Shown piece by piece: positions 1-64,000 of a stretch of DNA of 64,000 nt. The notes beneath the pieces are model-generated. The model was not told the DNA's origin. It searched no databases and saw only the letters and a program-made list of their open reading frames with translations. Location of the stretch: positions 85,861 through 149,860 of the forward strand of contig CAYPIR010000001.1 in assembly GCA_964410905.1 (NCBI GenBank), in the 5' to 3' direction. Positions within the stretch are counted from its first letter, which is position 1; the number at the start of each line of letters is the position of its first letter. The translations under genes were made by a program, and so were the position numbers. This DNA comes from an uncultured bacterium. Its GTDB lineage: Bacteria; Omnitrophota; Omnitrophia; Omnitrophales; Aquincolibacteriaceae.

Positions 1-936
1 TCCTTTTTCTACGTGAGTTTTCATTACAAGCCATTCGTCTTTAGTCAATTTTCCGGGTTTACAAAGAATATGGTCAGGAATTCCGATTTTTCCAACATCA
101 TGCAGAATAAGCGCCGCCGATAAAAACTGCTTCAGTTCTCCAGTCAAATCCATTCCCATATCCTGCGCGGTCATCATTCCAAGCCGTTCGACTTCTGAGA
201 CATGTCCGAAAATTGACGGCTCTTTAGTGTGAACTTCTTCCGCAAGCGAACTCATAATTTCATAATATGTTTGCTGTTCTTTGACGCGCATTTGCTCAAT
301 TTCTTTGAGACGCTCAGCAAGTTCTTGATTTTGCGCCAAAAGGTTTTGATTATATTCCGCTGTCTTTACCGCCATAGCGCAATCGTGCGCCACCGTTTGA
401 AAAAAAACAACTTCTTGCGCCGTGAAACATCTGCCGTTTATCCTGCGCCCCAACATCAAGACCCCTATCAATTGTTCCTTGTAAAAACCAGGGACAAGCA
501 ATTCGACATTTAGCGTTCGCATCGTTTTTTGTATTGATACGAGGACATCGGCTTTTGAATTAGAAGCCATTCGGAACTCAGCTCGTGAAAGCATTTTTTT
601 TACATCTGAAGAAAATAAAAAATCTTTTTGAAATGGCAGTCTGCGTTTCGACATCGTAAACCACTCAACGAGAGGATGGTTCTTTTCGAATTTGACTAAA
701 CTGACGGGAAGTTTTTTGGACCCCTTTGAATTAACAAAAACATATCTGTCCTTGTGGGAATCCAAGGCAAGCATTGAGGCATGCGTGAGTCCAAACTGAC
801 GGGCAATAAACCGTGTTACAAGCGCGAGCAATCTATTGGGTCGCTTCAAACGAACCATACTTCTGGCAATATCTCGAAGCGCTTCTTGGTAGTCTATCTT
901 GTGATTTGTGTTTGTTTCCTTGCTTGCGGGTATCAT
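1..936 (-). CDS. GAF-domain HD-GYP phosphodiesterase (c-di-GMP), partial; C-terminus lies beyond the window start
   Basis: Minus-strand ATG at 936; translation ends ...LILHDVGKIGIPDHILCKPGKLTKDEWLVMKTHVEKG, the HD-GYP HD/GYP-region signature. Not in the ORF track because it touches the edge. Confidence 0.8.
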   Translation of the reverse strand, partial: MIPASKETNTNHKIDYQEALRDIARSMVRLKRPNRLLALVTRFIARQFGLTHASMLALDSHKDRYVFVNSKGSKKLPVSLVKFEKNHPLVEWFTMSKRRLPFQKDFLFSSDVKKMLSRAEFRMASNSKADVLVSIQKTMRTLNVELLVPGFYKEQLIGVLMLGRRINGRCFTAQEVVFFQTVAHDCAMAVKTAEYNQNLLAQNQELAERLKEIEQMRVKEQQTYYEIMSSLAEEVHTKEPSIFGHVSEVERLGMMTAQDMGMDLTGELKQFLSAALILHDVGKIGIPDHILCKPGKLTKDEWLVMKTHVEKG

Positions 937-954
937 TCAGTTTTTTTATCAACC

Positions 955-1326
955 TTACGAAGCCAGCTGTGCGAGTTTGTCTTGAACATCTTTTTCGAGA
1001 TATTCCAAACTTAATGGCTTTGTGATGTAATTGTCGGCACCAAGCCGTATAGCTTCTTCTATTTTTTCTTGAGTTTCCACTGCCGTTACCATCAACACGC
1101 GTATATGGGGATAAACCTCTTTGATTTTTCTAAGCGTTTGAAGACCGTCTAAATTAGGCATTTGAATATCAAGCAGCACTATATCAGGACAAAATATCGC
1201 GACTTTTTCAAATGCTCTTTGCCCGTCATGAGCAGTTTCGACTTTAAAATCACGGTCCTCAAAAAAAGATTTCAAAAATTCACATATTTCCACTTCATCA
1301 TCTACTATCAGCATTTTTTTGGCCAT
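955..1326 (-). CDS. Stand-alone response regulator receiver (CheY-like)
   Basis: 123 aa, MLIVDDE...LLDIQMPNLDG...ITKP receiver motifs, no output domain. Confidence 0.85.
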   Translation of the reverse strand: MAKKMLIVDDEVEICEFLKSFFEDRDFKVETAHDGQRAFEKVAIFCPDIVLLDIQMPNLDGLQTLRKIKEVYPHIRVLMVTAVETQEKIEEAIRLGADNYITKPLSLEYLEKDVQDKLAQLAS

Positions 1327-1346
1327 AAATTTCTCCTTTATTTATT

Positions 1347-2858
1347 TTAAATTGTTTGCGCTTTAAACACTTCTTCATCAGATGAGTTCGCTGATTGGTT
1401 TGATTCAGGCAATTGAATTATAAACATCGTTCCAATGCCAAGTTGGCTTTCAACTCTTACTGAACCACCGTATCTGTTAATAATTTGTTTCGTTACAAAG
1501 AGTCCAAGTCCGACAGCTTCATGTCGCGTCGTATAAAACGGATTGAAAATTTTATCAATACTCTCTTCCCCAATTCCCCGCCCCGTGTCGGAACAATAAA
1601 TTTCGATTAAATTTTCATTTTTCCGATATCGCAGCTCGACCGTGATTTTCCCGCCGCCAGAGACAGCCTCTACCGCGTTTAATAATAAGTTAAAGAACAA
1701 TTCGCGAATTTCCTGCTTATTTGCGTAATATTGAGGTAGCTCCGGATCAAGATTTCTCACAACCTCAATCCCATCAAGCGATGCCTGATATGCCAATAAC
1801 GCGAGCGTCTCGTCTAAAACCTTTTCAAGAGATACATATTCACAAGACGACTTAGTTTCTTGAGAATAAATAAGCAGCTTCTTTGTAATATCGGCAGCTC
1901 TTCGCGTTTGTTTAACTATTGTATTTAACGCGTCTTGAACTTTAGGGTCAAGACTCTTTGCCCCGCGCTGCATAAGAATAACCTGCGCCTTGCCGGAAAT
2001 AATCGCAAGCGGGTTGTGAATTTCGTGCGCAATCCCCGCCGCAAGCTTCTCAATGGCGTTTTGTTTTGTTTTTTGAATCCACTGCGATTGCGAATCCTGC
2101 AATTCATTGTTTATTTCGCGCAAACGCCGGACAACCATGGCGTTTTGAACGCAAGGAGCAATTTGTTCCGCGAATTTTCTAAAAATATGAAAATCCGTTT
2201 GATCAAAAATGGTCTCAGGGGTTTTTGCGCCAAATGCCAGAAAACCAATCAAGTTATCTTTAATAAAAAGCGGAGCGATCCAACCCGCTTGAAGCCCATC
2301 TAAATCTTTTGACAATTCATTTGCTTTCTGCCAAGTCAGACTCCGCAAAAGCGTGTCGCGCACAAGAATGTGCTGTCCCGCTTGATATATTGATTTAACT
2401 AGAAGAGAGTCTGATGAAATGCGGATTTTTTTTGACCTGGAAAGCTGCCAGCCGTATTGAGCAACTATTTCGTATTGATTTTGAATAGAATCAGATGTAA
2501 GTAGCGCGACCGTTTTGAGTCTAAACACATCGCCAAAAGTATTCACTACCAAATTAGCAACTTCTTGCAAATCCAAATTAACGACAAGATCTTTTACTAA
2601 ATCCGAAAGAGACACTTGAGCGAATGTTTTTTTTTGAAAAAAATACTTTTCGAGCAGCGCCTTTATTAAAAGATCAGCGGGTTTATACGCCGCGATAAAA
2701 ACAACCGTCATTAAAAAAATAGGGGAAAAAGGATGCCTTACCCAATACGAATAAGACTCATTCGCGAAACAAGAAATAAGATAAGAAACAAATGTCCCCA
2801 CGCAAAAAAGTGCCAACCCCACTAAGATTTTTCTTAAAATAATTTTGGGAGGTTTCAT
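1347..2858 (-). CDS. Sensor histidine kinase (2 N-terminal TM segments, GAF-like sensor, HisKA, HATPase_c)
   Basis: H-box AAGIAHEIHNPL; N/G-box region NLLLNAVEA...GTGIGE..GLGLF. Confidence 0.85.
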   Translation of the reverse strand: MKPPKIILRKILVGLALFCVGTFVSYLISCFANESYSYWVRHPFSPIFLMTVVFIAAYKPADLLIKALLEKYFFQKKTFAQVSLSDLVKDLVVNLDLQEVANLVVNTFGDVFRLKTVALLTSDSIQNQYEIVAQYGWQLSRSKKIRISSDSLLVKSIYQAGQHILVRDTLLRSLTWQKANELSKDLDGLQAGWIAPLFIKDNLIGFLAFGAKTPETIFDQTDFHIFRKFAEQIAPCVQNAMVVRRLREINNELQDSQSQWIQKTKQNAIEKLAAGIAHEIHNPLAIISGKAQVILMQRGAKSLDPKVQDALNTIVKQTRRAADITKKLLIYSQETKSSCEYVSLEKVLDETLALLAYQASLDGIEVVRNLDPELPQYYANKQEIRELFFNLLLNAVEAVSGGGKITVELRYRKNENLIEIYCSDTGRGIGEESIDKIFNPFYTTRHEAVGLGLFVTKQIINRYGGSVRVESQLGIGTMFIIQLPESNQSANSSDEEVFKAQTI

Positions 2859-2865
2859 TAGTCCT

Positions 2866-5697
2866 TCACCTTTTTATCGCCTCAACGCATTTTGGGCAAA
2901 GTTCGGAATGTTCTGAACTTTCTCCGATTTTCACGGAATAATTCCAACATCTTACGCATTTCTTTCCTTCGGCTTTTTCCACGCAAACATTAAACGGGAT
3001 TTTACGCTTCAAATTAACCGAAACCGACTCTGCAGCTTCCATTTTGGAATCAGCCTTGTCCGCGACCAAAACCTGCGACACGACAAATACACGCGGCAAT
3101 TCTTTTGCGTATTTCTTTAAAATCCGAAGCGTCTCGTCATCCGATGTAGCCAAAGTGACTTTAGCTTCAAGCCCGGCGCCAATCACTTTTGCTTCTCTTT
3201 GTTTTTCCAAAAACGGCGTAACGGTATTTCTGATTTCGCGGACAACTTCCCATTCGTTAAACACCTCCTCAGATTTAACTTCATCGATTTTGGGCCATTC
3301 GCTCGCGTGAACTGTAGTTTGTCCGTCTTCAAAACTATACGCCTTCCAAACTTCATCCGCCGTAAAAGAAAGTATCGGCGCGACCAATTTAACAAGTTTT
3401 TTCAAAATATCGTATAAAACCGTTTGCGCGGAACGGCGAAGCCAAGAATTAGGAGCGTCCGTATAAAGCGTATCTTTTAAGGCATCAAGATAATACGCGC
3501 TTAAATCGACGACGCAAAACTCATAAATTTCTCTGTAAATTTGATGAAATTCAAAATTTTCATAAAGTTTTGTTACGCGGCAAGCCAGTTGTTCCGCCTT
3601 CACTTTCGCCCAAACATCAAGCGGATGAAGCGCGTCATTTGGCACCGCGTGCTTTGTTACGTCAAAATCATAAAGATTGGATAAAAGGTATCTAAATGTA
3701 TTGCGGATTTTTCTATACGCGTCAACAAGCTGCTTCAAAATATCTTTGGAAAGTCTGACATCAAATTGATAATCGCAAGACGCTACCCAAAGTCGTAAAA
3801 CATCGGCGCCGAAGTCTTTCATAACTTCTTGCGGCGTTACGACATTGCCGGCGGACTTTGACATTTTCTTTCCCTGCCCGTCCATTACAAAACCGTGCGT
3901 CAAAACATTTCTGAATGAGCTTTGCTCTTCTATAGCAATGGCTGTGGTAAGCGAACTTTGAAACCAGCCGCGGTGCTGGTCCGAGCCTTCCAAATATAGA
4001 TGCGCTGGAAATTCTACTCCATCGCGAAGTTTTAAAACGGCTTGATGACTTACTCCAGAATCAAACCAAACATCAATTATGTCCGTCTCTTTTTCAAACT
4101 CATTTTGACCGCATTTCGGACATTTAATGCCATTTGGTAAGAAATCCGAGACAGGACGAGCAAACCACGCGTCAGCGCTTTCGCGGGCAAAAATTTCCAA
4201 AATTTTGTCTTTAGACTCTTTAACAAAATGGACATTCGCGCAATGCTTGCAGCGTATAACGGGAATTGGAACTCCCCAATATCTTTGGCGGGAAAGACAC
4301 CACTCGGGGCGAGTTTCAACCATTCCTTTAATGCGGTTTCGTCCCCATTCGGGAATAAACTTAATATCTTTATCAATCGCGTTTAACATTTTTTTACGCA
4401 AATCATTGTGGTCGATTTTCATAAACCATTGCGTGGTCGCTCTAAAAATAATTGGCTTTTTGCACCGCCAGCAATGCGGATAACTGTGCGCGTGTTCCTC
4501 TTCTTTTAAAAGCAAATTTTTACCCGCTAATAATTCTGTAATTTTAGGATTCGCCTTAAAGACATGTTCTCCCTGCATCAGAGCAAATTCCGCGGTATAT
4601 TTCCCGCGAGAATCCACAGGCGAAACTATCGGAAGCCCGCGCTCAAGATGCCCATATTTATAGTCGTCTTCGCCATGACCCGGCGCGATATGAACAATTC
4701 CCGTTCCATCCTCACTCGACACGTAATCAGCGGTAATAATTTCCCCTTTTCTATCAATAAAAGGATGCTGATACAAAAGTCCATCTAACGCCTGCCCTTG
4801 CAGCGTATTTATGATTTTAAAACCGCTTAAGTCGATTTTGCCAGCCAGCTTATCTTCCAATGCTTTCGCGAAAATAAAAACCTCATCATCTTTCTGCGAC
4901 AACACATATTCAAGTTCAGGATGAACCGCCGCTCCGACATTTGCCGGCAAAGTCCAAGGCGTTGTCGTCCAAACCAACACATAAACTTTTTTATCATTTG
5001 GGATTTTTAATTTCGCGTTAGATTCAGGCAGCAGCGGAAACCGGACATAAACAGATTTTGAAATTTTGTCCTCATACTCAAGCTCCGCCTCGGCAAGCGC
5101 CGTGTCGCAGTCGTAGCACCAAGCGACAGGTTTCAAGCGCTGCTCAATAAATCCTTTTTCATACAGTTTTAAAAATGACGCCGCGATCGCGGTTTGAAAC
5201 TCATAATTCATCGTGAGATACGGGTTATCCCATTCGCCAAAAACTCCAAGCCGCTTAAAACCTTCCTTCTGATGCGCGACAAATCTCTCGGCATACGCGC
5301 GCGCGACTTTGCGAAACTCGACACGATCAACTTCTTCTTTACGTTTTCCCATTTCCTTAAGACACGCGTGCTCGATTGGAAGTCCATGACAGTCCCAGCC
5401 GGGAATATACAGCGAATCAAATCCCCGCATAGTCCGATACTTCACTATCAAATCTTTTAAAATTTTATTTAACGCGTGTCCAATGTGAATATTGCCGTTG
5501 GCGTATGGCGGACCGTCATGCAAAACATATTTAGGCTTGTCTTTGGATTTTGCTCGAATCGCCTTGTAAACACCTTCCGCCTCCCAACTTTTAAGCATTT
5601 CCGGTTCTCGCGCGGCAAGATTCGCCTTCATAGAAAACGAAGTTTGCGGAAGATTAAGAGTGTCTTTGTATTTTTTTTGTTCTAAATTTTCTGACAT
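2866..5697 (-). CDS. ileS: Isoleucyl-tRNA synthetase
   Basis: 943 aa; [16 protein letters not shown] (HIGH), KMSKS, C-terminal Cys zinc-binding cluster. Confidence 0.95.
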
Positions 5698-5710
5698 ATT
5701 TAAAATTGCC

Positions 5711-6568
5711 TTATTTTGAATTTAATTTTGAAATAACCGAGGTAATCAATGTATCAAGTCTTGGCCCCGCCGCGTTTGCCGTCTTTATAATTTCTTTAAT
5801 ATCGCATGGTGAAAGGTTGTCGGGATCGCACAAATCCGTAACAACGCTAAAGCCCAAAACTTCCATACCCATATGAATCGCGGCTATCACTTCCGGCACT
5901 GTGGACATTCCAACCAAATCCGCGCCGAACCCCCTCATCATCCGATATTCCGCGCGCGTTTCGAGACAAGGGCCTGACACTCCGATATAAACTCCCCGCC
6001 TAATAGAAATTTTATTTTCCAGCGCCGCGTCGTTTGCGATATTCAAAAGCCGTTTTGAAAACGGCTCGTTCATATCAGGAAACCGCGGTCCAAGTTTATC
6101 AATATTAGGTCCGACAAGCGGATTCGCGCCCATGAAATTAATTTGATCTTCAATAACAACAATGTCGCCTTTTTGAAAAGCAAGATTGAGTCCTCCGGCA
6201 GCATTAGAAACTATCAAAATTTTAACGCCAAGTCCGCGCAGCACGCGTATAGGAAATGTTACTTCATTAAGCGAGTAACCTTCATAAAAATGGAACCTGC
6301 CTTCCATTGCCGCTACTTTTTTTCCGCCCAACTCACCCAGTATCAGCTTCCCGCTATGCGATTCTACGGTAACTTTTGGAAAATGCGGCAGACTCGAATA
6401 CTCAAAAACAGTTTTATTTTTAATTTTACTAGAAGTATTCCCGAGTCCGGTTCCTAAAACCAGTGCGACATCTGGAATAAAATCTGTTTTTTCTCTTATA
6501 AGCGCAACCGTTTCTCGAATTTTTTCAAACTCGTGACTTGGGTCTTTTTCAAACCGTTTCATCGCCAT
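5711..6568 (-). CDS. Purine nucleoside phosphorylase (PNP/MTAP family, PunA-like)
   Basis: 285 aa; [23 protein letters not shown] motifs typical of PNP-I family. Confidence 0.8.
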
Positions 6569-6571
6569 AAT

Positions 6572-6871
6572 TTATCTGCCAAAATAATAGGCACAGTGAA
6601 TGAGAATTGTTACCAAAATTCGATTAGTTACATAAAGCGCGAAAAACGCGACTATAGGCGATAAATCCAACATTCCAATTTGCAAGGGAAGCTTTTTTAA
6701 TGGCTGCAAAATAGGATCAGTAATTTGTGTTAAAAATTGCACAAGGCTTGAATATGGATCTACCGGCAACCATGAAATAATAATTCGCGCGAAAAGCAGC
6801 CAATAAAGAAGCGTGCAAACACCGTTTACAAGCATAGCCAGGCCTTGAAATAAAATATCTAAAATAAACAT
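6572..6871 (-). CDS. YggT family membrane protein
   Basis: 99 aa, ARIIISWLP-type YggT motif, position next to proC/yggS. Confidence 0.75.
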   Translation of the reverse strand: MFILDILFQGLAMLVNGVCTLLYWLLFARIIISWLPVDPYSSLVQFLTQITDPILQPLKKLPLQIGMLDLSPIVAFFALYVTNRILVTILIHCAYYFGR

Positions 6872-7686
6872 TATTTTCCCTTCCGAAGTTCGCGGCTTCT
6901 TGTCATCGCCGCTTTCATCGCAGTCTTAAATCCGTTCGCGAATTTTTTGCGTTTTAAAGTTTGAAGAGCGGCATCAGTTGTCCCTTTTTTTGATGTAACC
7001 ATCTCGCGAAGTTGCGCAGTCGAAAAATCTGAGGACTTGGCAACGAGCGCCGCGCCAATCCCCGTCTGAATAGCAAGCAGCCTCGCGACAGAATTATGTA
7101 AACCGTTTTGAATGCCAAATTCTTCCATTAACTCCATCATATAAAAAAAATACGCCGGGCCGCTGCCGCTTAAGGCCGTAACCAAATCTAAATGTTTTTC
7201 GTCCAAAATAGCGACTTCGCCGCAACCGGAAAAGAAAACCTTAGAAAATAAAAGCGCCTGTTTTGAAGCGCTGGAAACCGCTGTCATTCCCGCGCCAACT
7301 TTCGCTCCCAAGTTCGGCATAGCGCGAACTATTGATATTTCTTCGCCTATTGCGGCTTTTATTTTCGCGATTGTCATTCCCGCCAAAATGGAGATAAGCC
7401 ATTTTTTTTCTGTCCAAAACTTCTTATTTTCACTGGCAAAAACGGCAAAATCCTGCGGCTTCATTGCGATTAGGACAACGTCAGATTTTTTAATAAGCTC
7501 TTCTGTTGAACTTACCAAATTTACTCGCGTTTTTTTTGCAAAATCCTTCAGTTTTTTGGCGTCTTTATCGAAAACAAAAATATTTTGAGGCGTCGTCAGA
7601 CCTTTGGAAATAACTCCTTCCAAAATAGAGGAGCCCATATTGCCTACGCCGATTACGCCTATTTTCTTGTTCCCCAATGTTTTCAT
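6871..7686 (-). CDS. proC: Pyrroline-5-carboxylate reductase
   Basis: 271 aa, KIGVIGVGNMG Rossmann start, ProC-like C-terminal dimerisation domain. Confidence 0.9.
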   Translation of the reverse strand: MKTLGNKKIGVIGVGNMGSSILEGVISKGLTTPQNIFVFDKDAKKLKDFAKKTRVNLVSSTEELIKKSDVVLIAMKPQDFAVFASENKKFWTEKKWLISILAGMTIAKIKAAIGEEISIVRAMPNLGAKVGAGMTAVSSASKQALLFSKVFFSGCGEVAILDEKHLDLVTALSGSGPAYFFYMMELMEEFGIQNGLHNSVARLLAIQTGIGAALVAKSSDFSTAQLREMVTSKKGTTDAALQTLKRKKFANGFKTAMKAAMTRSRELRKGK

Positions 7687-7687
7687 T

Positions 7688-8377
7688 TTACATTTTCTCC
7701 CTAGGAAAAATTAAGGACCCGATTCTAAGCATATTTGAGCCTTCTTCAAGAGCAATTCTATAGTCTTGAGACATTCCCATCGATATAGTTCGCCAGTCCC
7801 ATATTGGAAATTTTTGCTTAAAATTCTCAAATATTTTCCGGACATTTTTAAAACAGTCGCGAATTGCAATTTCATCTTCAGTGAGCGGCCCAATTGCCAT
7901 TAGCCCTTTTATATCAATTTCCGGAATTTTCGCGATTTGAGAAAGTATTTCTTCCGCCTCGTCAATTGCCGCGCCGGACTTCGTCTCTTCCCCTGAAGCG
8001 TTGATTTGAAAAAGACAAGCAACTTTCGCTATGTTTTTATTTTTCGCCTGCTTCGCGATTTCATTAGCAAGTTCCACGCGGTCAAGAGAATGAATTAAAA
8101 AAACATTTCCAACGACATATTTTGCTTTATTCGTTTGGAGCTGTCCAATTAAGTGCCAACGAATATCTCGCGGCAACTCTATCGATTTATCTCTCCATTC
8201 TTGAACTCTATTTTCCCCAAAGTCTCTTTCCCCCGCCTCATATGCCTCTAAAATTTTTTCATTGCTAATAGTTTTAGTTACAACTATTAACTCCGCGTCA
8301 GATTTATCCCGTCCCAAAGATTCAAGCGTATTTTCAATATCTTGTCTTAAATTTTTAAGGCTATCCAAAACGCTCAC
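7688..8377 (-). CDS. YggS/PLPHP family pyridoxal-phosphate homeostasis protein
   Basis: 229 aa, ...VVTKT...GENRVQE motif of YggS alanine-racemase-N-like fold. Confidence 0.85.
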   Translation of the reverse strand: MSVLDSLKNLRQDIENTLESLGRDKSDAELIVVTKTISNEKILEAYEAGERDFGENRVQEWRDKSIELPRDIRWHLIGQLQTNKAKYVVGNVFLIHSLDRVELANEIAKQAKNKNIAKVACLFQINASGEETKSGAAIDEAEEILSQIAKIPEIDIKGLMAIGPLTEDEIAIRDCFKNVRKIFENFKQKFPIWDWRTISMGMSQDYRIALEEGSNMLRIGSLIFPREKM

Positions 8378-9336
8378 TTTGCTTCTCCCGGAGGATACGC
8401 TCCGCGGACTATTTCAAAAAGCTTTATTACTTGTTTTCTATCAATAAGAAAAACGCCCTGTTCTCCTTCAACCATTCCATAATACGAGTCTTTATCAGCA
8501 ATCTCATCGCCGAACTGAATTGTTTTTTGCTCTCCGTTCTCAAGCGTTACCATCACTCTGTCGTGTATCAGAAAAAAACCCATATCAGCGTTGGATTTTT
8601 TATTGTCATCGAGAAACTCTTTTTTATTAAGCCCTTGAATCGCGGACGTTACCGCTCTTATTTGAGACTCAGAAGTTTTATCACCAAACCTCGCGATCGG
8701 CTCAAACCAATACCAACTTTCCCCTTCCTTTTTCCACTGAACGCTATACGCGCCCATTTCAATATAAATTTTTGTCCATTCTTTTGCCGGAGCCCTAATT
8801 GCGCGTTTGGCTCTAATCGAATAAATTGTTTTATCAAATACGGTTTTCATCTCGGGCTGCCACAAAAAATATCCGCGTTCTCTTTTCCATTTAGCATAAA
8901 ACGCTTTTCCGATTGGAACATTCGCGCCGAGCAAAAGCGTCTCTGTTTTCCCGTCAGATAAAATCACATTAATTTCCATTCGCGGATCTTTTAAACCATA
9001 TTCATCCCAGTCTTTTTCCGCCCGCAACCGCGGCTGTTTGGACGCCATTTGGACAGCGGCAGCCATTGCTTCGGCCGCGCCGGATTCTAAGAATGAAAAA
9101 ACAGGTTTTCCCATTTCCCAATTCTGTTCAGTTTTAATCACAGTGAAATTGATATTCTTTTCATAATTAATGACATTAACGCTTTTCACCCATTTTTTAG
9201 TCCCAAGTTCTACCTGGCGGGCAATTTCATCAGGGATAATCCCGTAAGATTCAAGGGAAAGACGATTTTGATAAATATACGCGGCAGCAGCAGCGGCAAG
9301 CAGCAGCAGAAAAACAACCGTCCTAGAAATCTTCAT
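8374..9336 (-). CDS. Signal-peptide protein, DUF4340-like partner of GldG-type ABC systems (start probably at M17, MKISRTVVFLLLL)
   Basis: N-terminal signal peptide; position immediately downstream of GldG-like gene; no recognisable catalytic motif. Confidence 0.45.
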   Translation of the reverse strand: MKISRTVVFLLLLAAAAAAYIYQNRLSLESYGIIPDEIARQVELGTKKWVKSVNVINYEKNINFTVIKTEQNWEMGKPVFSFLESGAAEAMAAAVQMASKQPRLRAEKDWDEYGLKDPRMEINVILSDGKTETLLLGANVPIGKAFYAKWKRERGYFLWQPEMKTVFDKTIYSIRAKRAIRAPAKEWTKIYIEMGAYSVQWKKEGESWYWFEPIARFGDKTSESQIRAVTSAIQGLNKKEFLDDNKKSNADMGFFLIHDRVMVTLENGEQKTIQFGDEIADKDSYYGMVEGEQGVFLIDRKQVIKLFEIVRGAYPPGEAK

Positions 9337-10709
9337 GATGTCCTGCGTCTTATTACAATAAAAAGACCGCCGGCAACACAGCATAAAAGCGGATAAATAC
9401 CCAGCACAGAAACCAGCAGATAAAGCCGCTTGGAAGGGCTAATAAAAAGAGGTTTAAATTTTGTTTCGGGGCGTTTAACATCGACAAACCTGGTATCATC
9501 AGCAAGCCATTTAATCAGGTTAAGCCCAAACTGTTTATTCCCGGAAAGATCAAAATAAGCATTGGTCAAAAAATCACCGTCGCCAACAATAACCATTCGT
9601 TTTTTTACATCTTCCGCTTCATTTTTTCCCTTTTCTGTTTTTTCAACCGTAACGGCTATCGGAAGCGGCCCCGCGATATCCGCCTTAACATCAAAAGACG
9701 CTTCGCCATTTTCAAGCGCCGCAAAATTAGTTTCCGCCCAACTTCCTTCAGCCGTCATCGCGAGAGGCAAGACCTCAATCCCTTCAGGCGTATCGACAGA
9801 CGGCTGCGTAACGCGGACAAGCGGGAAAAAAGTTGCTTGGTCTAGGCCTTTTGATATTTCGTGTTTTTTAAGATATTTGCTCACAAGCGGCATCAAAAAA
9901 TCACCGCCGACAACTCGGCTGGATTTGTCCACTATAATATTCTTTCCCAAATCCACGCCATACCGCTTCGCGAAATTCACAAATGACTGCCCTTCATTCG
10001 GGTCCATCGGGTCAATCAAAACCAAAACCCCTTTCCCCGTTTCAAACGCTTTGTCCAAATCCGCAAATTCATCTTCTGTCAAATCCCAACGCGGTCCCGC
10101 GAGCGCGACAACCTGACAAGCTTCAGGGATATGGTCGCGAGAAAGAATTATCGATTGAACCCGCGTGTTGTAATCGCGCATCAAATTACGAAATCGTCTG
10201 TAACCTCCCGTCCCGTCATCATCAAGAGAAACCTCACCATGCCCCGCCGTAAAACAAACCGTAATATCCTTGGGATTTAAAATTCTTAGAAACGCGTTTG
10301 TAAAAGACTCCTCATTTATTCTGGATGTGAGACGCTCTTCTCTGCCAAGCGACACAATCACTACGGTGTTCGGTTCTGTAACATTAAACTTTTGCGCTAA
10401 CTTTGGGCGGCGGTTTGGATCATAAAAATCATATTTCAATTTCGAATGATACCTTTTACATTCCTTAAGAAACATTTCAAGACCGCGTTTCGCGGGATCG
10501 TCTTGCGGATAAAAAAGCATCATCTCAACGGGATTTTTTTTCAATTCCGTCAGCACTTCCACGGTCGTCTTAGGCAAAGAGTAGATTTTATCCCGCGTTA
10601 AATCCCATCTTTCACTAAAGGGCTGAATAACGGCATATACAAGCGTAATGGTCGCGAGTAAAACAAGAGCTTCGATAAAAAGCTGTGTTTTGAGCAAGAA
10701 TTGCTTCAT
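9333..10709 (-). CDS. GldG-like ABC-transporter auxiliary protein (N- and C-terminal TM anchors)
   Basis: About 460 aa, N-terminal TM, C-terminal TM (LLVSVLGIYPLLCCVAGGLFIVI), sits after ABC-2 permease and ATPase. Confidence 0.6.
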   Translation of the reverse strand: MKQFLLKTQLFIEALVLLATITLVYAVIQPFSERWDLTRDKIYSLPKTTVEVLTELKKNPVEMMLFYPQDDPAKRGLEMFLKECKRYHSKLKYDFYDPNRRPKLAQKFNVTEPNTVVIVSLGREERLTSRINEESFTNAFLRILNPKDITVCFTAGHGEVSLDDDGTGGYRRFRNLMRDYNTRVQSIILSRDHIPEACQVVALAGPRWDLTEDEFADLDKAFETGKGVLVLIDPMDPNEGQSFVNFAKRYGVDLGKNIIVDKSSRVVGGDFLMPLVSKYLKKHEISKGLDQATFFPLVRVTQPSVDTPEGIEVLPLAMTAEGSWAETNFAALENGEASFDVKADIAGPLPIAVTVEKTEKGKNEAEDVKKRMVIVGDGDFLTNAYFDLSGNKQFGLNLIKWLADDTRFVDVKRPETKFKPLFISPSKRLYLLVSVLGIYPLLCCVAGGLFIVIRRRTS

Positions 10710-11485
10710 CAGGTTTTCCAATTACGCGTTTCAATTGAGCGAATAGTTAGAAACAAAAAGTAGAAAAAGAAAAATCCAAAGTAAATCAAATCCCGAGCGT
10801 CTAAAACTCCCACTGTGAAATTGCGGTAATGTTCCAGCGGCGAAAGTTCAGAAAAAAATCTCGCGATAGGGCCTGTTACGGCATCGTCCGCCCAATCCAA
10901 AATCCAAAAAAGAACAAGCATTGAAAAACTTCCGAAGGCGCTGATCATGGGATTTTTCGTCAAACTCGAAATGAAAACGCCCGCCGATAAATACGCGCTC
11001 CCAAGCAGCCAAAAACCTAAAAATCCTAAAATCGCCGGCGACCAATCACATTCTCCGCCAATGGCCTCCAAAACAAATCCATACGCGGCAAGAGGAACAA
11101 CAAGCAGAGTAAAAAACGCCTGAAGTCCAAGCTGCTTTCCCGCGACTATTTCAAAATCCGAAAGCGGATAGGTAAAAAGAATTTCCAAAGTCTCTTGTCT
11201 GCGTTCTTCAGAAAACGCGCGCATTGTTAATACGGGAATAAGGAAGAGAAGCAAAATGCTTATATTGATAAAAAATGAGCCGAAGATGTATTGACTTTGA
11301 TTAAGTCCGGAAAAATTAGAAAGCCCAAACGCCTGCGGGTTTATTGATATTTTCGCGTAGTTGAGCGTTAGCATTGTAAAAAAAACGCCCGTTATAAAAA
11401 AAAATAAGACCGTCATCATAACGCCGATCCACGAGTGAAAAATATTTGCAAATTCCCGTCTCGCCAGAGTTAAAACCTTTTTCAT
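10709..11485 (-). CDS. ABC-2 type transporter permease (GldF-like)
   Basis: 258 aa, about 6 TM segments, operonic with the ATPase. Confidence 0.7.
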   Translation of the reverse strand: MKKVLTLARREFANIFHSWIGVMMTVLFFFITGVFFTMLTLNYAKISINPQAFGLSNFSGLNQSQYIFGSFFINISILLLFLIPVLTMRAFSEERRQETLEILFTYPLSDFEIVAGKQLGLQAFFTLLVVPLAAYGFVLEAIGGECDWSPAILGFLGFWLLGSAYLSAGVFISSLTKNPMISAFGSFSMLVLFWILDWADDAVTGPIARFFSELSPLEHYRNFTVGVLDARDLIYFGFFFFYFLFLTIRSIETRNWKT

Positions 11486-12471
11486 TTTTTCAAGTCTCCC
11501 AACTCGCCCACCTCAAGAAGATACATAAAAATATCTTCAAGCGTCGCCGCTCGGCGGCGAATTTCAACAAGCGGTATATCGCGCTCAACAAACATCTTCG
11601 CAATGCGCGGTCTCAAATCTTCTTCGGTAGCAACTTGAAACGAGAAAAACAGCTCACCCGTCGGTTCCGCTAACACGAGCATTTTTTTTATATTAAGCGA
11701 TTTAAGCAAATCTCTTGCTTCGTTTTCTTTTTCCCTATTCTTTAAGCAAATTTGAATATTATCTTTATTTTTTAAAAACGCGGAAAGTTCTCTGACCGTT
11801 CCATTGGCCAAAATACTTCCATGATCAATCATCATCACGCGGTTACATAGAACAGAAACTTCTGACAAAATATGAGTCGATAAAATCACAGCGCGCGTCG
11901 CGGCAAATGATTCAATCACATCTCTTATTCCTTTAATCTGCGTTGGATCAAGCCCTGTCGTAGGTTCGTCCAAAATCAAAACATCAGGGTCCCCAATTAG
12001 CGCTTGCGTAAGTCCAATGCGTTGGCGATAGCCTTTTGAAAGCTGCCCAATGAGTTTTTTACCCATATCGCACAGCCCGCACAAATACATTTTTTCTTCA
12101 ATGTGTGTTTTTATCTTGCTTCGTTCGACATCTTTTAATTTAGCAACAAACGAAAGATATTCTGCCACCCGCATATCAGGATATAAATTAACCGTTTCGG
12201 GAAGATAACCAATGGAACGCTTCGCGAGACGAGGGTCTTTTGCCATAGGCTTCCCTTTAATCAAAACCTGTCCTGATGTCGGCGGAAAAAATCCAGAAAG
12301 AACTCTTAGCACCGTGGTTTTTCCGGCACCATTGGGGCCGAGAAAGCCAACAATCTCTCCTGGTTTAATTTCAAATGAAATATCTTTTAGGATTTCTTTT
12401 TCGTCATAATGCTTGAATATCTTTTCTACCTTGATAAGCGGCGGCTGAGATGAGAGGACTGTGGGCAGCAT
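11482..12471 (-). CDS. ABC transporter ATP-binding protein (GldA-like)
   Basis: Walker A GPNGAGKTT, signature LSKGYRQR, Walker B LILDEP. Confidence 0.9.
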   Translation of the reverse strand: MLPTVLSSQPPLIKVEKIFKHYDEKEILKDISFEIKPGEIVGFLGPNGAGKTTVLRVLSGFFPPTSGQVLIKGKPMAKDPRLAKRSIGYLPETVNLYPDMRVAEYLSFVAKLKDVERSKIKTHIEEKMYLCGLCDMGKKLIGQLSKGYRQRIGLTQALIGDPDVLILDEPTTGLDPTQIKGIRDVIESFAATRAVILSTHILSEVSVLCNRVMMIDHGSILANGTVRELSAFLKNKDNIQICLKNREKENEARDLLKSLNIKKMLVLAEPTGELFFSFQVATEEDLRPRIAKMFVERDIPLVEIRRRAATLEDIFMYLLEVGELGDLKK

Positions 12472-12473
12472 CG

Positions 12474-13685
12474 TTAAGCGGGTTCAACCCTTGCGAATTT
12501 GCGTTTGCCGCATTGAAGAATAAACGACTCTTTTTTAGAAATAATCATTTTAGGGTCTGATACTTTTTCTTGATCAAGCCGGACACCGCCTTGCAAAATC
12601 ATTCGCCGCGCTTCTGATTTACTCACAAATAACTTGGCATCAACAAGAATTGAGACAATATCAATCCCATTACAATTTATTTTTATAGCCGGAATTTCTT
12701 CGGGAACTCCTTTGTTTTTAAAAATTTCATCAAATTCCGAGCGCGCCTTTTTTCCCTCTTCTACAGAATAAAAAAGCTCAACCACTCGTTCGGCCAGCCC
12801 GGCTTTAGCTTCTCTAGGATGAATATTTCCGTTTTTAAGCCCATTTAATATTTCATCAACTTTCTTCATCGGAAGCGCGGCGACATAGCGGTAATACCTT
12901 TCAAGAAGCGCGTCAGGAATCGACATAACTTTCCCAAACATATCCCGCGGCGCGTCTTTAATAGCTATATGATTCTCTAAACTTTTGGACATTTTCTGAA
13001 TTCCGTCAAGCCCTTCAATCAGCGGAAGAGTAAGAACAACCTGAGGCTCTTGTCCATCGGACTTTTGAAGTTCCCTTCCGACCAACAGATTAAATTTTTG
13101 ATCTGTTCCGCCGATTTCCACATCCGATTTAATTTGAACAGAATCATGCCCTTGCATAAGCGGATACAAAAACTCCACAATCGCGATTGGAGCGTTTGCC
13201 TTATACCTTTTCGCGAAATCATCACGCTCCAAAATCCGTGCCACCGTGTATTGCGCCGTAAGCCGCAAAAAATCCTCAGGCCGCATTTTACCAAGCCACT
13301 CGGAGTTGTATCTGACTTCTGTTTTAGATTTATCGAGAATGCGGAAAACTTGTTCTTGGTAAGTCAAAGCGTTCGCTCGAACTTGTTCCTCGCTGAGCAT
13401 TGGACGCGTTGACGATTTTCCCGACGGATCGCCGATTCTCGCCGTGAAATCTCCTATGATGAACACAACTGTATGCCCAAGGTCTTGAAGTGAACGAAGT
13501 TTACGAAGCGGAACGGTATGCCCTAAATGGAGGTCGGGAGCGGACGGGTCCGCGCCATATTTAATTCTAAGCGGAATATTTTTTTTAAAAGAGGTCTCTA
13601 GTTTTGCGACAAGCTCTTTTTCCGAGATAAGTTCAACTAGATTTTCTTTGAAGACGGCAAGTTGTTCTTTGACAGGTAAAAACAC
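12474..13685 (-). CDS. tyrS: Tyrosyl-tRNA synthetase (GTG start) with C-terminal S4 domain
   Basis: 403 aa; PDLHLGH (HIGH), KMSKSLEN (KMSKS). Confidence 0.9.
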
Positions 13686-13848
13686 GGCTTAGAATAACCT
13701 TTCTTTAGAGTGAAAAGAGGCGGTATTTTAGCAATGATAGAAGGCATTGTGAAGAGTAAAAGAAGGTGGAATATGTCAAAATGGATTACCGAATGCTTTT
13801 CATGAATCGAGGCTATGTCAGCTCGCTCAATTTGATGCAGGGTCTGGT

Positions 13849-13918
13849 AAAAAAACGACATCGGTTCCAAACCTCCGCGTATTTTCGGCGGCATTGTTTG
13901 TCATCAATGTCGTTTTTT
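13849..13918 (-). repeat. Palindromic structured intergenic element copy E1 (A-run/CGACAT...ATGTCG/T-run; core ACAATGCCG in minus orientation). Probable bidirectional intrinsic terminator downstream of the giant gene
   Basis: Minus strand reads AAAAAACGACAT-TGATGACAAACAATGCCGCCGAAAATACGCGGAGGTTTGGAACCG-ATGTCGTTTTTTT. Confidence 0.6.
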
Positions 13919-14095
13919 ATTTAAACCGAGATATCGCTAAAAATCCACTCTAGCTGTCTCTTCGGCGCTTGTCCGTTACGCATCGGCGACAAGTCAATGC
14001 TCATTGCATTGACACAAACAAGCGAGACTTTGTCGTCTCGTCTAGTTTGAATTTGCCGATACGTGCAGGCGTGACGGCTTCGCCACTCACGTCCA

Positions 14096-17000
14096 TTACG
14101 CCGATCGCGCGATAAGCGACTGTTCGACAAAACGTTCCGCCAAAACGGCAATCGCGCTAATCCTAAAAACATTTCCATTTTTAGTAATACCCGGCAAATT
14201 CTCTTCTACAAATCTTGTCAAAAGGTCAGCCCGAACATCGGCGTCAGGAATATTGTGAATTAAATCCGCCGCCCTTTTCAATGCTGTGGCAAGAACGCTT
14301 GCGGCAAAAAGATTTTCGCCTCCCACTTTTTTATCAAGAATAAAATGATAACCGCTAGAAATAACGTTAGAGATATTTCCGCCTAAATCTAAGCAGATCA
14401 CGCTTCCGCCGCTTTGGGCTATCAACCGTTTTATAACCGTTATTTCCTTTTCCTTGCCTTCGCGGGCATGTTCAACACGAATAAGTTTATTATGTTTAAG
14501 CGCGGCAACTATGTTTGAGAGCATCTCTTTGTCATTGGCATCAACTACGTTTTTAGCCGACAGCGCTTTTTCAATTTTTTCTACAAGTTTGCGCTCGTCT
14601 TTGCTTACCGTCACAAATGCCGTTTCGATTCCATTTTCATAAGCCGCTTTTAGCAGATAAAAAAGCGCGCGCGGGCTATCACTAATAAACCGGGTTAAGA
14701 GCAATGGATCCATTAAAAGCGTTCCGCTGGGCAAATACTTTGTATTCACAGTCGCTTTGCCGGAAATTTCATCCGCGCCCCCTGTGCCGCGGTTAAAAAC
14801 AAAAGGCTTTGCTAAAAGACGCTGCCCTCCCGGAATCAATTTTTCTAAAACATCTGAAGAATCCTCTGACGAAAAATTATCATCTGAAATATCTATGAGA
14901 TCTCCAAGATATTCATAAAGTTCTGGAAACGCGTTTTCTTTCACAACTTTTTCATACAACCAAACTGGAATCAACCTATCGTAATATTCACGGATTATGA
15001 CGAGGAAAGATGAAGACATTATCTCCTTTGCGGTTTTTGCTTTTAAAGCCTGCCCATCAAATATCATATGTCTGTTTTGAATCTCTCCAAACTGGAATTT
15101 CAGAATCGCATCTGTCATAACATCCAAAGTGTTATACCAATAGATGACTCCAAACAAATCGCCTTGCTTTAACCCCAATGTTTTTTCCAACTCGAATTGA
15201 AATTCCACAAACTTGGTTTTGTCAAAACCAATATCATTAAAATGTTCCTGCACATACCGCGGCGCATTTGGCACAACGCGCCCTATTGCGCGTTGAATGC
15301 TGTTTCTAATTTCAACTCGCTTATCTGTGTTTTCGTCTTTTAAATACCTTGACTCGCTGCGGGCAGCCTCATCATCCTCTTCTTCCTCGCGCGCCGGCGG
15401 ACGAACACCCAAAAGTCTTTCTGATAAATTATCTGTTTTATTTAAAGCTCCACGCATTGCTATTTTGAAACGCACACGGGTAATATTCTGCTCTGTATCA
15501 ACCGCGCCGCTTCTTTTTCCGATGCCAATTTTTTTGTAATTAGCAAAATCTTTATCGCTAATTTCTGTTCCGTATTCTGTTTCCACTTTTTCACGGGCAA
15601 CGGCTGGAGCAAATTCTTTTTCTAGGAAAACGCGAAGGGAATGCGCGGATTTTGCCGTAATTATACTTAAAATTCCGGGGCCTCCGTTTTGAAACCTTCC
15701 AATTACTACCCAAGTAAAAATCGCGGAGATAGCCGCAAGTCCAAGCAAACTAGCCACCATGGAACTTCTTGCCAAATCGTGCGCTAAATAATCTAAAAAT
15801 CCCAGAGTCAGCAAAACGGTAGGCGTAAGCCCGATAAAAAATGCTAAATTCCTATGGGAGCTATATCTTTCAACTTCACGTAAAATATTAATAATTTTGC
15901 CTAACTCCCCATTTTCTACTAGCTCGCCGTATAGCGGATAATATTTAATCGCTTCAAAGGTTCGGCGAAGAAGCCCTATGTTTTCGCCAGTCGCATTTTG
16001 AACGATAAAGCCAATCTCAAAACGGGCTTCACTTTTCGCAACGTTCGCCTCAGAATATTCGTAAGAGGCGTTTGAATGAACAAACCCTTCTGTCACGACA
16101 GATTTGGGAACTGAAGATTCGTTTCCAGCCATTTCTAAATCAATTTCTGAGACTTGCGAAATATCGTTCAAACCCAATTTGTTAAGTTCCTTTACCAAAG
16201 AATCCCAAAGAGAGCCAGTTTCCGGCAATGTGTATTCCACCAAAATAGGTTTGCCATTTATCCATGCCGCAATCTGAATATTATTTATTGGCAGTCCATA
16301 AACTTTTTGTTTAATAAAATTAATTATTGAGCCTCTCTCGGCCCCATCGATAATAATTTTTATTGGCGGTAATTCGTTCCCTTTATGCCATTCTTTTGCC
16401 ATAGCAATGGATTGGCGCAAAAAATTATCAGAGAATCTCGAATCTGCCGCATGCTCTCTAGTCTCGCTTTTCACAACCAACGACGCTTCCAATCTGTCAA
16501 TTTTTAAATCTATAGCAGAAATTTCTTTTAAATTTTTTAAAAATATTGACGCGAGAGAAAGATAAGCATATGGCTTGTGTCGCGCTTGAGCATAACTATA
16601 GCGCCTTATAGGAGATGCTGCGTTTTCCCTGACAAGGTTATTTCTTTTTTCAAACAACATCTGAACCTCAGGGTCATTTCCATCATATGAATATTCCATC
16701 CAGTTACTGCGCTCTGACGCGCGCGAGGCAACTCTAGCCTTCAGGCGTTTTATGAGTCTATCAATCATGAGATTTATATCTTTAATAGCGTCTCGATTAC
16801 TCAAAAATTTCAAAGCAATAGGATCGCGGGCCTTTACCGCTTCTTGTAATTGGTAATCATAATAATTATTTACTTGTGAAGTTGCATTTTCACGAATAAG
16901 TTCGTTTCTTAGTCTATACAAATATCGCAGCTCCTGATCAATATCACGCTCACTTGAACGAGCAACATCATCTGTTTTTCCCTCATTTTTCTCCGCCACC

Positions 17001-20000
17001 GCTTTTTCGATTGCAGCGATGGCTTCTTCTACACTTTTTCTTGTCCAGTTTTTGTTATCAACTTTTTTATTAGATGGCAATTTTTCGAGAAATAATTTCA
17101 AAGGGACAAGTGCAGGTTCGGATTCAGCCCCCCAACGAATTAAGGCTAAACACATTTTATTGAAAACACTGCCTGAATCTTTTCTTTCAAAAGCAGCGAC
17201 AAGCTTTTCTATAACTTGAGGAGGAGGCTCTTTAATAAGGGCTATTATATTTGCAGCATCGGCACTGATTTTCCAATCGCTTGAATCTAAACGCATAAAC
17301 AGGAGGTCATATAAATTCTCTCTACCTTCTAATGCAATGCGCTCCATTATTTTATTTTTATCCGATTTATCTTCTGCAAAAGAAAGCCCCAACGTCCAAT
17401 CATCATCTGACAGTTTCACCTCTTTGGAGAGATACTGAACAACTTGCGAACTGGCATCTATCCCTTTAGGTAAATCCTTGAATCGTTCTCTTATCGCAAC
17501 GCTAGTCTTTATTTTTTCTATTGCATTTTTAACATCTTTCGCTGCCCGTCCATCATCTTTTTTATTCTTCTCAAAAGTTCGAGTCGGAAGTGTTTTGAGA
17601 TATTTTTCCAACTCTGGAATTGTTGAAGAAAATGCATACTTTGCAAGCGTGTCACAGATATATCCCACTAATCCATATGTCTTTCCAGAATTCAATTTTT
17701 CTAGCAAGTAGTCCGCTTCTTTTTTTGTCGGATTAGGGATTTCTGCTAAGGCACGAACAGCAGCCGTACTAACAAAAAAACTACTAGAAAAAAGTGATCT
17801 ATTGACTACGTCTATGGAAGCTGACGTATTTATTTTTACCAAAATAATCATCACTTCTTGATATTCGTCAGAGTTCATCGATTCATAATCTTTTGTGCGT
17901 TGAATAAAGACTGGCGCTAAATCATCAGGATATTTTTTGATAATCCTCTGATCCGCCGCGAGTTTTTTTGCCATTTCGTATTGTGTCTTGGCATCGCGGA
18001 TTTGTTTCATAACATTAATCATATCTTCCAAAACAGATTCATCATACGGTGTCCCAAGTAAAGCATAAGAAAGTGTCGCTCGAGCAACCAACACCTGAGG
18101 GTATAAAAGGCTATTTGTCTTCGAGCCTTTTATGATTTTCAAAAGTTCTGGTGCCGCTTTTTCCTTTGCATCTTCACCAATCAACCCCAACGCATGCGCC
18201 GCAAGCGGTTTTCCCGCCGCTAAATTTCCATTTAATTCCTCTATCAAAGGATCAACCGCAGATGCCCCAAACTTAGCTATAAGCGCCGCGGATTTTAACC
18301 CTACTTCGCTCGAAGCTTGCGAGCGAATATTTTTGAGTAAAAAATTAATAATTTCATCCTTCTTTTCAAGAATAGACTCATCTGCCGGATTATCACCTTC
18401 CGGCGTAAGCCGTTGTGATATTTCGCTAATGACCTGCAATTTTTGAGAATTCATTCCGAACTGAAATTGTTGTAAAAGTTTTTCAACAGGAGTTTTCGCT
18501 TTTTGTGCTTGAGAAAACCTTAAAGATTGCGTCTGCGCTGAAACAAACTCCGGTGCCAACGCTACGGAAAAACCGACAAGAAATGCTAACGCTAGCCTTT
18601 TTGCCGCTTGAGAAATTGCTAGGCCGTAGCGCATTATTTCCAACGCTCTAGCCTGCTCTTGAGCAGTAAGCCTTTCGGCTTCTTCAGCCGCAGCAACGGA
18701 GTCTTCCTCGCTTATATCGCTTGACATATCCTCATCTGCAGACCGCGTCTCAGACTTTGCGGGTGTCATATTATCCGCATCGGAAATTCTAGCTCTAACG
18801 GCGGCAAGAACTTCTGGATCTACTGTAACTTTTCGCGCCGTTTCTACTGTGGCTGCAACAACAGCTGGCGACACTCCCCCATCCGATACTGCTCGCGGAA
18901 CATCCCAAGCATAAGTCGAAGCTTTGGCGAGATTTGTAAAATTTCCCATTACCGCGTTGACATAATCTTTTCTTCCTCTTTCATCAACGGAAATCATCTG
19001 CGGCGTAATAAGAGCGTAAGTATAATTTTTATCCGAAAAGTATTTCTCAAAAGGTTTTGAGTGAAATCCTCCCGTAATGATCGCGACTCGCTTTGCGCCA
19101 AGCTCAGCTACGCGTTTTTCAATATTTTGCATCATTTCAAGATCGCGAGTTTTCGCCCCCGCGTAAAATGACATCGCGCGACCAAACAATTCATCTATTT
19201 TTTCCAAGTTCCCAAACGTTACATCTTTGACGCGCAAAACATCGTCATTTTGGGCAATTCCCCCAAAGCGGCTAGCAACTTTTGAAGGCAACAAGTTTCG
19301 CTCGCCTGCCAAAAGAATTTTTTCATAATCGTTTGCTGAAAGTTCTAGTGAAAAAAGTTTTTCTAAAACGCGATAATCTTTTAACACCGAGACAATCACC
19401 CTCTCCGCTGATGTTTTTGCCAGCCGCGCCACTATTTTTTCTTGCAAATTTTCTAGTTCAACAATAAGCGCTTCAGCCTTTATCTCGCTTTTTAAAAGAA
19501 GCGCGCCAATATAAAACCTGACATTTGGATATGCGTCATAATCAAAATCCGCTGGCAATCCTTTGACCATTTCTTCAAACAAAAAACCTGTTTCCGGATT
19601 AGGAAGCGCCAAATCACTATTTCTACTTGATAAAAGCCGTCCCACAGAAGCAAAAATGTCATCATATTTTTTATTTTGTGGAAAATTTTTTGCAAGCGTT
19701 CTTAAAAACTCAACACTTTCTTTAGAAAAAGAGACTTCATCTATTTTTGAATAAAATTCACGTAGTTTTAGAAGCCTGACAAATATTGGAAATTCAAATT
19801 GGTTTTGCGGTTCAGTTAAATCCAAATAAATAATTTTTTGTGCGGAATCTTTTAGAATAGTAATCCACGCGTCTAAAGACATTTTTGATGTTTCAAAATT
19901 TTCAAGATTACGTAAAAAAACTTTTAAGTCGTTTGAAAGATACGCGTCCGAAAATCTATTAACCGCTTCGTCCATTTTCCGTAAAAAATTCCCCGTTTTT

Positions 20001-20551
20001 TCCTTTGCTTTTATCGTTTCAGCAAACGCCTTTCCGTTCGCAATATATGAATCGAGATTTTCAATCCCATACGCTTTCGCGTCAGACTCAACTTTATCCA
20101 GCAAATAAAGTTCTTCGCCGCTAACAAGCGCCGCGCGCGTCAATGCGTCCGCTATTTTTTGATTAATCTCCTGATTTTGCGGAACAAAGTTTAAAGTCTC
20201 AGCTAAAACTTCCGAGGCAGAACCTTCTATCAGAAGCGTATCAATCCCATAATTTTTTTCTAAAAAATGAAGAATTTGTCTGATTTTTTGCTGCGCCTCA
20301 TACGAACCATGGGCGGTTTGAATATGCGCAATCATCGCGCCCTGCCCGGCTTTGAAGTTTTCTATTTTCCCAATATTGGCGGGCACAGAGAAAACAAAAT
20401 CCGCGTTGCGCGAAATCGCGACTTCGCTTTGCGGTATAAGGGATTGCGTTGCCGCCTGCAAATTAGGAACTGAGCCAAGACTTGTAAAAGCAAAAACTAC
20501 AACGGTAAAAAGTGAAACAACCGCTTTGGAAGTTTTGTTAAATTGATACAT
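14096..20551 (-). CDS. Giant (2151 aa) secreted/membrane protein with HEAT/PBS-lyase-like repeats; function unknown
   Basis: SD AAAGGA 8 nt upstream of ATG; N-terminal signal peptide ...FAFTSLGSVPNLQAATQ; HEAT-like AAHALGLIGEDAKEKAAPELLKII; two TM helices around residue 1650; single uninterrupted ORF. Confidence 0.8.
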   Translation of the reverse strand: MYQFNKTSKAVVSLFTVVVFAFTSLGSVPNLQAATQSLIPQSEVAISRNADFVFSVPANIGKIENFKAGQGAMIAHIQTAHGSYEAQQKIRQILHFLEKNYGIDTLLIEGSASEVLAETLNFVPQNQEINQKIADALTRAALVSGEELYLLDKVESDAKAYGIENLDSYIANGKAFAETIKAKEKTGNFLRKMDEAVNRFSDAYLSNDLKVFLRNLENFETSKMSLDAWITILKDSAQKIIYLDLTEPQNQFEFPIFVRLLKLREFYSKIDEVSFSKESVEFLRTLAKNFPQNKKYDDIFASVGRLLSSRNSDLALPNPETGFLFEEMVKGLPADFDYDAYPNVRFYIGALLLKSEIKAEALIVELENLQEKIVARLAKTSAERVIVSVLKDYRVLEKLFSLELSANDYEKILLAGERNLLPSKVASRFGGIAQNDDVLRVKDVTFGNLEKIDELFGRAMSFYAGAKTRDLEMMQNIEKRVAELGAKRVAIITGGFHSKPFEKYFSDKNYTYALITPQMISVDERGRKDYVNAVMGNFTNLAKASTYAWDVPRAVSDGGVSPAVVAATVETARKVTVDPEVLAAVRARISDADNMTPAKSETRSADEDMSSDISEEDSVAAAEEAERLTAQEQARALEIMRYGLAISQAAKRLALAFLVGFSVALAPEFVSAQTQSLRFSQAQKAKTPVEKLLQQFQFGMNSQKLQVISEISQRLTPEGDNPADESILEKKDEIINFLLKNIRSQASSEVGLKSAALIAKFGASAVDPLIEELNGNLAAGKPLAAHALGLIGEDAKEKAAPELLKIIKGSKTNSLLYPQVLVARATLSYALLGTPYDESVLEDMINVMKQIRDAKTQYEMAKKLAADQRIIKKYPDDLAPVFIQRTKDYESMNSDEYQEVMIILVKINTSASIDVVNRSLFSSSFFVSTAAVRALAEIPNPTKKEADYLLEKLNSGKTYGLVGYICDTLAKYAFSSTIPELEKYLKTLPTRTFEKNKKDDGRAAKDVKNAIEKIKTSVAIRERFKDLPKGIDASSQVVQYLSKEVKLSDDDWTLGLSFAEDKSDKNKIMERIALEGRENLYDLLFMRLDSSDWKISADAANIIALIKEPPPQVIEKLVAAFERKDSGSVFNKMCLALIRWGAESEPALVPLKLFLEKLPSNKKVDNKNWTRKSVEEAIAAIEKAVAEKNEGKTDDVARSSERDIDQELRYLYRLRNELIRENATSQVNNYYDYQLQEAVKARDPIALKFLSNRDAIKDINLMIDRLIKRLKARVASRASERSNWMEYSYDGNDPEVQMLFEKRNNLVRENAASPIRRYSYAQARHKPYAYLSLASIFLKNLKEISAIDLKIDRLEASLVVKSETREHAADSRFSDNFLRQSIAMAKEWHKGNELPPIKIIIDGAERGSIINFIKQKVYGLPINNIQIAAWINGKPILVEYTLPETGSLWDSLVKELNKLGLNDISQVSEIDLEMAGNESSVPKSVVTEGFVHSNASYEYSEANVAKSEARFEIGFIVQNATGENIGLLRRTFEAIKYYPLYGELVENGELGKIINILREVERYSSHRNLAFFIGLTPTVLLTLGFLDYLAHDLARSSMVASLLGLAAISAIFTWVVIGRFQNGGPGILSIITAKSAHSLRVFLEKEFAPAVAREKVETEYGTEISDKDFANYKKIGIGKRSGAVDTEQNITRVRFKIAMRGALNKTDNLSERLLGVRPPAREEEEDDEAARSESRYLKDENTDKRVEIRNSIQRAIGRVVPNAPRYVQEHFNDIGFDKTKFVEFQFELEKTLGLKQGDLFGVIYWYNTLDVMTDAILKFQFGEIQNRHMIFDGQALKAKTAKEIMSSSFLVIIREYYDRLIPVWLYEKVVKENAFPELYEYLGDLIDISDDNFSSEDSSDVLEKLIPGGQRLLAKPFVFNRGTGGADEISGKATVNTKYLPSGTLLMDPLLLTRFISDSPRALFYLLKAAYENGIETAFVTVSKDERKLVEKIEKALSAKNVVDANDKEMLSNIVAALKHNKLIRVEHAREGKEKEITVIKRLIAQSGGSVICLDLGGNISNVISSGYHFILDKKVGGENLFAASVLATALKRAADLIHNIPDADVRADLLTRFVEENLPGITKNGNVFRISAIAVLAERFVEQSLIARSA

Positions 20552-20821
20552 TAGAAATTCCTTTCGGATTATGGATTTAAATTTTCAAATTAAAATTTTT
20601 AAATAAAAACTGTTTTAGATTCATTTTTATATGTATTTATAAAGACGCGAAACCATAACACGCGTATTGGGATTCCGCAAGTGCGTCGGGATTTTTTTTA
20701 AAAGGATTTTTAATAGATCGGCATTGTGTGCCATTGTGGCGCAAGTTAATAATTTCGTGAATAGATTTAACTCTAAAAGTCGTTCTGTGCGTTGTTTTTT
20801 GACGTCTCAAAATCTTTTTAT

Positions 20822-20890
20822 AAAAAAAACGACATTAAGACCAGACAATGCCGTATGAAATAACGGAGGGCTGGTGTAATGTCGTTTTTT
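20822..20890 (+). repeat. Palindromic structured intergenic element copy E2 (core in plus orientation). Probable bidirectional terminator downstream of lpxA
   Basis: AAAAAAAACGACAT-TAAGACCAGACAATGCCGTATGAAATAACGGAGGGCTGGTGTA-ATGTCGTTTTTT. Confidence 0.6.
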
Positions 20891-21001
20891 ATAACTACCT
20901 TTTGGATTCTGCGACTACGCGCAGAATGACCGCTTAACAAAATCTGTCTGCGAAATTATTGACTTGCACTGGATCTAGCAATTAATTAAAGTGAGGAGTT
21001 A

Positions 21002-21838
21002 TTATTCGTCTTCTGGATTTTCTTCGGAAAGGTTTTTTCGGTGAGATAAGGTTTCGTGGGCAGAACCGTCAAGGATTCCTCGTTTTGACGATTCAATAAA
21101 CTCGACCATATGCAAAACCTCTGGGCTGCTCAGATTCTTTTTTATTTCTTCAACCGCTTGACTTACATTGAGCCCAGAACGGTAAAGCAGCTTATAGGCA
21201 GTTTTTATCTCCGTCCGCGTCGCGAGGCTTATCCCCGCCCTGCGCATCCCGACAACATTGATTCCCTGAGCGACCGCCGGTCTCCCGCCACAAATCACAT
21301 AAGGCGGTATATCTTTGTTTATCGCGGAAAGAGCGCTTACCATCGCGAGCGTTCCAATTTTAGTAAACTGATGAAATCCCGTCATGCCTGAAAGAAACGC
21401 TCTGTCTTCCACAAAACAATGTCCCGTCAAGGACGCTTGGTTAACCATAATAATGTTGTTACCAAGATGACAATTGTGCGCGATATGACAATACGCCATT
21501 ATAAAATTGGAGTCGCCAATTACAGTCGCCGTCTCCTCTTCCGCTCCCCGATGAACTGTTACAAATTCACGAAAAGTATTCTTTGAGCCAATACGCGTGA
21601 AAGTTTTTTGCCCGTGATATGACAAATCTTGCGGCTCATGTCCAATAACGGCATTCATATGAAACGAGTTGCCGTCCCCGATAGTTGTCCCGCGTCCGAC
21701 AAAAACGCCATTTAGAAATTTATTTTTTGAACCAATATTGACGCCATCTTCGATAACAACGCCGGAGGAAATTTCATTCTCGTCGCCTAAAACGACATCT
21801 TTTCCAATAACCGCGGAGGGATGAATTTTGTTTGCCAT
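21002..21838 (-). CDS. lpxA: UDP-N-acetylglucosamine O-acyltransferase
   Basis: Hexapeptide repeats, HIAHNCHLGN, GRPA..GINVVGMRRAG signature of LpxA. Confidence 0.85.
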   Translation of the reverse strand: MANKIHPSAVIGKDVVLGDENEISSGVVIEDGVNIGSKNKFLNGVFVGRGTTIGDGNSFHMNAVIGHEPQDLSYHGQKTFTRIGSKNTFREFVTVHRGAEEETATVIGDSNFIMAYCHIAHNCHLGNNIIMVNQASLTGHCFVEDRAFLSGMTGFHQFTKIGTLAMVSALSAINKDIPPYVICGGRPAVAQGINVVGMRRAGISLATRTEIKTAYKLLYRSGLNVSQAVEEIKKNLSSPEVLHMVEFIESSKRGILDGSAHETLSHRKNLSEENPEDE

Positions 21839-21850
21839 AAAAAATCTCTT

Positions 21851-23101
21851 TTATATTTTCTTTAACACAAGTATAGAATTTTTTCCGCCAAAGCCAAAAG
21901 AATTTTTCATGGCAATTTTAATTTTGGCAGAGCGCGCGACGTTGGGCACATAATCCAAATCGCATTCGGGATCTTTCATACTGTAGTTGATTGTCGGCGG
22001 AATAACTTGGTTTTCCATAGCAAGAAGCGTTGCGATCAACTCCACGCTGCCCGCCGCGCCAATTAAATGCCCAATCATTGATTTAACTGAACTTATCGGG
22101 ATTTTATAAGCGTATTCGCCAAAAACATTTTTGATTACCATCGTTTCCGTTTTGTCGTTGAGAGGAGTCGACGTGCCGTGCGCGTTTATATAATCAACTT
22201 CATCCGCCCTAACACCCGCGGCATCAAGCGCCAAACGCATTGCTCGTATCGCTTGAGTCCCCTCAGGGTCCGGGGCCGTCATATGATAAGCATCGCAAGT
22301 CATCCCATGTCCCAAAATTTCCGCGTATATATGAGCTCCGCGTTTAATCGCGTGCTCATATTCCTCAACTACAAACATTCCCGCGCCCTCTCCTAAAACA
22401 AATCCATCTCTATCAAGACAAAACGGACGAGACGCCGTTTCCGGCGAGTCATTGCGGGTGGAAAGCGCTCGAGCGACACAAAACGAAGCCATAATACCGG
22501 GAAAAATTGTCGCTTCGGCACCGCCCATAATCAAGAAATCAAGACTCCCCGTCCTTATAGCGTCAAACGCATAACCGCACGCGTCAGACGCCGAAGAACA
22601 AGCCGTAGCCAAAGAAAAACTAGGCCCTTTAAGTCCTAATTCGATAGAAACATTTCCCGCACAAGCATCCGGAAAAGACGCAAGCGCAGTAAACGGATTA
22701 AGCCTCATAGGCCCGCGGTTTTGCAAAACGACAGATTGTTCAAGAATATACCCAACACCGGCAAGCGCCGTTCCAATAATAACTCCAGCGCGTTCTCTGA
22801 CAGCTATGTCTGTCAAATCAAGTTTTGCGTCTTCGACCGCCATTTTGGAAGCAACAACGGCAAATTGCGTTGTCCTGTCCATTCGTTTAAGTTTTTTGGG
22901 GAGAATATAATTAGTAGATGTAAAATTTTTTATTTCACCGGCAAAATGCGTAGTAAATTGAGTTGTATCGAACGCGGTAATATTGGAAATACCGCTTTTA
23001 CCTTTAGAGATAGAATCCCAAAATTGCTCTTTCCCCATCCCCACAGACGAAACGACCCCCAGTCCCGTGATAACTACTCTTCGGTTACTGAGGGTCGTCA
23101 T
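21851..23101 (-). CDS. fabF: 3-oxoacyl-ACP synthase II (start probably at MTTLSNRRVVITGLG, not the longer ORF to 23140)
   Basis: KAS fold; active-site Cys region ATACSSASDA, HGTSTPLND, GHLIGAAG. Confidence 0.9.
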   Translation of the reverse strand: MTTLSNRRVVITGLGVVSSVGMGKEQFWDSISKGKSGISNITAFDTTQFTTHFAGEIKNFTSTNYILPKKLKRMDRTTQFAVVASKMAVEDAKLDLTDIAVRERAGVIIGTALAGVGYILEQSVVLQNRGPMRLNPFTALASFPDACAGNVSIELGLKGPSFSLATACSSASDACGYAFDAIRTGSLDFLIMGGAEATIFPGIMASFCVARALSTRNDSPETASRPFCLDRDGFVLGEGAGMFVVEEYEHAIKRGAHIYAEILGHGMTCDAYHMTAPDPEGTQAIRAMRLALDAAGVRADEVDYINAHGTSTPLNDKTETMVIKNVFGEYAYKIPISSVKSMIGHLIGAAGSVELIATLLAMENQVIPPTINYSMKDPECDLDYVPNVARSAKIKIAMKNSFGFGGKNSILVLKKI

Positions 23102-23112
23102 CTTATTTTCTA

Positions 23113-24675
23113 TTACGCTGTAATGGGAGAATTGTTGCAAGAAAGCGCGATTTTTCTTCCTTCGTTATCGACACTTAATAGGCTGCAACGAATTTCATCA
23201 CCGATATTGAATCGTTTAGACAAATCCTGCGGCGTAGTATCAGGAATCTCGGAAATATGGATAAGCCCTTCAAGTCCATTATCCAATTCCACGAAAACTC
23301 CGAAATTTACCACTCTTGTAACTTTGCCTTGAAGTTCTAGCCCAGTTAAAAAGTTTTTGGTAAGGTCGGCCCAAGGATCATCTGTAAGTTGCTTGACGCC
23401 AAGAGAGATTTTCTTGGCCTCAACATCAACCGACAAAATCATTACTTCTAGCGCGTCTCCTTTTTTGAGCACGTCGGACGGCTTTGAAACTTTATGCGTC
23501 CAAGAAATATCGGACACATGCAAAAGTCCTTCAATGCCGGGCTCAAGTTCTACAAAAGCGCCATAATCGGTAAGGTTGCGAACTGTCCCAGATAAACGAC
23601 TTCCGATTTGAAACTTGTCTGTTATTTTATCCCAAGGATTTTCTTGAGTTTGTTTCGCGCCAAGCGAAATCTTTTTGGCAGCCGTGTCAAGACTCAAAAT
23701 CACAACATCAAGTTCTGTCCCCACCGACAAAACTTCGCTGGGATGGTTAATACGTTTCGTCCAAGAAATTTCGCTAATATGAACAAGCCCCTCAATGCCG
23801 GGTTCAAGCTCCACGAAAGCGCCGTAAGGAAGAATGTTCACGACTTTTCCGCAAACTTGATTCCCTATCGAATAGCGCTGATCCACGGTCGCCCAAGGAT
23901 CAGAACCCTTTTGCTTTAGGCCAAGAGATATTTTTTGTTTTGCTTGATCAATGCCTATAACAACGACTTCAATATCATCGCCGATTTTGACAAGATCCGA
24001 CGGATGCGAAACGCGTCCCCAGCTCATATCTGTAATGTGCAAAAGCCCATCAAGACTTCCGATATCGATAAACACGCCAAAGTCTGTAATGTTTTTGACT
24101 TTGCCTTTTACCAAATCGCCGACCTTAATGGTGTTGAGTTTTTCGGTGCGCGCTTTGTTGCGGCTTTTTTCAAGAAGATCTTTACGAGAAACAACCACGT
24201 TCTTACGTTTGTGATTAATTTTAACAACAAGAAATTTGCTTTGAAGACCAAGAAATTGGTCTTGATTGCGAACAGGCTTAATATCGACAAGCGATGCCGG
24301 CAAAAATGCTTCCATGCCGATGTCGACCATAAAACCGCCGCGGACTTTTCGAACGATTTTGCCGTCAACGATCGCGCCTTCCGTAGCGTTAGAAAGAATA
24401 TCATTCCAAGTCTTTTGGCGATCAGCTTTGCGTTTGGAAAGAATCGCGGTCCCCTCGACATCATCAAAACCCTCAAACAAAACTTCTACTTCTTGTCCAA
24501 TTGCCAAAGACTCGGATTGCAAAAATTCATCTTTAGGCAAAACACCTTCTGCCTTGTAAGAAATATCAACTACAACATCGCGATCGTTGACTGCGATTAT
24601 AGTTCCTTTAACAACTTCGCCGATCTTGATGTCCTGAAAAGACTTCTCGTACAACTCTGAAAACGTGGATTGCAT
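23113..24675 (-). CDS. rpsA: 30S ribosomal protein S1
   Basis: 520 aa, six tandem S1 domains (G..V.G.V..I..FGAFV...). Confidence 0.9.
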   Translation of the reverse strand: MQSTFSELYEKSFQDIKIGEVVKGTIIAVNDRDVVVDISYKAEGVLPKDEFLQSESLAIGQEVEVLFEGFDDVEGTAILSKRKADRQKTWNDILSNATEGAIVDGKIVRKVRGGFMVDIGMEAFLPASLVDIKPVRNQDQFLGLQSKFLVVKINHKRKNVVVSRKDLLEKSRNKARTEKLNTIKVGDLVKGKVKNITDFGVFIDIGSLDGLLHITDMSWGRVSHPSDLVKIGDDIEVVVIGIDQAKQKISLGLKQKGSDPWATVDQRYSIGNQVCGKVVNILPYGAFVELEPGIEGLVHISEISWTKRINHPSEVLSVGTELDVVILSLDTAAKKISLGAKQTQENPWDKITDKFQIGSRLSGTVRNLTDYGAFVELEPGIEGLLHVSDISWTHKVSKPSDVLKKGDALEVMILSVDVEAKKISLGVKQLTDDPWADLTKNFLTGLELQGKVTRVVNFGVFVELDNGLEGLIHISEIPDTTPQDLSKRFNIGDEIRCSLLSVDNEGRKIALSCNNSPITA

Positions 24676-24856
24676 ATTGGGAAAACCTCCTTGAGAGTCC
24701 CCTTCTTATTGGGATTGCATAAAAATGGGGGTTCTTTGCCGCTTTTCCCTTCGATGAACGCTGTGGTTTTTATCGAACGCCGCAAGAACGAGCGGAGTAT
24801 AACATAACTTTTTTATTTGTGAAGAGCCGTTAACGAAGAAACTTTTTTTATATTTT

Positions 24857-25693
24857 CTAAATCTTTTGACGCTTTTGGCGAGATTTCTCGAGGAAAGCAG
24901 TCAGTTTTTTCATATCACCAGAACGCAATATCTTTTTGAAATCATCAAGACCGCGTTCAAAGAGTTCGAGAGATTTTAATACTTCTTTTCTGTTTGCCAA
25001 AAAAATCGGCGTCCAAATATTAGGCGAAGACGCCGCTACGCGCGTAGTGTCGCAAAATCCGGACGAAGCAATTTTTAAAGCATTTCCCGAAACAATACGG
25101 ACAAGACTCGCGGCAGCAGCATGCGGAAGGTGACTTATTTCAGCGACAAGCTTGTCGTGCGTTGCCGGCGTTGTTTCAAAAATTCTCGGCGAAATTTTCT
25201 GCCAAAACTTTTTTATCTCCGCGTAAGCCTTCGGCGATGTCTTCGCGTCTTTGGTCAAAACTATCAAAGCGTTGTCATACAAACTCGCATTCGCCAAATC
25301 TATTCCTTGTTTGTCAGAACCCGCCATCGGATGCGCCCCGACAAAAGAAATATTTTTCCAATCAACAGAATTCACTTCGCGCAGAACCGAACCCTTAACG
25401 CTTCCTACATCCGTCACTAAAACTTTTCGGCAAACGGCTAAATCTATTTCTTTTAAATATGGAAGAAACGTTCCAACTGGCATGCAAAGAATAACAATAT
25501 CGGCGCCTGCTGCGCCTAATGAGACATCTTTTGTCGCTTCGTCAACCCACTTATTTTTTAAAGCGGTCAAAATCGCTTTTTGACTTCGGCTAATCCCAAC
25601 AATTCGCGCGTAAGGAAACCGCTTGCGGCAACTAGCCGCGAGCGAGCCCCCCATAAACCCTAATCCAATTATTGTGATTTTTTTCATTGCCAT
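24857..25693 (-). CDS. tyrA: Prephenate/arogenate dehydrogenase
   Basis: ITIIGLGFMGGSLA Rossmann motif, TyrA family length. Confidence 0.85.
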   Translation of the reverse strand: MAMKKITIIGLGFMGGSLAASCRKRFPYARIVGISRSQKAILTALKNKWVDEATKDVSLGAAGADIVILCMPVGTFLPYLKEIDLAVCRKVLVTDVGSVKGSVLREVNSVDWKNISFVGAHPMAGSDKQGIDLANASLYDNALIVLTKDAKTSPKAYAEIKKFWQKISPRIFETTPATHDKLVAEISHLPHAAAASLVRIVSGNALKIASSGFCDTTRVAASSPNIWTPIFLANRKEVLKSLELFERGLDDFKKILRSGDMKKLTAFLEKSRQKRQKI

Positions 25694-25699
25694 AATCGA

Positions 25700-26716
25700 C
25701 TAAATGTCTCGTCCAACCGCTTGTGCCACGAGTTTAACTTTTTGCATCATTTCATCAAACTGACGCGGTAAGAGCGATTGTTCGCCATCACTTTTCGCCT
25801 CTTCAGGTTTTTGATGAACTTCAACCATAAGCGCGTCGCAGCCGGCAGCAACTCCCGCCATGGCCATAGGCGTAACAAAATCTCTGTAGCCTGTGCCATG
25901 AGACGGATCGACAAGCGCAGGCAAATGTGTTTCCTTCTTGAGTACGGGGATTGCGTTTAAATCAAGAGTATTACGTGTTGATGTCTCAAATGTGCGAATG
26001 CCGCGCTCGCCAAGCAGCACTTTAAAATTGCCGTTTGCCAGCAAGTATTCCGCCGACATAAGCAAATCTTTTACAGTAGCGCTAAGGCCGCGCTTTAAAA
26101 GAACCGCTTTCTTTGATTTACCGCATTCCTTTAGCAAATCAAAATTCTGCATATTCCGCGCGCCAATTTGCAGCATATCCGCGTATTTGGAAACAAGCTC
26201 AACTTGACGCGTGTCCATAACTTCAGTCGCAACCAAAAGTCCTGTTTCGTCCGCTGCCTGTCTTAAGTATTTCAAGCCCTCTTCACCGAGTCCCTGAAAA
26301 GAATACGGCGATGTCCTTGGTTTAAACGCTCCGCCACGCAAAAATGTCGCACCCGATTTTTTTACCGCGCGCGCCACTTCCAAAAGCTTATCGTAACTTT
26401 CGACAGAACAAGGTCCCGCCATTACGACAATACGCTTGCCGCCGACTTTAACTCCATTGCCCATATCAAACTCGGTATTTTCAGATTTGTAATCACGACT
26501 TACAAGCTTGTATGGCTTTAAAATCGCCATTACGCTCTCTACGCCCGGAAACGCCTCCAGCGGCTGAACCTGCAGTTTTTCTTCATCGCCGATTACGCCG
26601 ATGACTGTCCGTTCTGCTCCGCGTGAAACATTTGGTTTTAGTCCAAGCTCGCGGACTTTTTCGCAAATATGCTCCAGCTCCTGCGGCGTTGCGCTTTTCT
26701 TAAGAACAATAATCAT
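25700..26716 (-). CDS. 3-deoxy-7-phosphoheptulonate (DAHP) synthase, type I-beta with N-terminal regulatory domain
   Basis: 338 aa, KDO8PS/DAHPS-like (beta/alpha)8 core VMAGPCSVES... Confidence 0.85.
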   Translation of the reverse strand: MIIVLKKSATPQELEHICEKVRELGLKPNVSRGAERTVIGVIGDEEKLQVQPLEAFPGVESVMAILKPYKLVSRDYKSENTEFDMGNGVKVGGKRIVVMAGPCSVESYDKLLEVARAVKKSGATFLRGGAFKPRTSPYSFQGLGEEGLKYLRQAADETGLLVATEVMDTRQVELVSKYADMLQIGARNMQNFDLLKECGKSKKAVLLKRGLSATVKDLLMSAEYLLANGNFKVLLGERGIRTFETSTRNTLDLNAIPVLKKETHLPALVDPSHGTGYRDFVTPMAMAGVAAGCDALMVEVHQKPEEAKSDGEQSLLPRQFDEMMQKVKLVAQAVGRDI

Positions 26717-26770
26717 AAATTTGACCCCTTAAAGTTTTATAAGTTACAAAATTAAATGTGAGTTTAAAAT

Positions 26771-27880
26771 TCAGTTTTTGGGATTTGCTCCCAAATATTC
26801 TTTTAGCAATTTTATAAATCTAACATTTTGCCCGCGTTTTCCAATCGTAACGCGAAGCCAATTGGGCAAGTTATAAGCGTTCATCGGGCGAACTATCATT
26901 CCCTGTTTTAGCAGCGCCTGATAAATTTCTCTACCGTTCCGTTTCATATTTACTAATACGAAATTCGCCTGACTCGGCAAATACTCAAGCCCCATTTTTT
27001 TGAACTGTTTATAGAAAAATTCTCGTCCGACAATTGTTACGCGTTTGGCTCGCCATAAAAAAAACGCGTCATCTATGGCCGCCACAGCCGCGGTTTGGGC
27101 CAGCGAATTAACATTAAACGGCTGGCGAACCTTATGCAAATATCCAACAATTTCTTTTGACGCGACGCCATACCCGATACGAAGTCCCGCGAGCCCATAA
27201 GCCTTAGAAAATGTCCGCAAAAGAACAACATTTGGGTTTTGGTCAGTGATATATTGAAGCGATTTGGGAAAATCTGGCGCATTGGCAAAATCGACATACG
27301 CTTCATCAATGCATATTAAAATATTTTTTGGAACCTTTGCTATAAAACCTTCAATTTCTGCCGCGTTCAAATATGTTCCAGTCGGGTTGTTGGGATTAAC
27401 AATAAAAATTATTTTTGTCTTTGGTGTAATAGCGCGCAAAATACCTTCGAAGTCGAAACGGTAATCCGTCGTCATCGGAACCTCTTTATAAGCTGTTCCG
27501 CATGCTTGCGTTAAAATTGGATAAACCAAAAAAGTTTTTTCTGACGATATAACCTCATCGCCTTCGGACAAAAATCCGCGCGCCAAAAGTTCAATAATTT
27601 CATTAGAGCCATTACCACAAATAATTTTTTCTTTATCGATTTTAAGAGTGTTAGAAAGTTTCTCTAAAAGATAATGGCAGCTTCCTTCCGGGTATAAGTT
27701 AATGTCACTAAGCGCGCGTTTGATTGCGCGGATAGCCTTTTTAGACGTGCCAAGCGGATTTTCATTAGACGCGAGCTTTATGATATTTTTAATTCCATAT
27801 TCGCGCTCAAGCTCTTTAATGGGCTTGCCCGGTTCGTAGTGTTTAATGTCCGATATGTATTTTTTAAATGGAATGCTCAT
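26771..27880 (-). CDS. hisC: Histidinol-phosphate / aromatic aminotransferase
   Basis: KLASNENPLG, PLP-lysine region RTFSKAYGLAGLRIGY. Confidence 0.85.
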   Translation of the reverse strand: MSIPFKKYISDIKHYEPGKPIKELEREYGIKNIIKLASNENPLGTSKKAIRAIKRALSDINLYPEGSCHYLLEKLSNTLKIDKEKIICGNGSNEIIELLARGFLSEGDEVISSEKTFLVYPILTQACGTAYKEVPMTTDYRFDFEGILRAITPKTKIIFIVNPNNPTGTYLNAAEIEGFIAKVPKNILICIDEAYVDFANAPDFPKSLQYITDQNPNVVLLRTFSKAYGLAGLRIGYGVASKEIVGYLHKVRQPFNVNSLAQTAAVAAIDDAFFLWRAKRVTIVGREFFYKQFKKMGLEYLPSQANFVLVNMKRNGREIYQALLKQGMIVRPMNAYNLPNWLRVTIGKRGQNVRFIKLLKEYLGANPKN

Positions 27881-27892
27881 TTGGTTTATTAT

Positions 27893-28972
27893 TTAATCTT
27901 TCGTTTTTTCTATTGACGGATAAGAACCGAGAACCTTCAAAAACTTTACACTTTTCTCCATCTCTTTGAGAGTTTTAGAAATTCTCGCGTCTCCAATATG
28001 CCCTTCCAAATCAATATAAAAATAATATTCCCATGCCTTTTTTTTGGACGGACGCGATTCTATCTTAGTCATATTTACTTTACTTTCTTTTATGGGCAAA
28101 AGCATATCGTAAAGAGCCCCTATCTTGTCGCGAACGGACACGAGTATTGATGTTTTATCGCTTTTGGTTTTTGCTGGGATTTGCCTCGCTATAACGAGAA
28201 ATCTTGTGACATTGTTAGAAAAATCTTGAATGCTCTCTGCGACAATGGGCACATTATAAAAAGTTGCCGCGAGCTTTGAACCTATCGCCGCCGAAGCATT
28301 TTCGTCCGCGGCGCGTTTTGCCGCAGCGGCCGTACTTGATGCATCCAAAAGCTCCGCGTGATGAAGATTTTTCTCAAGCCATAAACGACATTGTCCCAAC
28401 GCTTCTGATTTAGAATAAACACGCTTAATATTTTTAAAATCTTTTTCATTAGAAATTAAATTTTGTACAATTTCGGAGTAAATTTCTGAACAAATTTTAA
28501 GATCAGAATCAATAAACATATCAAGAGTATGACTCACCCCTCCATCAATTGAGTTTTCTATCGGAGTAACTCCATAATCCGCACGCCCCTGCTCCACTTC
28601 CCTAAAAATTTCACTTATACTCGCGCACGAGAGATATTCAACGCTTGAACCGAACTTTGATACTGCCGCCAAATGCGTGAAAGTCGCTTCAGGCCCTAAA
28701 TACGCGATTTTAAGAGGTTTTTCCAAAGCTAGCGCCGCGGACATAATTTCACGGTAAATCGATTTAAGAGCGTCCTTAGGCAAAACTCCTTTTGCATTTA
28801 ATTCATCTAATTTTTGATATACTTCACTTTCGCGCTCCGGAGCATAAATTTCTTTTCCCGATTCAATTTTTTTCTTTCCAACTTCGCGGGCAAGTTCCGT
28901 CCTGCTATTCAAAAGCTCGACTATTTTTTTGTCCAAATCATCAATTTTTTTTCGTATTTGTGCCAAATCCAT
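27893..28972 (-). CDS. pheA: Bifunctional chorismate mutase / prephenate dehydratase (P-protein) with ACT domain
   Basis: CM helix region IRKKIDDLDKKIVELLNSR, PDT motif GPEATFTH, ESRPS ACT motif. Confidence 0.9.
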   Translation of the reverse strand: MDLAQIRKKIDDLDKKIVELLNSRTELAREVGKKKIESGKEIYAPERESEVYQKLDELNAKGVLPKDALKSIYREIMSAALALEKPLKIAYLGPEATFTHLAAVSKFGSSVEYLSCASISEIFREVEQGRADYGVTPIENSIDGGVSHTLDMFIDSDLKICSEIYSEIVQNLISNEKDFKNIKRVYSKSEALGQCRLWLEKNLHHAELLDASSTAAAAKRAADENASAAIGSKLAATFYNVPIVAESIQDFSNNVTRFLVIARQIPAKTKSDKTSILVSVRDKIGALYDMLLPIKESKVNMTKIESRPSKKKAWEYYFYIDLEGHIGDARISKTLKEMEKSVKFLKVLGSYPSIEKTKD

Positions 28973-29844
28973 CAGAATACCTCGCCTTCGTTTTTTTCAC
29001 CATTCTCTTGCGTGTCTTGTGCCGTCTCGCTCTCTTTTGCGTCTAAATCGCCCGCGGCACTTGCTTCATCTTTGTTATTTTCCGCCGCGTCGGCTTGCGG
29101 AATGTCGACTATTTTTTTAGTCCTCAGCAATTCTTCTTTTTTTACGGAACTCTCGACCATATTACGAATTTCATCAATGCTCGGCAAATCTTTTAATGTT
29201 TTAAGCCCAAAGTGCTCCAAAAATTTTTCTGTCGTGCCATACATAAAAGGACGGCCGGGCACTTCTTTTTTACCGACAATCTTTATAAAGTTTTTCTCCA
29301 TCAAAGTTGTTAAAACACCGCTAGCGTCCACGCCGCGCAGCGATTCAATTTCAGCGCGCGTAAGCGGTTGTTTATAAGCTAAAATCGCCAAGGTTTCGAG
29401 CGCGGATTGCGTCGCCTGCCGAGCTTTTTTTTGTAATTCTATTTTCAAGATCCATGGCGCAAATTCTTTCTTAGTGGAAAGCTCGTAACCGCCGGCAACT
29501 TCTATAAGTTCAAAACATCTATCGCCTTTTTGATACTCTTCACGAAGTTCCGCCACGATTTGAGAAATCTGCGCCGTGGTTAAAACTTTAGTAACTTTGC
29601 GAATCTCCGCGGGTGTAAGAGGTTTTGACGAAGCAAAAATTAAAGCCTCCACAATCTTTTTTGCTTTAGACAAATCCTGTAAGTCTTCTTCCCGAAGGCT
29701 TTCGACCTCGAACCGTTGCGCTCCGGTCAAACTCTCCAAAGCATTTTTTTCTTCTAATTGCTCTTGAATTTCTTGGTCAAGTTCTTTACGAAGAGCTTTA
29801 ATTTTTGCTTGTTTTTCTCGTTCTTGCACAGCTTGGTTTTTCAT
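28972..29844 (-). CDS. scpB: Segregation and condensation protein B, with about 90-aa acidic C-terminal tail
   Basis: EALIFASSKPLTPAEI winged-helix motif. Confidence 0.85.
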   Translation of the reverse strand: MKNQAVQEREKQAKIKALRKELDQEIQEQLEEKNALESLTGAQRFEVESLREEDLQDLSKAKKIVEALIFASSKPLTPAEIRKVTKVLTTAQISQIVAELREEYQKGDRCFELIEVAGGYELSTKKEFAPWILKIELQKKARQATQSALETLAILAYKQPLTRAEIESLRGVDASGVLTTLMEKNFIKIVGKKEVPGRPFMYGTTEKFLEHFGLKTLKDLPSIDEIRNMVESSVKKEELLRTKKIVDIPQADAAENNKDEASAAGDLDAKESETAQDTQENGEKNEGEVF

Positions 29845-29856
29845 AATTTATTTATA

Positions 29857-30882
29857 CTATTCCTCTTCCCTTTTTTCAATGAGGATTTCTCCAAATTGTT
29901 TGTCTTGCTTTACCCACGCGAAACGCGTTTTGACAATTTCAAGAATCGCTAAAAAAGTCGCTATAAGTTCATTGCGAGTCCAGTGTTCTGAAAACAAATC
30001 GTTAAACGCCACTTTGCGTTTTTGCGTCAAAAGAGATTGCAGCTGAATCATTTTTTCTTCAATGGAAATCATTTCCTCAAAGACTTCGTGCTCCGATTTT
30101 GTCTCTTTTTTGGCGAGAACGTTCTGAAAAGCAACGATCAAATCAAAAAAATTGGCGCTAAATGTGTTTATGCCCAAGTCTTCCGGCTCCACATCTCCAA
30201 GATAATAATCGCTAATTTGTCGCGTAAACACTTTGCCGCGTTCTGTCTGCAAAACCCCAAGTCCTTTCGCCGCCTCTTTAAACGCCTGATATTCCAAAAG
30301 TTTTCTGACAAGTTCCGCGCGAGGGTCTTCGCCATCAGCATCTTCTTCGTTTTTGTCTGTCGGAAGCAGCATTTTTGATTTGATGTAAATAAGCGTTGCC
30401 GCCATAACAATAAATTCGCCCGCTATCTCTAGATCAAGCTGTTTCATTAACTTTAAATAATCGAGATACTGTTTGGTAATCTCGGAAACTTGAATGTCAT
30501 AAACATTCATTTCATTTTTCTTTATTAAATCCAAAAGCAAGTCGAGAGGCCCATCATACGCGGAAATCTTAATGTGTAGAGGATTAAAGTCTTTGGCGGG
30601 CGCGACGTTATCACTCGCCTGTGCTTCAGAAGGGATGTCCGATCCTACAGGCAACTGCGTATCGTGAGGAGAACTTTCAGAAACAGTATCAGCATCGTCA
30701 GCAGATTTTACATCTTGTCCGGATGGCGTCTCAACGTCCGCGGCAACATGCGGTTGTTCAGGCGTTACTTCGCGATCCCCATCGCCTGCAGCGTTTCCTT
30801 GAGCGTCTTGCTTGCTATCTGTCGTGCTTTCTCCGCTCCCCTGTTCAATATTTCCCTGATTTGTGTTTTCTTCGTTAGCCAT
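29857..30882 (-). CDS. scpA: Segregation and condensation protein A (kleisin), with about 95-aa acidic low-complexity N-terminal extension
   Basis: YDGPLDLLLDLIKKNEMNVYDI core motif; annotated ATG start overlaps the trpS 3' end by 118 nt. Confidence 0.8.
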   Translation of the reverse strand: MANEENTNQGNIEQGSGESTTDSKQDAQGNAAGDGDREVTPEQPHVAADVETPSGQDVKSADDADTVSESSPHDTQLPVGSDIPSEAQASDNVAPAKDFNPLHIKISAYDGPLDLLLDLIKKNEMNVYDIQVSEITKQYLDYLKLMKQLDLEIAGEFIVMAATLIYIKSKMLLPTDKNEEDADGEDPRAELVRKLLEYQAFKEAAKGLGVLQTERGKVFTRQISDYYLGDVEPEDLGINTFSANFFDLIVAFQNVLAKKETKSEHEVFEEMISIEEKMIQLQSLLTQKRKVAFNDLFSEHWTRNELIATFLAILEIVKTRFAWVKQDKQFGEILIEKREEE

Positions 30883-31754
30883 TCTTCTCGTCTTTCCCTT
30901 ATGGGATTTAAGTATTCATTCAATTTTTCAGCCATTTGCATTTTGCAATCCACGCAGCCGCGCACCGCGTTTTGACATTCGCTTGAAATAGTCTCCGCGT
31001 TATTAGCGTTAAACAGTTTATGATAAAAATAAACAGGACAAACTTCCGGGTGTCCTTTGTCCGAGCGAAGTTTCCGGGCAGGATCAGTTACCATTGTCTT
31101 GATTTTTTTTATTACCTCTTCTCGAGAGTCGCTAAGATAAATACAATTATCGTAACTTTTACTCATCTTGCGTCCATCAAGACCAGGAACCCGTGGAACT
31201 TTTGTCAAAACCGCGTCCGGCTCGGGAAAAACTTTCTTTTTATATAAATGGTGAAACCGCCTGACAATTTCGCGCGTAAGTTCCAAATGCGGCAACTGGT
31301 CCTCGCCTACCGGAACTTTATTTGCTTTATAAAGAACAATATCGGCCGCTTGCAAAACAGGATAGCCCAAAAACCCGTGAGTATTTAAGTCCTTGCCCTT
31401 AATTTCATTCTGCTGGTCTTTATACGTTGGATTCCGCTCGAGCCAGCCGAGCGGCGTAATCATAGAAAAAAGAAGCGAAAGACTGGCATGTTCCAGAACT
31501 TCGCTTTGCACAAACATAACGCATTTTTCCGGATCAAGTCCGCTTGCTAAATAATCCAGCAGAACTTCAAACACATTTTCGGCAATAGCGGTTTTAGATT
31601 CGTATTCCGTAGTCAAAGCGTGAAGATCGGCTATCATAAAAAACGCTTCGCCGCCTTGCAAATTTTTGAAATTTTCAACCGCGCCGAGGAGATTTCCTAA
31701 ATGCAGTTTTCCGGTAGGGCGAACACCGCTTAAAACCCGTGAAGACATAAACAC
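30765..31754 (-). CDS. trpS: Tryptophanyl-tRNA synthetase
   Basis: SGVRPTGKLHLGN (HIGH-class), KMSKS present, 329 aa. Confidence 0.9.
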   Translation of the reverse strand: MFMSSRVLSGVRPTGKLHLGNLLGAVENFKNLQGGEAFFMIADLHALTTEYESKTAIAENVFEVLLDYLASGLDPEKCVMFVQSEVLEHASLSLLFSMITPLGWLERNPTYKDQQNEIKGKDLNTHGFLGYPVLQAADIVLYKANKVPVGEDQLPHLELTREIVRRFHHLYKKKVFPEPDAVLTKVPRVPGLDGRKMSKSYDNCIYLSDSREEVIKKIKTMVTDPARKLRSDKGHPEVCPVYFYHKLFNANNAETISSECQNAVRGCVDCKMQMAEKLNEYLNPIRERREEWLTKKTQIREILNRGAEKARQIASKTLKETLQAMGIAK

Positions 31755-31807
31755 AAAACTCCGTTTAAAGAATTATGACTACTGAAAATTGAAAAGAAAT
31801 TCAAATC

Positions 31808-32542
31808 TTAAATTCCTATATTCCGGTCTGTATCTTCAGACTTACGATAATCCATCGTCATTTTACCTTTTGCAAAAGTAATACGCTCCATTTTTATCTT
31901 AGCATTTCCCGATCGGACGTAAGCCTTGAGGAATAGGTTTTCAAAAGCTCGCAAAATATGCTGCGGTAATTTTAATTTCCCAACTTGAAGCATTTCTATT
32001 TTAAGGAAAAGCTTATCTTCTGCACCACGTGCAGTAGACGCGCTACCTCGAAGCGTTATTGGCGTTCCAAGAATTTTGGCGTAAAAAATAAATGTTTCCG
32101 GGAAAAATTGCAAAGTTACGTTTTTGAAAAATTTACTGCGTTCAATCTCGCCTAAAAAGCCTTTGGTACGGATAGTTTCGTTTGTGTATTCAACCGTAAA
32201 CTCGCGGCGTTTTGTCTTTTTTGCCTCTTTATACATATAGTATCGGGCGCGGTCTACGCCATCTGTTACGGCAGGGACAAGCCATTCTAGCCAAAAAGGC
32301 ACACCATCGGCAGAAGAGGAAAGAGTAGAGACTGTTATGGATTCCCCTGCTTTAGCAGAGCCCTCAAATGTAAGAGCGTCTCCATTTCTCGCGCCAAAAA
32401 CATCCACCACGCCTTCATCAACGCGGTAATATGTTTTAGATCCTTTGGTGAAAGGATTGCCAACGGGAACATAAAGAATTAGCGCGAATGCGGTAAAAAA
32501 AACTATGAGAAGCGCGACAGCAATAAATATAATATTTTTCAT
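31808..32542 (-). CDS. Hypothetical membrane-anchored (N-terminal TM) protein
   Basis: 244 aa, MKNIIFIAVALLIVFFTAFALILYV anchor, no recognised motif. Confidence 0.5.
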   Translation of the reverse strand: MKNIIFIAVALLIVFFTAFALILYVPVGNPFTKGSKTYYRVDEGVVDVFGARNGDALTFEGSAKAGESITVSTLSSSADGVPFWLEWLVPAVTDGVDRARYYMYKEAKKTKRREFTVEYTNETIRTKGFLGEIERSKFFKNVTLQFFPETFIFYAKILGTPITLRGSASTARGAEDKLFLKIEMLQVGKLKLPQHILRAFENLFLKAYVRSGNAKIKMERITFAKGKMTMDYRKSEDTDRNIGI

Positions 32543-32644
32543 AACCCCCGCATTCTACTAATCCTTTTTATGTCGTCAAATTATATTCATTGGATTAGAA
32601 AAAATATTAAGGCGGCTTATATCTCGAGAGAAAGACAAGTGAGG

Positions 32645-32669
32645 ATCCCCGCCTCATAGAGGCGGGGAT
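32645..32669 (-). terminator. Perfect 11-bp GC-rich hairpin (ATCCCCGCCTC-ata-GAGGCGGGGAT), 12 nt after the stop of the 32681-33480 gene; probable terminator
   Basis: Read directly; followed on the minus strand by pyrimidine-rich CCUCACUUGUCUUUCUCU. Confidence 0.4.
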
Positions 32670-32680
32670 ATATTGCGGAA

Positions 32681-33480
32681 CTAATTGATTTTAAGTTTGC
32701 TCTCATCAAACACAAAACCAGAATCAAGCGACTTAATTTCTTCAACCAAACGCAGAACTCTCTCACGCATTTCAGGCGTTTTGTTTTTTAGCCATGTCGC
32801 GTAAGCGTCCAAAAAGAACTCCACCTTGATGTCTTTTAGGTGTTTCCGCTCATATTGATTTACGCTTTTGACAAAATATCCAAACGATTGTTCTCTAAAA
32901 CAATCTATCAATCGGAAATAGTCATCTTTCATTCCTGAAAGAATGTTTTTATACGCGTCAAATTGCGCGCCAAGTTTTTCCAGTACAATTCCAATGCCTG
33001 TTTTTTTATTGTTCATTCCTTCGTGGCAGCGCGCCGCCTGATTGTAATAAAGAATCGCGGCCAAACGGTCCTCACTTTTGTCCTCCTTTGGTTGTTTAAG
33101 GGAGAATCGTTTAGCCAAAAAAGAGTCTGGATTAAAAATTGTGGACTGCGTCAGTAAATGGTCAGCGTTCACTTTAAATATAAAATAACGCAGCGTAGGA
33201 TCATCGGTCTCTCTTACCCATTCAAACACCTCTTGCGTATTGTGAGACAGAAAAGGATCCGCCATATCGTGATATTCGGGCAAAGACATCGCAAAGAGAA
33301 GATGCGCCAAATAAATATTCACATCCTCATCAGAGTTCTTTCCCACTGTTAAAAATTTGTGTTGGTCGCGGGATTTTAAAATAGACTCCAACAAAAAGAA
33401 AATAGCCGAGTCCCGATCTTCACTGCTGAGGTTAAAATAAAGTTGAGGAGGTTTAAGTCCGCTGAAGCTTTTAGCTCCCA
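32681..33480 (-). CDS. Hypothetical cytoplasmic protein (266 aa). Start reassigned to ATG 33480 with SD AAAGGAG; the longer track ORF to 33685 runs through an AT-rich promoter region
   Basis: aaaGGAGaaagcaaaATG context; no family recognised. Confidence 0.5.
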
Positions 33481-33687
33481 TTTTGCTTTCTCCTTTATTA
33501 TGGCAATTTATAACATTTGTATATTTTAGACTACTTCTTAATTCTGTTTGAACCATAACATTGCAATATATAAAAGTCAAATGCAATAATAACATTAAAG
33601 AATGTAAGTTCTTTGTTTTCAATATGTTAAATAGAATAAAAAAATTATTTTGATGCGATGAAATTCCTTCGCTTTGCAGAGCCAAAT
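33481..33687 (-). promoter_or_regulatory. AT-rich (about 75% AT) putative promoter region for the 32681-33480 gene
   Basis: Composition only; lies between upstream element E3 and an SD-ATG. Confidence 0.3.
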
Positions 33688-33752
33688 AAAAAAACCATTA
33701 ATAACAAACAATGCAACAAAAAACGTTGCGGCTTGAAATTAATGGCTTTTTT
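33688..33752 (+). repeat. Palindromic structured intergenic element copy E3 (outer stem CCATTAAT/ATTAATGG, core ACAAACAATGC). Probable terminator downstream of recO
   Basis: AAAAAAACCATTAAT-AACAAACAATGCAACAAAAAACGTTGCGGCTTGAA-ATTAATGGCTTTTTT. Confidence 0.55.
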
Positions 33753-33818
33753 ATTTAATGACAATAGTTTGGATTCTGCGAACTACTTCTCAACAAATGG
33801 CGAGCGGCTTGTAGAAAA

Positions 33819-34574
33819 TTATTTCAAAACATCTTTTATGGAGTCAATAAATTGGCGAGTTTTTAGGCTTTTCCCCAGCCTGTAGTTAAGGAATGTTGTA
33901 ATCAACTTACAAATTTCTTTTTGAATGGAGTTAGACGGCAAAGTCTTTAATGCGTCTTTGAAGCCGCCTTTACTATACCGCCTTAAATTATTTAAAGCAT
34001 CGTCGGAAATCGCCTGCGAGGCGGTATCTTTCGCGCGGCACAGTTCACACAAAAGAACGCCATGTCTGATTGAAAAAAACATTTGGGCAGAATCCTTTTG
34101 CCCGCATTCTAAACAACCGTCAAGGAACGGAAGCCAGCCCATTTCTCTTAAAAGTTGCGTAACAAAAATAGCCTCCATCTTTTCGGGCGGAAAAAATGAA
34201 AGGCAGTGAAACGCCTCTTTCAGAAGTTCAAAAATCGCAGGATGCGGATCGTGTAATTCTGTAAGTTCATCAACAAGCTCGCAAAAATAGCTTCCGTAAG
34301 CAATTCCCTTCAAGCTGTCTTGCATTTCGGGATATGCCTGCAAAATAAAAGCATCCGATATAAGATGGAGATCAGAGCGTTTTTTTTCATAAAAAACATA
34401 TTCTGCTCGCGTAAAAAGTTCATACCCCGCTTGTCGCGTTTCTCCAGCACGATGTATTCCTTTCGCAACGCCACGAATTTTTCCTAACTGCGGCGTAAAA
34501 AAAGTAACAATAAGAGAGCTGGAGCGGAAGGCTTGAGTTTTTATTACCAAAGCTTCGGTTTTGTGAATAGCCAT
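33819..34574 (-). CDS. recO: DNA repair protein RecO
   Basis: N-terminal OB fold, C-terminal zinc finger CLECG...CELC. Confidence 0.85.
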   Translation of the reverse strand: MAIHKTEALVIKTQAFRSSSLIVTFFTPQLGKIRGVAKGIHRAGETRQAGYELFTRAEYVFYEKKRSDLHLISDAFILQAYPEMQDSLKGIAYGSYFCELVDELTELHDPHPAIFELLKEAFHCLSFFPPEKMEAIFVTQLLREMGWLPFLDGCLECGQKDSAQMFFSIRHGVLLCELCRAKDTASQAISDDALNNLRRYSKGGFKDALKTLPSNSIQKEICKLITTFLNYRLGKSLKTRQFIDSIKDVLK

Positions 34575-34605
34575 AAAGAGCGGGAATTTTTCCTATAAAA
34601 AACAA

Positions 34606-35067
34606 CTATGCTACGCGAGAAAGGATTTCCGTTTGTTTGCGATGCATTTTTTTAAATGCGATTTTATTTTTATCTTTGTATCCAATAAGATGCAAAATCC
34701 CATGGCATAGGCAGTAATGCAGTTCCTCTTCAAAAGTGTGTTCATATTCTTTGGCTTGCTTTTTAATTTGCGGCGGACAAAGCGCGATATCCCCCAAAAA
34801 ATCCTCCGTGTTCGACTTTGTTTTAATCGCCCGTTTCCCCGCCGCGTCAACATGCTTTTCACTAAACGATAAAACATCTGTTGAATACGCGTGCTTGAGA
34901 TATTTACGATTAAGAAATCGCATTTTCTTATCATCGACAAGAAGAATGCTCAATTCCGCTTTTTTAAATCCTAAATCTTTCAAGATTTTTATGGCGAGTT
35001 TTTTTAGTCCCGCTTCAGAAACAGAGATTTTCGGGCATTCTTGCCTGAGTTCTATTTTGTATGCCAT
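34606..35067 (-). CDS. ybeY: Endoribonuclease YbeY
   Basis: HGILHLIGYKD (H..H...H metal site). Confidence 0.9.
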   Translation of the reverse strand: MAYKIELRQECPKISVSEAGLKKLAIKILKDLGFKKAELSILLVDDKKMRFLNRKYLKHAYSTDVLSFSEKHVDAAGKRAIKTKSNTEDFLGDIALCPPQIKKQAKEYEHTFEEELHYCLCHGILHLIGYKDKNKIAFKKMHRKQTEILSRVA

Positions 35068-35072
35068 ATGCG

Positions 35073-36041
35073 CTAAAACAAACTTTCTTTTGGTTTTTTA
35101 CGGTCAAATTTTTCGTAGGCTTTTATAATTTCCTGCACAAGCGGATGGCGAACAACGTCCGTTTCGTTCAAATAAATAAATTGAATATCAGGAATATCTC
35201 CCAAAATCGTTCTAATCTCCACAAGCCCCGATTTTTTTCCGTTCGGCAAATCGACTTGAGTAATGTCGCCGGTTATAACAACTTTCGAGGTTTGTCCAAG
35301 CCGCGTTAAAAACATTTTCATCTGGCTGTGAGTACAGTTTTGCGCTTCATCCAAAATAACATAAGAGTCATTCAGCGTTCGGCCGCGCATGTAAGCAATG
35401 GGCGCGATTTCAATCGCTCCGCGTTCCGTATACCGCGCGACTTCGTCAAACTCCAGCATATCGTAAAGAGCATCATAAAGAGGGCGAAGATACGGATTCA
35501 CCTTTGCCGCTAAATCGCCTGGCAAAAACCCCAGATTTTCACCCGCCTCAACTGCGGGGCGAGTCAGAATAATACGAGCAACATATTTCTTCTTTAGCGC
35601 TTCAATCGCCGCCGCCATCGCAAGATATGTTTTACCTGTTCCAGCAGGTCCGATGCCGATAACAATATCTTTTGTTTGCATTGCCTTAAGGTAGGCTTGT
35701 TGGTTTTCACTTCGCGCTTGAATGACTTTGCCGCGGTGAAAAAAATGGACACCGCCAAAGCGCGATGGCTTGTTTCGTTCTGTTTCGTTTTCACTTTTAG
35801 CCGTTTCCGACTCGCTATTTACCCCCGCCGTGCGTGCGCCCTTTCGCTGCTCTTCAAGCATCCGCACAAAAAAACGGCTCGCGTTCTCCACGTGTTTTTT
35901 ATCGCCAACAATTTTCATTCTGTCATTCCGAGCTATGATTTTGACATGATAATCTTTTTCCGCTTGCAAAATGTTTTGGTCGAGATTTCCATAAAGAGAA
36001 CGAGCTTCGTCATTTGTTTGAATCTTGATTATTTTTTGCAA
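35073..36041 (-). CDS. phoH: PhoH-like ATPase (KH domain + P-loop)
   Basis: [17 protein letters not shown] Walker A; DEAQN. Confidence 0.9.
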
Positions 36042-36060
36042 AATCGCAATCCTTTCTGTT

Positions 36061-37836
36061 TTAAACCTTGGGTTTTAATTTTACGGCAATGCTCAATTCT
36101 TTTAATTGCGCGTCGCTCACTTGAGACGGCGCGTCTGTCATAAGACAAGTCCCTTTTTGAGTTTTAGGGAATGCTATAACTTCACGTATCGACTCAAGCC
36201 CCAAAAGAAGCGTTACAAATCTATCAAGCCCAATCGCGAGTCCGCCGTGTGGAGGCGCGCCAAACGAAAGCGCTTTAAGCAAAAATCCAAACTGCGACTT
36301 AGCCTGCTCTTCGGTTAATTTTAAAATATCAAAAATTTTAGTCTGAATATTTTTATCGTGAATACGAATGCTTCCGCCGCCCATTTCTGTTCCATTGCAA
36401 ATAAGGTCATACGCGCGCGCGCGGACTTTTAAAGGCTCGGATTCCAAAAGAGCCGTATCTTCCAACTTAGGCGATGTAAAAGGATGATGGCAAGCCACGC
36501 ATCGTTTTTCTTCATCGTCCCAGTCAAAAAGCGGGAAATCCACAACCCACAAAAGCTCGAACTTCCCTTCAGGAATAAGTTTATATTTATCAGCCAAATA
36601 GCAGCGAAGCGCGCCAAGTGACACAACCGCTGTTTTAAATTTATCGGCAACCATAAAAATAATATCGCCTGTTTTTGCCGACATTTTTTGAATTATTTTC
36701 TCAACGCGCTCAGCGTCAAAAAACTTTTGTATCGGCGACTCGACTTGATTTGCGCCTGTCACTTTGAACCACGCGAGCCCTTTGGGCCCGTAAATTTTTA
36801 TCCATTGAGTTAAGTCATCAAAAGTTTTACGTGAAAACTCCGCGCCGTTCGGTGGCGTAAAACAAAGTCCGTGAATTTCCCCTCCGTTCGCGATTGTATC
36901 ATCAAAAACTTTGAAGCCGCTGCTCACTAAAACTTCCGTTAAATTTTGTATTTCCATTCCATATCTGAGGTCGGGTTTATCGCAGCCATATTTTTCCATC
37001 GCTTTTTTATACGGCATTCTGCGAAGAGGCAATTTCACGTCAACGTCTATTGTGTTTTTAAACACTTTTCCAACCATTCCCTCAACAATTCTCATAATGT
37101 CTTCTTCATCAATAAAAGACATTTCCATATCGATTTGCGTATGCTCAAGCTGGCGGTCTTTCCTCAAATCCTCATCACGAAAACAGCGCGCGATTTGGTA
37201 ATAGCGGTCATAATTTGAAATCATTAAGATTTGCTTGAAGAGCTGCGGCGATTGCGGCAGCGCGTAAAAAGCTCCTTCATTCAAACGAGATGGAACCAAA
37301 AAATCACGCGCGCCTTCCGGCGTGCTTTTTGTTAAATATGGAGTTTCTACTTCAATAAAACTTTCTTTATCTAAATATTCATGAACAGTTTTTACAACTT
37401 TGTGCCTAAGCGCGAGGTTTCGTATCATATCTTTACGCCGTAAATCCAAATATCTATATTCAAGCCGCAATTCTTCGTTCACGTTCATCTCGCCAAGTTC
37501 AAACGGAAGCGGAAGCGAAGAATTTAAAATAACAAGACTTGCCGCCTGAAGCTCAATCGCGCCGGTCGCGATTTTGGCGTTGACCGTCCCCTCAGGCCGA
37601 GCGTTCACTTTCCCTCTGACTTGGATAACAAATTCGGAGCGAAGCGATTCGGCAAGTTTGTGCATTTCAGCATTTTCTTGTGGATTAAATACAACCTGCG
37701 TAACGCCAAACCTATCGCGTAAATCCACGAAAATAAGATTTCCATGATCGCGGCGGCTATCAACCCATCCCGCGAGAGTTGCCTCTTTACCAATAAATTT
37801 CTCGTTCAATTCTCCACACGTCGCTGTTCTTAACAT
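36061..37836 (-). CDS. aspS: Aspartyl-tRNA synthetase
   Basis: 591 aa, class II motifs, N-terminal OB anticodon domain. Confidence 0.95.
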
Positions 37837-39101
37837 AAGTTCATCACCTTTTTAAAATGGCTTGTAATTTGCTCAAAATCAACTTCGACCTGTTCCCTTT
37901 TTCCCAAATCTTTTATCACTGCTTTTTTCTTTAAAAGTTCATCGCCGCCGATTATCAGCAAATACCGCGCTCCAATTTGATTCGCTTTTTTTAGATATTG
38001 CCCCAGAGACAAAATGCCATTAGCGCGTTCCGGCCGAGCTCCCGCCTCTCGCAAAGACAGCGCTGTTTTTTGACACAACGCGTCAATTCCCGCGTTTTCT
38101 TCAAGCGGAGCAAAATAAACTTTGCGTTCTTTTAAAATATCAAATGCTTTACTGTTTTGCGATTCTATCGACATTAAAAGTCTTTCAAAACCAATACTAA
38201 ATCCCGTGCAAGGCGTAACGTCTCCGCCTATCTCTTTGTATAATTGGTTATATCGTCCTCCGCCCGCCACTGCGTTTTGAGAGCCAAGTCCGTCTGCCGT
38301 AATTTCAAACACAACCCCCGTATAATAATCAAGCCCGCGAACAAGACGGCGATTTTCGATAAAAGAAATGCCCGCAGCCGAGAGTTGTTTTTTAAGTGCC
38401 GTAAAATGTTCGCTTGGCGCGGCAAATTTTTCCCAAGGAGCTGAATCGATCACAGGCTGACAAGCCGGAATTTTGCAGTCAAACACGCGAAGAACATTTT
38501 TCTCTAACCGCCACTGACAGTCTTTGCAAAGTTTATCCTTTACTCCGCCAAAGTATTTCGCGAGAGCGGCGCGAGTTTCCGCGCGAGCGGCATCATCGCC
38601 CAAATCATTCAGCGACAACTGAATGTTTTCTAAGCCCGCATATTTTAAAAATTTATAAAGAAGAGAAATAATTTCAAAATCCGAGCTCTCGCTTTCATTT
38701 ATTATCTCAGCGCCGATTTGATGAAACTGTCGTTTTCGTCCCGCTTGAGGACGCTCAGCTCGAAACATTGGTCCGACATAATAAAGCCTAAGCGATTTTG
38801 CCTGTTTTAAAAGCCCATGCTCCAAAACCGATCGCGCGACAGACGCCGTCATTTCTGGTCGCATTGTCATATCTCGTTCGCCGCGATCTTTAAATGAAAA
38901 CATTTCTTTGTGAACAATATCGCTTGATTGCCCGATGGAGCGGATGAACAACTCGGTGGGTTCTAATATCGGAGTGCGAATTTCTTTAAAACCGGCAGCG
39001 TCAAAAAAAACTCGCGCGCGTTCTTCAATCCATTGCCATTTTTCAATTTCAGAGGGAAGAATATCTTCCATACCCGGAAAACTTTGATATTTAGTCGACA
39101 T
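37830..39101 (-). CDS. hisS: Histidyl-tRNA synthetase
   Basis: 423 aa, class II motifs, HisRS layout. Confidence 0.95.
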   Translation of the reverse strand: MSTKYQSFPGMEDILPSEIEKWQWIEERARVFFDAAGFKEIRTPILEPTELFIRSIGQSSDIVHKEMFSFKDRGERDMTMRPEMTASVARSVLEHGLLKQAKSLRLYYVGPMFRAERPQAGRKRQFHQIGAEIINESESSDFEIISLLYKFLKYAGLENIQLSLNDLGDDAARAETRAALAKYFGGVKDKLCKDCQWRLEKNVLRVFDCKIPACQPVIDSAPWEKFAAPSEHFTALKKQLSAAGISFIENRRLVRGLDYYTGVVFEITADGLGSQNAVAGGGRYNQLYKEIGGDVTPCTGFSIGFERLLMSIESQNSKAFDILKERKVYFAPLEENAGIDALCQKTALSLREAGARPERANGILSLGQYLKKANQIGARYLLIIGGDELLKKKAVIKDLGKREQVEVDFEQITSHFKKVMNLC

Positions 39102-39168
39102 GAAAACTTAATTTCTCCTACAAAAAAAACTGTTGGAATTTTTCGTCATCATAACAGAAGCGACGCAC

Positions 39169-39210
39169 AAAAAAAAGCCCGTCTCTTAAACTAAAAGAGA
39201 CGGGCTTTTA
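39169..39210 (-). terminator. Rho-independent terminator downstream of rpsU (GCCCGTCTCTT-aaactaaa-AGAGACGGGC flanked by A8/T5)
   Basis: Perfect 11-bp stem read directly; U-run on the minus strand. Confidence 0.75.
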
Positions 39211-39228
39211 AAAACAAGTTTCTGCAAT

Positions 39229-39408
39229 TTAGAAACTAAACTTTCGCGACTTTGACATTCTCGACTTGCGGCGTCTTTTTTCGCAAGGCTTTTCATAATT
39301 CTTCCGAGCTTTCAAAATCTTAAGAATCCCTTCGCGTTCCATTTTCTTTTTCAAACGTTTTAGGGCTCGTTCAAGAGGCTCGTGATTTCCGACTTCTACT
39401 TTTAACAC
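39229..39408 (-). CDS. rpsU: 30S ribosomal protein S21 (GTG start; absent from the supplied ORF track)
   Basis: Hand translation: VLKVEVGNHEPLERALKRLKKKMEREGILKILKARKNYEKPCEKRRRKSRMSKSRKFSF; SD GAAGGTGA 8 nt upstream. Confidence 0.85.
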   Translation of the reverse strand: MLKVEVGNHEPLERALKRLKKKMEREGILKILKARKNYEKPCEKRRRKSRMSKSRKFSF

Positions 39409-39538
39409 TAGTATTCACCTTCTCTCATGGGTTGGATTTAAAACGATGGCGTATTATATGAAAGAAATTTTTTATTTCAAGCCAAAATCATATTCTCAAT
39501 ATTGCTTTTAGATTATAAAAATTATGCTAAAATAAAAT

Positions 39539-40273
39539 ATGAATATTACTCTTCTTGAATACGCGTTGCGACTTCTATATCCAGAATATTGCGAGTCATG
39601 TTCGTGCCGGTTATCGATAAAAGAACGCTATGTTTGCTCTGCCTGCAATGAATCTATTTCAAAGCTTTACCTAAATTTCTGGGACAGTTTATCCTCCGAA
39701 AGGTTTGAATTTTTAGACTTTGCTTGGACGCTCGCTATTTACAGCGAACCCATCACTGGCATCATTCACAAAATTAAATATTCACGCAAACGGCATCTTT
39801 TAAAAATTTTCTCGCGGCCCCTTTCCGATCTGCTTGAAAAAATCAAGGTCTTGCGTCATTACGACAAAATACTGCCTATCCCCATAGAACGTTTCAAGCG
39901 AGTATCAAGACATTTCAATCAAACAGAAGAGCTGTCCCAAATGCTTAGACGCAAAACTCTTCTGCGCGTTGCAAAAAATGTTTTAATAAAAACCGCGCAT
40001 ACGCCAAACCAAGCCTCCCTTACAAAAGAAGAAAGAGCCATAAATATTTACGGAGCATTTGCCGTCAAAAATTCAGCAAAGATAAAAGGACAAAACATTT
40101 TACTTATCGACGATGTGCTGACAACGGGAGCGACCACAAATGAGGCCGCTCGAGTATTAAAGGAAAGCGGCGCGAAAACGGTTGACCTTTTAACTATCGC
40201 GCGGACAGAAGCCCCTCAAAATAAAAATAAATTGAGATTAAGCAAAGAGATGGATAAGATACAGGCATTATAA
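39539..40273 (+). CDS. comF: ComF-family phosphoribosyltransferase-domain protein
   Basis: N-terminal C4 zinc finger; PRTase motif ILLIDDVLTTGAT. Confidence 0.8.
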   Translation: MNITLLEYALRLLYPEYCESCSCRLSIKERYVCSACNESISKLYLNFWDSLSSERFEFLDFAWTLAIYSEPITGIIHKIKYSRKRHLLKIFSRPLSDLLEKIKVLRHYDKILPIPIERFKRVSRHFNQTEELSQMLRRKTLLRVAKNVLIKTAHTPNQASLTKEERAINIYGAFAVKNSAKIKGQNILLIDDVLTTGATTNEAARVLKESGAKTVDLLTIARTEAPQNKNKLRLSKEMDKIQAL

Positions 40274-40346
40274 GTCTCGCAGCATGTATGTTATTACTTG
40301 CATACAAATCATCAGAACGTCGCACATAAAAATCAAGGAGTACTAG

Positions 40347-41444
40347 TTGAAAGTCCTAGACCGTTATCTCATCCGCGAACTAATTATTCCTGTTCTCTTT
40401 TGCTCCGCCACGCTTGTCTTACTTCTTCTAGTCGCCGACCTTTTTGATAACCTTGACGGACTTTTAAGCAACAAAGTTCCACTCCCCGTGATCCTCAAAT
40501 ATTACCTTTGTCTAATTCCCCTTAGTTGGTCGCAAACAATCGCCTGGGCGACTTGGCTTGGAACACTTTTTCTTCTTGTCCACATGGGACTTCATAACGA
40601 AATGCTCGCGATGAAAGCCGCCGGGTTAAAAATAATTTCCATAGTTCGTCCAATGATTTTTTTGGGTCTGCTGCTAGGGATTTTGACTTTTGTTGTGTCA
40701 GATCGCGTAGTCCCCAAAACATCGCGAACCGCCAATGATTTGCTCGAGGTTTATATTGAAAAAAAGAAAACCGCCAGCGAACAGAAAATTTTTAAAAATG
40801 CAACCTACTATTCCGGCGAACAAACTCTTTATTATTTTAGAAAATTTTCTCCTAAACATAAGACCGTGGAAGACGCCATTGTCATTTGGCTGGACTCGAC
40901 AAACAATCGAACGGCAAAAAAGATTTTTGCGCAGCGCGGGGCTTGGGATAAAGACCATTGGATTTTTTATGGCGTTACGGAATATCAAACAAACACGCAA
41001 GGCGACATTTTAGGCAAACCAATTGTAATTCCCCAAATCACCTATCCTGATATACATGTTACGCCGCGCGATCTTATAAACACCGCGATGGACAGCGCTT
41101 TTCTTTCCTACCACGAGCTCAAATACACCATTAAAAAACTAAGCGCGAACGGCATTGCCGCGTATTCAGAAAAAGTCGATCTCTACAATCGCCTCGCGAC
41201 CCCTTGGAAGGGACTTGTTATGATGCTACTTGCTTTTCCTTTTCTTGGCGCGGTGCGGAATAGAAAAGCCGTTGCCTCGAGTGTTCTTTTTTGCGCTATA
41301 GCCGTGTTTACTTATCATGTAGGAGATGCGGTATTTTTGGCCATTGGAAAGTCGGGCAGATTTTTTCCATTTCTAAGCGCTTGGGGAGGAAACATTATAT
41401 TTGCCACATTTGCTTTTTCTCGCCTTGACAAAGCAAATCATTAA
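40347..41444 (+). CDS. LptF/LptG-family (YjgP/YjgQ) LPS export permease
   Basis: 365 aa, MKVLDRYLIRE start, TM-periplasmic beta-jellyroll-TM layout. Confidence 0.8.
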   Translation: MKVLDRYLIRELIIPVLFCSATLVLLLLVADLFDNLDGLLSNKVPLPVILKYYLCLIPLSWSQTIAWATWLGTLFLLVHMGLHNEMLAMKAAGLKIISIVRPMIFLGLLLGILTFVVSDRVVPKTSRTANDLLEVYIEKKKTASEQKIFKNATYYSGEQTLYYFRKFSPKHKTVEDAIVIWLDSTNNRTAKKIFAQRGAWDKDHWIFYGVTEYQTNTQGDILGKPIVIPQITYPDIHVTPRDLINTAMDSAFLSYHELKYTIKKLSANGIAAYSEKVDLYNRLATPWKGLVMMLLAFPFLGAVRNRKAVASSVLFCAIAVFTYHVGDAVFLAIGKSGRFFPFLSAWGGNIIFATFAFSRLDKANH

Positions 41445-41465
41445 TCGCGCGCATCTCCGCAAATA

Positions 41466-41500
41466 GCAGCAACAGGCTGCAATGCAAAATTTTATTTTTT
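41466..41500 (+). terminator. Hairpin GCAGC-aacag-GCTGC followed by T-rich tract; probable terminator for the plus-strand comF/lptFG unit
   Basis: Read directly; weak 5-bp stem. Confidence 0.35.
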
Positions 41501-41753
41501 ATTCGATATTTTTTTCAGAATCTACGGCAGGCAATTCTATTTTTAGGTTTGATGATTCAAATGAAGGTAACGCGACCGCCCCGTTGACATTTGGCATTTC
41601 AGGAACAGTTCCGCCTCGCTCAAAAATAGACGCCAAAGTTGATTGCGTCTGCAAAATATCATTTGCCGAAACTTCGTCATTAGCATGCCCTTGAGGAACA
41701 ACGATTGCGGTAAAACCAATTACAAAAAAAATTACCAACGCCCTTTTCTTCAT
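41499..41753 (-). CDS. Small secreted hypothetical protein (84 aa, signal peptide)
   Basis: MKKRALVIFFVIGFTAIVVPQGHA signal; SD AGGAAAAA upstream; 9 nt after glgC stop. Confidence 0.45.
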   Translation of the reverse strand: MKKRALVIFFVIGFTAIVVPQGHANDEVSANDILQTQSTLASIFERGGTVPEMPNVNGAVALPSFESSNLKIELPAVDSEKNIE

Positions 41754-41762
41754 ACATTTTTC

Positions 41763-43028
41763 CTAAACAACTGTACCTGACGGAATATGCACACCCTTGG
41801 GGATAATCACAATACCGTCTCTAATGCAATAATTTTCACCGTCTTTTTCCATTATCCCTTTAGGATTAGTAATAGACACCCCATCCCCGATTGAAACATT
41901 TTTATCAATAATACATTTTTCGATGACACAATTTTTACCAATGCCGACACGATGCTGATGAGAATTGTCGGGCCATTCATAAAAATCGTTCCCCATCAAA
42001 ACACTTTTACGAATAATTGTCCCCTGCCCGACTATGGAACGCAATCCGACAACGGAGTGTTCAATTTTTGAACCGCTCAAAACGCATCCTTCAGACATCA
42101 TTACATGATCAAGTTGTGCATTGTTAATTCGTGAAGGCGGCAAAAATCGAGGCCTTGTAAACACGCGTCCGTCCGGCGACATAAAACTAAATGGAGGCGC
42201 GGAATGCGTCATCTCGATATTGGCTTCATAAAAACTTCCAATAGTTCCAATGTCACGCCAATATCCCGTAAACACGTGTCCATAAACATTATATTTTTGA
42301 ATCGCTTTTGGAATAATTTCTTTACCAAAATCTTTTTCTTTTCCCGACAACAAATCCAGCAGTGCGTCGCGGTTAAAAATGTAAATTCCCATCGACGCAA
42401 GATACATATCGCTTTTTGTCGCTTTGACTCGATAAAGATCGCACAAAGGCTTGGGCATCGCGTAAGACGCGATTGATTCATCTTTAGACGGCTTTTCCAT
42501 AAAATCTGTGATTTTTCCGTCTTTCTGAAGTTTCATAATCCCAAAACCATGCACATATCGCTCTGGCACGGGCACCGTGGCAACTGTTACATCCGCCCGC
42601 TGCATCTCGTGAAATCCCAAAACCTCCCTGTAATTCATTCTGTAAAGGTGATCGCCTGAAAGAATCAAAAACACGTCTGTTGACGATGTGTGATAATGCG
42701 GAAGACATTTGCGAACGGCATCTGCTGTGCCCTGAAACCAATCCGTGTTTTCCGCCGTCTGTTCAGCCGCTAAAAGTTCCACGCTTGTTCGCGTAAACGA
42801 TTCATAAGGATATGTTCTGTGTATGTGCCGGTGAAGAGACGCGGAGTTAAATTGCGTCAAAACAAAAATATCGCGAAGCGAGGAATTGATGGCGTTTGAA
42901 ATGGGAATATCCACGAGGCGATATTTGCCGGCGATCGGCACCGCCGGTTTTGAGCGATAACTTGTAAGCGGAAAAAGCCTTTTGCCTTGTCCTCCGCCAA
43001 GAATCAGTGTCGTAACGCGGCGTTTCAT
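41763..43028 (-). CDS. glgC: Glucose-1-phosphate adenylyltransferase
   Basis: LILGGGQGKRLFPLT...PAVPIAGKYRLVDIPISN, C-terminal LbH domain. Confidence 0.9.
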   Translation of the reverse strand: MKRRVTTLILGGGQGKRLFPLTSYRSKPAVPIAGKYRLVDIPISNAINSSLRDIFVLTQFNSASLHRHIHRTYPYESFTRTSVELLAAEQTAENTDWFQGTADAVRKCLPHYHTSSTDVFLILSGDHLYRMNYREVLGFHEMQRADVTVATVPVPERYVHGFGIMKLQKDGKITDFMEKPSKDESIASYAMPKPLCDLYRVKATKSDMYLASMGIYIFNRDALLDLLSGKEKDFGKEIIPKAIQKYNVYGHVFTGYWRDIGTIGSFYEANIEMTHSAPPFSFMSPDGRVFTRPRFLPPSRINNAQLDHVMMSEGCVLSGSKIEHSVVGLRSIVGQGTIIRKSVLMGNDFYEWPDNSHQHRVGIGKNCVIEKCIIDKNVSIGDGVSITNPKGIMEKDGENYCIRDGIVIIPKGVHIPSGTVV

Positions 43029-43324
43029 ATTAGTTTATCTCCAGAATGGTTGTAGTGTTTCCAAAAGACGTTGCGAAACGTATCGTTTTCTTCCATTAAA
43101 ATAAAAAGCCGTCTGCGAAGCTCTCTAACAATATTTTCTCGCGTTGCATGTCTTTCTCCATTAACAAACAAATCTATTTTTTTTATGTATCCGTCAATGA
43201 CTTCCTGATTCTTTCGTATTTGAGTCTTAATAATGCGCGTTTCTTCTTTAGTCAGTTCCACACGCGCGGAATCAAGCTCTTTAGTTTCTTCTGTGGGAAG
43301 GTCATGGCCCATATGTAAAATCAT
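43025..43324 (-). CDS. Hypothetical 99-aa protein, 4-nt start/stop overlap with glgC
   Basis: ORF only; predicted helical, no motif recognised. Confidence 0.4.
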   Translation of the reverse strand: MILHMGHDLPTEETKELDSARVELTKEETRIIKTQIRKNQEVIDGYIKKIDLFVNGERHATRENIVRELRRRLFILMEENDTFRNVFWKHYNHSGDKLI

Positions 43325-43546
43325 AAATCCTCTTTATGCGAATATAGTTAAAAGACTTCTTTAAGAACGGCTATTTAAATCACCTTATTGAGCTTTTATT
43401 GCTTGTTGTTAACCACTTGAATTCCGCTTCGATGTCCAATTGCGCATGTCAACTAATTCATAGACAGATTTTGATACTCAGTCTTCCTGCGCGTGTTTTT
43501 CAACGTCGCAAGATCTAATCGTTGCGCAGGATGATAAAGAAACCGT

Positions 43547-44644
43547 CTATAAAATTTCCTGCAAAATTTCACTCTTGTCTTCAACGTCTTTTAAAAGCGG
43601 CTGAAGAGCCGCGCTCGCGACAGGTCTTGGACGCGTGAGTTCCATCAAAGGTTTTTGCAAATCCGCGTCAATTTCACCGAATCCATCAGGATAAATAGGC
43701 ACATCAACCTGCGCGGAGCTTTCCTCCAAAAGTTCCTTTGCCTTCCCTTCCAAAACCTTAGCCAACGAGTAAGCCTCTTTAAATTTATTTCGCGAAATCA
43801 AATCCAATAGATTTTGATATTCTCTCCCCAAGCTCGCCTCTTTATTTTTATAATTCTGTTCCGCCAGCACTTGATTTAACGCGCTAACTTTTGAAAGAGT
43901 ATCGTTTATAAACGGCTTAAGCATTGTCAGCGCCACGGCGCGATGTTTTTCAATATCCTTAGAATAAAGTGGAAACGCAAGCGACTCAACCATTGCATTA
44001 CGCGCAAGCAAAAAATCTCCGCGCAGAAACGCTTCCCCGCCGGATAAATATTTATCCCTAAAAAGCTCTTCTAATTTTTTTCGATAACTTTTTGAAAATT
44101 GAATTTTATAAAATGTTTCTTGGTCTGCTATGAACTTTTGATATTGGCGATCAGTCCAAATCGGAGACGGCAAATTAACATTCCATCCCGTTTTAAAATC
44201 TACCGTTTTATTTAATATCGTTTTGTCTTCATCTGTCGGGCGTTCAACTTTGGTAAATTCAGCCGAATGTTCCGGGGCTTCAACGGCAGAAATGTTTTCT
44301 CCAGGCACGACGGGCAACTTTGTTTCATTAGGAAAATCAATAGCGGAAGAAGAAATAAAAAAATTATTCTGACTATTAGAAAAAAATTTAGACCAGACAA
44401 AAAAACCGGCTCCTAAAATAAATAAAACAACCGCCGCATAAAAAATGATTTTCAAAAACACCCTTGAGGATTTTGGTAAAAGATTCTTTTGCTTCGTCGA
44501 ATTTTGAGGGGTTTTCAACGCTTCTTTTGCTGTATCAGCGCGCTCAACGGAGGTAGTCCAAAAACATGACGGACATTCTTTTACCGCAGCGACATCGCTC
44601 TCAAATTTATGACCACAATGGGAACACAAAAATTTATAAATCAT
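43547..44644 (-). CDS. Hypothetical zinc-ribbon (CxxC...CxxC) / single-TM / large extracytoplasmic-domain protein
   Basis: FLCSHCGHKF...CPSCFW, TM IIFYAAVVLFILGAGFFVW. Confidence 0.5.
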   Translation of the reverse strand: MIYKFLCSHCGHKFESDVAAVKECPSCFWTTSVERADTAKEALKTPQNSTKQKNLLPKSSRVFLKIIFYAAVVLFILGAGFFVWSKFFSNSQNNFFISSSAIDFPNETKLPVVPGENISAVEAPEHSAEFTKVERPTDEDKTILNKTVDFKTGWNVNLPSPIWTDRQYQKFIADQETFYKIQFSKSYRKKLEELFRDKYLSGGEAFLRGDFLLARNAMVESLAFPLYSKDIEKHRAVALTMLKPFINDTLSKVSALNQVLAEQNYKNKEASLGREYQNLLDLISRNKFKEAYSLAKVLEGKAKELLEESSAQVDVPIYPDGFGEIDADLQKPLMELTRPRPVASAALQPLLKDVEDKSEILQEIL

Positions 44645-44724
44645 AAATTCACAATATCCTTCTCATTTGTTTTTTAAATCTGTTCACGGAATTATTGACT
44701 TTTACAGGAACAGCGTAGCAAACA

Positions 44725-46875
44725 CTACAAGGCGTTTATTGCTGCAAGTTTAGCGACAAATGGAGGAATTTCATCCGGAGGAACGGGTTTGCTATAAAAA
44801 TAACCTTGAATCGTGTCGCAGCCTTGTTCTTTTAAAAGATCAACCTGCTCTTTTGTTTCCGCGCCTTCAGCAAGCACTTCCATTTTTAAACTATGCCCCA
44901 TAGAAATAATCGCTTGTGTGATTGCCATTTCTTCCGAACCTATAGTAATGTCTTTTATAAATGAACGGTCAATTTTAAGAGTGTCAACGGGAAATGTTTT
45001 AAGATACATAAACGAGGAATAACCCGTTCCGAAATCATCAATGGAAAGATGCACGCCCAACTGTTTTAGTTTAAGAAGCGTATCGAGAGCTTTGTTCTGC
45101 TCGTCCATGATTGAGCTTTCCGTGAGTTCTAAATCCAGATTTGACGGTGCTATTTTGTTTTCACGAAGTGCGCTATTTACAAGATCAATAATATCAACCG
45201 CGCGAAACTGTTTGGCAGAAACATTCACCGCCACGCGCATGTGAGAAAGTCCTTGCGAATCCCAAATGCGTTTTTGCTTGCAAGCAGTCTTCAAAACCCA
45301 TTCACCAATAGGTTGAATAAGCCCTGTTTCTTCCGCCAAAGGAATAAATTCCATAGGCGACACAAAGCCCAAGTCCGGGTGCTGCCAGCGGATAAGCGCC
45401 TCAACTCCCAAAACCCGTCCCGATTTAAGAGCCACTTGTGGCTGATAAAAAAGCCTAAACTCATCGCGTTCAATAGCCCGGCGCATCGCGTTTTCAAGAA
45501 CAAGTTTTTCAAAACTGTTATTTGTAGTAAACGAAGAATACGACTCAGCGCGGCCTTTGCCTTTTTCTTTTGCCGTGGTAAGCGCTGTATCCGCGTTTTT
45601 TATCAGCGTAGAGCTTGTTTTCCCGTCCTTGGGAAAAATAGAAATACCAATGCTGCAGGTCGTGAAAAGTTCGTGTTCATTGACAATAAACGGTGATTTA
45701 AAAGTCTCTAAAATCCTGCTGGCGACAACTTGCGCGTGCTCTTCTTTCGCGAGTCTCGATAAAATTATTAAAAAATTTCCGCCGCTGACTCTTGTTATCG
45801 TGTCCGAATCATATATTGTTTTAAGAAGCCGAATAGCCACGGCTTTAATCAGTTCATCTCCGACAGAGTGTCCAAGCGTGTCATTAATTCTCTTAAAAGA
45901 ATCAAGGTCAACGGCGAGAACCGCGCCCGACTCTTTCCGCCTTTCAACTTGCACTATCGACTGCTCCAATCTATCAGAAAAAAGTTCGCGATTCGGCAGC
46001 TGCGTCAACGCGTCGTAATAGAGAAGTCTGTTAAACCGTTCTTTCTCCTGAATGCGTTCAGTAACATCGGAAATGACTCCATCCATTCTGATACATTCAC
46101 CTTCGCTGTTGTGAATCGGACGTCCTTGATCGTGGACCCAGCGAAATTCTCCGTTAACATGTCTGATTCTGTAATCAACGCTGAACGCTTCGCCGGAATT
46201 GATCGCCTTATCGAAAGCTTCTTGAAAAAAAGACAAATCTTGAGGAAGCACGAGCTTAGAAAATTTGGAAACCTCATCGCCGATAAAATTATTTGCAGGG
46301 ATACCCGTAATATCCCCCATGGTGTCGCTTACGTAGTCAACCTTCCACACACCATTTTCCCCACTAACATATTGATATACAGCGCCGGGAATATTGGCCA
46401 CCAAACTGCTAAATCGTTCTTCTCTATCGCGGATAATTCTTTGAGAGGATTCCGTCTCAACAGAGCGATGTTTCAGCTCCATCCGAGTGCGATGTCGGCT
46501 AATGGCATATAAAATACTTCTCACAAGCATTTGCTTGTCAAATGTCCCGCGCTTTAAACAGTCCTGCGCACCGCCGTCAATCGCCTGTATTTCAATGTCA
46601 TCGTCCTCATCTTCCGTTAAAAGAATTATCGGGGTATCGGGAAATGATTTATGAAGCGTTTTGAATCCTTCAAGCCCGTTATTTTCCGCGAGTTTTAAAT
46701 CCAAAAGGACAAGGTTAATTCCGCCTTTTTCAAGACATTCTGACGCGGATTGGAGATATTTTGCTCGAATAAGTTCAAAGGCGGGATTTTGATTTTTTGA
46801 AAGCCATGTATCTAAGAGACTGAAATAATCGGGATCGTTTTCGGCGATCAAAATTTTGATACTGTCTTGCGACAT
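44725..46875 (-). CDS. Response regulator with REC-PAS-GGDEF(degenerate)-EAL domains; predicted c-di-GMP phosphodiesterase
   Basis: REC: ILIAENDP...LLDLKL; GGDEF site reads RVSGGNF; EAL: EALIRW, ELTES, DDFGTGYSS. Confidence 0.85.
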   Translation of the reverse strand: MSQDSIKILIAENDPDYFSLLDTWLSKNQNPAFELIRAKYLQSASECLEKGGINLVLLDLKLAENNGLEGFKTLHKSFPDTPIILLTEDEDDDIEIQAIDGGAQDCLKRGTFDKQMLVRSILYAISRHRTRMELKHRSVETESSQRIIRDREERFSSLVANIPGAVYQYVSGENGVWKVDYVSDTMGDITGIPANNFIGDEVSKFSKLVLPQDLSFFQEAFDKAINSGEAFSVDYRIRHVNGEFRWVHDQGRPIHNSEGECIRMDGVISDVTERIQEKERFNRLLYYDALTQLPNRELFSDRLEQSIVQVERRKESGAVLAVDLDSFKRINDTLGHSVGDELIKAVAIRLLKTIYDSDTITRVSGGNFLIILSRLAKEEHAQVVASRILETFKSPFIVNEHELFTTCSIGISIFPKDGKTSSTLIKNADTALTTAKEKGKGRAESYSSFTTNNSFEKLVLENAMRRAIERDEFRLFYQPQVALKSGRVLGVEALIRWQHPDLGFVSPMEFIPLAEETGLIQPIGEWVLKTACKQKRIWDSQGLSHMRVAVNVSAKQFRAVDIIDLVNSALRENKIAPSNLDLELTESSIMDEQNKALDTLLKLKQLGVHLSIDDFGTGYSSFMYLKTFPVDTLKIDRSFIKDITIGSEEMAITQAIISMGHSLKMEVLAEGAETKEQVDLLKEQGCDTIQGYFYSKPVPPDEIPPFVAKLAAINAL

Positions 46876-47105
46876 AAGACTACATCTCCACGGTTAGCTT
46901 TTAACAAAAGTTTTGTGATTTTAGCACGCAATTTTATATTTTCAATTGAAGAAAACAGCAAAGTTGAAGAAAGACCGCATCATTACGCGCCAAGCGCCTT
47001 GTCTTGTCATACTGCACGAAACGTAGTGAAGTTGCAGTATCTATACCTTTTTATATTAATTATTAATATATCATAAAATATTTAATTTGTTCGCATATCT
47101 GTTTT

Positions 47106-47161
47106 AAAACAAAACGGCGGGAAGAAGCGTAATTTATTCACTTCTTCCAGCCGTTTTAATT
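47106..47161 (-). terminator. Rho-independent terminator downstream of the pilin gene (about 15-bp stem CGGCGGGAAGAAG/CTTCTTCCAGCCG, A/T flanks)
   Basis: Read directly. Confidence 0.7.
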
Positions 47162-47188
47162 ACAAACTAACTTCAAACCAACTAAAAA

Positions 47189-47662
47189 TTACGCCGAGCA
47201 ACCTCGGTTGTTTTTCTCACTTGTTACTATAGGTACATAACCATTTTCGCAGTTGAAACTGCTAACGTTATCACCAGAATAATAAAGTTCTATATATGCG
47301 CTTGCATATGTGCCAGTAGCGTTCGCTCTAGCAGCCTTACACTTAGAAGTATCGCATGTATAGTCAAAAGAGCCGGTTCCTTTTGCTGGCGGAGTAACTC
47401 CTATTTTCTTCCATTCGGCGTCAACACAAGCCGCACTATATCCGCATTTGGTACTCCAATTCACTCCAGAGGTTGACCCAGACATATCCATCCACTGTTG
47501 TTGCCCTCGACTAAGAGCGCCAAGCATTTGTTGCGCTTCAGCGATAACCGCGCGTTCTGTTTGTCCGGTCATACGCGGTAGAATCAAAGACGCTAAAACC
47601 GCGATAATGACGACAACAATCAAAACTTCTATAAGGGTAAAACCTTTTTGATTTTGTTTCAT
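47189..47662 (-). CDS. Type IV pilin / pseudopilin (class III signal peptide)
   Basis: QKG|FTLIEVLIVVVIIAVLA prepilin cleavage/methylation motif; six Cys in C-terminal domain. Confidence 0.85.
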   Translation of the reverse strand: MKQNQKGFTLIEVLIVVVIIAVLASLILPRMTGQTERAVIAEAQQMLGALSRGQQQWMDMSGSTSGVNWSTKCGYSAACVDAEWKKIGVTPPAKGTGSFDYTCDTSKCKAARANATGTYASAYIELYYSGDNVSSFNCENGYVPIVTSEKNNRGCSA

Positions 47663-47697
47663 TGTTATTCTCCTTGTTGTTATTCAATAAAAATACT

Positions 47698-47752
47698 AAA
47701 AAAACAATGGATTTTGCAACGTGGAACATGCAAAACGACTAGCCATTCTTTT
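47698..47752. other. A-run/T-run-flanked hairpin (CAATGG...CCATT) between pilC and pilin; possible attenuator/terminator; only loosely related to the E1-E3 family
   Basis: AAAAAAACAATGG-attttgcaacgtggaacatgcaaaacgactag-CCATTCTTTT. Confidence 0.35.
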
Positions 47753-47762
47753 GGATCCAGCG

Positions 47763-49079
47763 CTACATCGCAGACATACCAGAGCCGGTGGACAACATAA
47801 TTATCGGCATAAACATTGAAATCACTACAATGCCAATTACGCCTCCCATAAAAATAAGCAAAAAAGGTTCGAGTAAAGAAGTTAAACGGGCTAAAAATGT
47901 ATCGACTTGTTCCTCATAATAATTAGCCAAAATATCTAAAAATAATTCCATTTGCCCCGACTCCTCTCCGATCGACAAAAACTGCGTCATAAATATCGGA
48001 AAAAGTTGCCGCTGCTCCAATTGTCTGCCGAGACTCGCGCCGCCTGACACTGCAGTGGCAGCATCTTTTAAACTGTTTTCAAGATAACTATTGTTTAAAA
48101 GCCTGCCGCTTATCTCAAGGGACTTTAAAAGTTGAACTCCTGAATGAAGCAATGTTTTTAGCGAGCGACAAAATCTAACCGCAGCAACTTGCATTGTCAG
48201 CTCGCCAAAAATCGGCATTTTGAGAAGCATTTGATCAATCTTTAGTTTGATAGCAGGAAGTCTTGCCGCGTAAAAAATCCCGGCGATTAGAATACCCAAA
48301 ACCGTTAAAACCGTCGGAGCATGAAATCTTAGCGCGTCGCTCGTGGCAACAACAATTTTTGTAAGTGTCGGCAATTCAAGTTTTTGCGCTGAGAAAATCG
48401 CCTGAAATTTTGGAACAATAAAAACCAGCAAAAACCCCAATGCCGCGGTTACCGCCACAGTCAAAATTGTTGGATAGAAAAACGCCGTGGTAACTTTGGC
48501 TTTTATGCGCGCCGCCGAACCCATATAGTTCGCGATTTCGTCCAAACATTCAGGCAATTTTCCCGTCGACTCACCAACCTCGACAAGGTTCACCCAAATG
48601 CGCGGAAACACATTGCCTTCGAGGCGCAGCGCTTGATGAAACGATGTCCCCTGCATAATTTTGTCTTTAAGGGATGTCAAAGAGGCTTTGAATATGGGAT
48701 TGATAAGTCCGCGATTGACAACATCCATTGCCCGCATGAGAGGCACGCCGGCTTTTAAAAGCGTTCCAAGCTGCACGGCAAAAAATATCAGTTCACGGTT
48801 TGAGACTTTTTCCCACGGCATTTTAATTTTGGTGGCGTTTTTTTTCTCAAACGCATCTTTAGCTTTGCCGGGAGATTTTAATGACATTTTAAATATTGAA
48901 CTTACGCCCGAACTCGCTTGCCCCGGAGCTCCCCGCTCGGCAATATTTATGACCATGTAGCCTTTGTCGGAAAGTTTGTGAATAGCCTCTTCTTTATCAG
49001 TTGCTTGGATGTCTACTTCAAGCGCTTTTGACGGATCAGCGCGCAATCTAACTTGCGCTTTGAAATCTTTTTCATTCAT
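47763..49079 (-). CDS. pilC: Type IV pilus / T2SS platform protein (PilC/GspF)
   Basis: 438 aa, two T2SF domains, 3 TM. Confidence 0.9.
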   Translation of the reverse strand: MNEKDFKAQVRLRADPSKALEVDIQATDKEEAIHKLSDKGYMVINIAERGAPGQASSGVSSIFKMSLKSPGKAKDAFEKKNATKIKMPWEKVSNRELIFFAVQLGTLLKAGVPLMRAMDVVNRGLINPIFKASLTSLKDKIMQGTSFHQALRLEGNVFPRIWVNLVEVGESTGKLPECLDEIANYMGSAARIKAKVTTAFFYPTILTVAVTAALGFLLVFIVPKFQAIFSAQKLELPTLTKIVVATSDALRFHAPTVLTVLGILIAGIFYAARLPAIKLKIDQMLLKMPIFGELTMQVAAVRFCRSLKTLLHSGVQLLKSLEISGRLLNNSYLENSLKDAATAVSGGASLGRQLEQRQLFPIFMTQFLSIGEESGQMELFLDILANYYEEQVDTFLARLTSLLEPFLLIFMGGVIGIVVISMFMPIIMLSTGSGMSAM

Positions 49080-50769
49080 ACGCCACGCTCATCACTTCTT
49101 CCAAGGTTGTATGTCCTTGGTTTATTTTCATAAGTCCATTTTGAAAAAGCGATTGAAATCCTTTTCTGCGTTGGTCTTCACGGATTTGTTCAACGTCAGA
49201 ATTTTTTACAATCATTTTGCGAAGTTCATCGTCTATTTCAAGCAATTCATAAATAGCCATTCGTCCCTGATAACCAATGTTTTTACATTTTTCGCAGCCT
49301 TTAGCTCGATAAATTTGAGGAACCGTAATTCCGTATTTTTCTCTGTCTCTCGCGTCAGGTGTGTATGCTTCTTTGCAATCAGGACAAAGAGTCCTAACCA
49401 AACGCTGCGCGACGATAAGCCCTACACTCCCCGCCACAAGATATGGCTCGATTCCAATGTCCACAAGACGAATTACAGCCGTTGCCGCGTCGTTTGTATG
49501 AATTGTAGAAAGCACCATATGTCCCGTAAGAGCGGAACGGATACAAATTTCGGCGGTTTCCAAATCTCTGATTTCGCCGACCAAAATCACATCCGGGTCT
49601 TGACGTAAAAACGCCCGAAGACCCGCGGCAAACGTCATGCCTATTTCAGGTTTTACTTGAACTTGATTTACGCCTTGTATTTGATACTCGACAGGATCTT
49701 CTATTGTTACGATATTTATTTTTGGCGACAAACAGTGATTAAGCGCCGCGTAAAGCGTAGTGCTCTTACCGCTTCCCGTGGGACCTGTTACAAGTATCAA
49801 GCCGTAGGGACGCTCTAAGACCTTTTCAAAAACTTTCTGCTGCTGAACTTCAAACCCAAGCGCTGACAAACTAAGAAGATCCGTGCGTTTGTCAAGAATA
49901 CGCATCACTATCTTTTCGCCGGATGTTACTGGAATTGTCGAAACACGGATATCTACTTTTTTTGCGTGATACTCGAGAGAAAATGCTCCGTCCTGCGGAA
50001 TGCGTTTTTCGGCAATATTCATTTTAGACAAAATTTTGATGCGAGAAACAAGCGCCGCGCACAGCTCTTTCGGCGGTGAAGGAAGTTCATAAAGCACGCC
50101 GTCAATTCGACATCTGACGGAAATTTTATTCTTGAACGGTTCAATGTGAATATCGCTCGCTCTATCATCCAAGGCTTGGCGGATAAGCATATCAACAAGT
50201 CTGACCACAGGACCTTTTTTGGCTTCCGCTACCGCATTTTCCAAATTAACGTCTTCATCTATATCTTCGCCCATTACCATGTCTTGGGTCGCGCGATCCA
50301 CATCCGAAGAAGATACGACTTCTTGAAACCCCGTCGTCCCATAGTACGCATTTATTGCGCGCTGAAGTTCGCTTGTAGGAGACAAAACAACTACAATATC
50401 GAGCCCCGTCATCTTACGAAGATTATCCAGAAAAATAATGTCAGGCACCATTCCCACCGCGATTTTTAATGTCCGGTCTTTTTTCTCAAGCGGAAGAACC
50501 TGATATTTAACAGCAAAATCCGCAGATAATATTTCTTTTAGCCTCTGATCAGATTTGGGAATAAGCTCTTTTTCCGGGACAAACGCAACTCCTAATTGAT
50601 CAGACAAAACGCTATAAAGATTTTCCTCTGTGATGAATCCTTCGCGGACTAAAATGCTTCCTAGCGGCTCCTTAGTTTTTCGCTGTTCAGACAGACAAAG
50701 AGAGAGCTGCTCTTCAGTAATCATTTTTTTTTCTATTAATAACTCGCCCAACAAAACGTTTGACTTCAA
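49072..50769 (-). CDS. pilB: Type IV pilus assembly / T2SS ATPase (PilB/GspE) with N-terminal GSPII_E_N domain
   Basis: Walker A VTGPTGSGKSTT, Asp/His boxes, tetracysteine CPDC...CEKC. Confidence 0.9.
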   Translation of the reverse strand: MKSNVLLGELLIEKKMITEEQLSLCLSEQRKTKEPLGSILVREGFITEENLYSVLSDQLGVAFVPEKELIPKSDQRLKEILSADFAVKYQVLPLEKKDRTLKIAVGMVPDIIFLDNLRKMTGLDIVVVLSPTSELQRAINAYYGTTGFQEVVSSSDVDRATQDMVMGEDIDEDVNLENAVAEAKKGPVVRLVDMLIRQALDDRASDIHIEPFKNKISVRCRIDGVLYELPSPPKELCAALVSRIKILSKMNIAEKRIPQDGAFSLEYHAKKVDIRVSTIPVTSGEKIVMRILDKRTDLLSLSALGFEVQQQKVFEKVLERPYGLILVTGPTGSGKSTTLYAALNHCLSPKINIVTIEDPVEYQIQGVNQVQVKPEIGMTFAAGLRAFLRQDPDVILVGEIRDLETAEICIRSALTGHMVLSTIHTNDAATAVIRLVDIGIEPYLVAGSVGLIVAQRLVRTLCPDCKEAYTPDARDREKYGITVPQIYRAKGCEKCKNIGYQGRMAIYELLEIDDELRKMIVKNSDVEQIREDQRRKGFQSLFQNGLMKINQGHTTLEEVMSVAYE

Positions 50770-50876
50770 ATATTACCTCGTTTGATTGTTGTCAATGCCT
50801 TCTTTTCTGGATTTCTGGCAAACCATTCGGGAAGAACTGATCTCACCATAGACCATGCAAAATAACAAGGTTCGTT

Positions 50877-52586
50877 CTATCTTCCCTCTTCAGAATAACT
50901 ACCCAAAGCTTGCGCCATCAATCTGTCGCGGACATTAAAGTAATCTTCAAAATCCGTTTTTTCGGTTTTGGGTTCTTTTAACTCACGATACCAATCTTGT
51001 TTTTTGACCTGCCAAAACGGCGCGACAGCATCATCAAATTTTGCCCTGTTATCAGGCGTTCCCTTTTTGGCTTCAAGCAGCGATGGGTCAGTGATAATGT
51101 AAGGTGTTACAAATAAAATAAGTTCGCGGTCATTAATAGTCTTTCCCTTGCTGGTAAAAAGCGCTTTGCCGAAGAGCGGGATACTGCTGAAAAATGGGAC
51201 TTTTCTATCAGCATTTTGTTGCGTGCTGAAAAGCATTCCTCCAATCGCAATTGTTTGTCCATCATTTACCATCATCGTGGTGCGGGCGGTGCGGACCGTT
51301 GGATCCCCTGTCTGCCCATCCGATTTAATTGAAATAACCGATTGATCGACAGTGGCAAATGTCGGCTCAACGGTAAGCGTGATTCTGTTAGAAGAATTAA
51401 TAAGCGGCGTAACACGCAAAATAGTTCCAACTTCAGCGCGCTCCGCCTCGCTTGTTGTTACTGAACCTGCATCCGAAGATCCTGATGTTGTAGAAACTTC
51501 ACCAATAGCCGCGTTTGTAGCGATTTTTATAAGTGCCGGATGATTATCCATTGCAAGGATTTTAGGCTTAGCTAAAATTTTTAGTCTTGACGCTGTTTCG
51601 AGAGCTTTAACTTTTATTTGAAAACTTGAAAAATCGCGAGTGCCGGGCGTTGTAGCGCCAGTGGCTTTAGTAAAATTAAACTGCTTGGCGGAATCTTTGG
51701 CGAGATCGGCAAATGCTATAAATGGATTTTGCGTGCTATCGTTATTAAATGGGAAATTAGTTGATTGCGAGGATCCGCTCACTGTTCCAAAAATGCCGTT
51801 TGAATCTCCCCATTCCACACCTAAATCACGGTCTAAATCTTCGTAAGTTTCAACAAGCAATACGTTTATGAGCACTTGATCGAGAGGTCTATCGAGCTGC
51901 ATAATCGCGGATTCAACCATTCTGAGACGATCTTCATAATCGGTAACAATCAGGCTATTTGAACGATCATCAAAAGAAACCTTTCCGCGTTCAGAAAGAA
52001 TGTTTTCGATAGATTTTTGAATAGCGGTCGACTCCGTCGTATTGTCATCATCTTGTTCCAAAGTCTGAAGCCCAGTTGACGAGCTTCCACTGCCGCTTGA
52101 GGAACCCCCGCCTCCGCTGGATGATGATGCGCTTATTTCTCGCATTTTCGCGACGCGGACATAGTAAAGTTTAAAAACTTTTGTAACAAGCGCAGGACTT
52201 TCGGCGGCGTTTGACGAAGCACGGAAAAAATAAATATTTTTACCCGGTATAAAATCATATGAAACATTGCAGCCATAATTTATAGAAAGAAGAACATCGT
52301 CAAGATCCGCCCCGTCAAGAGTCATGTTAACTTTTCGTTGAGAGATTTCGTTTCCTGCAACAAAATTAATTCCGCTTAGTTTCGAAAGAACGCTCAAAAC
52401 ATGTATTAGCGGCGCATCTTTAAAATCAAGGTAGTATTTCCCATCCATGGTTCTCTCGGGAGCACGCGATTCCGAAGGCTGTTGCGTGGGTTGCGGACGC
52501 ATAATGCCTTCTTGCGCGGCATTAGCAGAAGCCGTAAAGCAGAATAGCAAAATTAAAATAAAAAAAATACCACGACAGCATTTCAT
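50877..52586 (-). CDS. pilQ: Secretin (PilQ/GspD family). Start probably at MKCCRGIFFILILLF (52586) rather than the track's 52667
   Basis: C-terminal secretin motif ...PLFGKALFTSKGKTINDRELILFVTPYII; Gly/Ser linker SSSSGGGGSSSGSGSSS. Confidence 0.85.
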   Translation of the reverse strand: MKCCRGIFFILILLFCFTASANAAQEGIMRPQPTQQPSESRAPERTMDGKYYLDFKDAPLIHVLSVLSKLSGINFVAGNEISQRKVNMTLDGADLDDVLLSINYGCNVSYDFIPGKNIYFFRASSNAAESPALVTKVFKLYYVRVAKMREISASSSSGGGGSSSGSGSSSTGLQTLEQDDDNTTESTAIQKSIENILSERGKVSFDDRSNSLIVTDYEDRLRMVESAIMQLDRPLDQVLINVLLVETYEDLDRDLGVEWGDSNGIFGTVSGSSQSTNFPFNNDSTQNPFIAFADLAKDSAKQFNFTKATGATTPGTRDFSSFQIKVKALETASRLKILAKPKILAMDNHPALIKIATNAAIGEVSTTSGSSDAGSVTTSEAERAEVGTILRVTPLINSSNRITLTVEPTFATVDQSVISIKSDGQTGDPTVRTARTTMMVNDGQTIAIGGMLFSTQQNADRKVPFFSSIPLFGKALFTSKGKTINDRELILFVTPYIITDPSLLEAKKGTPDNRAKFDDAVAPFWQVKKQDWYRELKEPKTEKTDFEDYFNVRDRLMAQALGSYSEEGR

Positions 52587-52587
52587 A

Positions 52588-53109
52588 CTAACGCTTCCTT
52601 TCATCAGTAAAAGAAAAAATCGATTCATTATTCTGTCTTTTATACTTTGCCAAATCTTCCGCATCAACGAAAAATAATTTTCGCGTTGCCCCGTCCACTA
52701 TAACATCGGCTTCACCTTTTCTAACCTCCACAAGTTTTATTCCGTCTTTTTCTTCGCCAATCGCATAAAGCTCCCCGTTAAGCACGGCGAAGGCATCGTT
52801 TGCTCCAAGGCCTAAGCCTTGCAAAAGGACATCCCTAAACGAAACAGGCACTTGCGGTATAAAACGCTCTTCATTGTCTTCGCTCTCATCCGCTTCCGTC
52901 ACATCTTCTGTTCTTGCTCTAAAAATATCAACAACTTCTTCCTGCGCCGTAATTATGGAATCTTGAATTCCGGAAGACGAATAAGCCTCAGAGTATTCTC
53001 TTTCTTCATCTTCCCCAAAAGGATATTCTTCGGCAAATGTCATAGGCAGCATAAAAATAGAGAAGATACTAATACCTATAAAAAACAATAAGTATAGATT
53101 GCTTCTCAT
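52588..53109 (-). CDS. PilP-like pilus assembly protein (signal peptide, acidic linker, C-terminal beta domain)
   Basis: Position between PilO and secretin; 173 aa. Confidence 0.5.
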   Translation of the reverse strand: MRSNLYLLFFIGISIFSIFMLPMTFAEEYPFGEDEEREYSEAYSSSGIQDSIITAQEEVVDIFRARTEDVTEADESEDNEERFIPQVPVSFRDVLLQGLGLGANDAFAVLNGELYAIGEEKDGIKLVEVRKGEADVIVDGATRKLFFVDAEDLAKYKRQNNESIFSFTDERKR

Positions 53110-53113
53110 ATTA

Positions 53114-53665
53114 TCACTTCGCAGGAGACGATTTCAAATACGTCTCCCCCAAAAGTCTGACAGATAACATCTCTTCTCTAATTACGCTTTCATTTTTTTT
53201 GCTATTAAAATCCTCTGCGTTCCTTTGCATAGAAATTTCCTTTGCGAAAACAGATGGCGACATCTTTTCTGTGTCCCTCAAAAAATTACGCGTGGCAAAA
53301 AAACTTCCTGTCCCTTTCACGTCAAAAACAAGTTTTGTGTACAAACCTTCTTTTGCGGTTCTAGGCGTTATTTGTTCAATATTAAAATTGTTTCGCGATG
53401 CTAATTCCGATATTTGTTTAATTATTGCCGTGCGGTCCGAGGATGCGGTAAGAGTTGCATCAAATTCTTTTGTTTTATTTTTTAGCATATTAACGCTCTG
53501 CGCCAATTCAAGCAGCGTTTGAGATTCTTGATATTGCGTCTTAAGAGCCTCTTTTGTTTTTATCCCAGGGATGATTATAAAAAAGACTCCTATAACAACG
53601 ACTACAACAATAGCGCTTATTTTTATAGCCCAGTATTTTTGTTGTTCCGTTAGAATTAGTTCCAT
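53114..53665 (-). CDS. PilO-like inner-membrane pilus assembly protein
   Basis: 183 aa, N-terminal TM + coiled coil, position after PilM/N. Confidence 0.6.
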   Translation of the reverse strand: MELILTEQQKYWAIKISAIVVVVVIGVFFIIIPGIKTKEALKTQYQESQTLLELAQSVNMLKNKTKEFDATLTASSDRTAIIKQISELASRNNFNIEQITPRTAKEGLYTKLVFDVKGTGSFFATRNFLRDTEKMSPSVFAKEISMQRNAEDFNSKKNESVIREEMLSVRLLGETYLKSSPAK

Positions 53666-55188
53666 TATTCTTTTGCCCCGCTATCGCTTACTATCAAAAA
53701 CTGACTAGCGTTTTTCCCATGCAGTTTTGTCCGCTGCATTTCAGTCATGCGTATTTCAGGAAAACATTTTTTAAAATTTTCTTTTATCTGTAATGATTTA
53801 ATCCACCCCGTCAGAATCGCCGCTTCTTTTTCAGAACTTATAATTTGGCATATCCCGCGAATACTTAGTTGATTTGGTTTTTCTCCGCTAGCGGCATTTT
53901 GCTCAGCGGTTTTCGATATTAACATCGTAACATTATCCATCGAAATAGCTTTGGGAAGCCCTTTTGCCATATCTTCCAAAATTCTAACCGTGGAAACGCG
54001 TCTATCTTGAATGAGTTTTTGTTGTTTAAGTTTGTTTTTAAGATTTTCTTTCTCATTAGCCAAATCATCCTGCGTACGGCTTGTAAAATCGAGATCTAAA
54101 AATGTTCCTTCCTGATTTATCTCCTGAATCTGTCCTCTCAGTTGTTTTAAGTCTGGTTCAATAAAAATAAAACGAGACAATCCCAACAAACCCAGTATCA
54201 CTATTGCCCCAATTGCTACAAATTGCATGATTTTCGCCGGAGCGACGCTGCGTTTTTCCAATGGCAACAATTTAACATCACCTAGCGGGGACGAAATACC
54301 CAAATCTCTACACGCTAACCCGAATGCTATAAGAATTTTCGCGCTATCACTAGCAGAAATTTTGTCTTGTTCCGCAAAACGAGCCACATCAAATCTTATT
54401 TGATAATCAAAATCTTTTTCTAGAGATTCGCCCAGCGTTTTTAAATCCCCTGAGCCGCTTAAAAGAATTTGTTTTACAGCCTCCCCACCGGTAACTTTGT
54501 AAAAGTAATTAAGAGAAGTAGATAATTCTTCAAAGAACCGCTTGGCAGCATCTGCTCCACTTTCGGAAACGGAGAAATCTCGCGAAAGATAAACCACGCC
54601 GCCCACCGACAATGTAATATTGACATTGTTGTCGGCTTGAATAAAAACAAGCCCTCTTGCGGGTTCTTTGTCTATCATGCGAAGCGCAAAAAACGCCCGA
54701 GAAATCGCGGAAAACGCGGGTTCAACAATTAAAGGTTTAACTGAAACTGTTTTTATTTCCGCCAAATAATTTTCAAGAATGCTTTTAGGAATTGCCGTAG
54801 CTGTTACTTGAACAACTTGCTTAAAAGACTTGATAACCGAATAATCTAGTACAGCTTCTTCCAATTTGAACGGCAAATATCTGCTTGCTTCGTTGGGGAT
54901 AACAAATGCCATTTCCGTTTTAGGCACGTCTGGAATTGTAAATTGGCGGGTCGCGACGAAAGTGGGACTGAGGGTGATAGTCGCGTAAGCGCCTTTTTCT
55001 TCTATTTTGGCAAGCGCCCGCGCAATCGTTTTAGCCAAGGTAGAAATGTTAGGATTCGGCAAGTCGCTTTCTAAATCCGCTACCGGCTCGACTGAGAATT
55101 TTTTAATCCTAGGACCGGATGGAGAACTAACGGCAGAAACCGCTATTACCTCGTTTGTTCCTATGTAAAGACCGACACCTTTTGACAT
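53665..55188 (-). CDS. pilM: PilM-PilN fusion (actin-like ATPase domain, TM, PilN-like periplasmic domain)
   Basis: 507 aa; TM IMQFVAIGAIVILGLLGL around residue 320. Confidence 0.7.
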   Translation of the reverse strand: MSKGVGLYIGTNEVIAVSAVSSPSGPRIKKFSVEPVADLESDLPNPNISTLAKTIARALAKIEEKGAYATITLSPTFVATRQFTIPDVPKTEMAFVIPNEASRYLPFKLEEAVLDYSVIKSFKQVVQVTATAIPKSILENYLAEIKTVSVKPLIVEPAFSAISRAFFALRMIDKEPARGLVFIQADNNVNITLSVGGVVYLSRDFSVSESGADAAKRFFEELSTSLNYFYKVTGGEAVKQILLSGSGDLKTLGESLEKDFDYQIRFDVARFAEQDKISASDSAKILIAFGLACRDLGISSPLGDVKLLPLEKRSVAPAKIMQFVAIGAIVILGLLGLSRFIFIEPDLKQLRGQIQEINQEGTFLDLDFTSRTQDDLANEKENLKNKLKQQKLIQDRRVSTVRILEDMAKGLPKAISMDNVTMLISKTAEQNAASGEKPNQLSIRGICQIISSEKEAAILTGWIKSLQIKENFKKCFPEIRMTEMQRTKLHGKNASQFLIVSDSGAKE

Positions 55189-55216
55189 AAGTTTTTAATT
55201 TTCCGAAGTTATGTAG

Positions 55217-56128
55217 TTACGATAACAAAACCGTATCGCCCTTTTTAGCGATATAAATAGTATCAACTTCCCGCGCCACAACGGCAGAAGATGTCGGATA
55301 CGCGCGGTCAATTTTCCCGGACGCGAACGGGGTGCCTTCGCGCATAAATACTACACCGCGACCGGGCACAGCGCCCTGCTCGAGACCGATATCGACTTCA
55401 AAAAATCCTTGCCGCGCGTGTATAGCTTTAACCGCGCCTTGGACTCTTGAGGCAAAAGTGGATTTGTTCATATTTTCAAAAAATGAAAGCGCGTGCTGCT
55501 TCGTTACAATTTCTTGGACCTTGCTAGCCTTCGCGAGCGCTTGCGCCAATTCCGCGTCCTTATGTTTTAGAGCGTCAGAAACCGCGCTTAATTTCGCTTC
55601 ATATTGCGCGCTAAGCTGCATAAGTTCATCGCGATATTTTTTTTCTAAACTCCTCACATCATCTCGTTTTTCTTTCTCAAGCGTTTGAACTTTGTTGTTG
55701 CGCTCCCTAATTTTCGCTTCCAAATTTTGTATTCTTTCGCTTTTATCTTGCAAAGAAACCTCCAACGCACCAAACGAGGATTGCCATTGCGATGCTTCGC
55801 CTTTCCATGTATTAACTTTCGAGCGTTCTTGGGCAAGTAACTTAGCAAGCATTTTATTTTCACCTTTGCTTTGCGCATAAAGAAAAATAAACGCGCTTAA
55901 CGCGACGCAAGCCAAAATTAAAACGGGCGTGGCCCATTCCCGTTTTGAACTGAAGAGAAAAATTTCTTTTCGTGATTGGGATTCATTTGCTGGACTAAAA
56001 AATCTTAGTTTTTTTAGCCGGGACAGTTGAGACTCTTCCCTGTCGACATAATCTTGTGCAGAACGAATATTTTTAAGACGCGATCTGGTATAAAAAGAGT
56101 CTACTTTTTTCTCATCATAGTGAAGCAC
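55217..56128 (-). CDS. Hypothetical bitopic coiled-coil protein, first gene of the pilus operon
   Basis: TM ATPVLILACVALSAFIFLY, long coiled-coil, small C-terminal beta domain. Confidence 0.45.
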   Translation of the reverse strand: MLHYDEKKVDSFYTRSRLKNIRSAQDYVDREESQLSRLKKLRFFSPANESQSRKEIFLFSSKREWATPVLILACVALSAFIFLYAQSKGENKMLAKLLAQERSKVNTWKGEASQWQSSFGALEVSLQDKSERIQNLEAKIRERNNKVQTLEKEKRDDVRSLEKKYRDELMQLSAQYEAKLSAVSDALKHKDAELAQALAKASKVQEIVTKQHALSFFENMNKSTFASRVQGAVKAIHARQGFFEVDIGLEQGAVPGRGVVFMREGTPFASGKIDRAYPTSSAVVAREVDTIYIAKKGDTVLLS

Positions 56129-56281
56129 AGAAGCACCCCGCGCGTTTTGGTTTAAATTCTTTTTAAATTGTCGTTAAATTATCGGAACAATTTAAGAAAA
56201 TCTTCACAGGGGAAATGCACTTTTTTAGGAATGTTTCAAGCAAGCATATCCAGTAAAGCTCACCGTGTAAATGTGCTAAGT

Positions 56282-56908
56282 CTATTGATGAAATTTTTCA
56301 TATGTAGAAATTGCCGATTCTTCTTTGAGAGTAATGCCAATGTCATCGAGTCCGAGCAAAAATCGCTCCTTAACATTAGCGTCAACTTCAAAATGAAACG
56401 TTTTAACATTGGCGACTTGATATAAAGTTATGGTTTGCTCCGACAACTGAATACTTGCTTCCGCGCCAGGGTTTTTGTCTGTGTAAGCCATAATCTCGTT
56501 TACATCATTTTGCGAGAGCTCGATGAGCAAAAGCCCATTTTTTACACTATTATTTTTAAAAATATCGGCAAATGCCGGAATGCGGCTTTCGCCTTCGCCG
56601 ACACTCGGCGCAATAACTACTTTAAACCCGTATTGACAAATAGCCCAAACGGCGTGCTCGCGGCTCGACCCGCAGCCAAAATTATTCTGCGTGACAAGAA
56701 TAGTCGCATTTTTATATGCCGGTTTATTCAAAACAAAATCAGGGTTATCTTTTCCGCTGGCGAGATAACGCCAATCAGAAAAAAGCCCACTTTCAAATCC
56801 TGTCCGGCGTATAGACTTCAGGTATTGCTTTGGAATAATCGCGTCAGTGTCAACGTTCGCGCGGTTAAGCGGCAAAACTATCCCTTTAAAATCCTCGAAC
56901 GCTTTCAT
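56282..56908 (-). CDS. leuD: 3-isopropylmalate dehydratase small subunit (LeuD family)
   Basis: 208 aa, aconitase swivel domain motifs. Confidence 0.85.
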
Positions 56909-58314
56909 TTGAGAGCCACCTTTCTGACATCGACAAAATGCCCCGCGACAGCCGCGGCCGCGGCCATCTCGGCGCTTACAAGATGTGTTCTTCCGTCTTT
57001 TCCTTGCCTGCCCTCAAAGTTGCGATTCGACGTGGACGCGCAACGCTCCTGAGGAGACAATCTGTCAGGATTCATCGCGAGGCACATACTGCATCCCGCA
57101 TCTCGCCATTCAAATCCCGCGCTTTTAAAAACCTCGTCCAAGCCTTCTTCTTCCGCTTGTTTTTTTACAAGACGCGAACCAGGAACGGCAAGCGCTCTCA
57201 ACCCCTTTGCCACTTTATTCCCTTTTAGATATTTTGCGGCAGCGCGAAAATCTTCAATACGTCCATTAGTGCAGCTCCCGATAAAAACCGTGTCAATTTT
57301 GATATCCGTAATCATCGTCCCCGGTTTTAGCCCCATATAATTCAGAGCCTTTTCGACATCTTCTTTTTTATATTCCGCGACTTTATCCGTTTCAGGAACT
57401 TTGTCCGTAATATCAGCGACCATTCCAGGACTTGTCCCCCACGTTACCTGCGGCACGATTCGCGAAGCGTCAATTACAAGCTCCTTATCAAACTTCGCGC
57501 CATCGTCCGTCTTTAAAGTTTTCCAATAAACAATTTTATTTTCTAACTCTTCACCTGTAGGCGCGTAAGGGCGTTTAGCGTCAACAATATATTTAAAAGT
57601 AACTTCGTCCGGCGCTATAAGTCCAGATCGAGCACCCGCTTCAATCGCCATGTTGCAAAGCGTAAGGCGTCCTTCCATAGAAAGATTGCGAATTGTTTCA
57701 CCGCAAAATTCTATGGCGTAGCCTGTAGCTCCAGCTGTCCCGATAAGTCCGATAAATTTAAGTGCCATATCTTTTGCCGAAACGGACGTCTGAAGTTTGC
57801 CTTTAAATTCAACTCGGAATGTTCTTGGTTTTTTTTGATGAAGACATTGAGTCGCCAAAACATGTTCAACTTCTGATGTCCCAATTCCAAACGCAATCGA
57901 CCCAAAGGCTCCATGCGTTGCGGTATGAGAATCTCCGCAAACTATTGTTTGACCGGGCAAAGTAATGCCAAGCTCAGGACCGATGATATGAATCACGCCC
58001 TGTTTGTCGCTGTCAATTCCAAAAAGCGAAACGCCGAAGTCTTTACAGTTTTGGTTTATCGCTTCTATTTGCGCCTTGGCAATCGGATCTTTAATCGTGT
58101 AGCGATCATCGGTCGGAATATTGTGGTCAATAGTCGCGAAGGTTTTCTCAGGGCGGCGGACTGTTCTATTCGCCAAACGCAATCCTTCAAATGCTTGAGG
58201 ACTTGTTACTTCGTGAACAAGCTGCCTGTCGATATAAAGCAAAGCCGTTCCATCGGCAAAAACTTTGACTACGTGATTTTCCCAAATTTTATCAAACAAA
58301 GTTTTTTTAGACAT
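56905..58314 (-). CDS. leuC: 3-isopropylmalate dehydratase large subunit (LeuC family)
   Basis: 469 aa; Fe-S Cys ligands in CGDSH..., GSCTNGR. Confidence 0.9.
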
Positions 58315-58409
58315 AGATCCTACATTATAAAAAGTTTTTTTGTTTTATCAAGAGAACATAATCCGACACGCTACCATAAAAATCAGAAGAAAGACAATTA
58401 TTACGCTCG

Positions 58410-59510
58410 CTAATCCGAACGAATATCTTCTAAAAACAATTCTCCTTGCGCAAATGGCTCGGACTGCGCTCTCCCGCAAAGTCCGCTTACTCCAACGCCT
58501 ATCAACCTAATAGGTTTTCGGCCTGCTAAAGTTTTACGCCTCAGAAGGTCGCAGGCGGTCTCATATAAAACACGACTTTCTTTCACAAAAGACGAAAGAG
58601 TCATTGAACGCGTAATTTGTTCAAAATCATAATATTTTATCTTCAGCACAATAGTCTTGCCGCTGCGGCCCTCTTGCTCAAGTTCATAAAAAACACGCTC
58701 AGATATTTGCGCTAGTTTTTTCATCAGCTTGTTTTTATCAAGAGTGTCCTTCTCAAGAGTTTCTTCGGCGCTAATTTGCGTTCGCTCCCAATAGGGATTT
58801 ACTTCACGGTTGTCTTCGCCCTTCGCCATTTCAAAAAGCGTTCTGCCCCATTTGCCAAGTCGCGCGACAAGCATTTCAACTTTTATTCCCCAAACATCTC
58901 CACAAGTTTCAATTGTCATACCGTGAAGAATTTCCTCTGTCTTCGGCCCCACGCCCGGCAGTTTGCGGACAGGTAAATTTTTTAAAAAATCTAAAACTTT
59001 TTCCGGATAAACAACTGTCAATCCGTTCGGTTTATTCATATCGGACGCGATTTTAGCAAGAAACATTTCAGGGGCGACACCGGCGGACGCAGTTAATTTT
59101 GTCGCGGCAAAAATGTGCTGCTTTATAAGTTCCGCGAGCTTAACAGGGTCGTTTAGTTTTAATTTGTTTTTACTAACATCAAGATATGCTTCATCAAGCG
59201 AAACCGATTCGACAAGAGGTGTGTATGTGTGGAAGATAGACATAATGGTGTCGGAGGCTTCACTATATCGCTTAAAATCGGGTTCAAGAAAAATCCCCTG
59301 AGGACAAAGCTGTTTGGCTTGAGATGTCGGCATTGCAGAATGCACGCCAAACTTGCGAGCTTCATAAGAACACGTGCTAACGACGCTGCGGCTGTTGGGA
59401 TTTCCGCCTACTATAACGGGCTTGCCGCGAAGTTCAGGATTGTCGCGCTGCTCAACCGCCGCGAAAAACGCGTCCATATCTATGTGGATAAATTTTTTCT
59501 GCCAAGTCAT
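58410..59510 (-). CDS. dinB: DNA polymerase IV (Y-family)
   Basis: IHIDMDAFFAAVEQRDNPELRGKPVIVGG. Confidence 0.9.
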   Translation of the reverse strand: MTWQKKFIHIDMDAFFAAVEQRDNPELRGKPVIVGGNPNSRSVVSTCSYEARKFGVHSAMPTSQAKQLCPQGIFLEPDFKRYSEASDTIMSIFHTYTPLVESVSLDEAYLDVSKNKLKLNDPVKLAELIKQHIFAATKLTASAGVAPEMFLAKIASDMNKPNGLTVVYPEKVLDFLKNLPVRKLPGVGPKTEEILHGMTIETCGDVWGIKVEMLVARLGKWGRTLFEMAKGEDNREVNPYWERTQISAEETLEKDTLDKNKLMKKLAQISERVFYELEQEGRSGKTIVLKIKYYDFEQITRSMTLSSFVKESRVLYETACDLLRRKTLAGRKPIRLIGVGVSGLCGRAQSEPFAQGELFLEDIRSD

Positions 59511-59524
59511 ACAAGGCCCAAAAC

Positions 59525-61207
59525 TTATAAGTTTTTTAAAATATCTCTCACCGCGACTATTTTAGTTTCACTTGTTTGTCTATTTTTAATTTCTACATTT
59601 CCTCTCGCCAAATTCCGTTCGCCTATTACGACCTGATAAGGAATACCGGCAAGGTCAGCATCGTTAAATTTCACGCCCGCACGTTCATCGCGGTCATCAA
59701 AAAGAGTTTCTTTTCCCGCCGCCAAAAGCTCTTCATAAATTTTATCAGCCGCTGCGCGAACATTTTCATCACCGTGATTTATAGTGATGACTTCCACCTG
59801 AAAAGGCGCTATTGAATCAGGCCATTTTATTCCTTTCGCGTCATGATTTTGCTCAATGGCAGCCGCTAAAATTCGATTTACGCCAATACCATAGCAGCCC
59901 ATAATTGCTGGTTTGCGTTCTCCCTTTTCGTCCAAAAAGTGCGCGCCAACTGATTCCGAATATCGCGTCCCAAGTTTAAAAATATGTCCAATCTCCATGC
60001 TTGTCGCCAAAGTCAATTTCCCGCTGCCGTCGGCGGCAAAATCTCCATCTTTCACAAAACGAATATCGCCTGCTGCTGTAGGTTCAAAATCTCTGCCTAT
60101 ATTTACGCCCTTCAAATGTTTATCTTTTTCGTTCGCTCCAGTTACGGCGTCCGCGATTCCTTCCACGTCCCAATCCGCGTAAATCGGAATTTTTAAACCC
60201 ACGGGACCCGCAAACCCGACGGGTGCGTTTGTAGCGTCTATGACTTCACGAGAGTCGGCCTGACGAAGAGTTTTTGCTCCGATAAGTTTACGAAGTTTTA
60301 TTTCATTAACTTCACTATCGCCCGTTACTATGGCCGCTACGGGCTTTTCGTCCGCGATAAAAATAAGCGTTTTTATTATTTGCGATGCTTGAATTTTATA
60401 ACGATGCGTAATCTCTTCCACCGTCCTGAGATTTGGCGTGTCAAAAATTTCCGGCTTTGCCATCGTAGGCGCAGGCGTTTTAAAATTCGTCTTAACACGC
60501 GTTGCGATTTCACGGCTTGCCAAATATCCGCCTTCAGAGCTGGCAATTCTATCTTCGCCATACGGACAAATAACCATAAACTCCTGGCTCATTTTACCGC
60601 CCATCATTCCCGTGTCAGCGCTCACAACCTGAAACTTCAGCCCGCAGCGTGAAAATATTTTGTGATACGCGTCATGCATTTTTTGATAATTTTCATCCAA
60701 ACCTTTTTCGTCCGCGTCAAAACTATAAGCGTCTTTCATGATAAATTCTTTTGTGCGGATAACACCAAAACGTGGGCGGGCTTCATCGCGGAATTTATTT
60801 TGAATTTGATAAAGATTTAAAGGCAGATCGCGAAAAGATTTGATATTTGTTCCGACCAAATCCGTTACGATTTCCTCATGCGTTGGGCCAAGGACGAATT
60901 CATGCCCCGCGCGATTTTTAAAAGAAATTTTGTCTTCACCAAGAGTGTCGTATCTTCCTGATTTTTTCCAAATATCCGCCGGATGAAGCGCCGGCATCAA
61001 AATTTCAGACGCTCCCGCACGATTCATTTCTTCGCGGATAATATTAATGATTTTATTCAAAACCCGGAAACCCAACGGAAGATAGCTGTAAACACCGGAT
61101 GAAAGTTGTCTGACAAGTCCTGCGCGAAGTGCAAGTTGATGACTCGCCGCTTCCGCGTCTTTGGGAACATTTCTAAGGCTTGGAATAAGAGTTTGTGTCC
61201 AACGCAT
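59525..61207 (-). CDS. proS: Prolyl-tRNA synthetase (bacterial type with editing insertion)
   Basis: 560 aa, class II motifs. Confidence 0.95.
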   Translation of the reverse strand: MRWTQTLIPSLRNVPKDAEAASHQLALRAGLVRQLSSGVYSYLPLGFRVLNKIINIIREEMNRAGASEILMPALHPADIWKKSGRYDTLGEDKISFKNRAGHEFVLGPTHEEIVTDLVGTNIKSFRDLPLNLYQIQNKFRDEARPRFGVIRTKEFIMKDAYSFDADEKGLDENYQKMHDAYHKIFSRCGLKFQVVSADTGMMGGKMSQEFMVICPYGEDRIASSEGGYLASREIATRVKTNFKTPAPTMAKPEIFDTPNLRTVEEITHRYKIQASQIIKTLIFIADEKPVAAIVTGDSEVNEIKLRKLIGAKTLRQADSREVIDATNAPVGFAGPVGLKIPIYADWDVEGIADAVTGANEKDKHLKGVNIGRDFEPTAAGDIRFVKDGDFAADGSGKLTLATSMEIGHIFKLGTRYSESVGAHFLDEKGERKPAIMGCYGIGVNRILAAAIEQNHDAKGIKWPDSIAPFQVEVITINHGDENVRAAADKIYEELLAAGKETLFDDRDERAGVKFNDADLAGIPYQVVIGERNLARGNVEIKNRQTSETKIVAVRDILKNL

Positions 61208-61239
61208 TTTTTCTCTGTCCTATTGTGAATTTAAAAGCG

Positions 61240-62361
61240 TTATCGTGAAATATGAAATAAGTTTTTTATTTTTTCAAAAATCTGTAAATTTACTATGTCG
61301 TTCCAAAGAACAAAAACCATCAACGTCATAAGAATAAAAAAACCAGCCGCCGTAAGTCTCTCCTGCCAAACCGGGTTAACGCGTCTGCGGGTGATAAGCT
61401 CCCATAAATAAAAAATAAGGTGTCCGCCGTCAAGAGCCGGAAACGGCAAAAGATTTATCACGGCAAGCGAAATACTCAAAATCGCAAGCAGCTGCAAAAG
61501 CGTAATCACTCCCGCCTGCGCCGCCTGCCCGCTTAATTGAACAATTCCAATCGGGCCCATCAAGTGTTTTGGCGAGACCTGCCCTGTTACAAGATAATAA
61601 AGCGCTTTGTGCGTCATAACGATTTGATAAACTTCTAACTGCCACGCCTTTACCAGCGCAGTCCCGAGTGGATATTTTTCAGAAACATTTGATGCCATGT
61701 CTGCCGTAATTCCCACTCGTTTTAATGTCGCGGTTTTACCAAAAACATCTCGGATCTCCTCGATTTTTGGTTTTATTTGAATTGTTAAAAGTTCGTTTGT
61801 CGCGTCATCAACTTTACGAGCTATATTAAGTTTTATCATCGATGACTTACTATCGTTAAACCTGTCCAAAACATCCTGCCAAGTTTTCACTTCAATATCA
61901 TCAACGCTTAAAATCTTGTCGCCTTTTTTAAGCAGACTTTCTTCCGCGGGATAACCTTTTACAAATCCGCCGACAACCGCCGCGGAAACCGGACGGCCGA
62001 TGGTGAAAATAGTCCAAAAAATCACAAACGCTAATAAGTAATTCATCGCCACACCCGCGATAACAATAAAAATTCGAGATAAGACCGGCGCCGCAAGAAA
62101 GTCGCCTTTTTTAGGTCCCTCGGGACCGACTTTAGAAACCTCCTCGCCAGCTGGAGAAACAAAACCTCCCAGCGGTAAAAGCGATATTGAAAATCTGGTT
62201 TCTTTTGCCTGCCAATGAAAAAGTTCAGGCCCAAATCCTATAGAGAATTTTTCCACGCGAACTCCGGACAAGCGGCAAGCGACAAAATGTCCAAACTCAT
62301 GCACGATAATCAACACGCCAAAAACAATAATCGCGGGAATCAACGATATTATATTTTCCAT
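61240..62361 (-). CDS. rseP: RIP zinc metalloprotease RseP (site-2 protease) with PDZ domain
   Basis: HEFGHFVACR HExxH, LDG motif in C-terminal TM. Confidence 0.9.
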   Translation of the reverse strand: MENIISLIPAIIVFGVLIIVHEFGHFVACRLSGVRVEKFSIGFGPELFHWQAKETRFSISLLPLGGFVSPAGEEVSKVGPEGPKKGDFLAAPVLSRIFIVIAGVAMNYLLAFVIFWTIFTIGRPVSAAVVGGFVKGYPAEESLLKKGDKILSVDDIEVKTWQDVLDRFNDSKSSMIKLNIARKVDDATNELLTIQIKPKIEEIRDVFGKTATLKRVGITADMASNVSEKYPLGTALVKAWQLEVYQIVMTHKALYYLVTGQVSPKHLMGPIGIVQLSGQAAQAGVITLLQLLAILSISLAVINLLPFPALDGGHLIFYLWELITRRRVNPVWQERLTAAGFFILMTLMVFVLWNDIVNLQIFEKIKNLFHISR

Positions 62362-62377
62362 TTATAACCTTTCGTTT

Positions 62378-63526
62378 TTACCTAATAATATTTGCGGCAA
62401 ATTCTCTCGCCCAAGAGTTCGCGTCTAAAATGTCCTTAAGATTCGGTTTGTGAACAAGCGTATGCGCTCGCATGGTTTTTTCAATCGCGGCGGGAATTTG
62501 TAAAAAGCCAATTTTTTTATTCAAAAACGCCGCTACGGCAATTTCATTTGCCGCATTTAAAACCGCGGGCATAGTGCCGCCTATTTTACTAGAGATATAT
62601 CCCAGCTCCAAACAAGGAAATTTTTTTAAATTTGGTTCTTCAAAATGAAGCGACTCTAACTTCGTCAAATCAAGTTGAGGCAAAGAATCCTCAAGCCTAT
62701 AAGGATAGCTAAGCGCGTATTGTATGGAAAGTTTCATATCCGTTACTCCCAAATGCGCCAAGTGCGAGCCGTCAACAAACTCCACCATCGCGTGAATAAT
62801 TGCTTCCGGATGAACCAACACATCTACTCTTCCGGCTTCGACTTGAAAAAGATTTGTCGCTTCAATTACTTCAAGCCCTTTATTCATCATAGTCGCGGAA
62901 TCTATCGTAATTTTGGGTCCCATTTTCCATTTGGGATGTTTTAGCGCTTGTTCGAGAGTGATTTTTGACATCGTTCCTTTAAAGTTCCTGAACGGTCCAC
63001 CGGAAGAAGTTATCACAAGACGTTTTACGAACTTCGGCGAATGATTTTCAAGGCATTGCCATAGCGCCGAATGCTCACTATCGATTGGAATAACAGAGAC
63101 TTTTTTTTGTTTCGCTAAATCCAAAAGCAATTTCCCCGCCATAACAAGAGGCTCTTTATTGGCAATAGCCACAGATTTTTTTGCCTCTACCGCCGCGAAA
63201 ATCGGTTTCAAACCAACCGCTCCCACAAGCGCGAAAACAACCTGATCAACACCCCTCAGAGTTGATACTTCACAAAGCCCTTCATCTCCCGTTACTACGC
63301 GAATCTTAAGTTTTCTAAATTGGGGTTCCGCCGCGCGCGCTTTCTCTTTATCGTAAACGCAAACAACTTTAGGGCGGAACTCTACGGCCTGCTCATAAAG
63401 TTTTTCAGTATTTTTAAAAACGGCAAGAGCCTGAACGGAAAATCGCTCGGAGTGAATACGGACAACATTGAGAGTGTTTTCACCGACAGAACCCGTTGAG
63501 CCGATTACGGAAAGTGTTTTTTTCAT
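62378..63526 (-). CDS. dxr: 1-deoxy-D-xylulose-5-phosphate reductoisomerase (start probably at MKKTLSVIGSTGS)
   Basis: GSTGSVG NADPH motif. Confidence 0.9.
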   Translation of the reverse strand: MKKTLSVIGSTGSVGENTLNVVRIHSERFSVQALAVFKNTEKLYEQAVEFRPKVVCVYDKEKARAAEPQFRKLKIRVVTGDEGLCEVSTLRGVDQVVFALVGAVGLKPIFAAVEAKKSVAIANKEPLVMAGKLLLDLAKQKKVSVIPIDSEHSALWQCLENHSPKFVKRLVITSSGGPFRNFKGTMSKITLEQALKHPKWKMGPKITIDSATMMNKGLEVIEATNLFQVEAGRVDVLVHPEAIIHAMVEFVDGSHLAHLGVTDMKLSIQYALSYPYRLEDSLPQLDLTKLESLHFEEPNLKKFPCLELGYISSKIGGTMPAVLNAANEIAVAAFLNKKIGFLQIPAAIEKTMRAHTLVHKPNLKDILDANSWAREFAANIIR

Positions 63527-63527
63527 T

Positions 63528-64000
63528 TTATGCTTGGACAAAACCAAGAACAATTGTCATATAGAAATAAACCACGGGTATAGCAAATAAAAGACTGTCC
63601 ATAACATCAAGAATTCCGCCTAAGCCGGGAACGGTTCCGGAATCTTTTACGCCGGCGTCGCGTTTAATTAAACTTTCAGCCAAATCACCCAGCATCGCGA
63701 AAACTCCAACGACCGCTCCTAAAATAAGCAAATGAATCCAAGCTATGTGAAGATAAAAGGTTGACGCAACAGAAACCGCTGTAGTTGCCACCATTTGACC
63801 AATGGCGCCTTCTATGGATTTTTTAGGACTGACGTGTTCTAAGAGTTTTGTTTTGCCAAATTTTTTTCCGACAAAATACGCCGCGGCATCGCCAATTTTT
63901 ACAATCAAAATCGTGTAGAAAACCCATAGCGCGCCGTTAGGAAGAAGTTTGATTTTTATAAGATATGAAAAAAATTCCGCGATATAAATAATTCCAAACA
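63528..64000 (-). CDS. cdsA: Phosphatidate cytidylyltransferase, partial (N-terminus beyond window end; reading frame stays open upstream of the track's TTG start)
   Basis: IVKIGDAAAYFVGKKFGKTKL...PKKSIEG CdsA signature; hand translation upstream gives ...LPNGALWVFYTILIVKIG without a stop. Confidence 0.8.
   Translation of the reverse strand, partial: FGIIYIAEFFSYLIKIKLLPNGALWVFYTILIVKIGDAAAYFVGKKFGKTKLLEHVSPKKSIEGAIGQMVATTAVSVASTFYLHIAWIHLLILGAVVGVFAMLGDLAESLIKRDAGVKDSGTVPGLGGILDVMDSLLFAIPVVYFYMTIVLGFVQA

Follow-up and report, generated by a model that had tools for sequence, protein, structure and literature searches.

Homologous stem-loop elements at three operon ends of an Omnitrophota genome: a probable family of bidirectional terminators

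REPs are 20–40 nt long, carry a conserved GTAG-type head (GT(A/G)G), number in the hundreds, frequently arranged in doublets, and are accompanied by a genomic RAYT gene; the roles known for REP and BIME sequences include termination and mRNA stabilisation. Small MITEs include the IS630-derived Correia elements of Neisseria, RUP, BOX and SPRITE of pneumococcus, and ERIC. The attC sites of integrons have an R''/R' consensus with AAC...GTT. Specific sequences may also be built into terminators. USS of Pasteurellaceae and DUS of Neisseria are 9–12-mers with about 1000 or more copies per genome, some of them within genes (Kingsford et al. 2007, PMC1852404). In the terminators that contain them the stem is an inverted pair of the motif, and about 55% of Neisseria terminators carry DUS; in bidirectional terminators generally, pairing between the tails can extend the stem (PMC1852404). 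Finally, a survey of stem-loop repeats in 40 genomes described 92 families, 67 of which were previously undescribed (Cozzuto et al. 2008, PMC2267715).

The window, that is, the whole 64-kb stretch of DNA analysed here, from an uncultured Omnitrophota bacterium, contains three imperfect palindromes of about 70 nt each (E1, E2 and E3), which share the layout A-run, P1, P2, P3, T-run (Table 1). They are present, as a preliminary description of this DNA had claimed, at 13849-13918, 20822-20890 and 33688-33752, and each hairpin is bordered by A6–8 on one side and T6–7 on the other. The stems had likewise been read correctly: P1 is CGACAT/ATGTCG in E1 and E2 and CCATTAAT/ATTAATGG in E3, P2 is CAAAC/GTTTG in E1 and ACCAG/CTGGT in E2, and P3 is CCGC/GCGG in E1, CCGT/ACGG in E2 and GCAAC/GTTGC in E3. 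The P1 of E3 does differ from the other two, but not as an unrelated stem: it corresponds to that of E1/E2 after a symmetric 2-bp deletion (GA/TC), together with G-to-A changes that are matched by C to T. Folding energies on both strands range from −20.5 to −30.8 kcal/mol (z −4.3 to −8.3; equalled by 0 of 200 shuffles). For E1, E2 and E3, respectively, the minus-strand RNA folds at −27.6, −25.4 and −30.8 kcal/mol and continues into U7, U8 and U7, and the plus-strand RNA folds at −25.2, −28.1 and −20.5 kcal/mol and continues into U6. Logan contigs carrying this organism are 2–7 kb long, all inside the window; L187 and L188, two independent assemblies, both carry E3 without a single difference, and its sequence is therefore real, not an assembly artefact. 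Small open reading frames starting at the ATG of the cores encode unconserved peptides and have no ribosome-binding site, and were rejected.

Table 1. Coordinates of E1–E3, their parts and the adjacent tail blocks (plus-strand numbering in the window)
Feature	Position	Orientation or strand	Details
E1	13846..13921	minus	model search 94.8 bits; E1+E2-only model 87.8 bits
E1 A7	13849-13855		
E1 P1	13856-13861 with 13906-13911		
E1 core ACAAACAATGC	13891-13901	minus	
E1 T6	13913-13918		
E1 candidate tail-block variant TGGATTTTTAGCGA	13934..13947	-	inverted, gapped; 15 nt from E1, gene-proximal; uncertain
E2	20819..20895	plus	model search 79.3 bits; E1+E2-only model 77.3 bits
E2 A8	20822-20829		
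E2 P1 CGACAT	20830-20835		
E2 core CCAGACAATGC	20841-20851		
E2 T6	20885-20890		
E2 tail block TTTGGATTCTGCGACTAC	20901..20918	+	10 nt past T-run, gene-proximal side
E3	33684..33756	plus	model search 86.6 bits; leave-one-out 40.8 bits
E3 A7	33688-33694		
E3 P1 CCATTAAT	from 33695		
E3 core ACAAACAATGC	33704-33714		
E3 T6	33747-33752		
E3 tail block TTTGGATTCTGCGAACTAC	33768..33786	+	15 nt past T-run, gene-proximal side

Judged by their sequences, E1, E2 and E3 are homologous and do not resemble each other by chance, as follows from the score of E3 under a model built without it, from five pair changes on both sides of the stems and from the symmetric deletion in P1. The covariance model made from E1 and E2 alone detects E3 at 40.8 bits (E=1.9e-6), compared with 25.4 bits for the antisense strand of E3 and 25.7 bits for a plain terminator at 39169-39213. 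When the whole window was searched, the antisense strands of the three elements scored 25–42 bits versus 79–95 bits for the sense strands, and the ordinary terminators of the window scored at most 26 bits with the covariance model. Local alignments of the inner parts, stripped of the A- and T-runs, gave scores of 26, 29 and 23 versus a null of 13–14 (sd about 2), values that 0, 0 and 3 of 2000 shuffles reached. Alignments in the opposite orientation remained at the null level, and the elements thus have polarity. In a hand-made structural alignment 97% of the cells are paired and double changes affect 5 of 23 pairs; 2 of 500 shuffles were as good and slid controls paired at 36–53%, but the power of the covariation statistic is low, as only three sequences, aligned by hand, enter it.

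It is hardly credible that E1–E3 are three independent ordinary terminators, alike by chance or by convergence on an A-run, a hairpin and a T-run. True, the A/T runs alone earn any bidirectional terminator about 15–26 bits in the models, and a blastn-short search of the whole window with the inner parts returns only an 11-mer (E about 0.5). However, the leave-one-out score of E3 lies about 15 bits above both its own antisense strand and plain terminators, the co-linear alignments exceed the 2000-shuffle null in one orientation only, the identical 11-mer occupies the equivalent position in the fold, and E2 and E3 share an additional 19-nt block in their flanks. The alignments and the leave-one-out model therefore bear out the proposal of one family with a conserved architecture, compensatory stem changes and an oriented core. 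For the further step of the preliminary description, from covariation to selection for an RNA fold, the compensatory changes are ambiguous evidence: correction of quasipalindromes at the DNA level can also make symmetric changes in a palindrome.

The oriented core, MCARACAATGC, is present in all three elements. In the form claimed initially it is exact in E1 and E3 (ACAAACAATGC), whereas E2 has CCAGACAATGC, with one mismatch to the proposed regular expression. The core 11-mer has three matches in the 64-kb window, all inside E1–E3 and none in genes, and 9 of its 10 columns are invariant, whereas the rest of the inner part has 18 invariant columns of 48 (Fisher p=0.004). E2 and E3 each have a gene-proximal tail block; the two blocks are identical at 18 of 19 positions (z=6.2; 0 of 300 shuffles by local alignment) and extend these two units to about 100 nt, and the spacer between block and hairpin is unconserved. 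The block of E2 also takes part in a small hairpin, as one of its two arms (ATTCTGCG at 20906-20913 with CGCAGAAT at 20920-20927). The pattern TGGATTN{0,6}GCGA, which includes the candidate variant beside E1, has 5 matches versus 1.8 expected, and the E1 variant is not significant by local alignment. Degenerate block copies on the other flanks were rejected (14 versus 11.9 expected at up to three mismatches; local alignment not significant), as were nine matches of the 18-mer in viral sequences, all in one unrelated phage coding gene.

As noted in the preliminary description, the core lies on the minus strand in E1 and on the plus strand in E2 and E3; because the genes are co-directional on the minus strand, this argues against a strand-specific RNA. 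We accordingly regard as very unlikely a functional RNA, such as a set of 3'UTR-derived small RNAs, in which the single-stranded GUAGU(U)CGCAGAAUCCAAA would act as the seed and the hairpin with its U-tail as a stabilising or chaperone-binding end. Such an RNA would agree with the compensatory changes in P2 and P3 and with the 18/19-identical block, which in E2 and E3 lies in mRNA sense 10–15 nt upstream of the hairpin beside an unconserved spacer. Yet the core is in sense only in E1, being antisense in the other two elements, which leaves no single RNA sequence common to the three; E1 lacks the block in mRNA-sense orientation, part of the E2 block is tied up in a hairpin of its own, and none of the elements matches an Rfam family even at E<=5. 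The indifference of the core to the direction of transcription would suit a DNA-level recognition signal within terminators, either uptake-signal-like or protein-binding, for which the relevant feature would be the double-stranded core ACAAACAATGC(C). The core is indeed more conserved than its surroundings and present in about half of the local terminators, recalling the DUS terminators of Neisseria, and ACAATGCC occurs 5 times versus 1.6 expected, with 4 of the 5 in the two spacers bordering the giant gene. Nevertheless, we find a signal of this kind most unlikely: uptake signals number about 1000 or more per genome and also occur in coding DNA (PMC1852404), whereas the 64 kb contain three instances of the 11-mer, none of them within genes, the ACAATGC 7-mer is not enriched in the window (12 versus 8.7 expected), and the core does not form an inverted pair that builds the stem, as the motif does in USS/DUS terminators.

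The elements lie at the ends of operons. All genes neighbouring E1–E3 are on the minus strand. E1 lies 177 nt past the stop codon of the giant gene and 163 nt before the start of tyrS, with the predicted tyrS promoter (13753-13725) beyond it; E2 is downstream of rpsA-fabF-lpxA, 111 nt past the lpxA stop and 270 nt before the start of the giant gene; E3 is downstream of hisS-aspS-phoH-ybeY-recO, 66 nt past the recO stop, and the next gene after it has a promoter-like site (TTGACT-17-TATGGT, 33580-33552) that is conserved in four relatives. The elements are thus 3' of the giant gene, lpxA and recO, as had been claimed, but with gaps of 177, 111 and 66 nt not immediately so. The other recognisable terminator hairpins in the window are at 39173-39209 and 47101-47167, E1–E3 making up roughly half. 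A reading of E1 as a T-box or attenuator of tyrS was rejected, as it has no Rfam hit and the predicted tyrS promoter is downstream of E1.

Taken together, E1–E3 are probably copies of one small lineage-specific dispersed stem-loop repeat that is used as a Rho-independent terminator at operon ends. As predicted from sequence alone, RNA polymerase would read the minus-strand genes through the element, P3, then P2 and then the 12–14-bp P1 would zip into a hairpin of −25 to −31 kcal/mol, and the U7–8 tract directly after it would release the transcript. The A-run on the other side would be the equivalent signal for opposite-strand transcription, and the bidirectional termination suggested earlier fits the U-tracts on both strands and the sites at operon boundaries. 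Selection for the hairpin and/or palindrome correction during replication has probably preserved the pairing of the arms.

Several properties sit less easily with a terminator. An AU-rich stem (CGACAUU, CCAUUAAU) borders the U-tract, and the length of the hairpin far exceeds that of a textbook terminator. Terminator function alone leaves unexplained why the 11-nt internal-loop core and the 19-nt tail block are conserved more strongly than the stems. All local genes run in the same direction, giving bidirectionality no obvious need, and the "dispersed family" amounts to three known sites within 20 kb.

No copy of E1–E3 was found in about 118 kb of DNA from relatives, including the orthologous lpxA and recO spacers, and no model score there exceeded 21 bits; at 62–78% protein identity these relatives are too distant to show empty sites. 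Two of them (L150 and L189) have a different, shorter hairpin at the recO spot, so the site appears to need a hairpin, whereas its sequence is unconserved. The absence from orthologous sites shows that the copies are acquisitions specific to this lineage; mobility would agree with this but is not proved by it. E1 and E2 are not the ends of a recently acquired giant-gene cassette, since a giant gene is syntenic beside lpxA in element-free relatives. We infer that the copies arose by copying at the DNA level after the lineage had split from its known relatives, which would account for a core in either orientation relative to the genes; the route could be trans-mobilisation, recombination or gene conversion.

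The preliminary description had gone further and proposed a mobile or recombination-associated element, for which the window offers no consistent target-site duplication, no transposase or RAYT among 28 scanned ORFs and no further copy. The flanks contain no consistent direct repeat; they read (A/T)AT preceding the A-run and A(T/C) following the T-run, extend the palindrome and are so A/T-rich that a 2-bp TA duplication is uncallable. The terminal inverted repeats, in which A-run and P1 pair with the T-run side over 14 bp, are such as any bidirectional terminator has. We consider it unlikely that E1–E3 are an active non-autonomous mobile element (a MITE, or a palindrome-associated element of the REP/RAYT or IS200/IS605 type), with the P1 arms and/or the core as the site for a transposase encoded elsewhere in the genome and termination as a by-product of a hairpin in an A/T-rich insertion context. 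On one hand, such an element would agree with clear internal polarity and both orientations relative to genes, with ends and core conserved while the inner stems vary freely (E1 and E2 share 12–13 identical nt per P1 arm and have an interior about 70% identical), with the absence from orthologous sites in relatives and with the additional block common to the E2 and E3 flanks. On the other hand, no transposase, RAYT, Y1 protein or parent insertion sequence is among the 28 ORFs scanned (all within 955-37836), the two other assemblies covering E3 show no presence/absence variation, and a fourth copy was found neither in the 64-kb window (model search, filters off) nor in the collection scans. Moreover, the tail block (at E1, its candidate variant) is gene-proximal at all three sites though E1 is inverted, an arrangement not to be expected from a rigid transposed unit.

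A more specific idea, which we put forward as distinctly unlikely, is that the core and the 19-nt tail block are recognition sites for a lineage-specific protein that copies or uses these hairpins throughout the genome. This protein may be a transposase, of the RAYT/Y1 type or another, or a factor that binds DNA or RNA. If so, E1–E3 would represent a new family of mobile "terminator cassettes" in Omnitrophota, the source of many terminators of the genome.

Wider searches returned no relatives of the family. At gathering score no Rfam 15 family matched any part of the window, and at E<=5 over 13600-34000 only SmY and Bacteroidales-2 appeared, both weak and unrelated. The pattern A6C...MCARACAATGC...T5, too loose for its result in a genome collection to count for or against the family, matched at least 117 loci from unrelated taxa there, with the three-stem fold in none of the matches listed, and 32 viral sequences by chance; one viral look-alike (L011) was rejected as a member at 19.8 bits with a weak fold (z −2.2). 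A strict pattern gave 28 metagenome matches, none with the architecture, which is weak evidence, as that collection is without this organism. The E1/E2 P1 arms had no match in viral sequences, and blastn against plasmids and phages returned nothing meaningful. The earlier remark that the family was not a recognised one is fair for the sequence, but the kind of element is well known.

What the elements mean depends on their number. If abundant genome-wide, they would provide the first description of a small dispersed repeat from Omnitrophota, whose members are known almost exclusively through metagenomes, and would serve as a ready marker for operon ends and strain typing. They would add another genome that draws many terminators from one propagating sequence, as Neisseria and Pasteurellaceae do from uptake signals, and the strongly conserved core and tail block would suggest a not-yet-known binding protein. 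If only three copies exist, they are a local curiosity of no wider consequence.

Compared with described systems, E1–E3 resemble bidirectional intrinsic terminators in having, downstream of the stop codons that close operons, a stable hairpin with an A-tract on one side and a T-tract on the other. Unlike ordinary terminators, they have a hairpin of about 55 nt with three nested stems, internal loops and an AU-rich basal stem, and a homologous sequence with a conserved asymmetric core recurs at three sites. A specific conserved sequence recurring inside terminators is also the hallmark of USS/DUS terminators, but here the core is single, asymmetric and partly in an internal loop, has three occurrences in 64 kb and shows no enrichment beyond the elements. 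REP/BIME sequences are likewise short imperfect extragenic palindromes 3' of genes in both orientations; E1–E3, however, are about 70 nt long and single, no RAYT is among the scanned window ORFs, and the hairpin begins with an A-run and then CGACAT or CCATT, its foot lacking a GTAG head. An attC-like reading was rejected, as E1 and E2 have AAC...GTT but not the rest of the R''/R' consensus and E3 lacks GTT. With small MITEs the elements share inverted-repeat ends, a short asymmetric interior, an intergenic position in either orientation, restriction to a lineage and co-transcription with neighbouring genes, but their ends are simply A-run and T-run plus 6–8 bp, and no consistent target-site duplication was found. 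They are exactly the class of intergenic repeats with a common predicted stem-loop surveyed by Cozzuto et al. (2008, PMC2267715), although the survey, outside which Omnitrophota lay, described families of 9–164 members each and this one has three known members. E1–E3 therefore add a new member to a familiar class of bacterial repeats, REP-, MITE- or USS-terminator-like, and do not constitute a new kind of system.

The three intergenic elements E1, E2 and E3 (see table) resemble one another beyond chance. Direct inspection of the sequence bore out the preliminary description as to their coordinates and nested stems (an outer stem P1, a second stem P2 and an inner hairpin P3), and alignment and a covariance model confirmed that the three structured elements are related. 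The A-run measures 6–8 nt and the T-run 6–7 nt, and the elements rank among the longest short-range inverted repeats of the window. RNA folding of both strands gave energies of −20.5 to −30.8 kcal/mol (z −4.3 to −8.3), matched by 0 of 200 dinucleotide shuffles on either strand. The core, a conserved 11-mer, reads ACAAACAATGC exactly in E1 and E3 and CCAGACAATGC in E2, and its only matches within 64 kb are those in the three elements.

Positions of the three hairpin elements and of the tail block, a 19-nt sequence beyond the T-run
Element	Position	Strand of core	Structure	Distance past stop codon	Tail block
E1	13849-13918	minus	A-run, long imperfect hairpin, T-run	177 nt (giant gene)	13934-13947 (-), look-alike
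E2	20822-20890	plus	A-run, long imperfect hairpin, T-run	111 nt (lpxA)	20901-20918 (+)
E3	33688-33752	plus	A-run, long imperfect hairpin, T-run	66 nt (recO)	33768-33786 (+)

Local alignment restricted to the inner parts, with the A and T runs stripped, produced scores of 26 (E1–E2), 29 (E1–E3) and 23 (E2–E3) against a shuffle null of 13–14 (sd ~2); these scores were reached by 0, 0 and 3 of 2000 shuffles, respectively. Scores in the opposite orientation were at the null level; the elements are therefore internally polar, E1 being inverted with respect to E2 and E3. When the window was searched without filters, a covariance model derived from E1 and E2 alone recovered E3 with 40.8 bits and E=1.9e-6. 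The same model gave 25.4 bits on the antisense strand of E3, and 25.7 and 15 bits on the ordinary terminators of the window (39169-39213 and 47104-47164, respectively). No fourth copy was detected in the window by the three-sequence model, the next best match scoring 22.7 bits, and blastn-short searches of the inner parts against the window recovered just the 11-mer (E~0.5). The case for homology is one of co-linear similarity within a single fold, with no long exact repeat behind it.

In a structural alignment of E1–E3 built by hand with N as gap filler (14 pairs in P1, five in P2 and four in P3), standard pairs occupy 97% of the cells, and in five pairs (one each in P1 and P2, and three out of four in P3) both bases have changed, so that the compensatory changes noted in the preliminary description are real. 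The pairing values were reached by 2 of 500 shuffles, and sliding the partner by 1–3 columns left pairing at 36–53%; with three sequences and a hand-fitted alignment, the covariation statistic has little power. The P1 arms of E3 align as homologs of those of E1 and E2, from which they differ by a symmetric 2-bp deletion (GA in one arm, TC in its partner) and by G→A substitutions with matching C→T. Symmetric changes in DNA palindromes can also be produced by template-switch 'quasipalindrome correction' during replication. Therefore, the symmetric stem changes alone are no proof of selection on an RNA fold. Within the core (alignment columns 24–33), 9 of 10 columns are invariant, versus 18 of 48 in the remaining inner part (Fisher p=0.004), and each P1 arm has 12–13 bases identical between E1 and E2.

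One database protein, on a 153,953-bp contig, is 100% identical to RecO of the window. All relatives that carry source names are Candidatus Omnitrophota/Omnitrophica MAGs, the closest being 69% identical. The window has a GC content of ~42%, and its minus strand carries nearly all genes. The elements lie in two gene arrays, tyrS / E1 / giant gene (encoding 2151 aa) / E2 / lpxA-fabF-rpsA and 334-aa unknown gene / E3 / recO-ybeY-phoH-aspS; the scanned neighbors are all housekeeping genes. Only roughly a quarter of the giant protein (14096-20551 (-)) is common to other giant proteins. These span 1204–3704 aa in the homology search, and those few that have a named source come from Omnitrophota. 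Their enzyme domains differ widely, among them UDPGP, isocitrate lyase / malate synthase / PEPCK, hexokinase and glutamate dehydrogenase. In one relative (GCA_964606385.1; locus L195, 10001-10861), a gene for a 4906-aa giant protein adjoins lpxA, even though lpxA has the opposite orientation to fabF and rpsA. The sequence ACAATGCC occurs five times in the window versus 1.6 expected; additional copies at 13743-13750 (-) and 20720-20727 (-) lie in the E1 and E2 spacers, closer to where tyrS and the giant gene begin, and the former overlaps the predicted tyrS −35 box. The window also contains a GC-rich hairpin, ATCCCCGCCTC-ATA-GAGGCGGGGAT, lacking a clear U-tract (32640-32668, in the spacer that separates the unknown genes of 244 aa and 334 aa), and two ordinary GC-rich terminators unrelated to E1–E3 (39173-39209 and 47101-47167). 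According to synteny with two related loci (L150 and L191), the first of these terminators probably marks the end of rpsU (S21), a small gene left unannotated in the spacer 39102-39538.

Each element is located where a transcription unit ends. A predicted tyrS promoter follows E1, E2 stands between the giant gene and the lpxA operon, and E3 has the recO stop on one side and a sigma-70-like promoter (TTGACT-17-TATGGT, 33580-33552) on the other. Four relatives retain this promoter in front of their homolog of the next gene. For the gene after E3 there are two competing starts: TTG at 33685 (-), 2 nt from E3, and ATG at 33481 (-), ~200 nt further, which has a good AAAGGAGA ribosome-binding site and was chosen by one independent gene call. 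Since the conserved promoter lies between the two, the ATG start is favored. In two relatives (loci L150 and L189), the spot downstream of recO is occupied by a different, shorter hairpin; thus, this position appears to need a hairpin, while its sequence is not conserved. In minus-strand RNA, all three elements form a strong hairpin directly followed by U7–8, and on the plus strand the tract is U6. This anatomy matches that described for bidirectional intrinsic terminators (PMC1852404). Taken together, sequence and position suggest that E1–E3 most likely act as bidirectional intrinsic terminators.

Beyond the hairpins, the only significant flank similarity (z=6.2) is the tail block TTTGGATTCTGCG(A)ACTAC common to E2 and E3 (18/19 identical), which is separated from the T-run by 10–15 nt and faces the upstream gene. 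The spacer connecting it to the hairpin is not homologous between E2 and E3, so its conservation appears to be separate. In E2 the block provides an arm of a small hairpin (20906-20913 with 20920-20927). A gapped, inverted look-alike, TGGATTTTTAGCGA, is found on the gene-proximal flank of E1 at a distance of 15 nt, and reached no significance in local alignment. The pattern TGGATTN{0,6}GCGA has five matches in the window (1.8 expected), three of which adjoin the elements. The idea of a strand-specific small RNA fails, as two of the three copies carry the core antisense to transcription; the tail block of E2 and E3 leaves a small opening for 3′UTR-derived RNAs.

Filter-free searches of ~76 kb and ~42 kb of relatives' loci, including the orthologous recO-downstream and lpxA–giant-gene spacers, returned no match above 21 bits (RecO and LpxA of these relatives are 62–69% and 76–78% identical, respectively). 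Rfam yielded no match at the gathering score and none relevant at E≤5, and searches of viral, metagenome, plasmid and phage sequences gave chance matches only. Two Logan assemblies of separate sequencing runs contain E3 in identical form, with no polymorphism, so it is not an assembly artefact. The absence of the elements from the relatives' loci searched suggests that the copies were gained in this lineage after its split from the sampled relatives. Such lineage restriction, together with copies in both orientations, conserved ends and core, and the additional flank block in E2 and E3, fits the REP/MITE-like mobile element proposed in the preliminary description. On the other hand, the flanks of E1–E3 show no consistent target-site duplication, none of the 28 ORFs scanned (all within 955-37836) is a transposase, and the tail block (at E1, its look-alike) is gene-proximal at all three sites although E1 is inverted, which would not be the case for a rigid transposed unit. 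The preliminary interpretation is thus partly supported: the idea of one family with compensatory changes holds, whereas its mobility is no more than a possibility. That E1 and E2 bracket a recent insertion was rejected, as a giant gene is syntenic beside lpxA in relatives without the elements.

Intergenic repeat families with a common stem-loop are frequent in bacteria; a survey of 40 genomes found 92 of them, 67 previously undescribed (PMC2267715). REP/BIME, Correia, ERIC, RUP and terminators built from USS/DUS (PMC1852404) represent the classic cases. The E1–E3 family works like these cases, but appears to belong to none of them. It has neither the head nor the size of REP. Of the hallmarks of MITEs, neither a consistent target duplication in the flanks nor, among the ORFs scanned, a parent insertion sequence was found. 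Nor does it have the frequency or the inverted-pair build of USS: an uptake signal is at odds with three occurrences of the 11-mer in 64 kb (12 versus 8.7 expected for the 7-mer) and with a single core in place of an inverted pair. E1–E3 are best regarded as a new family of stem-loop repeats, with three members so far, from a phylum that is uncultured.

Follow-up and report, generated by a model that had tools for sequence, protein, structure and literature searches.

A gene of 6.4 kb from an Omnitrophota genome encodes a protein (here, the query) that is, by alignment with its relatives, a small member of a very large unnamed family specific to this phylum (Candidatus Omnitrophota), in which a conserved head and a conserved tail enclose variable cargo domains. 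The family comprises ~10,200 clusters at 50% identity; the lengths of the 150 best matches range from 500 to 7800 aa, and most are longer than the query. All module boundaries of the query carry the motif [RK]-[SA]-E-x-R. We lean slightly towards reading the chain as a punctuated polyprotein, with candidate cleavage at the motifs and the head possibly acting as the cutter. A preliminary description of this DNA had overlooked the features that define the protein, namely the family-wide head, the family-wide tail and the [RK][SA]ExR punctuation.

Gene structure and genomic context

The gene and its flanking elements lie in the window (the whole stretch of 64,000 nucleotides analysed) as follows.

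14096..20551, minus strand: complete ORF (2151 aa and the stop codon); the product is identical to P0001 of the database
20559..20563, minus strand: AAGGA Shine-Dalgarno-like site, with the ATG 7 nt downstream (read from the sequence)
13852..13916, no strand assigned: downstream hairpin with A-tract and T-tract, terminator-like (fold z = -5.7)
20826..20888, no strand assigned: upstream hairpin sharing that stem, located between lpxA and the giant gene (fold z = -7.2)

The single ORF of 2151 aa in the preliminary description is borne out as one 2151-codon frame starting with ATG, on the minus strand, which had not been named; the proposed Shine-Dalgarno start also holds, with AAGGA 7 nt 5′ of the ATG. 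The structured repeat reported on both flanks is confirmed by the two hairpins (13852-13916 and 20826-20888), which share the stem AAAACGACAT…ATGTCGTTTT. The window holds just these two stem copies, with 0 expected. Bracketed by terminator-like hairpins, the giant gene may form its own transcription unit.

The locus, LpxA–TyrRS, is conserved, and the neighbours of the giant gene are housekeeping genes. The head gene is found in the same synteny in three other assemblies. It is intact except in L001, whose copy (P0005) has a single in-frame stop within a degenerate-looking module. BLAST recovers the tail of the query in two of these three relatives; the L001 gene is cut short. The suggestion that relatives might be split into two or three genes did not hold, as they are mostly longer chains.

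An artefactual ORF, whether chimeric through misassembly or left by a decaying pseudogene with chance read-through, would make the motif a compositional accident; the metagenome-type source genome and the in-frame stop of P0005 would be compatible with such an origin. We give this reading almost no credence, since an open frame of 6.4 kb far exceeds chance, the same head recurs at the locus in three other assemblies and the same tail in two, the head family has ~10,200 cluster representatives, and confident folds are predicted for head and tail. Additionally, the motif is order-specific, being 20-35 times commoner than most of its permutations. The artefact reading is effectively refuted by these observations, and the three syntenic relatives with the same head gene also speak against the assembly artefact that the preliminary description had named as its refuting case.

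The head domain

The head module (~540 aa) is signal-anchored and N-terminal across the family. It is matched by 10,198 cluster representatives (E ≤ 1e-3) and is N-terminal in all 150 matches listed. In the query it contains the following features.

20468..20524, minus strand: N-terminal hydrophobic segment (aa 10-28), signal peptide or signal anchor (hydropathy 2.14)
18917..20389, minus strand: conserved head (aa 55-545), candidate TIKI-superfamily hydrolase (23-homologue alignment, AF2, weak ChaN/Ere/HopBA1 matches)
20309..20311, minus strand: H81, invariant His of the HIQxAH motif (alignment; compare RRSP H3902 and Bcr135 H85)
20225..20227, minus strand: E109, invariant Glu, 28 residues past H81 (alignment)
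19061..19075, minus strand: TGGFH (aa 493-497), second GxxH, with G494, G495, F496 and H497 invariant and T493 nearly so

Hydrophobic segments were called by Kyte-Doolittle hydropathy, and the N-terminal signal peptide noted earlier was recovered, with signal-peptide geometry, at aa 10-28. Across the family, the mean net charge is +2.8 on the N-flank of this segment and -0.45 on its C-flank; the positive-inside rule thus predicts an extracytoplasmic position for the head. Tiki, PrgY and ChaN are membrane-anchored proteins located outside the cytoplasm.

The AF2 model of the head (pLDDT 84, pTM 0.76) consists of an alpha/beta core split by a ~320-aa helical insert (aa 166-484). Among 23 homologues, H81, E109, R469 and G494-G495-F496-H497 are invariant, and D470 and T493 are near-invariant. 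The spacing from H81 to E109 is that of Bcr135 (H85/E113) and RRSP (H3902/E3930), 28 residues in both (PMC6254334). In the query, Thr79 occupies the first acidic position of the 2His/2Glu signature, where homologues often have Asp, Glu or Asn. The head has no significant profile match in Pfam, NCBIfam or PDB. Below threshold, 6 of 33 members match Pfam ChaN (Tiki superfamily), all in one shared region, and the only recognisable folds among the weak Foldseek matches (E above 1) are EreC, Bcr135/136 and HopBA1. Bcr135, Bcr136 and HopBA1 are listed as TIKI members in the RRSP paper (PMC6254334); EreC is a member of the related Ere family.

On the basis of the His/Glu/His signature with its spacing and the sub-threshold profile and Foldseek matches, the head looks like a TIKI/EreA/ChaN-type hydrolase. 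It shares with the TIKI/TraB-PrgY/erythromycin esterase/ChaN superfamily the alpha/beta core, the His past an early strand, the Glu 28 residues on and the second His in a GxxH past a late strand. It differs in scoring below every curated threshold, in the insert that splits its core, and in always being the first module of a giant chain. The weak TraB/GumN/Tiki resemblance suspected earlier for the first ~600 residues is stronger than expected, given the invariant H81/E109/H497, the 28-residue spacing and the recurring ChaN matches. A distant clade with C-termini …RSL or …EAL keeps the head, and no punctuation motif was seen in it, so what the head does is not strictly bound to the motif.

The boundary motif

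R[SA]ExR was observed in 816 copies in 159 family proteins, compared to 25 expected, and 86 of the 159 have at least three copies. The query contains four [RK][SA]ExR copies (0.23 expected), and the other genes of the window three per 18,035 aa. Permuted patterns yield 22-42 copies each, with the exception of R.E[SA]R, which has 207 copies and overlaps with true RSE[SA]R sites. Asp in place of the Glu is not tolerated (7 copies). Lys at the first position is rare in the family (33 copies versus 806) and is found in three of the four query motifs. Different copies in the window and in L002 use TCN or AGY for Ser and CGN or AGR for Arg; with the codons varying in this way, selection acts on the peptide.

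The median position of the first motif is aa 619, just past the head; among 85 proteins, only three motifs fall within the first 500 aa. The median length is 205 aa for inter-motif modules and 278 aa for the tail module. In P0005, RAEVR is directly followed by the native Met of CsrA, which aligns from profile position 1. UDP-glucose dehydrogenase in P0014 likewise begins at profile position 1, 7 aa past RSEAR, and hexokinase in the same chain finishes at profile position 242 of 242, 3 aa ahead of RSEQR. Canonical Tat leaders (SRRSFLS, RRDFLK, RRQFLK) and Sec-like leaders directly follow the motif in the family. Tat-like leaders are found past 7 motifs compared to 0.4 at random positions, and hydrophobic leaders past 56 compared to 19, a 3-17-fold enrichment. 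Judged from sequence, complete proteins are delimited by the motif.

The x residue tends to be common among paralogues of one genome, forming lineage “dialects”. P0012, P0013 and P0016 are without R[SA]ExR and have instead 3-4 copies of A-x-SLG (~0.1 expected), which sit between enzyme domains in P0012 and P0013. Small residues abound on either side of the motif, with Ala, Ser and Pro upstream and Ser, Ala and Thr at P1′.

Cargo modules and tail

Between head and C-terminus, the query is organized as follows.

18743..18757, minus strand: boundary motif 1, KSETR (aa 599-603), closing the head module (motif scan)
18539..18595, minus strand: internal signal-like hydrophobic segment (aa 653-671, …FVSA/QTQ), start of module 2 (hydropathy)
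17693..17881, minus strand: HEAT_2 (aa 891-953) within module 2 (aa 604-~1200); Pfam gathering cut-off passed, E 1.8e-7
16721..16942, minus strand: duplicated small helical module, copy 1 (aa 1204-1277), ending in degenerate RASER (alignment)
16457..16678, minus strand: duplicated module, copy 2 (aa 1292-1365), ending in boundary motif 2 (alignment)
16457-16471, minus strand: boundary motif 2, KSETR (aa 1361-1365; motif scan)
16037..16456, minus strand: module 3 (aa 1366-1505), small domain of unknown function (weak homology to P0002)
16022..16036, minus strand: boundary motif 3, KSEAR (aa 1506-1510; motif scan)
15701..15850, minus strand: paired adjacent transmembrane helices (aa 1568-1617) in module 4 (aa 1511-1730; hydropathy)
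15347..15361, minus strand: boundary motif 4, RSESR (aa 1731-1735), aligning with AARSESR of orthologue P0002
14747..15346, minus strand: first part of the tail module (aa 1736-1935), helical (low-confidence model)
14099..14734, minus strand: conserved tail domain (aa 1940-2151), Rossmann-like alpha/beta, ending …LIARSA (AF2 pLDDT above 90)

The cargo thus comprises a transmembrane and HEAT module, a small helical unit present twice, a small unknown domain and a two-transmembrane unit, all mutually unrelated. The second signal-peptide-like segment that the preliminary description had placed at ~640-670 was found at aa 653-671, and its position 50 residues past a module-boundary motif fits the idea that it is a relic of gene fusion. 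Module 2 is homologous to P0002 aa 1555-1958. The mid-protein HEAT repeats are real (Pfam HEAT_2 above the gathering cut-off); however, the query shares its HEAT module with 1 of 158 relatives, and “giant HEAT-repeat envelope protein” mistakes an incidental cargo module for the essence of the chain. The internal duplication is well supported (aa 1204-1277 versus 1292-1365; score 101 versus 29 ± 5.4 for shuffles, z = 13). Module 3, for which no Pfam family was found, is weakly homologous to P0002 aa 2048-2135, which likewise ends at a motif. The two adjacent transmembrane helices exist (1568-1589 and 1599-1617), although they had been placed ~50-80 residues too far along, near 1650.

A C-terminal domain without a recognized motif is also present (aa 1736-2151), but just its last ~215 aa are conserved and confidently folded. 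In 36 of 158 relatives, this tail domain forms the very C-terminus. Its last two residues are -SA or -AA, with the terminal Ala invariant in the alignment, and it has no significant PDB match. The preceding part of the tail is ACP-like in P0002; in the query, the phosphopantetheine serine is replaced (GFDKT).

Cargo differs greatly even among orthologues at the same LpxA–TyrRS locus. The gene for P0012, an isocitrate lyase–malate synthase–PEPCK chain, adjoins aceK, and that for P0008, a sensor-kinase chain, adjoins kinase and response-regulator genes. From these genomic neighbours, we infer that the cargo works inside the organism's own cell.

Comparison with known systems

Very long Omnitrophota proteins have been described as “Archaeovorins” (West-Roberts et al. 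2023, bioRxiv 10.1101/2023.11.21.568195) and “multi-enzyme metabolic clusters” (Nielsen & Lui 2026, bioRxiv 10.64898/2026.06.07.730766). These proteins resemble the present family in phylum, N-terminal signal peptide, interspersed transmembrane helices and unrelated complete enzyme domains within one ORF; homologues of the query carry HAD, HATPase_c, hexokinase, HEAT and response-regulator domains. They differ in size (at least 10,000 or 30,000 aa, compared to 2151 aa for the query and 500-7800 aa for its 150 best family matches) and in the proposed processors, which are C39 or S8 peptidase domains there and, more tentatively, the TIKI-like head here. Both papers suspect post-translational cleavage and call the cleavage points unknown. 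Term searches of the two papers turned up no account of R[SA]ExR punctuation, a TIKI-like head or a conserved tail, and motif, head and tail went unmentioned in the papers searched.

Viral polyproteins and multi-core RiPP precursors are similar in that one product contains several units, a repeated short recognition sequence and a candidate protease in the chain. In contrast, the query is encoded at a cellular chromosomal locus with housekeeping flanks, the chains of the family are built from full-size enzymes, regulators and membrane proteins, and thousands of paralogous chains with different cargo occur across the phylum. MARTX toxins contain glycine-rich repeat regions, an inositol hexakisphosphate-activated cysteine protease domain and type I secretion. 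They share with this family conserved ends and an array of unrelated modules that varies among strains, the modules being released by cutting in MARTX and predicted to be so here, whereas the cargo here resembles the cell's own metabolic and regulatory proteins.

Alternative readings and proposed processing

The conserved boundary motif could have a purpose other than cleavage. In an uncleaved, membrane-anchored scaffold joining unrelated domains, it would be a conserved linker element, serving for instance as a hinge, as a site of docking or phosphorylation, or as a cue for folding or pausing during translation. Cleavage in the family is itself a prediction, the small-residue-rich flanks resemble flexible linkers, and head and tail could be two ends of one machine; published work models long Omnitrophota proteins as single membrane-anchored chains with many transmembrane helices. 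Yet Tat/Sec leaders and a native initiator Met straight past the motif would be of little use inside a chain, and the strict R, E and R with D excluded are unusual for a passive linker. The mutually exclusive dialects (R[SA]ExR versus AxSLG) indicate that a co-evolving factor recognizes them, and CsrA, sigma factors and glyoxylate-shunt enzymes have no evident reason to be tied to a signal-anchored head. We therefore consider a scaffold rather unlikely.

Quite improbable, in our judgement, is a secreted or surface platform that delivers effectors against prey or host in the manner of MARTX, with head and tail serving export and cargo released outside or in the target. The N-terminal signal sequence and the MARTX-like layout of conserved ends, variable arrayed cargo and repeated candidate cleavage sites would suit it, as would RRSP, a TIKI-family protease that is a MARTX effector (PMC6254334), the presumed life of Omnitrophota as epibionts or predators, and the published link of their giant proteins to prey attack. 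However, the cargo is genomically tied to the organism's own pathways (aceK by the ICL-MS-PEPCK chain, two-component genes by the kinase chain), and the Tat/Sec leaders and transmembrane helices of the modules are meaningful only inside the cell that makes them. In Pfam and NCBIfam scans, the query matched no glycine-rich repeat, cysteine-protease or RTX family, and the locus is conserved with housekeeping neighbours.

In the polyprotein that we favour, one chain would be translated and cut at or just past the second Arg of each motif, giving five products from the query, or six if the degenerate RASER is also used. The head belongs by resemblance to a superfamily that includes the site-specific endopeptidases Tiki and RRSP (PMC6254334); it may be the processor or may release itself at the first site, a role more weakly inferred than cleavage. 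A cytoplasmic location is required for most motifs and for cargo such as CsrA, sigma factors and kinases, and the head is predicted to be extracytoplasmic, so that a periplasmic head would reach the sites only if cutting precedes export. The products would then part ways, those with a signal-like start being exported or inserted into the membrane and the others remaining in the cytoplasm.

The giant gene and its neighborhood

The giant protein is encoded by a single frame of 2151 codons on the minus strand, preceded by a putative ribosome-binding site and flanked by two hairpins:

20826-20888: hairpin, stem AAAACGACAT…ATGTCGTTTT, fold z = -7.2
AAGGA, 7 nt 5' of the ATG of the giant ORF
20551 to 14096, minus strand: giant ORF, 2151 codons, ATG start
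13852-13916: hairpin, stem AAAACGACAT…ATGTCGTTTT, fold z = -5.7

The frame, its ATG and an upstream Shine-Dalgarno sequence are thus as the preliminary description had them. The structured repeats that it saw on both sides of the gene are also real, being common-stem hairpins and the sole two copies within the window. The two have the stem base AAAAACGACAT/ATGTCGTTTTT in common and differ in their interiors; the stem base has no copy in 59 related loci, and no Rfam family matched the giant gene or its flanks. Both hairpins carry A- and T-tracts and resemble bidirectional terminators, which would set the giant gene apart as its own transcription unit. The same-strand genes on one side encode the housekeeping proteins DAHP synthase, prephenate dehydrogenase, S1, FabF and LpxA, and those on the other side TyrRS and an ABC transporter with a GldG-like auxiliary protein. 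Downstream of TyrRS (8374-12471), the order ABC ATPase, ABC-2 permease, GldG-like auxiliary protein (ABC_transp_aux) and DUF4340 protein is the same at L002 and L063, two orthologous loci.

Hydropathy analysis identified four hydrophobic segments in the protein (aa 10-28, 653-671, 1568-1589 and 1599-1617). The first is preceded by Lys6 and Lys9 and followed by …NLQA/AT, and is predicted to be a Sec-type signal, either cleaved or retained as an anchor; the charge bias of the family (see below) favors an N-in orientation. The last two form the adjacent pair of transmembrane helices expected from the preliminary description, which had placed them near residue 1650, some 50-80 residues too far along. 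An internal duplication is evident between aa 1204-1277 and aa 1292-1365 (z = 13 against shuffles). HEAT repeats are likewise present, with Pfam HEAT_2 at aa 891-953 scoring 31.8 bits in the whole protein and 36.7 bits in module 2 alone, above the gathering cut-off of 27.7. HEAT_2 was the sole Pfam assignment in the whole protein, other matches being sub-threshold and spurious. The NCBIfam scan returned only a SerC match at aa 1138-1229, which is spurious (22.8 bits; cut-off 253). Modules 3 and 4 had no relatives among 158 family proteins in iterative searches. The interpretation given in the preliminary description is supported in part.

A family with constant ends and exchangeable cargo

A full-length search recovered 25 relatives of 1200-3700 aa, all named ones from Candidatus Omnitrophota MAGs. 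Similarity among them is restricted to both ends of the protein. Residues 1-545 are matched at 21-44% identity in all relatives except the N-terminally truncated P0025 and P0026, and residues ~1940-2151 are matched in a subset. We refer to the conserved N-terminal domain (aa 55-545) as the head, to the conserved C-terminal domain as the tail, and to the variable modules between them as cargo. The middles of the relatives are mutually unrelated and include HAD, PP-binding, UDPGP, CsrA, AAA/WD40, PAS/HisKA/receiver, SNF2, isocitrate lyase–malate synthase–PEPCK, UDP-glucose dehydrogenase–hexokinase, sigma-70 and amylase domains.

A profile built from the head alignment (A1) and scored against 1.84 billion cluster representatives matched 10,198 proteins at E<=1e-3, 7,119 of them at E<=1e-30. 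Among the best 150 of these 10,198 matches, which are 500-7800 aa long, the head begins within the first ~60 residues in all 150. Scanning GTDB species genomes with a pattern gave 57 loci, the named ones belonging to Omnitrophota except for one contig labeled "uncultured Planctomycetales". Several genomes carry 2-4 paralogues: in JAHFHI01 there are four head-bearing giant genes (L022, L047, L051 and L055), and on contig JBAYGD010000013.1 two such genes (L027 and L030) lie ~12.7 kb apart.

Three relatives, P0002 (3346 aa), P0003 (2672 aa) and P0005 (>1562 aa), occupy exactly the locus of our protein (S1–FabF–LpxA–[giant]–TyrRS–ABC), each with different cargo. As judged from these sequences, the locus and the head are kept, the tail is kept in the two complete relatives, and the cargo is swapped. 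With four cargo sets at four orthologous LpxA–TyrRS loci, the exchange at this fixed position appears to be free. The gene for P0005 (locus L001) is interrupted at 10687-10689 by a single in-frame TGA inside a low-complexity, degenerate-looking module, beyond which the frame stays open for at least 894 more codons with six further R[SA]ExR motifs (see below); the module may be decaying, the TGA may be a sequencing error, or it may be read through.

At locus L062, aceK (isocitrate dehydrogenase kinase/phosphatase; 23-3520) is directly followed by a head–isocitrate lyase–malate synthase–PEPCK chain (P0012; 3814-12972), in effect an ace operon whose enzymes are fused as one ORF behind a head. A sensor-kinase chain similarly adjoins kinase and regulator genes. 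These associations argue against a role in effector delivery, and the cargo appears to work inside the producer cell. Neither Pfam nor NCBIfam has a model that matches this very large Omnitrophota family, in which the head and the tail are constant and the cargo is exchangeable; our protein is one of its small members.

The head domain

In the confident AlphaFold2 model of the head, based on 23 sequences (pLDDT 84, pTM 0.76), a helix at the N-terminus (aa 6-25) leads through a disordered linker into an alpha/beta core (strands 61-67, 73-79, 105-108, 159-162, 488-494 and 511-517), which is split by an all-helical insert (aa 166-484). Invariant in all 23 sequences are His81, Gln87, Glu109, Gly110, Gly162, Tyr169, Asn172, Phe462, Tyr463, Arg469, Gly494-Gly495-Phe496-His497, Pro517 and Tyr530; His76, Gln78, Ala80, Asp470 and Thr493 are nearly so.

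The preliminary description had noted a faint resemblance to TraB/GumN/Tiki proteins. In the RRSP structure study, TIKI superfamily members are marked by a parallel-sheet core flanked by helices and by a set of two His and two Glu residues, such as Glu3900, His3902, Glu3930 and His4030 of RRSP and His85/Glu113 of Bcr135 (PMC6254334). The head has an invariant His81, an invariant Glu109 located 28 residues downstream, and an invariant distal His in a GxxH motif. The spacing of 28 is the same as that of His85/Glu113 in Bcr135 and His3902/Glu3930 in RRSP. Two residues before His81 our protein has Thr, a position at which Asp, Glu and Asn are frequent among homologues. The 2His/2Glu signature is thus found in the family, although our protein itself holds only three of the four residues because of this Thr. 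Profiles for TIKI/TraB/EreA/ChaN (Pfam PF01963, PF04187, PF05139) gave no significant match to the head, and a head profile search against PDB sequences gave no match. Sub-threshold matches to ChaN ("Haem-binding uptake, Tiki superfamily", Cofac_haem_bdg) recurred in 6 of the 33 members (E 0.005-0.12; 11-17 bits, cut-off 27.7), and in the three detailed ones the region up to TGGFH aligns with the C-terminal part of the profile. Based on the 2His/2Glu residues, their spacing and these recurrent matches, we describe the head, with moderate confidence, as TIKI-like rather than as a demonstrated member of the superfamily. Across the family, the first hydrophobic segment is flanked by a mean charge of +2.8 on its N-terminal side and -0.45 on its C-terminal side, and this bias predicts that the head lies outside the cytoplasm, either exported or anchored at the outer face of the inner membrane.

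The tail domain

The last ~215 residues of our protein have counterparts in 36 of 158 relatives, exactly at the C-terminus in each. For this domain AlphaFold2 predicts a Rossmann-like alpha/beta fold (pLDDT above 90), for which neither structure comparison nor a profile search against PDB sequences gave a significant neighbor, and no Pfam family matched. The tail does not look like an enzyme and may be a recognition or completion module; a role as a protease is unlikely, since the fold is generic and invariance, or near-invariance, is limited to an Asp, a Leu and the terminal Ala. A C-terminal Ala is found in 94 of 159 family proteins, mostly as -SA, -AA or -MA. The ~200 residues ahead of the tail are poorly modeled. 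A Pfam scan of tail-module members gave one PP-binding match only, an acyl-carrier-like domain in the single member P0002 (E 7.9e-7). The equivalent of this domain (…LGMDSLD…) in our protein is aa 1736-1935 (14747-15346), where the sequence reads …IGFDKTK…, with a Lys replacing the phosphopantetheine-attachment serine, so the carrier function has probably been lost.

A peptide motif at module boundaries

Reading of the homologues revealed a recurring pentapeptide, R-[SA]-E-x-R. Single proteins contain 7-12 copies against 0.1-0.3 expected, and 159 family proteins contain 816 against 25 expected, with at least three copies in 86 of the 159. Our protein has four copies of the form [RK][SA]ExR, against 0.23 expected:

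aa 599: KSETR
aa 1361: KSETR
aa 1506: KSEAR
aa 1731: RSESR

The copy at aa 1731 aligns residue for residue with AARSESR of the orthologue P0002, and SADEDMSSD after the first copy resembles VGDEDMSSD after a P0002 motif. Lys at the first position is rare across the family (33 copies versus 806). A degenerate RASER closes the first copy of the duplicated unit. The x residue is mostly Val, Leu, Ala or Met and tends to be common to the paralogues of one genome; the residue following the motif is small (Ser, Ala, Thr), and the upstream sequence is rich in Ala, Ser and Pro. The other coding ORFs of the window hold 3 R[SA]ExR in 18,035 residues against 0.5 expected, a slight excess.

The first motif sits after the head (median aa 619, interquartile range 582-654), and among 85 proteins only 3 motifs occur in the first 500 residues. 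Segments between motifs are about as long as ordinary proteins or domains (median 205 aa), and the tail module after the last motif has a median length of 278 aa. Pfam envelopes honor the motif positions to within a few residues. CsrA starts at profile position 1, with its own Met, immediately after RAEVR; UDP-glucose dehydrogenase starts at profile position 1 at 7 residues past RSEAR; and hexokinase reaches its profile end (242/242) at 3 residues ahead of RSEQR. Segments following a motif often open with a Tat or Sec-type leader, as in RSESR-LKKISRGQSQDSFNASRRSFLSGVGAWALSGAASSVFA. Tat-like leaders number 7 after motifs versus 0.4 at random positions, and hydrophobic leaders 56 versus 19.

The motif could be a compositional accident of linkers rich in Arg, Ser and Glu. 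Permuted patterns occur in only 22-42 copies, apart from R.E[SA]R, a pattern with 207 copies that overlaps genuine RSE[SA]R sites, and Asp replaces Glu in only 7 copies; these controls rule this explanation out. The motif could also be a translated relic of Shine-Dalgarno or intergenic sequence. One copy in P0005 (GCC GAG GTG CGG ATG) does resemble a Shine-Dalgarno sequence, but copies in L002 and the window do not, and their codons vary, with Ser encoded by TCN or AGY and Arg by CGN or AGR. The same variation rules out a DNA-level repeat or recombination scar. The conservation therefore lies in the peptide, and the sequences indicate that a motif under selection marks every module boundary.

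P0012, P0013 and P0016 lack R[SA]ExR and instead contain A-x-SLG in 3-4 copies, against ~0.1 expected, which in P0012 and P0013 fall between enzyme domains. To judge from its distribution, A-x-SLG is a second punctuation "dialect", mutually exclusive with R[SA]ExR. A motif-discovery pass found no punctuation in a distant …RSL/…EAL clade. We are highly confident of the architecture as a whole (head, tail, cargo and boundary motif).

A putative cellular polyprotein

As in a polyprotein, a conserved short motif stands at the edges of independently folding units, and the best explanation of our protein appears to be a punctuated polyprotein from an Omnitrophota family that is new and very large. 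Several features suggest that the motif is a processing site, which would make the product a polyprotein. Complete proteins with their own Met or Tat/Sec leader start right past it, its basic–acidic–basic pattern is strict with Asp not tolerated, the two dialects are mutually exclusive, and paralogues within a genome have the same motif variant in common. We consider cleavage at the motif slightly more probable than its absence. Our protein would then give rise to the following products:

aa ~29-598: the head, exported or anchored
aa 604-1360: a HEAT protein with a signal-like leader and two small helical units, perhaps cut again at RASER
aa 1366-1505: a 140-aa domain
aa 1511-1730: a two-TM protein
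aa 1736-2151: the tail module

The identity of the protease is the weakest step. The head is the sole conserved catalytic-looking module and probably belongs to a superfamily that includes site-specific endopeptidases. However, its predicted place outside the cytoplasm is hard to reconcile with cleavage sites inside it, except if cutting comes before export or is limited to the head's own junction, and the distant clade keeps the head without any punctuation. The head may be the processing protease, but we consider this less likely than not. In its broadest form, the polyprotein explanation holds that a sizeable share of the Omnitrophota proteome is made as cellular polyproteins, whole former operons fused in frame between a signal-anchored TIKI-like head and the conserved tail and cut at one of the lineage-specific dialects, R[SA]ExR or AxSLG, by the head or a co-evolving protease. 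The cargo would comprise metabolic enzymes, regulators (CsrA, sigma factors, sensor kinases) and exported and membrane proteins, and each freed module would rely on whatever Tat or Sec leader it carries. We offer this extension tentatively, as a possibility that we rather doubt.

Comparison with known giant proteins and implications

The family resembles the long-protein class (Archaeovorin/"multi-enzyme cluster") in phylum, since all phylum-named matches are Ca. Omnitrophota except for the one Planctomycetales-labeled contig. It differs in length: the class is defined at >=10,000 aa (Nielsen & Lui) or >=30,000 aa (West-Roberts), compared to 2151 aa for our protein, and the best 150 of the 10,198 head matches also fall below both limits. 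Members of the class contain many enzyme domains tiled with signal peptides or TM segments, whereas our protein has only HEAT_2 and four hydrophobic segments. Its homologues, same-locus orthologues included, do carry HAD, PP-binding, UDPGP, CsrA, hexokinase, ICL/MS/PEPCK, PAS/HK and sigma-70 domains. The glycine-rich N- and C-terminal repeat regions and internal cysteine protease domain of MARTX toxins are not seen in our protein, for which Pfam and NCBIfam gave only HEAT_2 and spurious sub-threshold matches.

The giant genes of Omnitrophota are an acknowledged puzzle. In papers on them, among these West-Roberts et al. 2023 and Nielsen & Lui 2026, the giant ORFs are described as multi-enzyme proteins, with speculation on cleavage by C39 or S8 domains, and their cleavage points are stated to be unknown, blocking structure prediction and functional reading. 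Term searches of the same papers revealed no description of the motif, head or tail. A non-exhaustive full-text search for Omnitrophota with "polyprotein" gave no match, and an earlier description elsewhere is possible.

The motif, found at the edges of complete enzymes in 159 family proteins, offers explicit, testable candidate cut sites and a way to parse giant ORFs, and the head, for which catalytic residues can be named, is a candidate for the processing domain. Even without cleavage, a very large family outside the Pfam and NCBIfam models is defined by the motif, the head and the tail. If cleavage does occur, it would represent a chromosomal, phylum-wide polyprotein strategy in bacteria; and were it proteome-wide, a mode of expression so far known from viruses and not from bacterial chromosomes.
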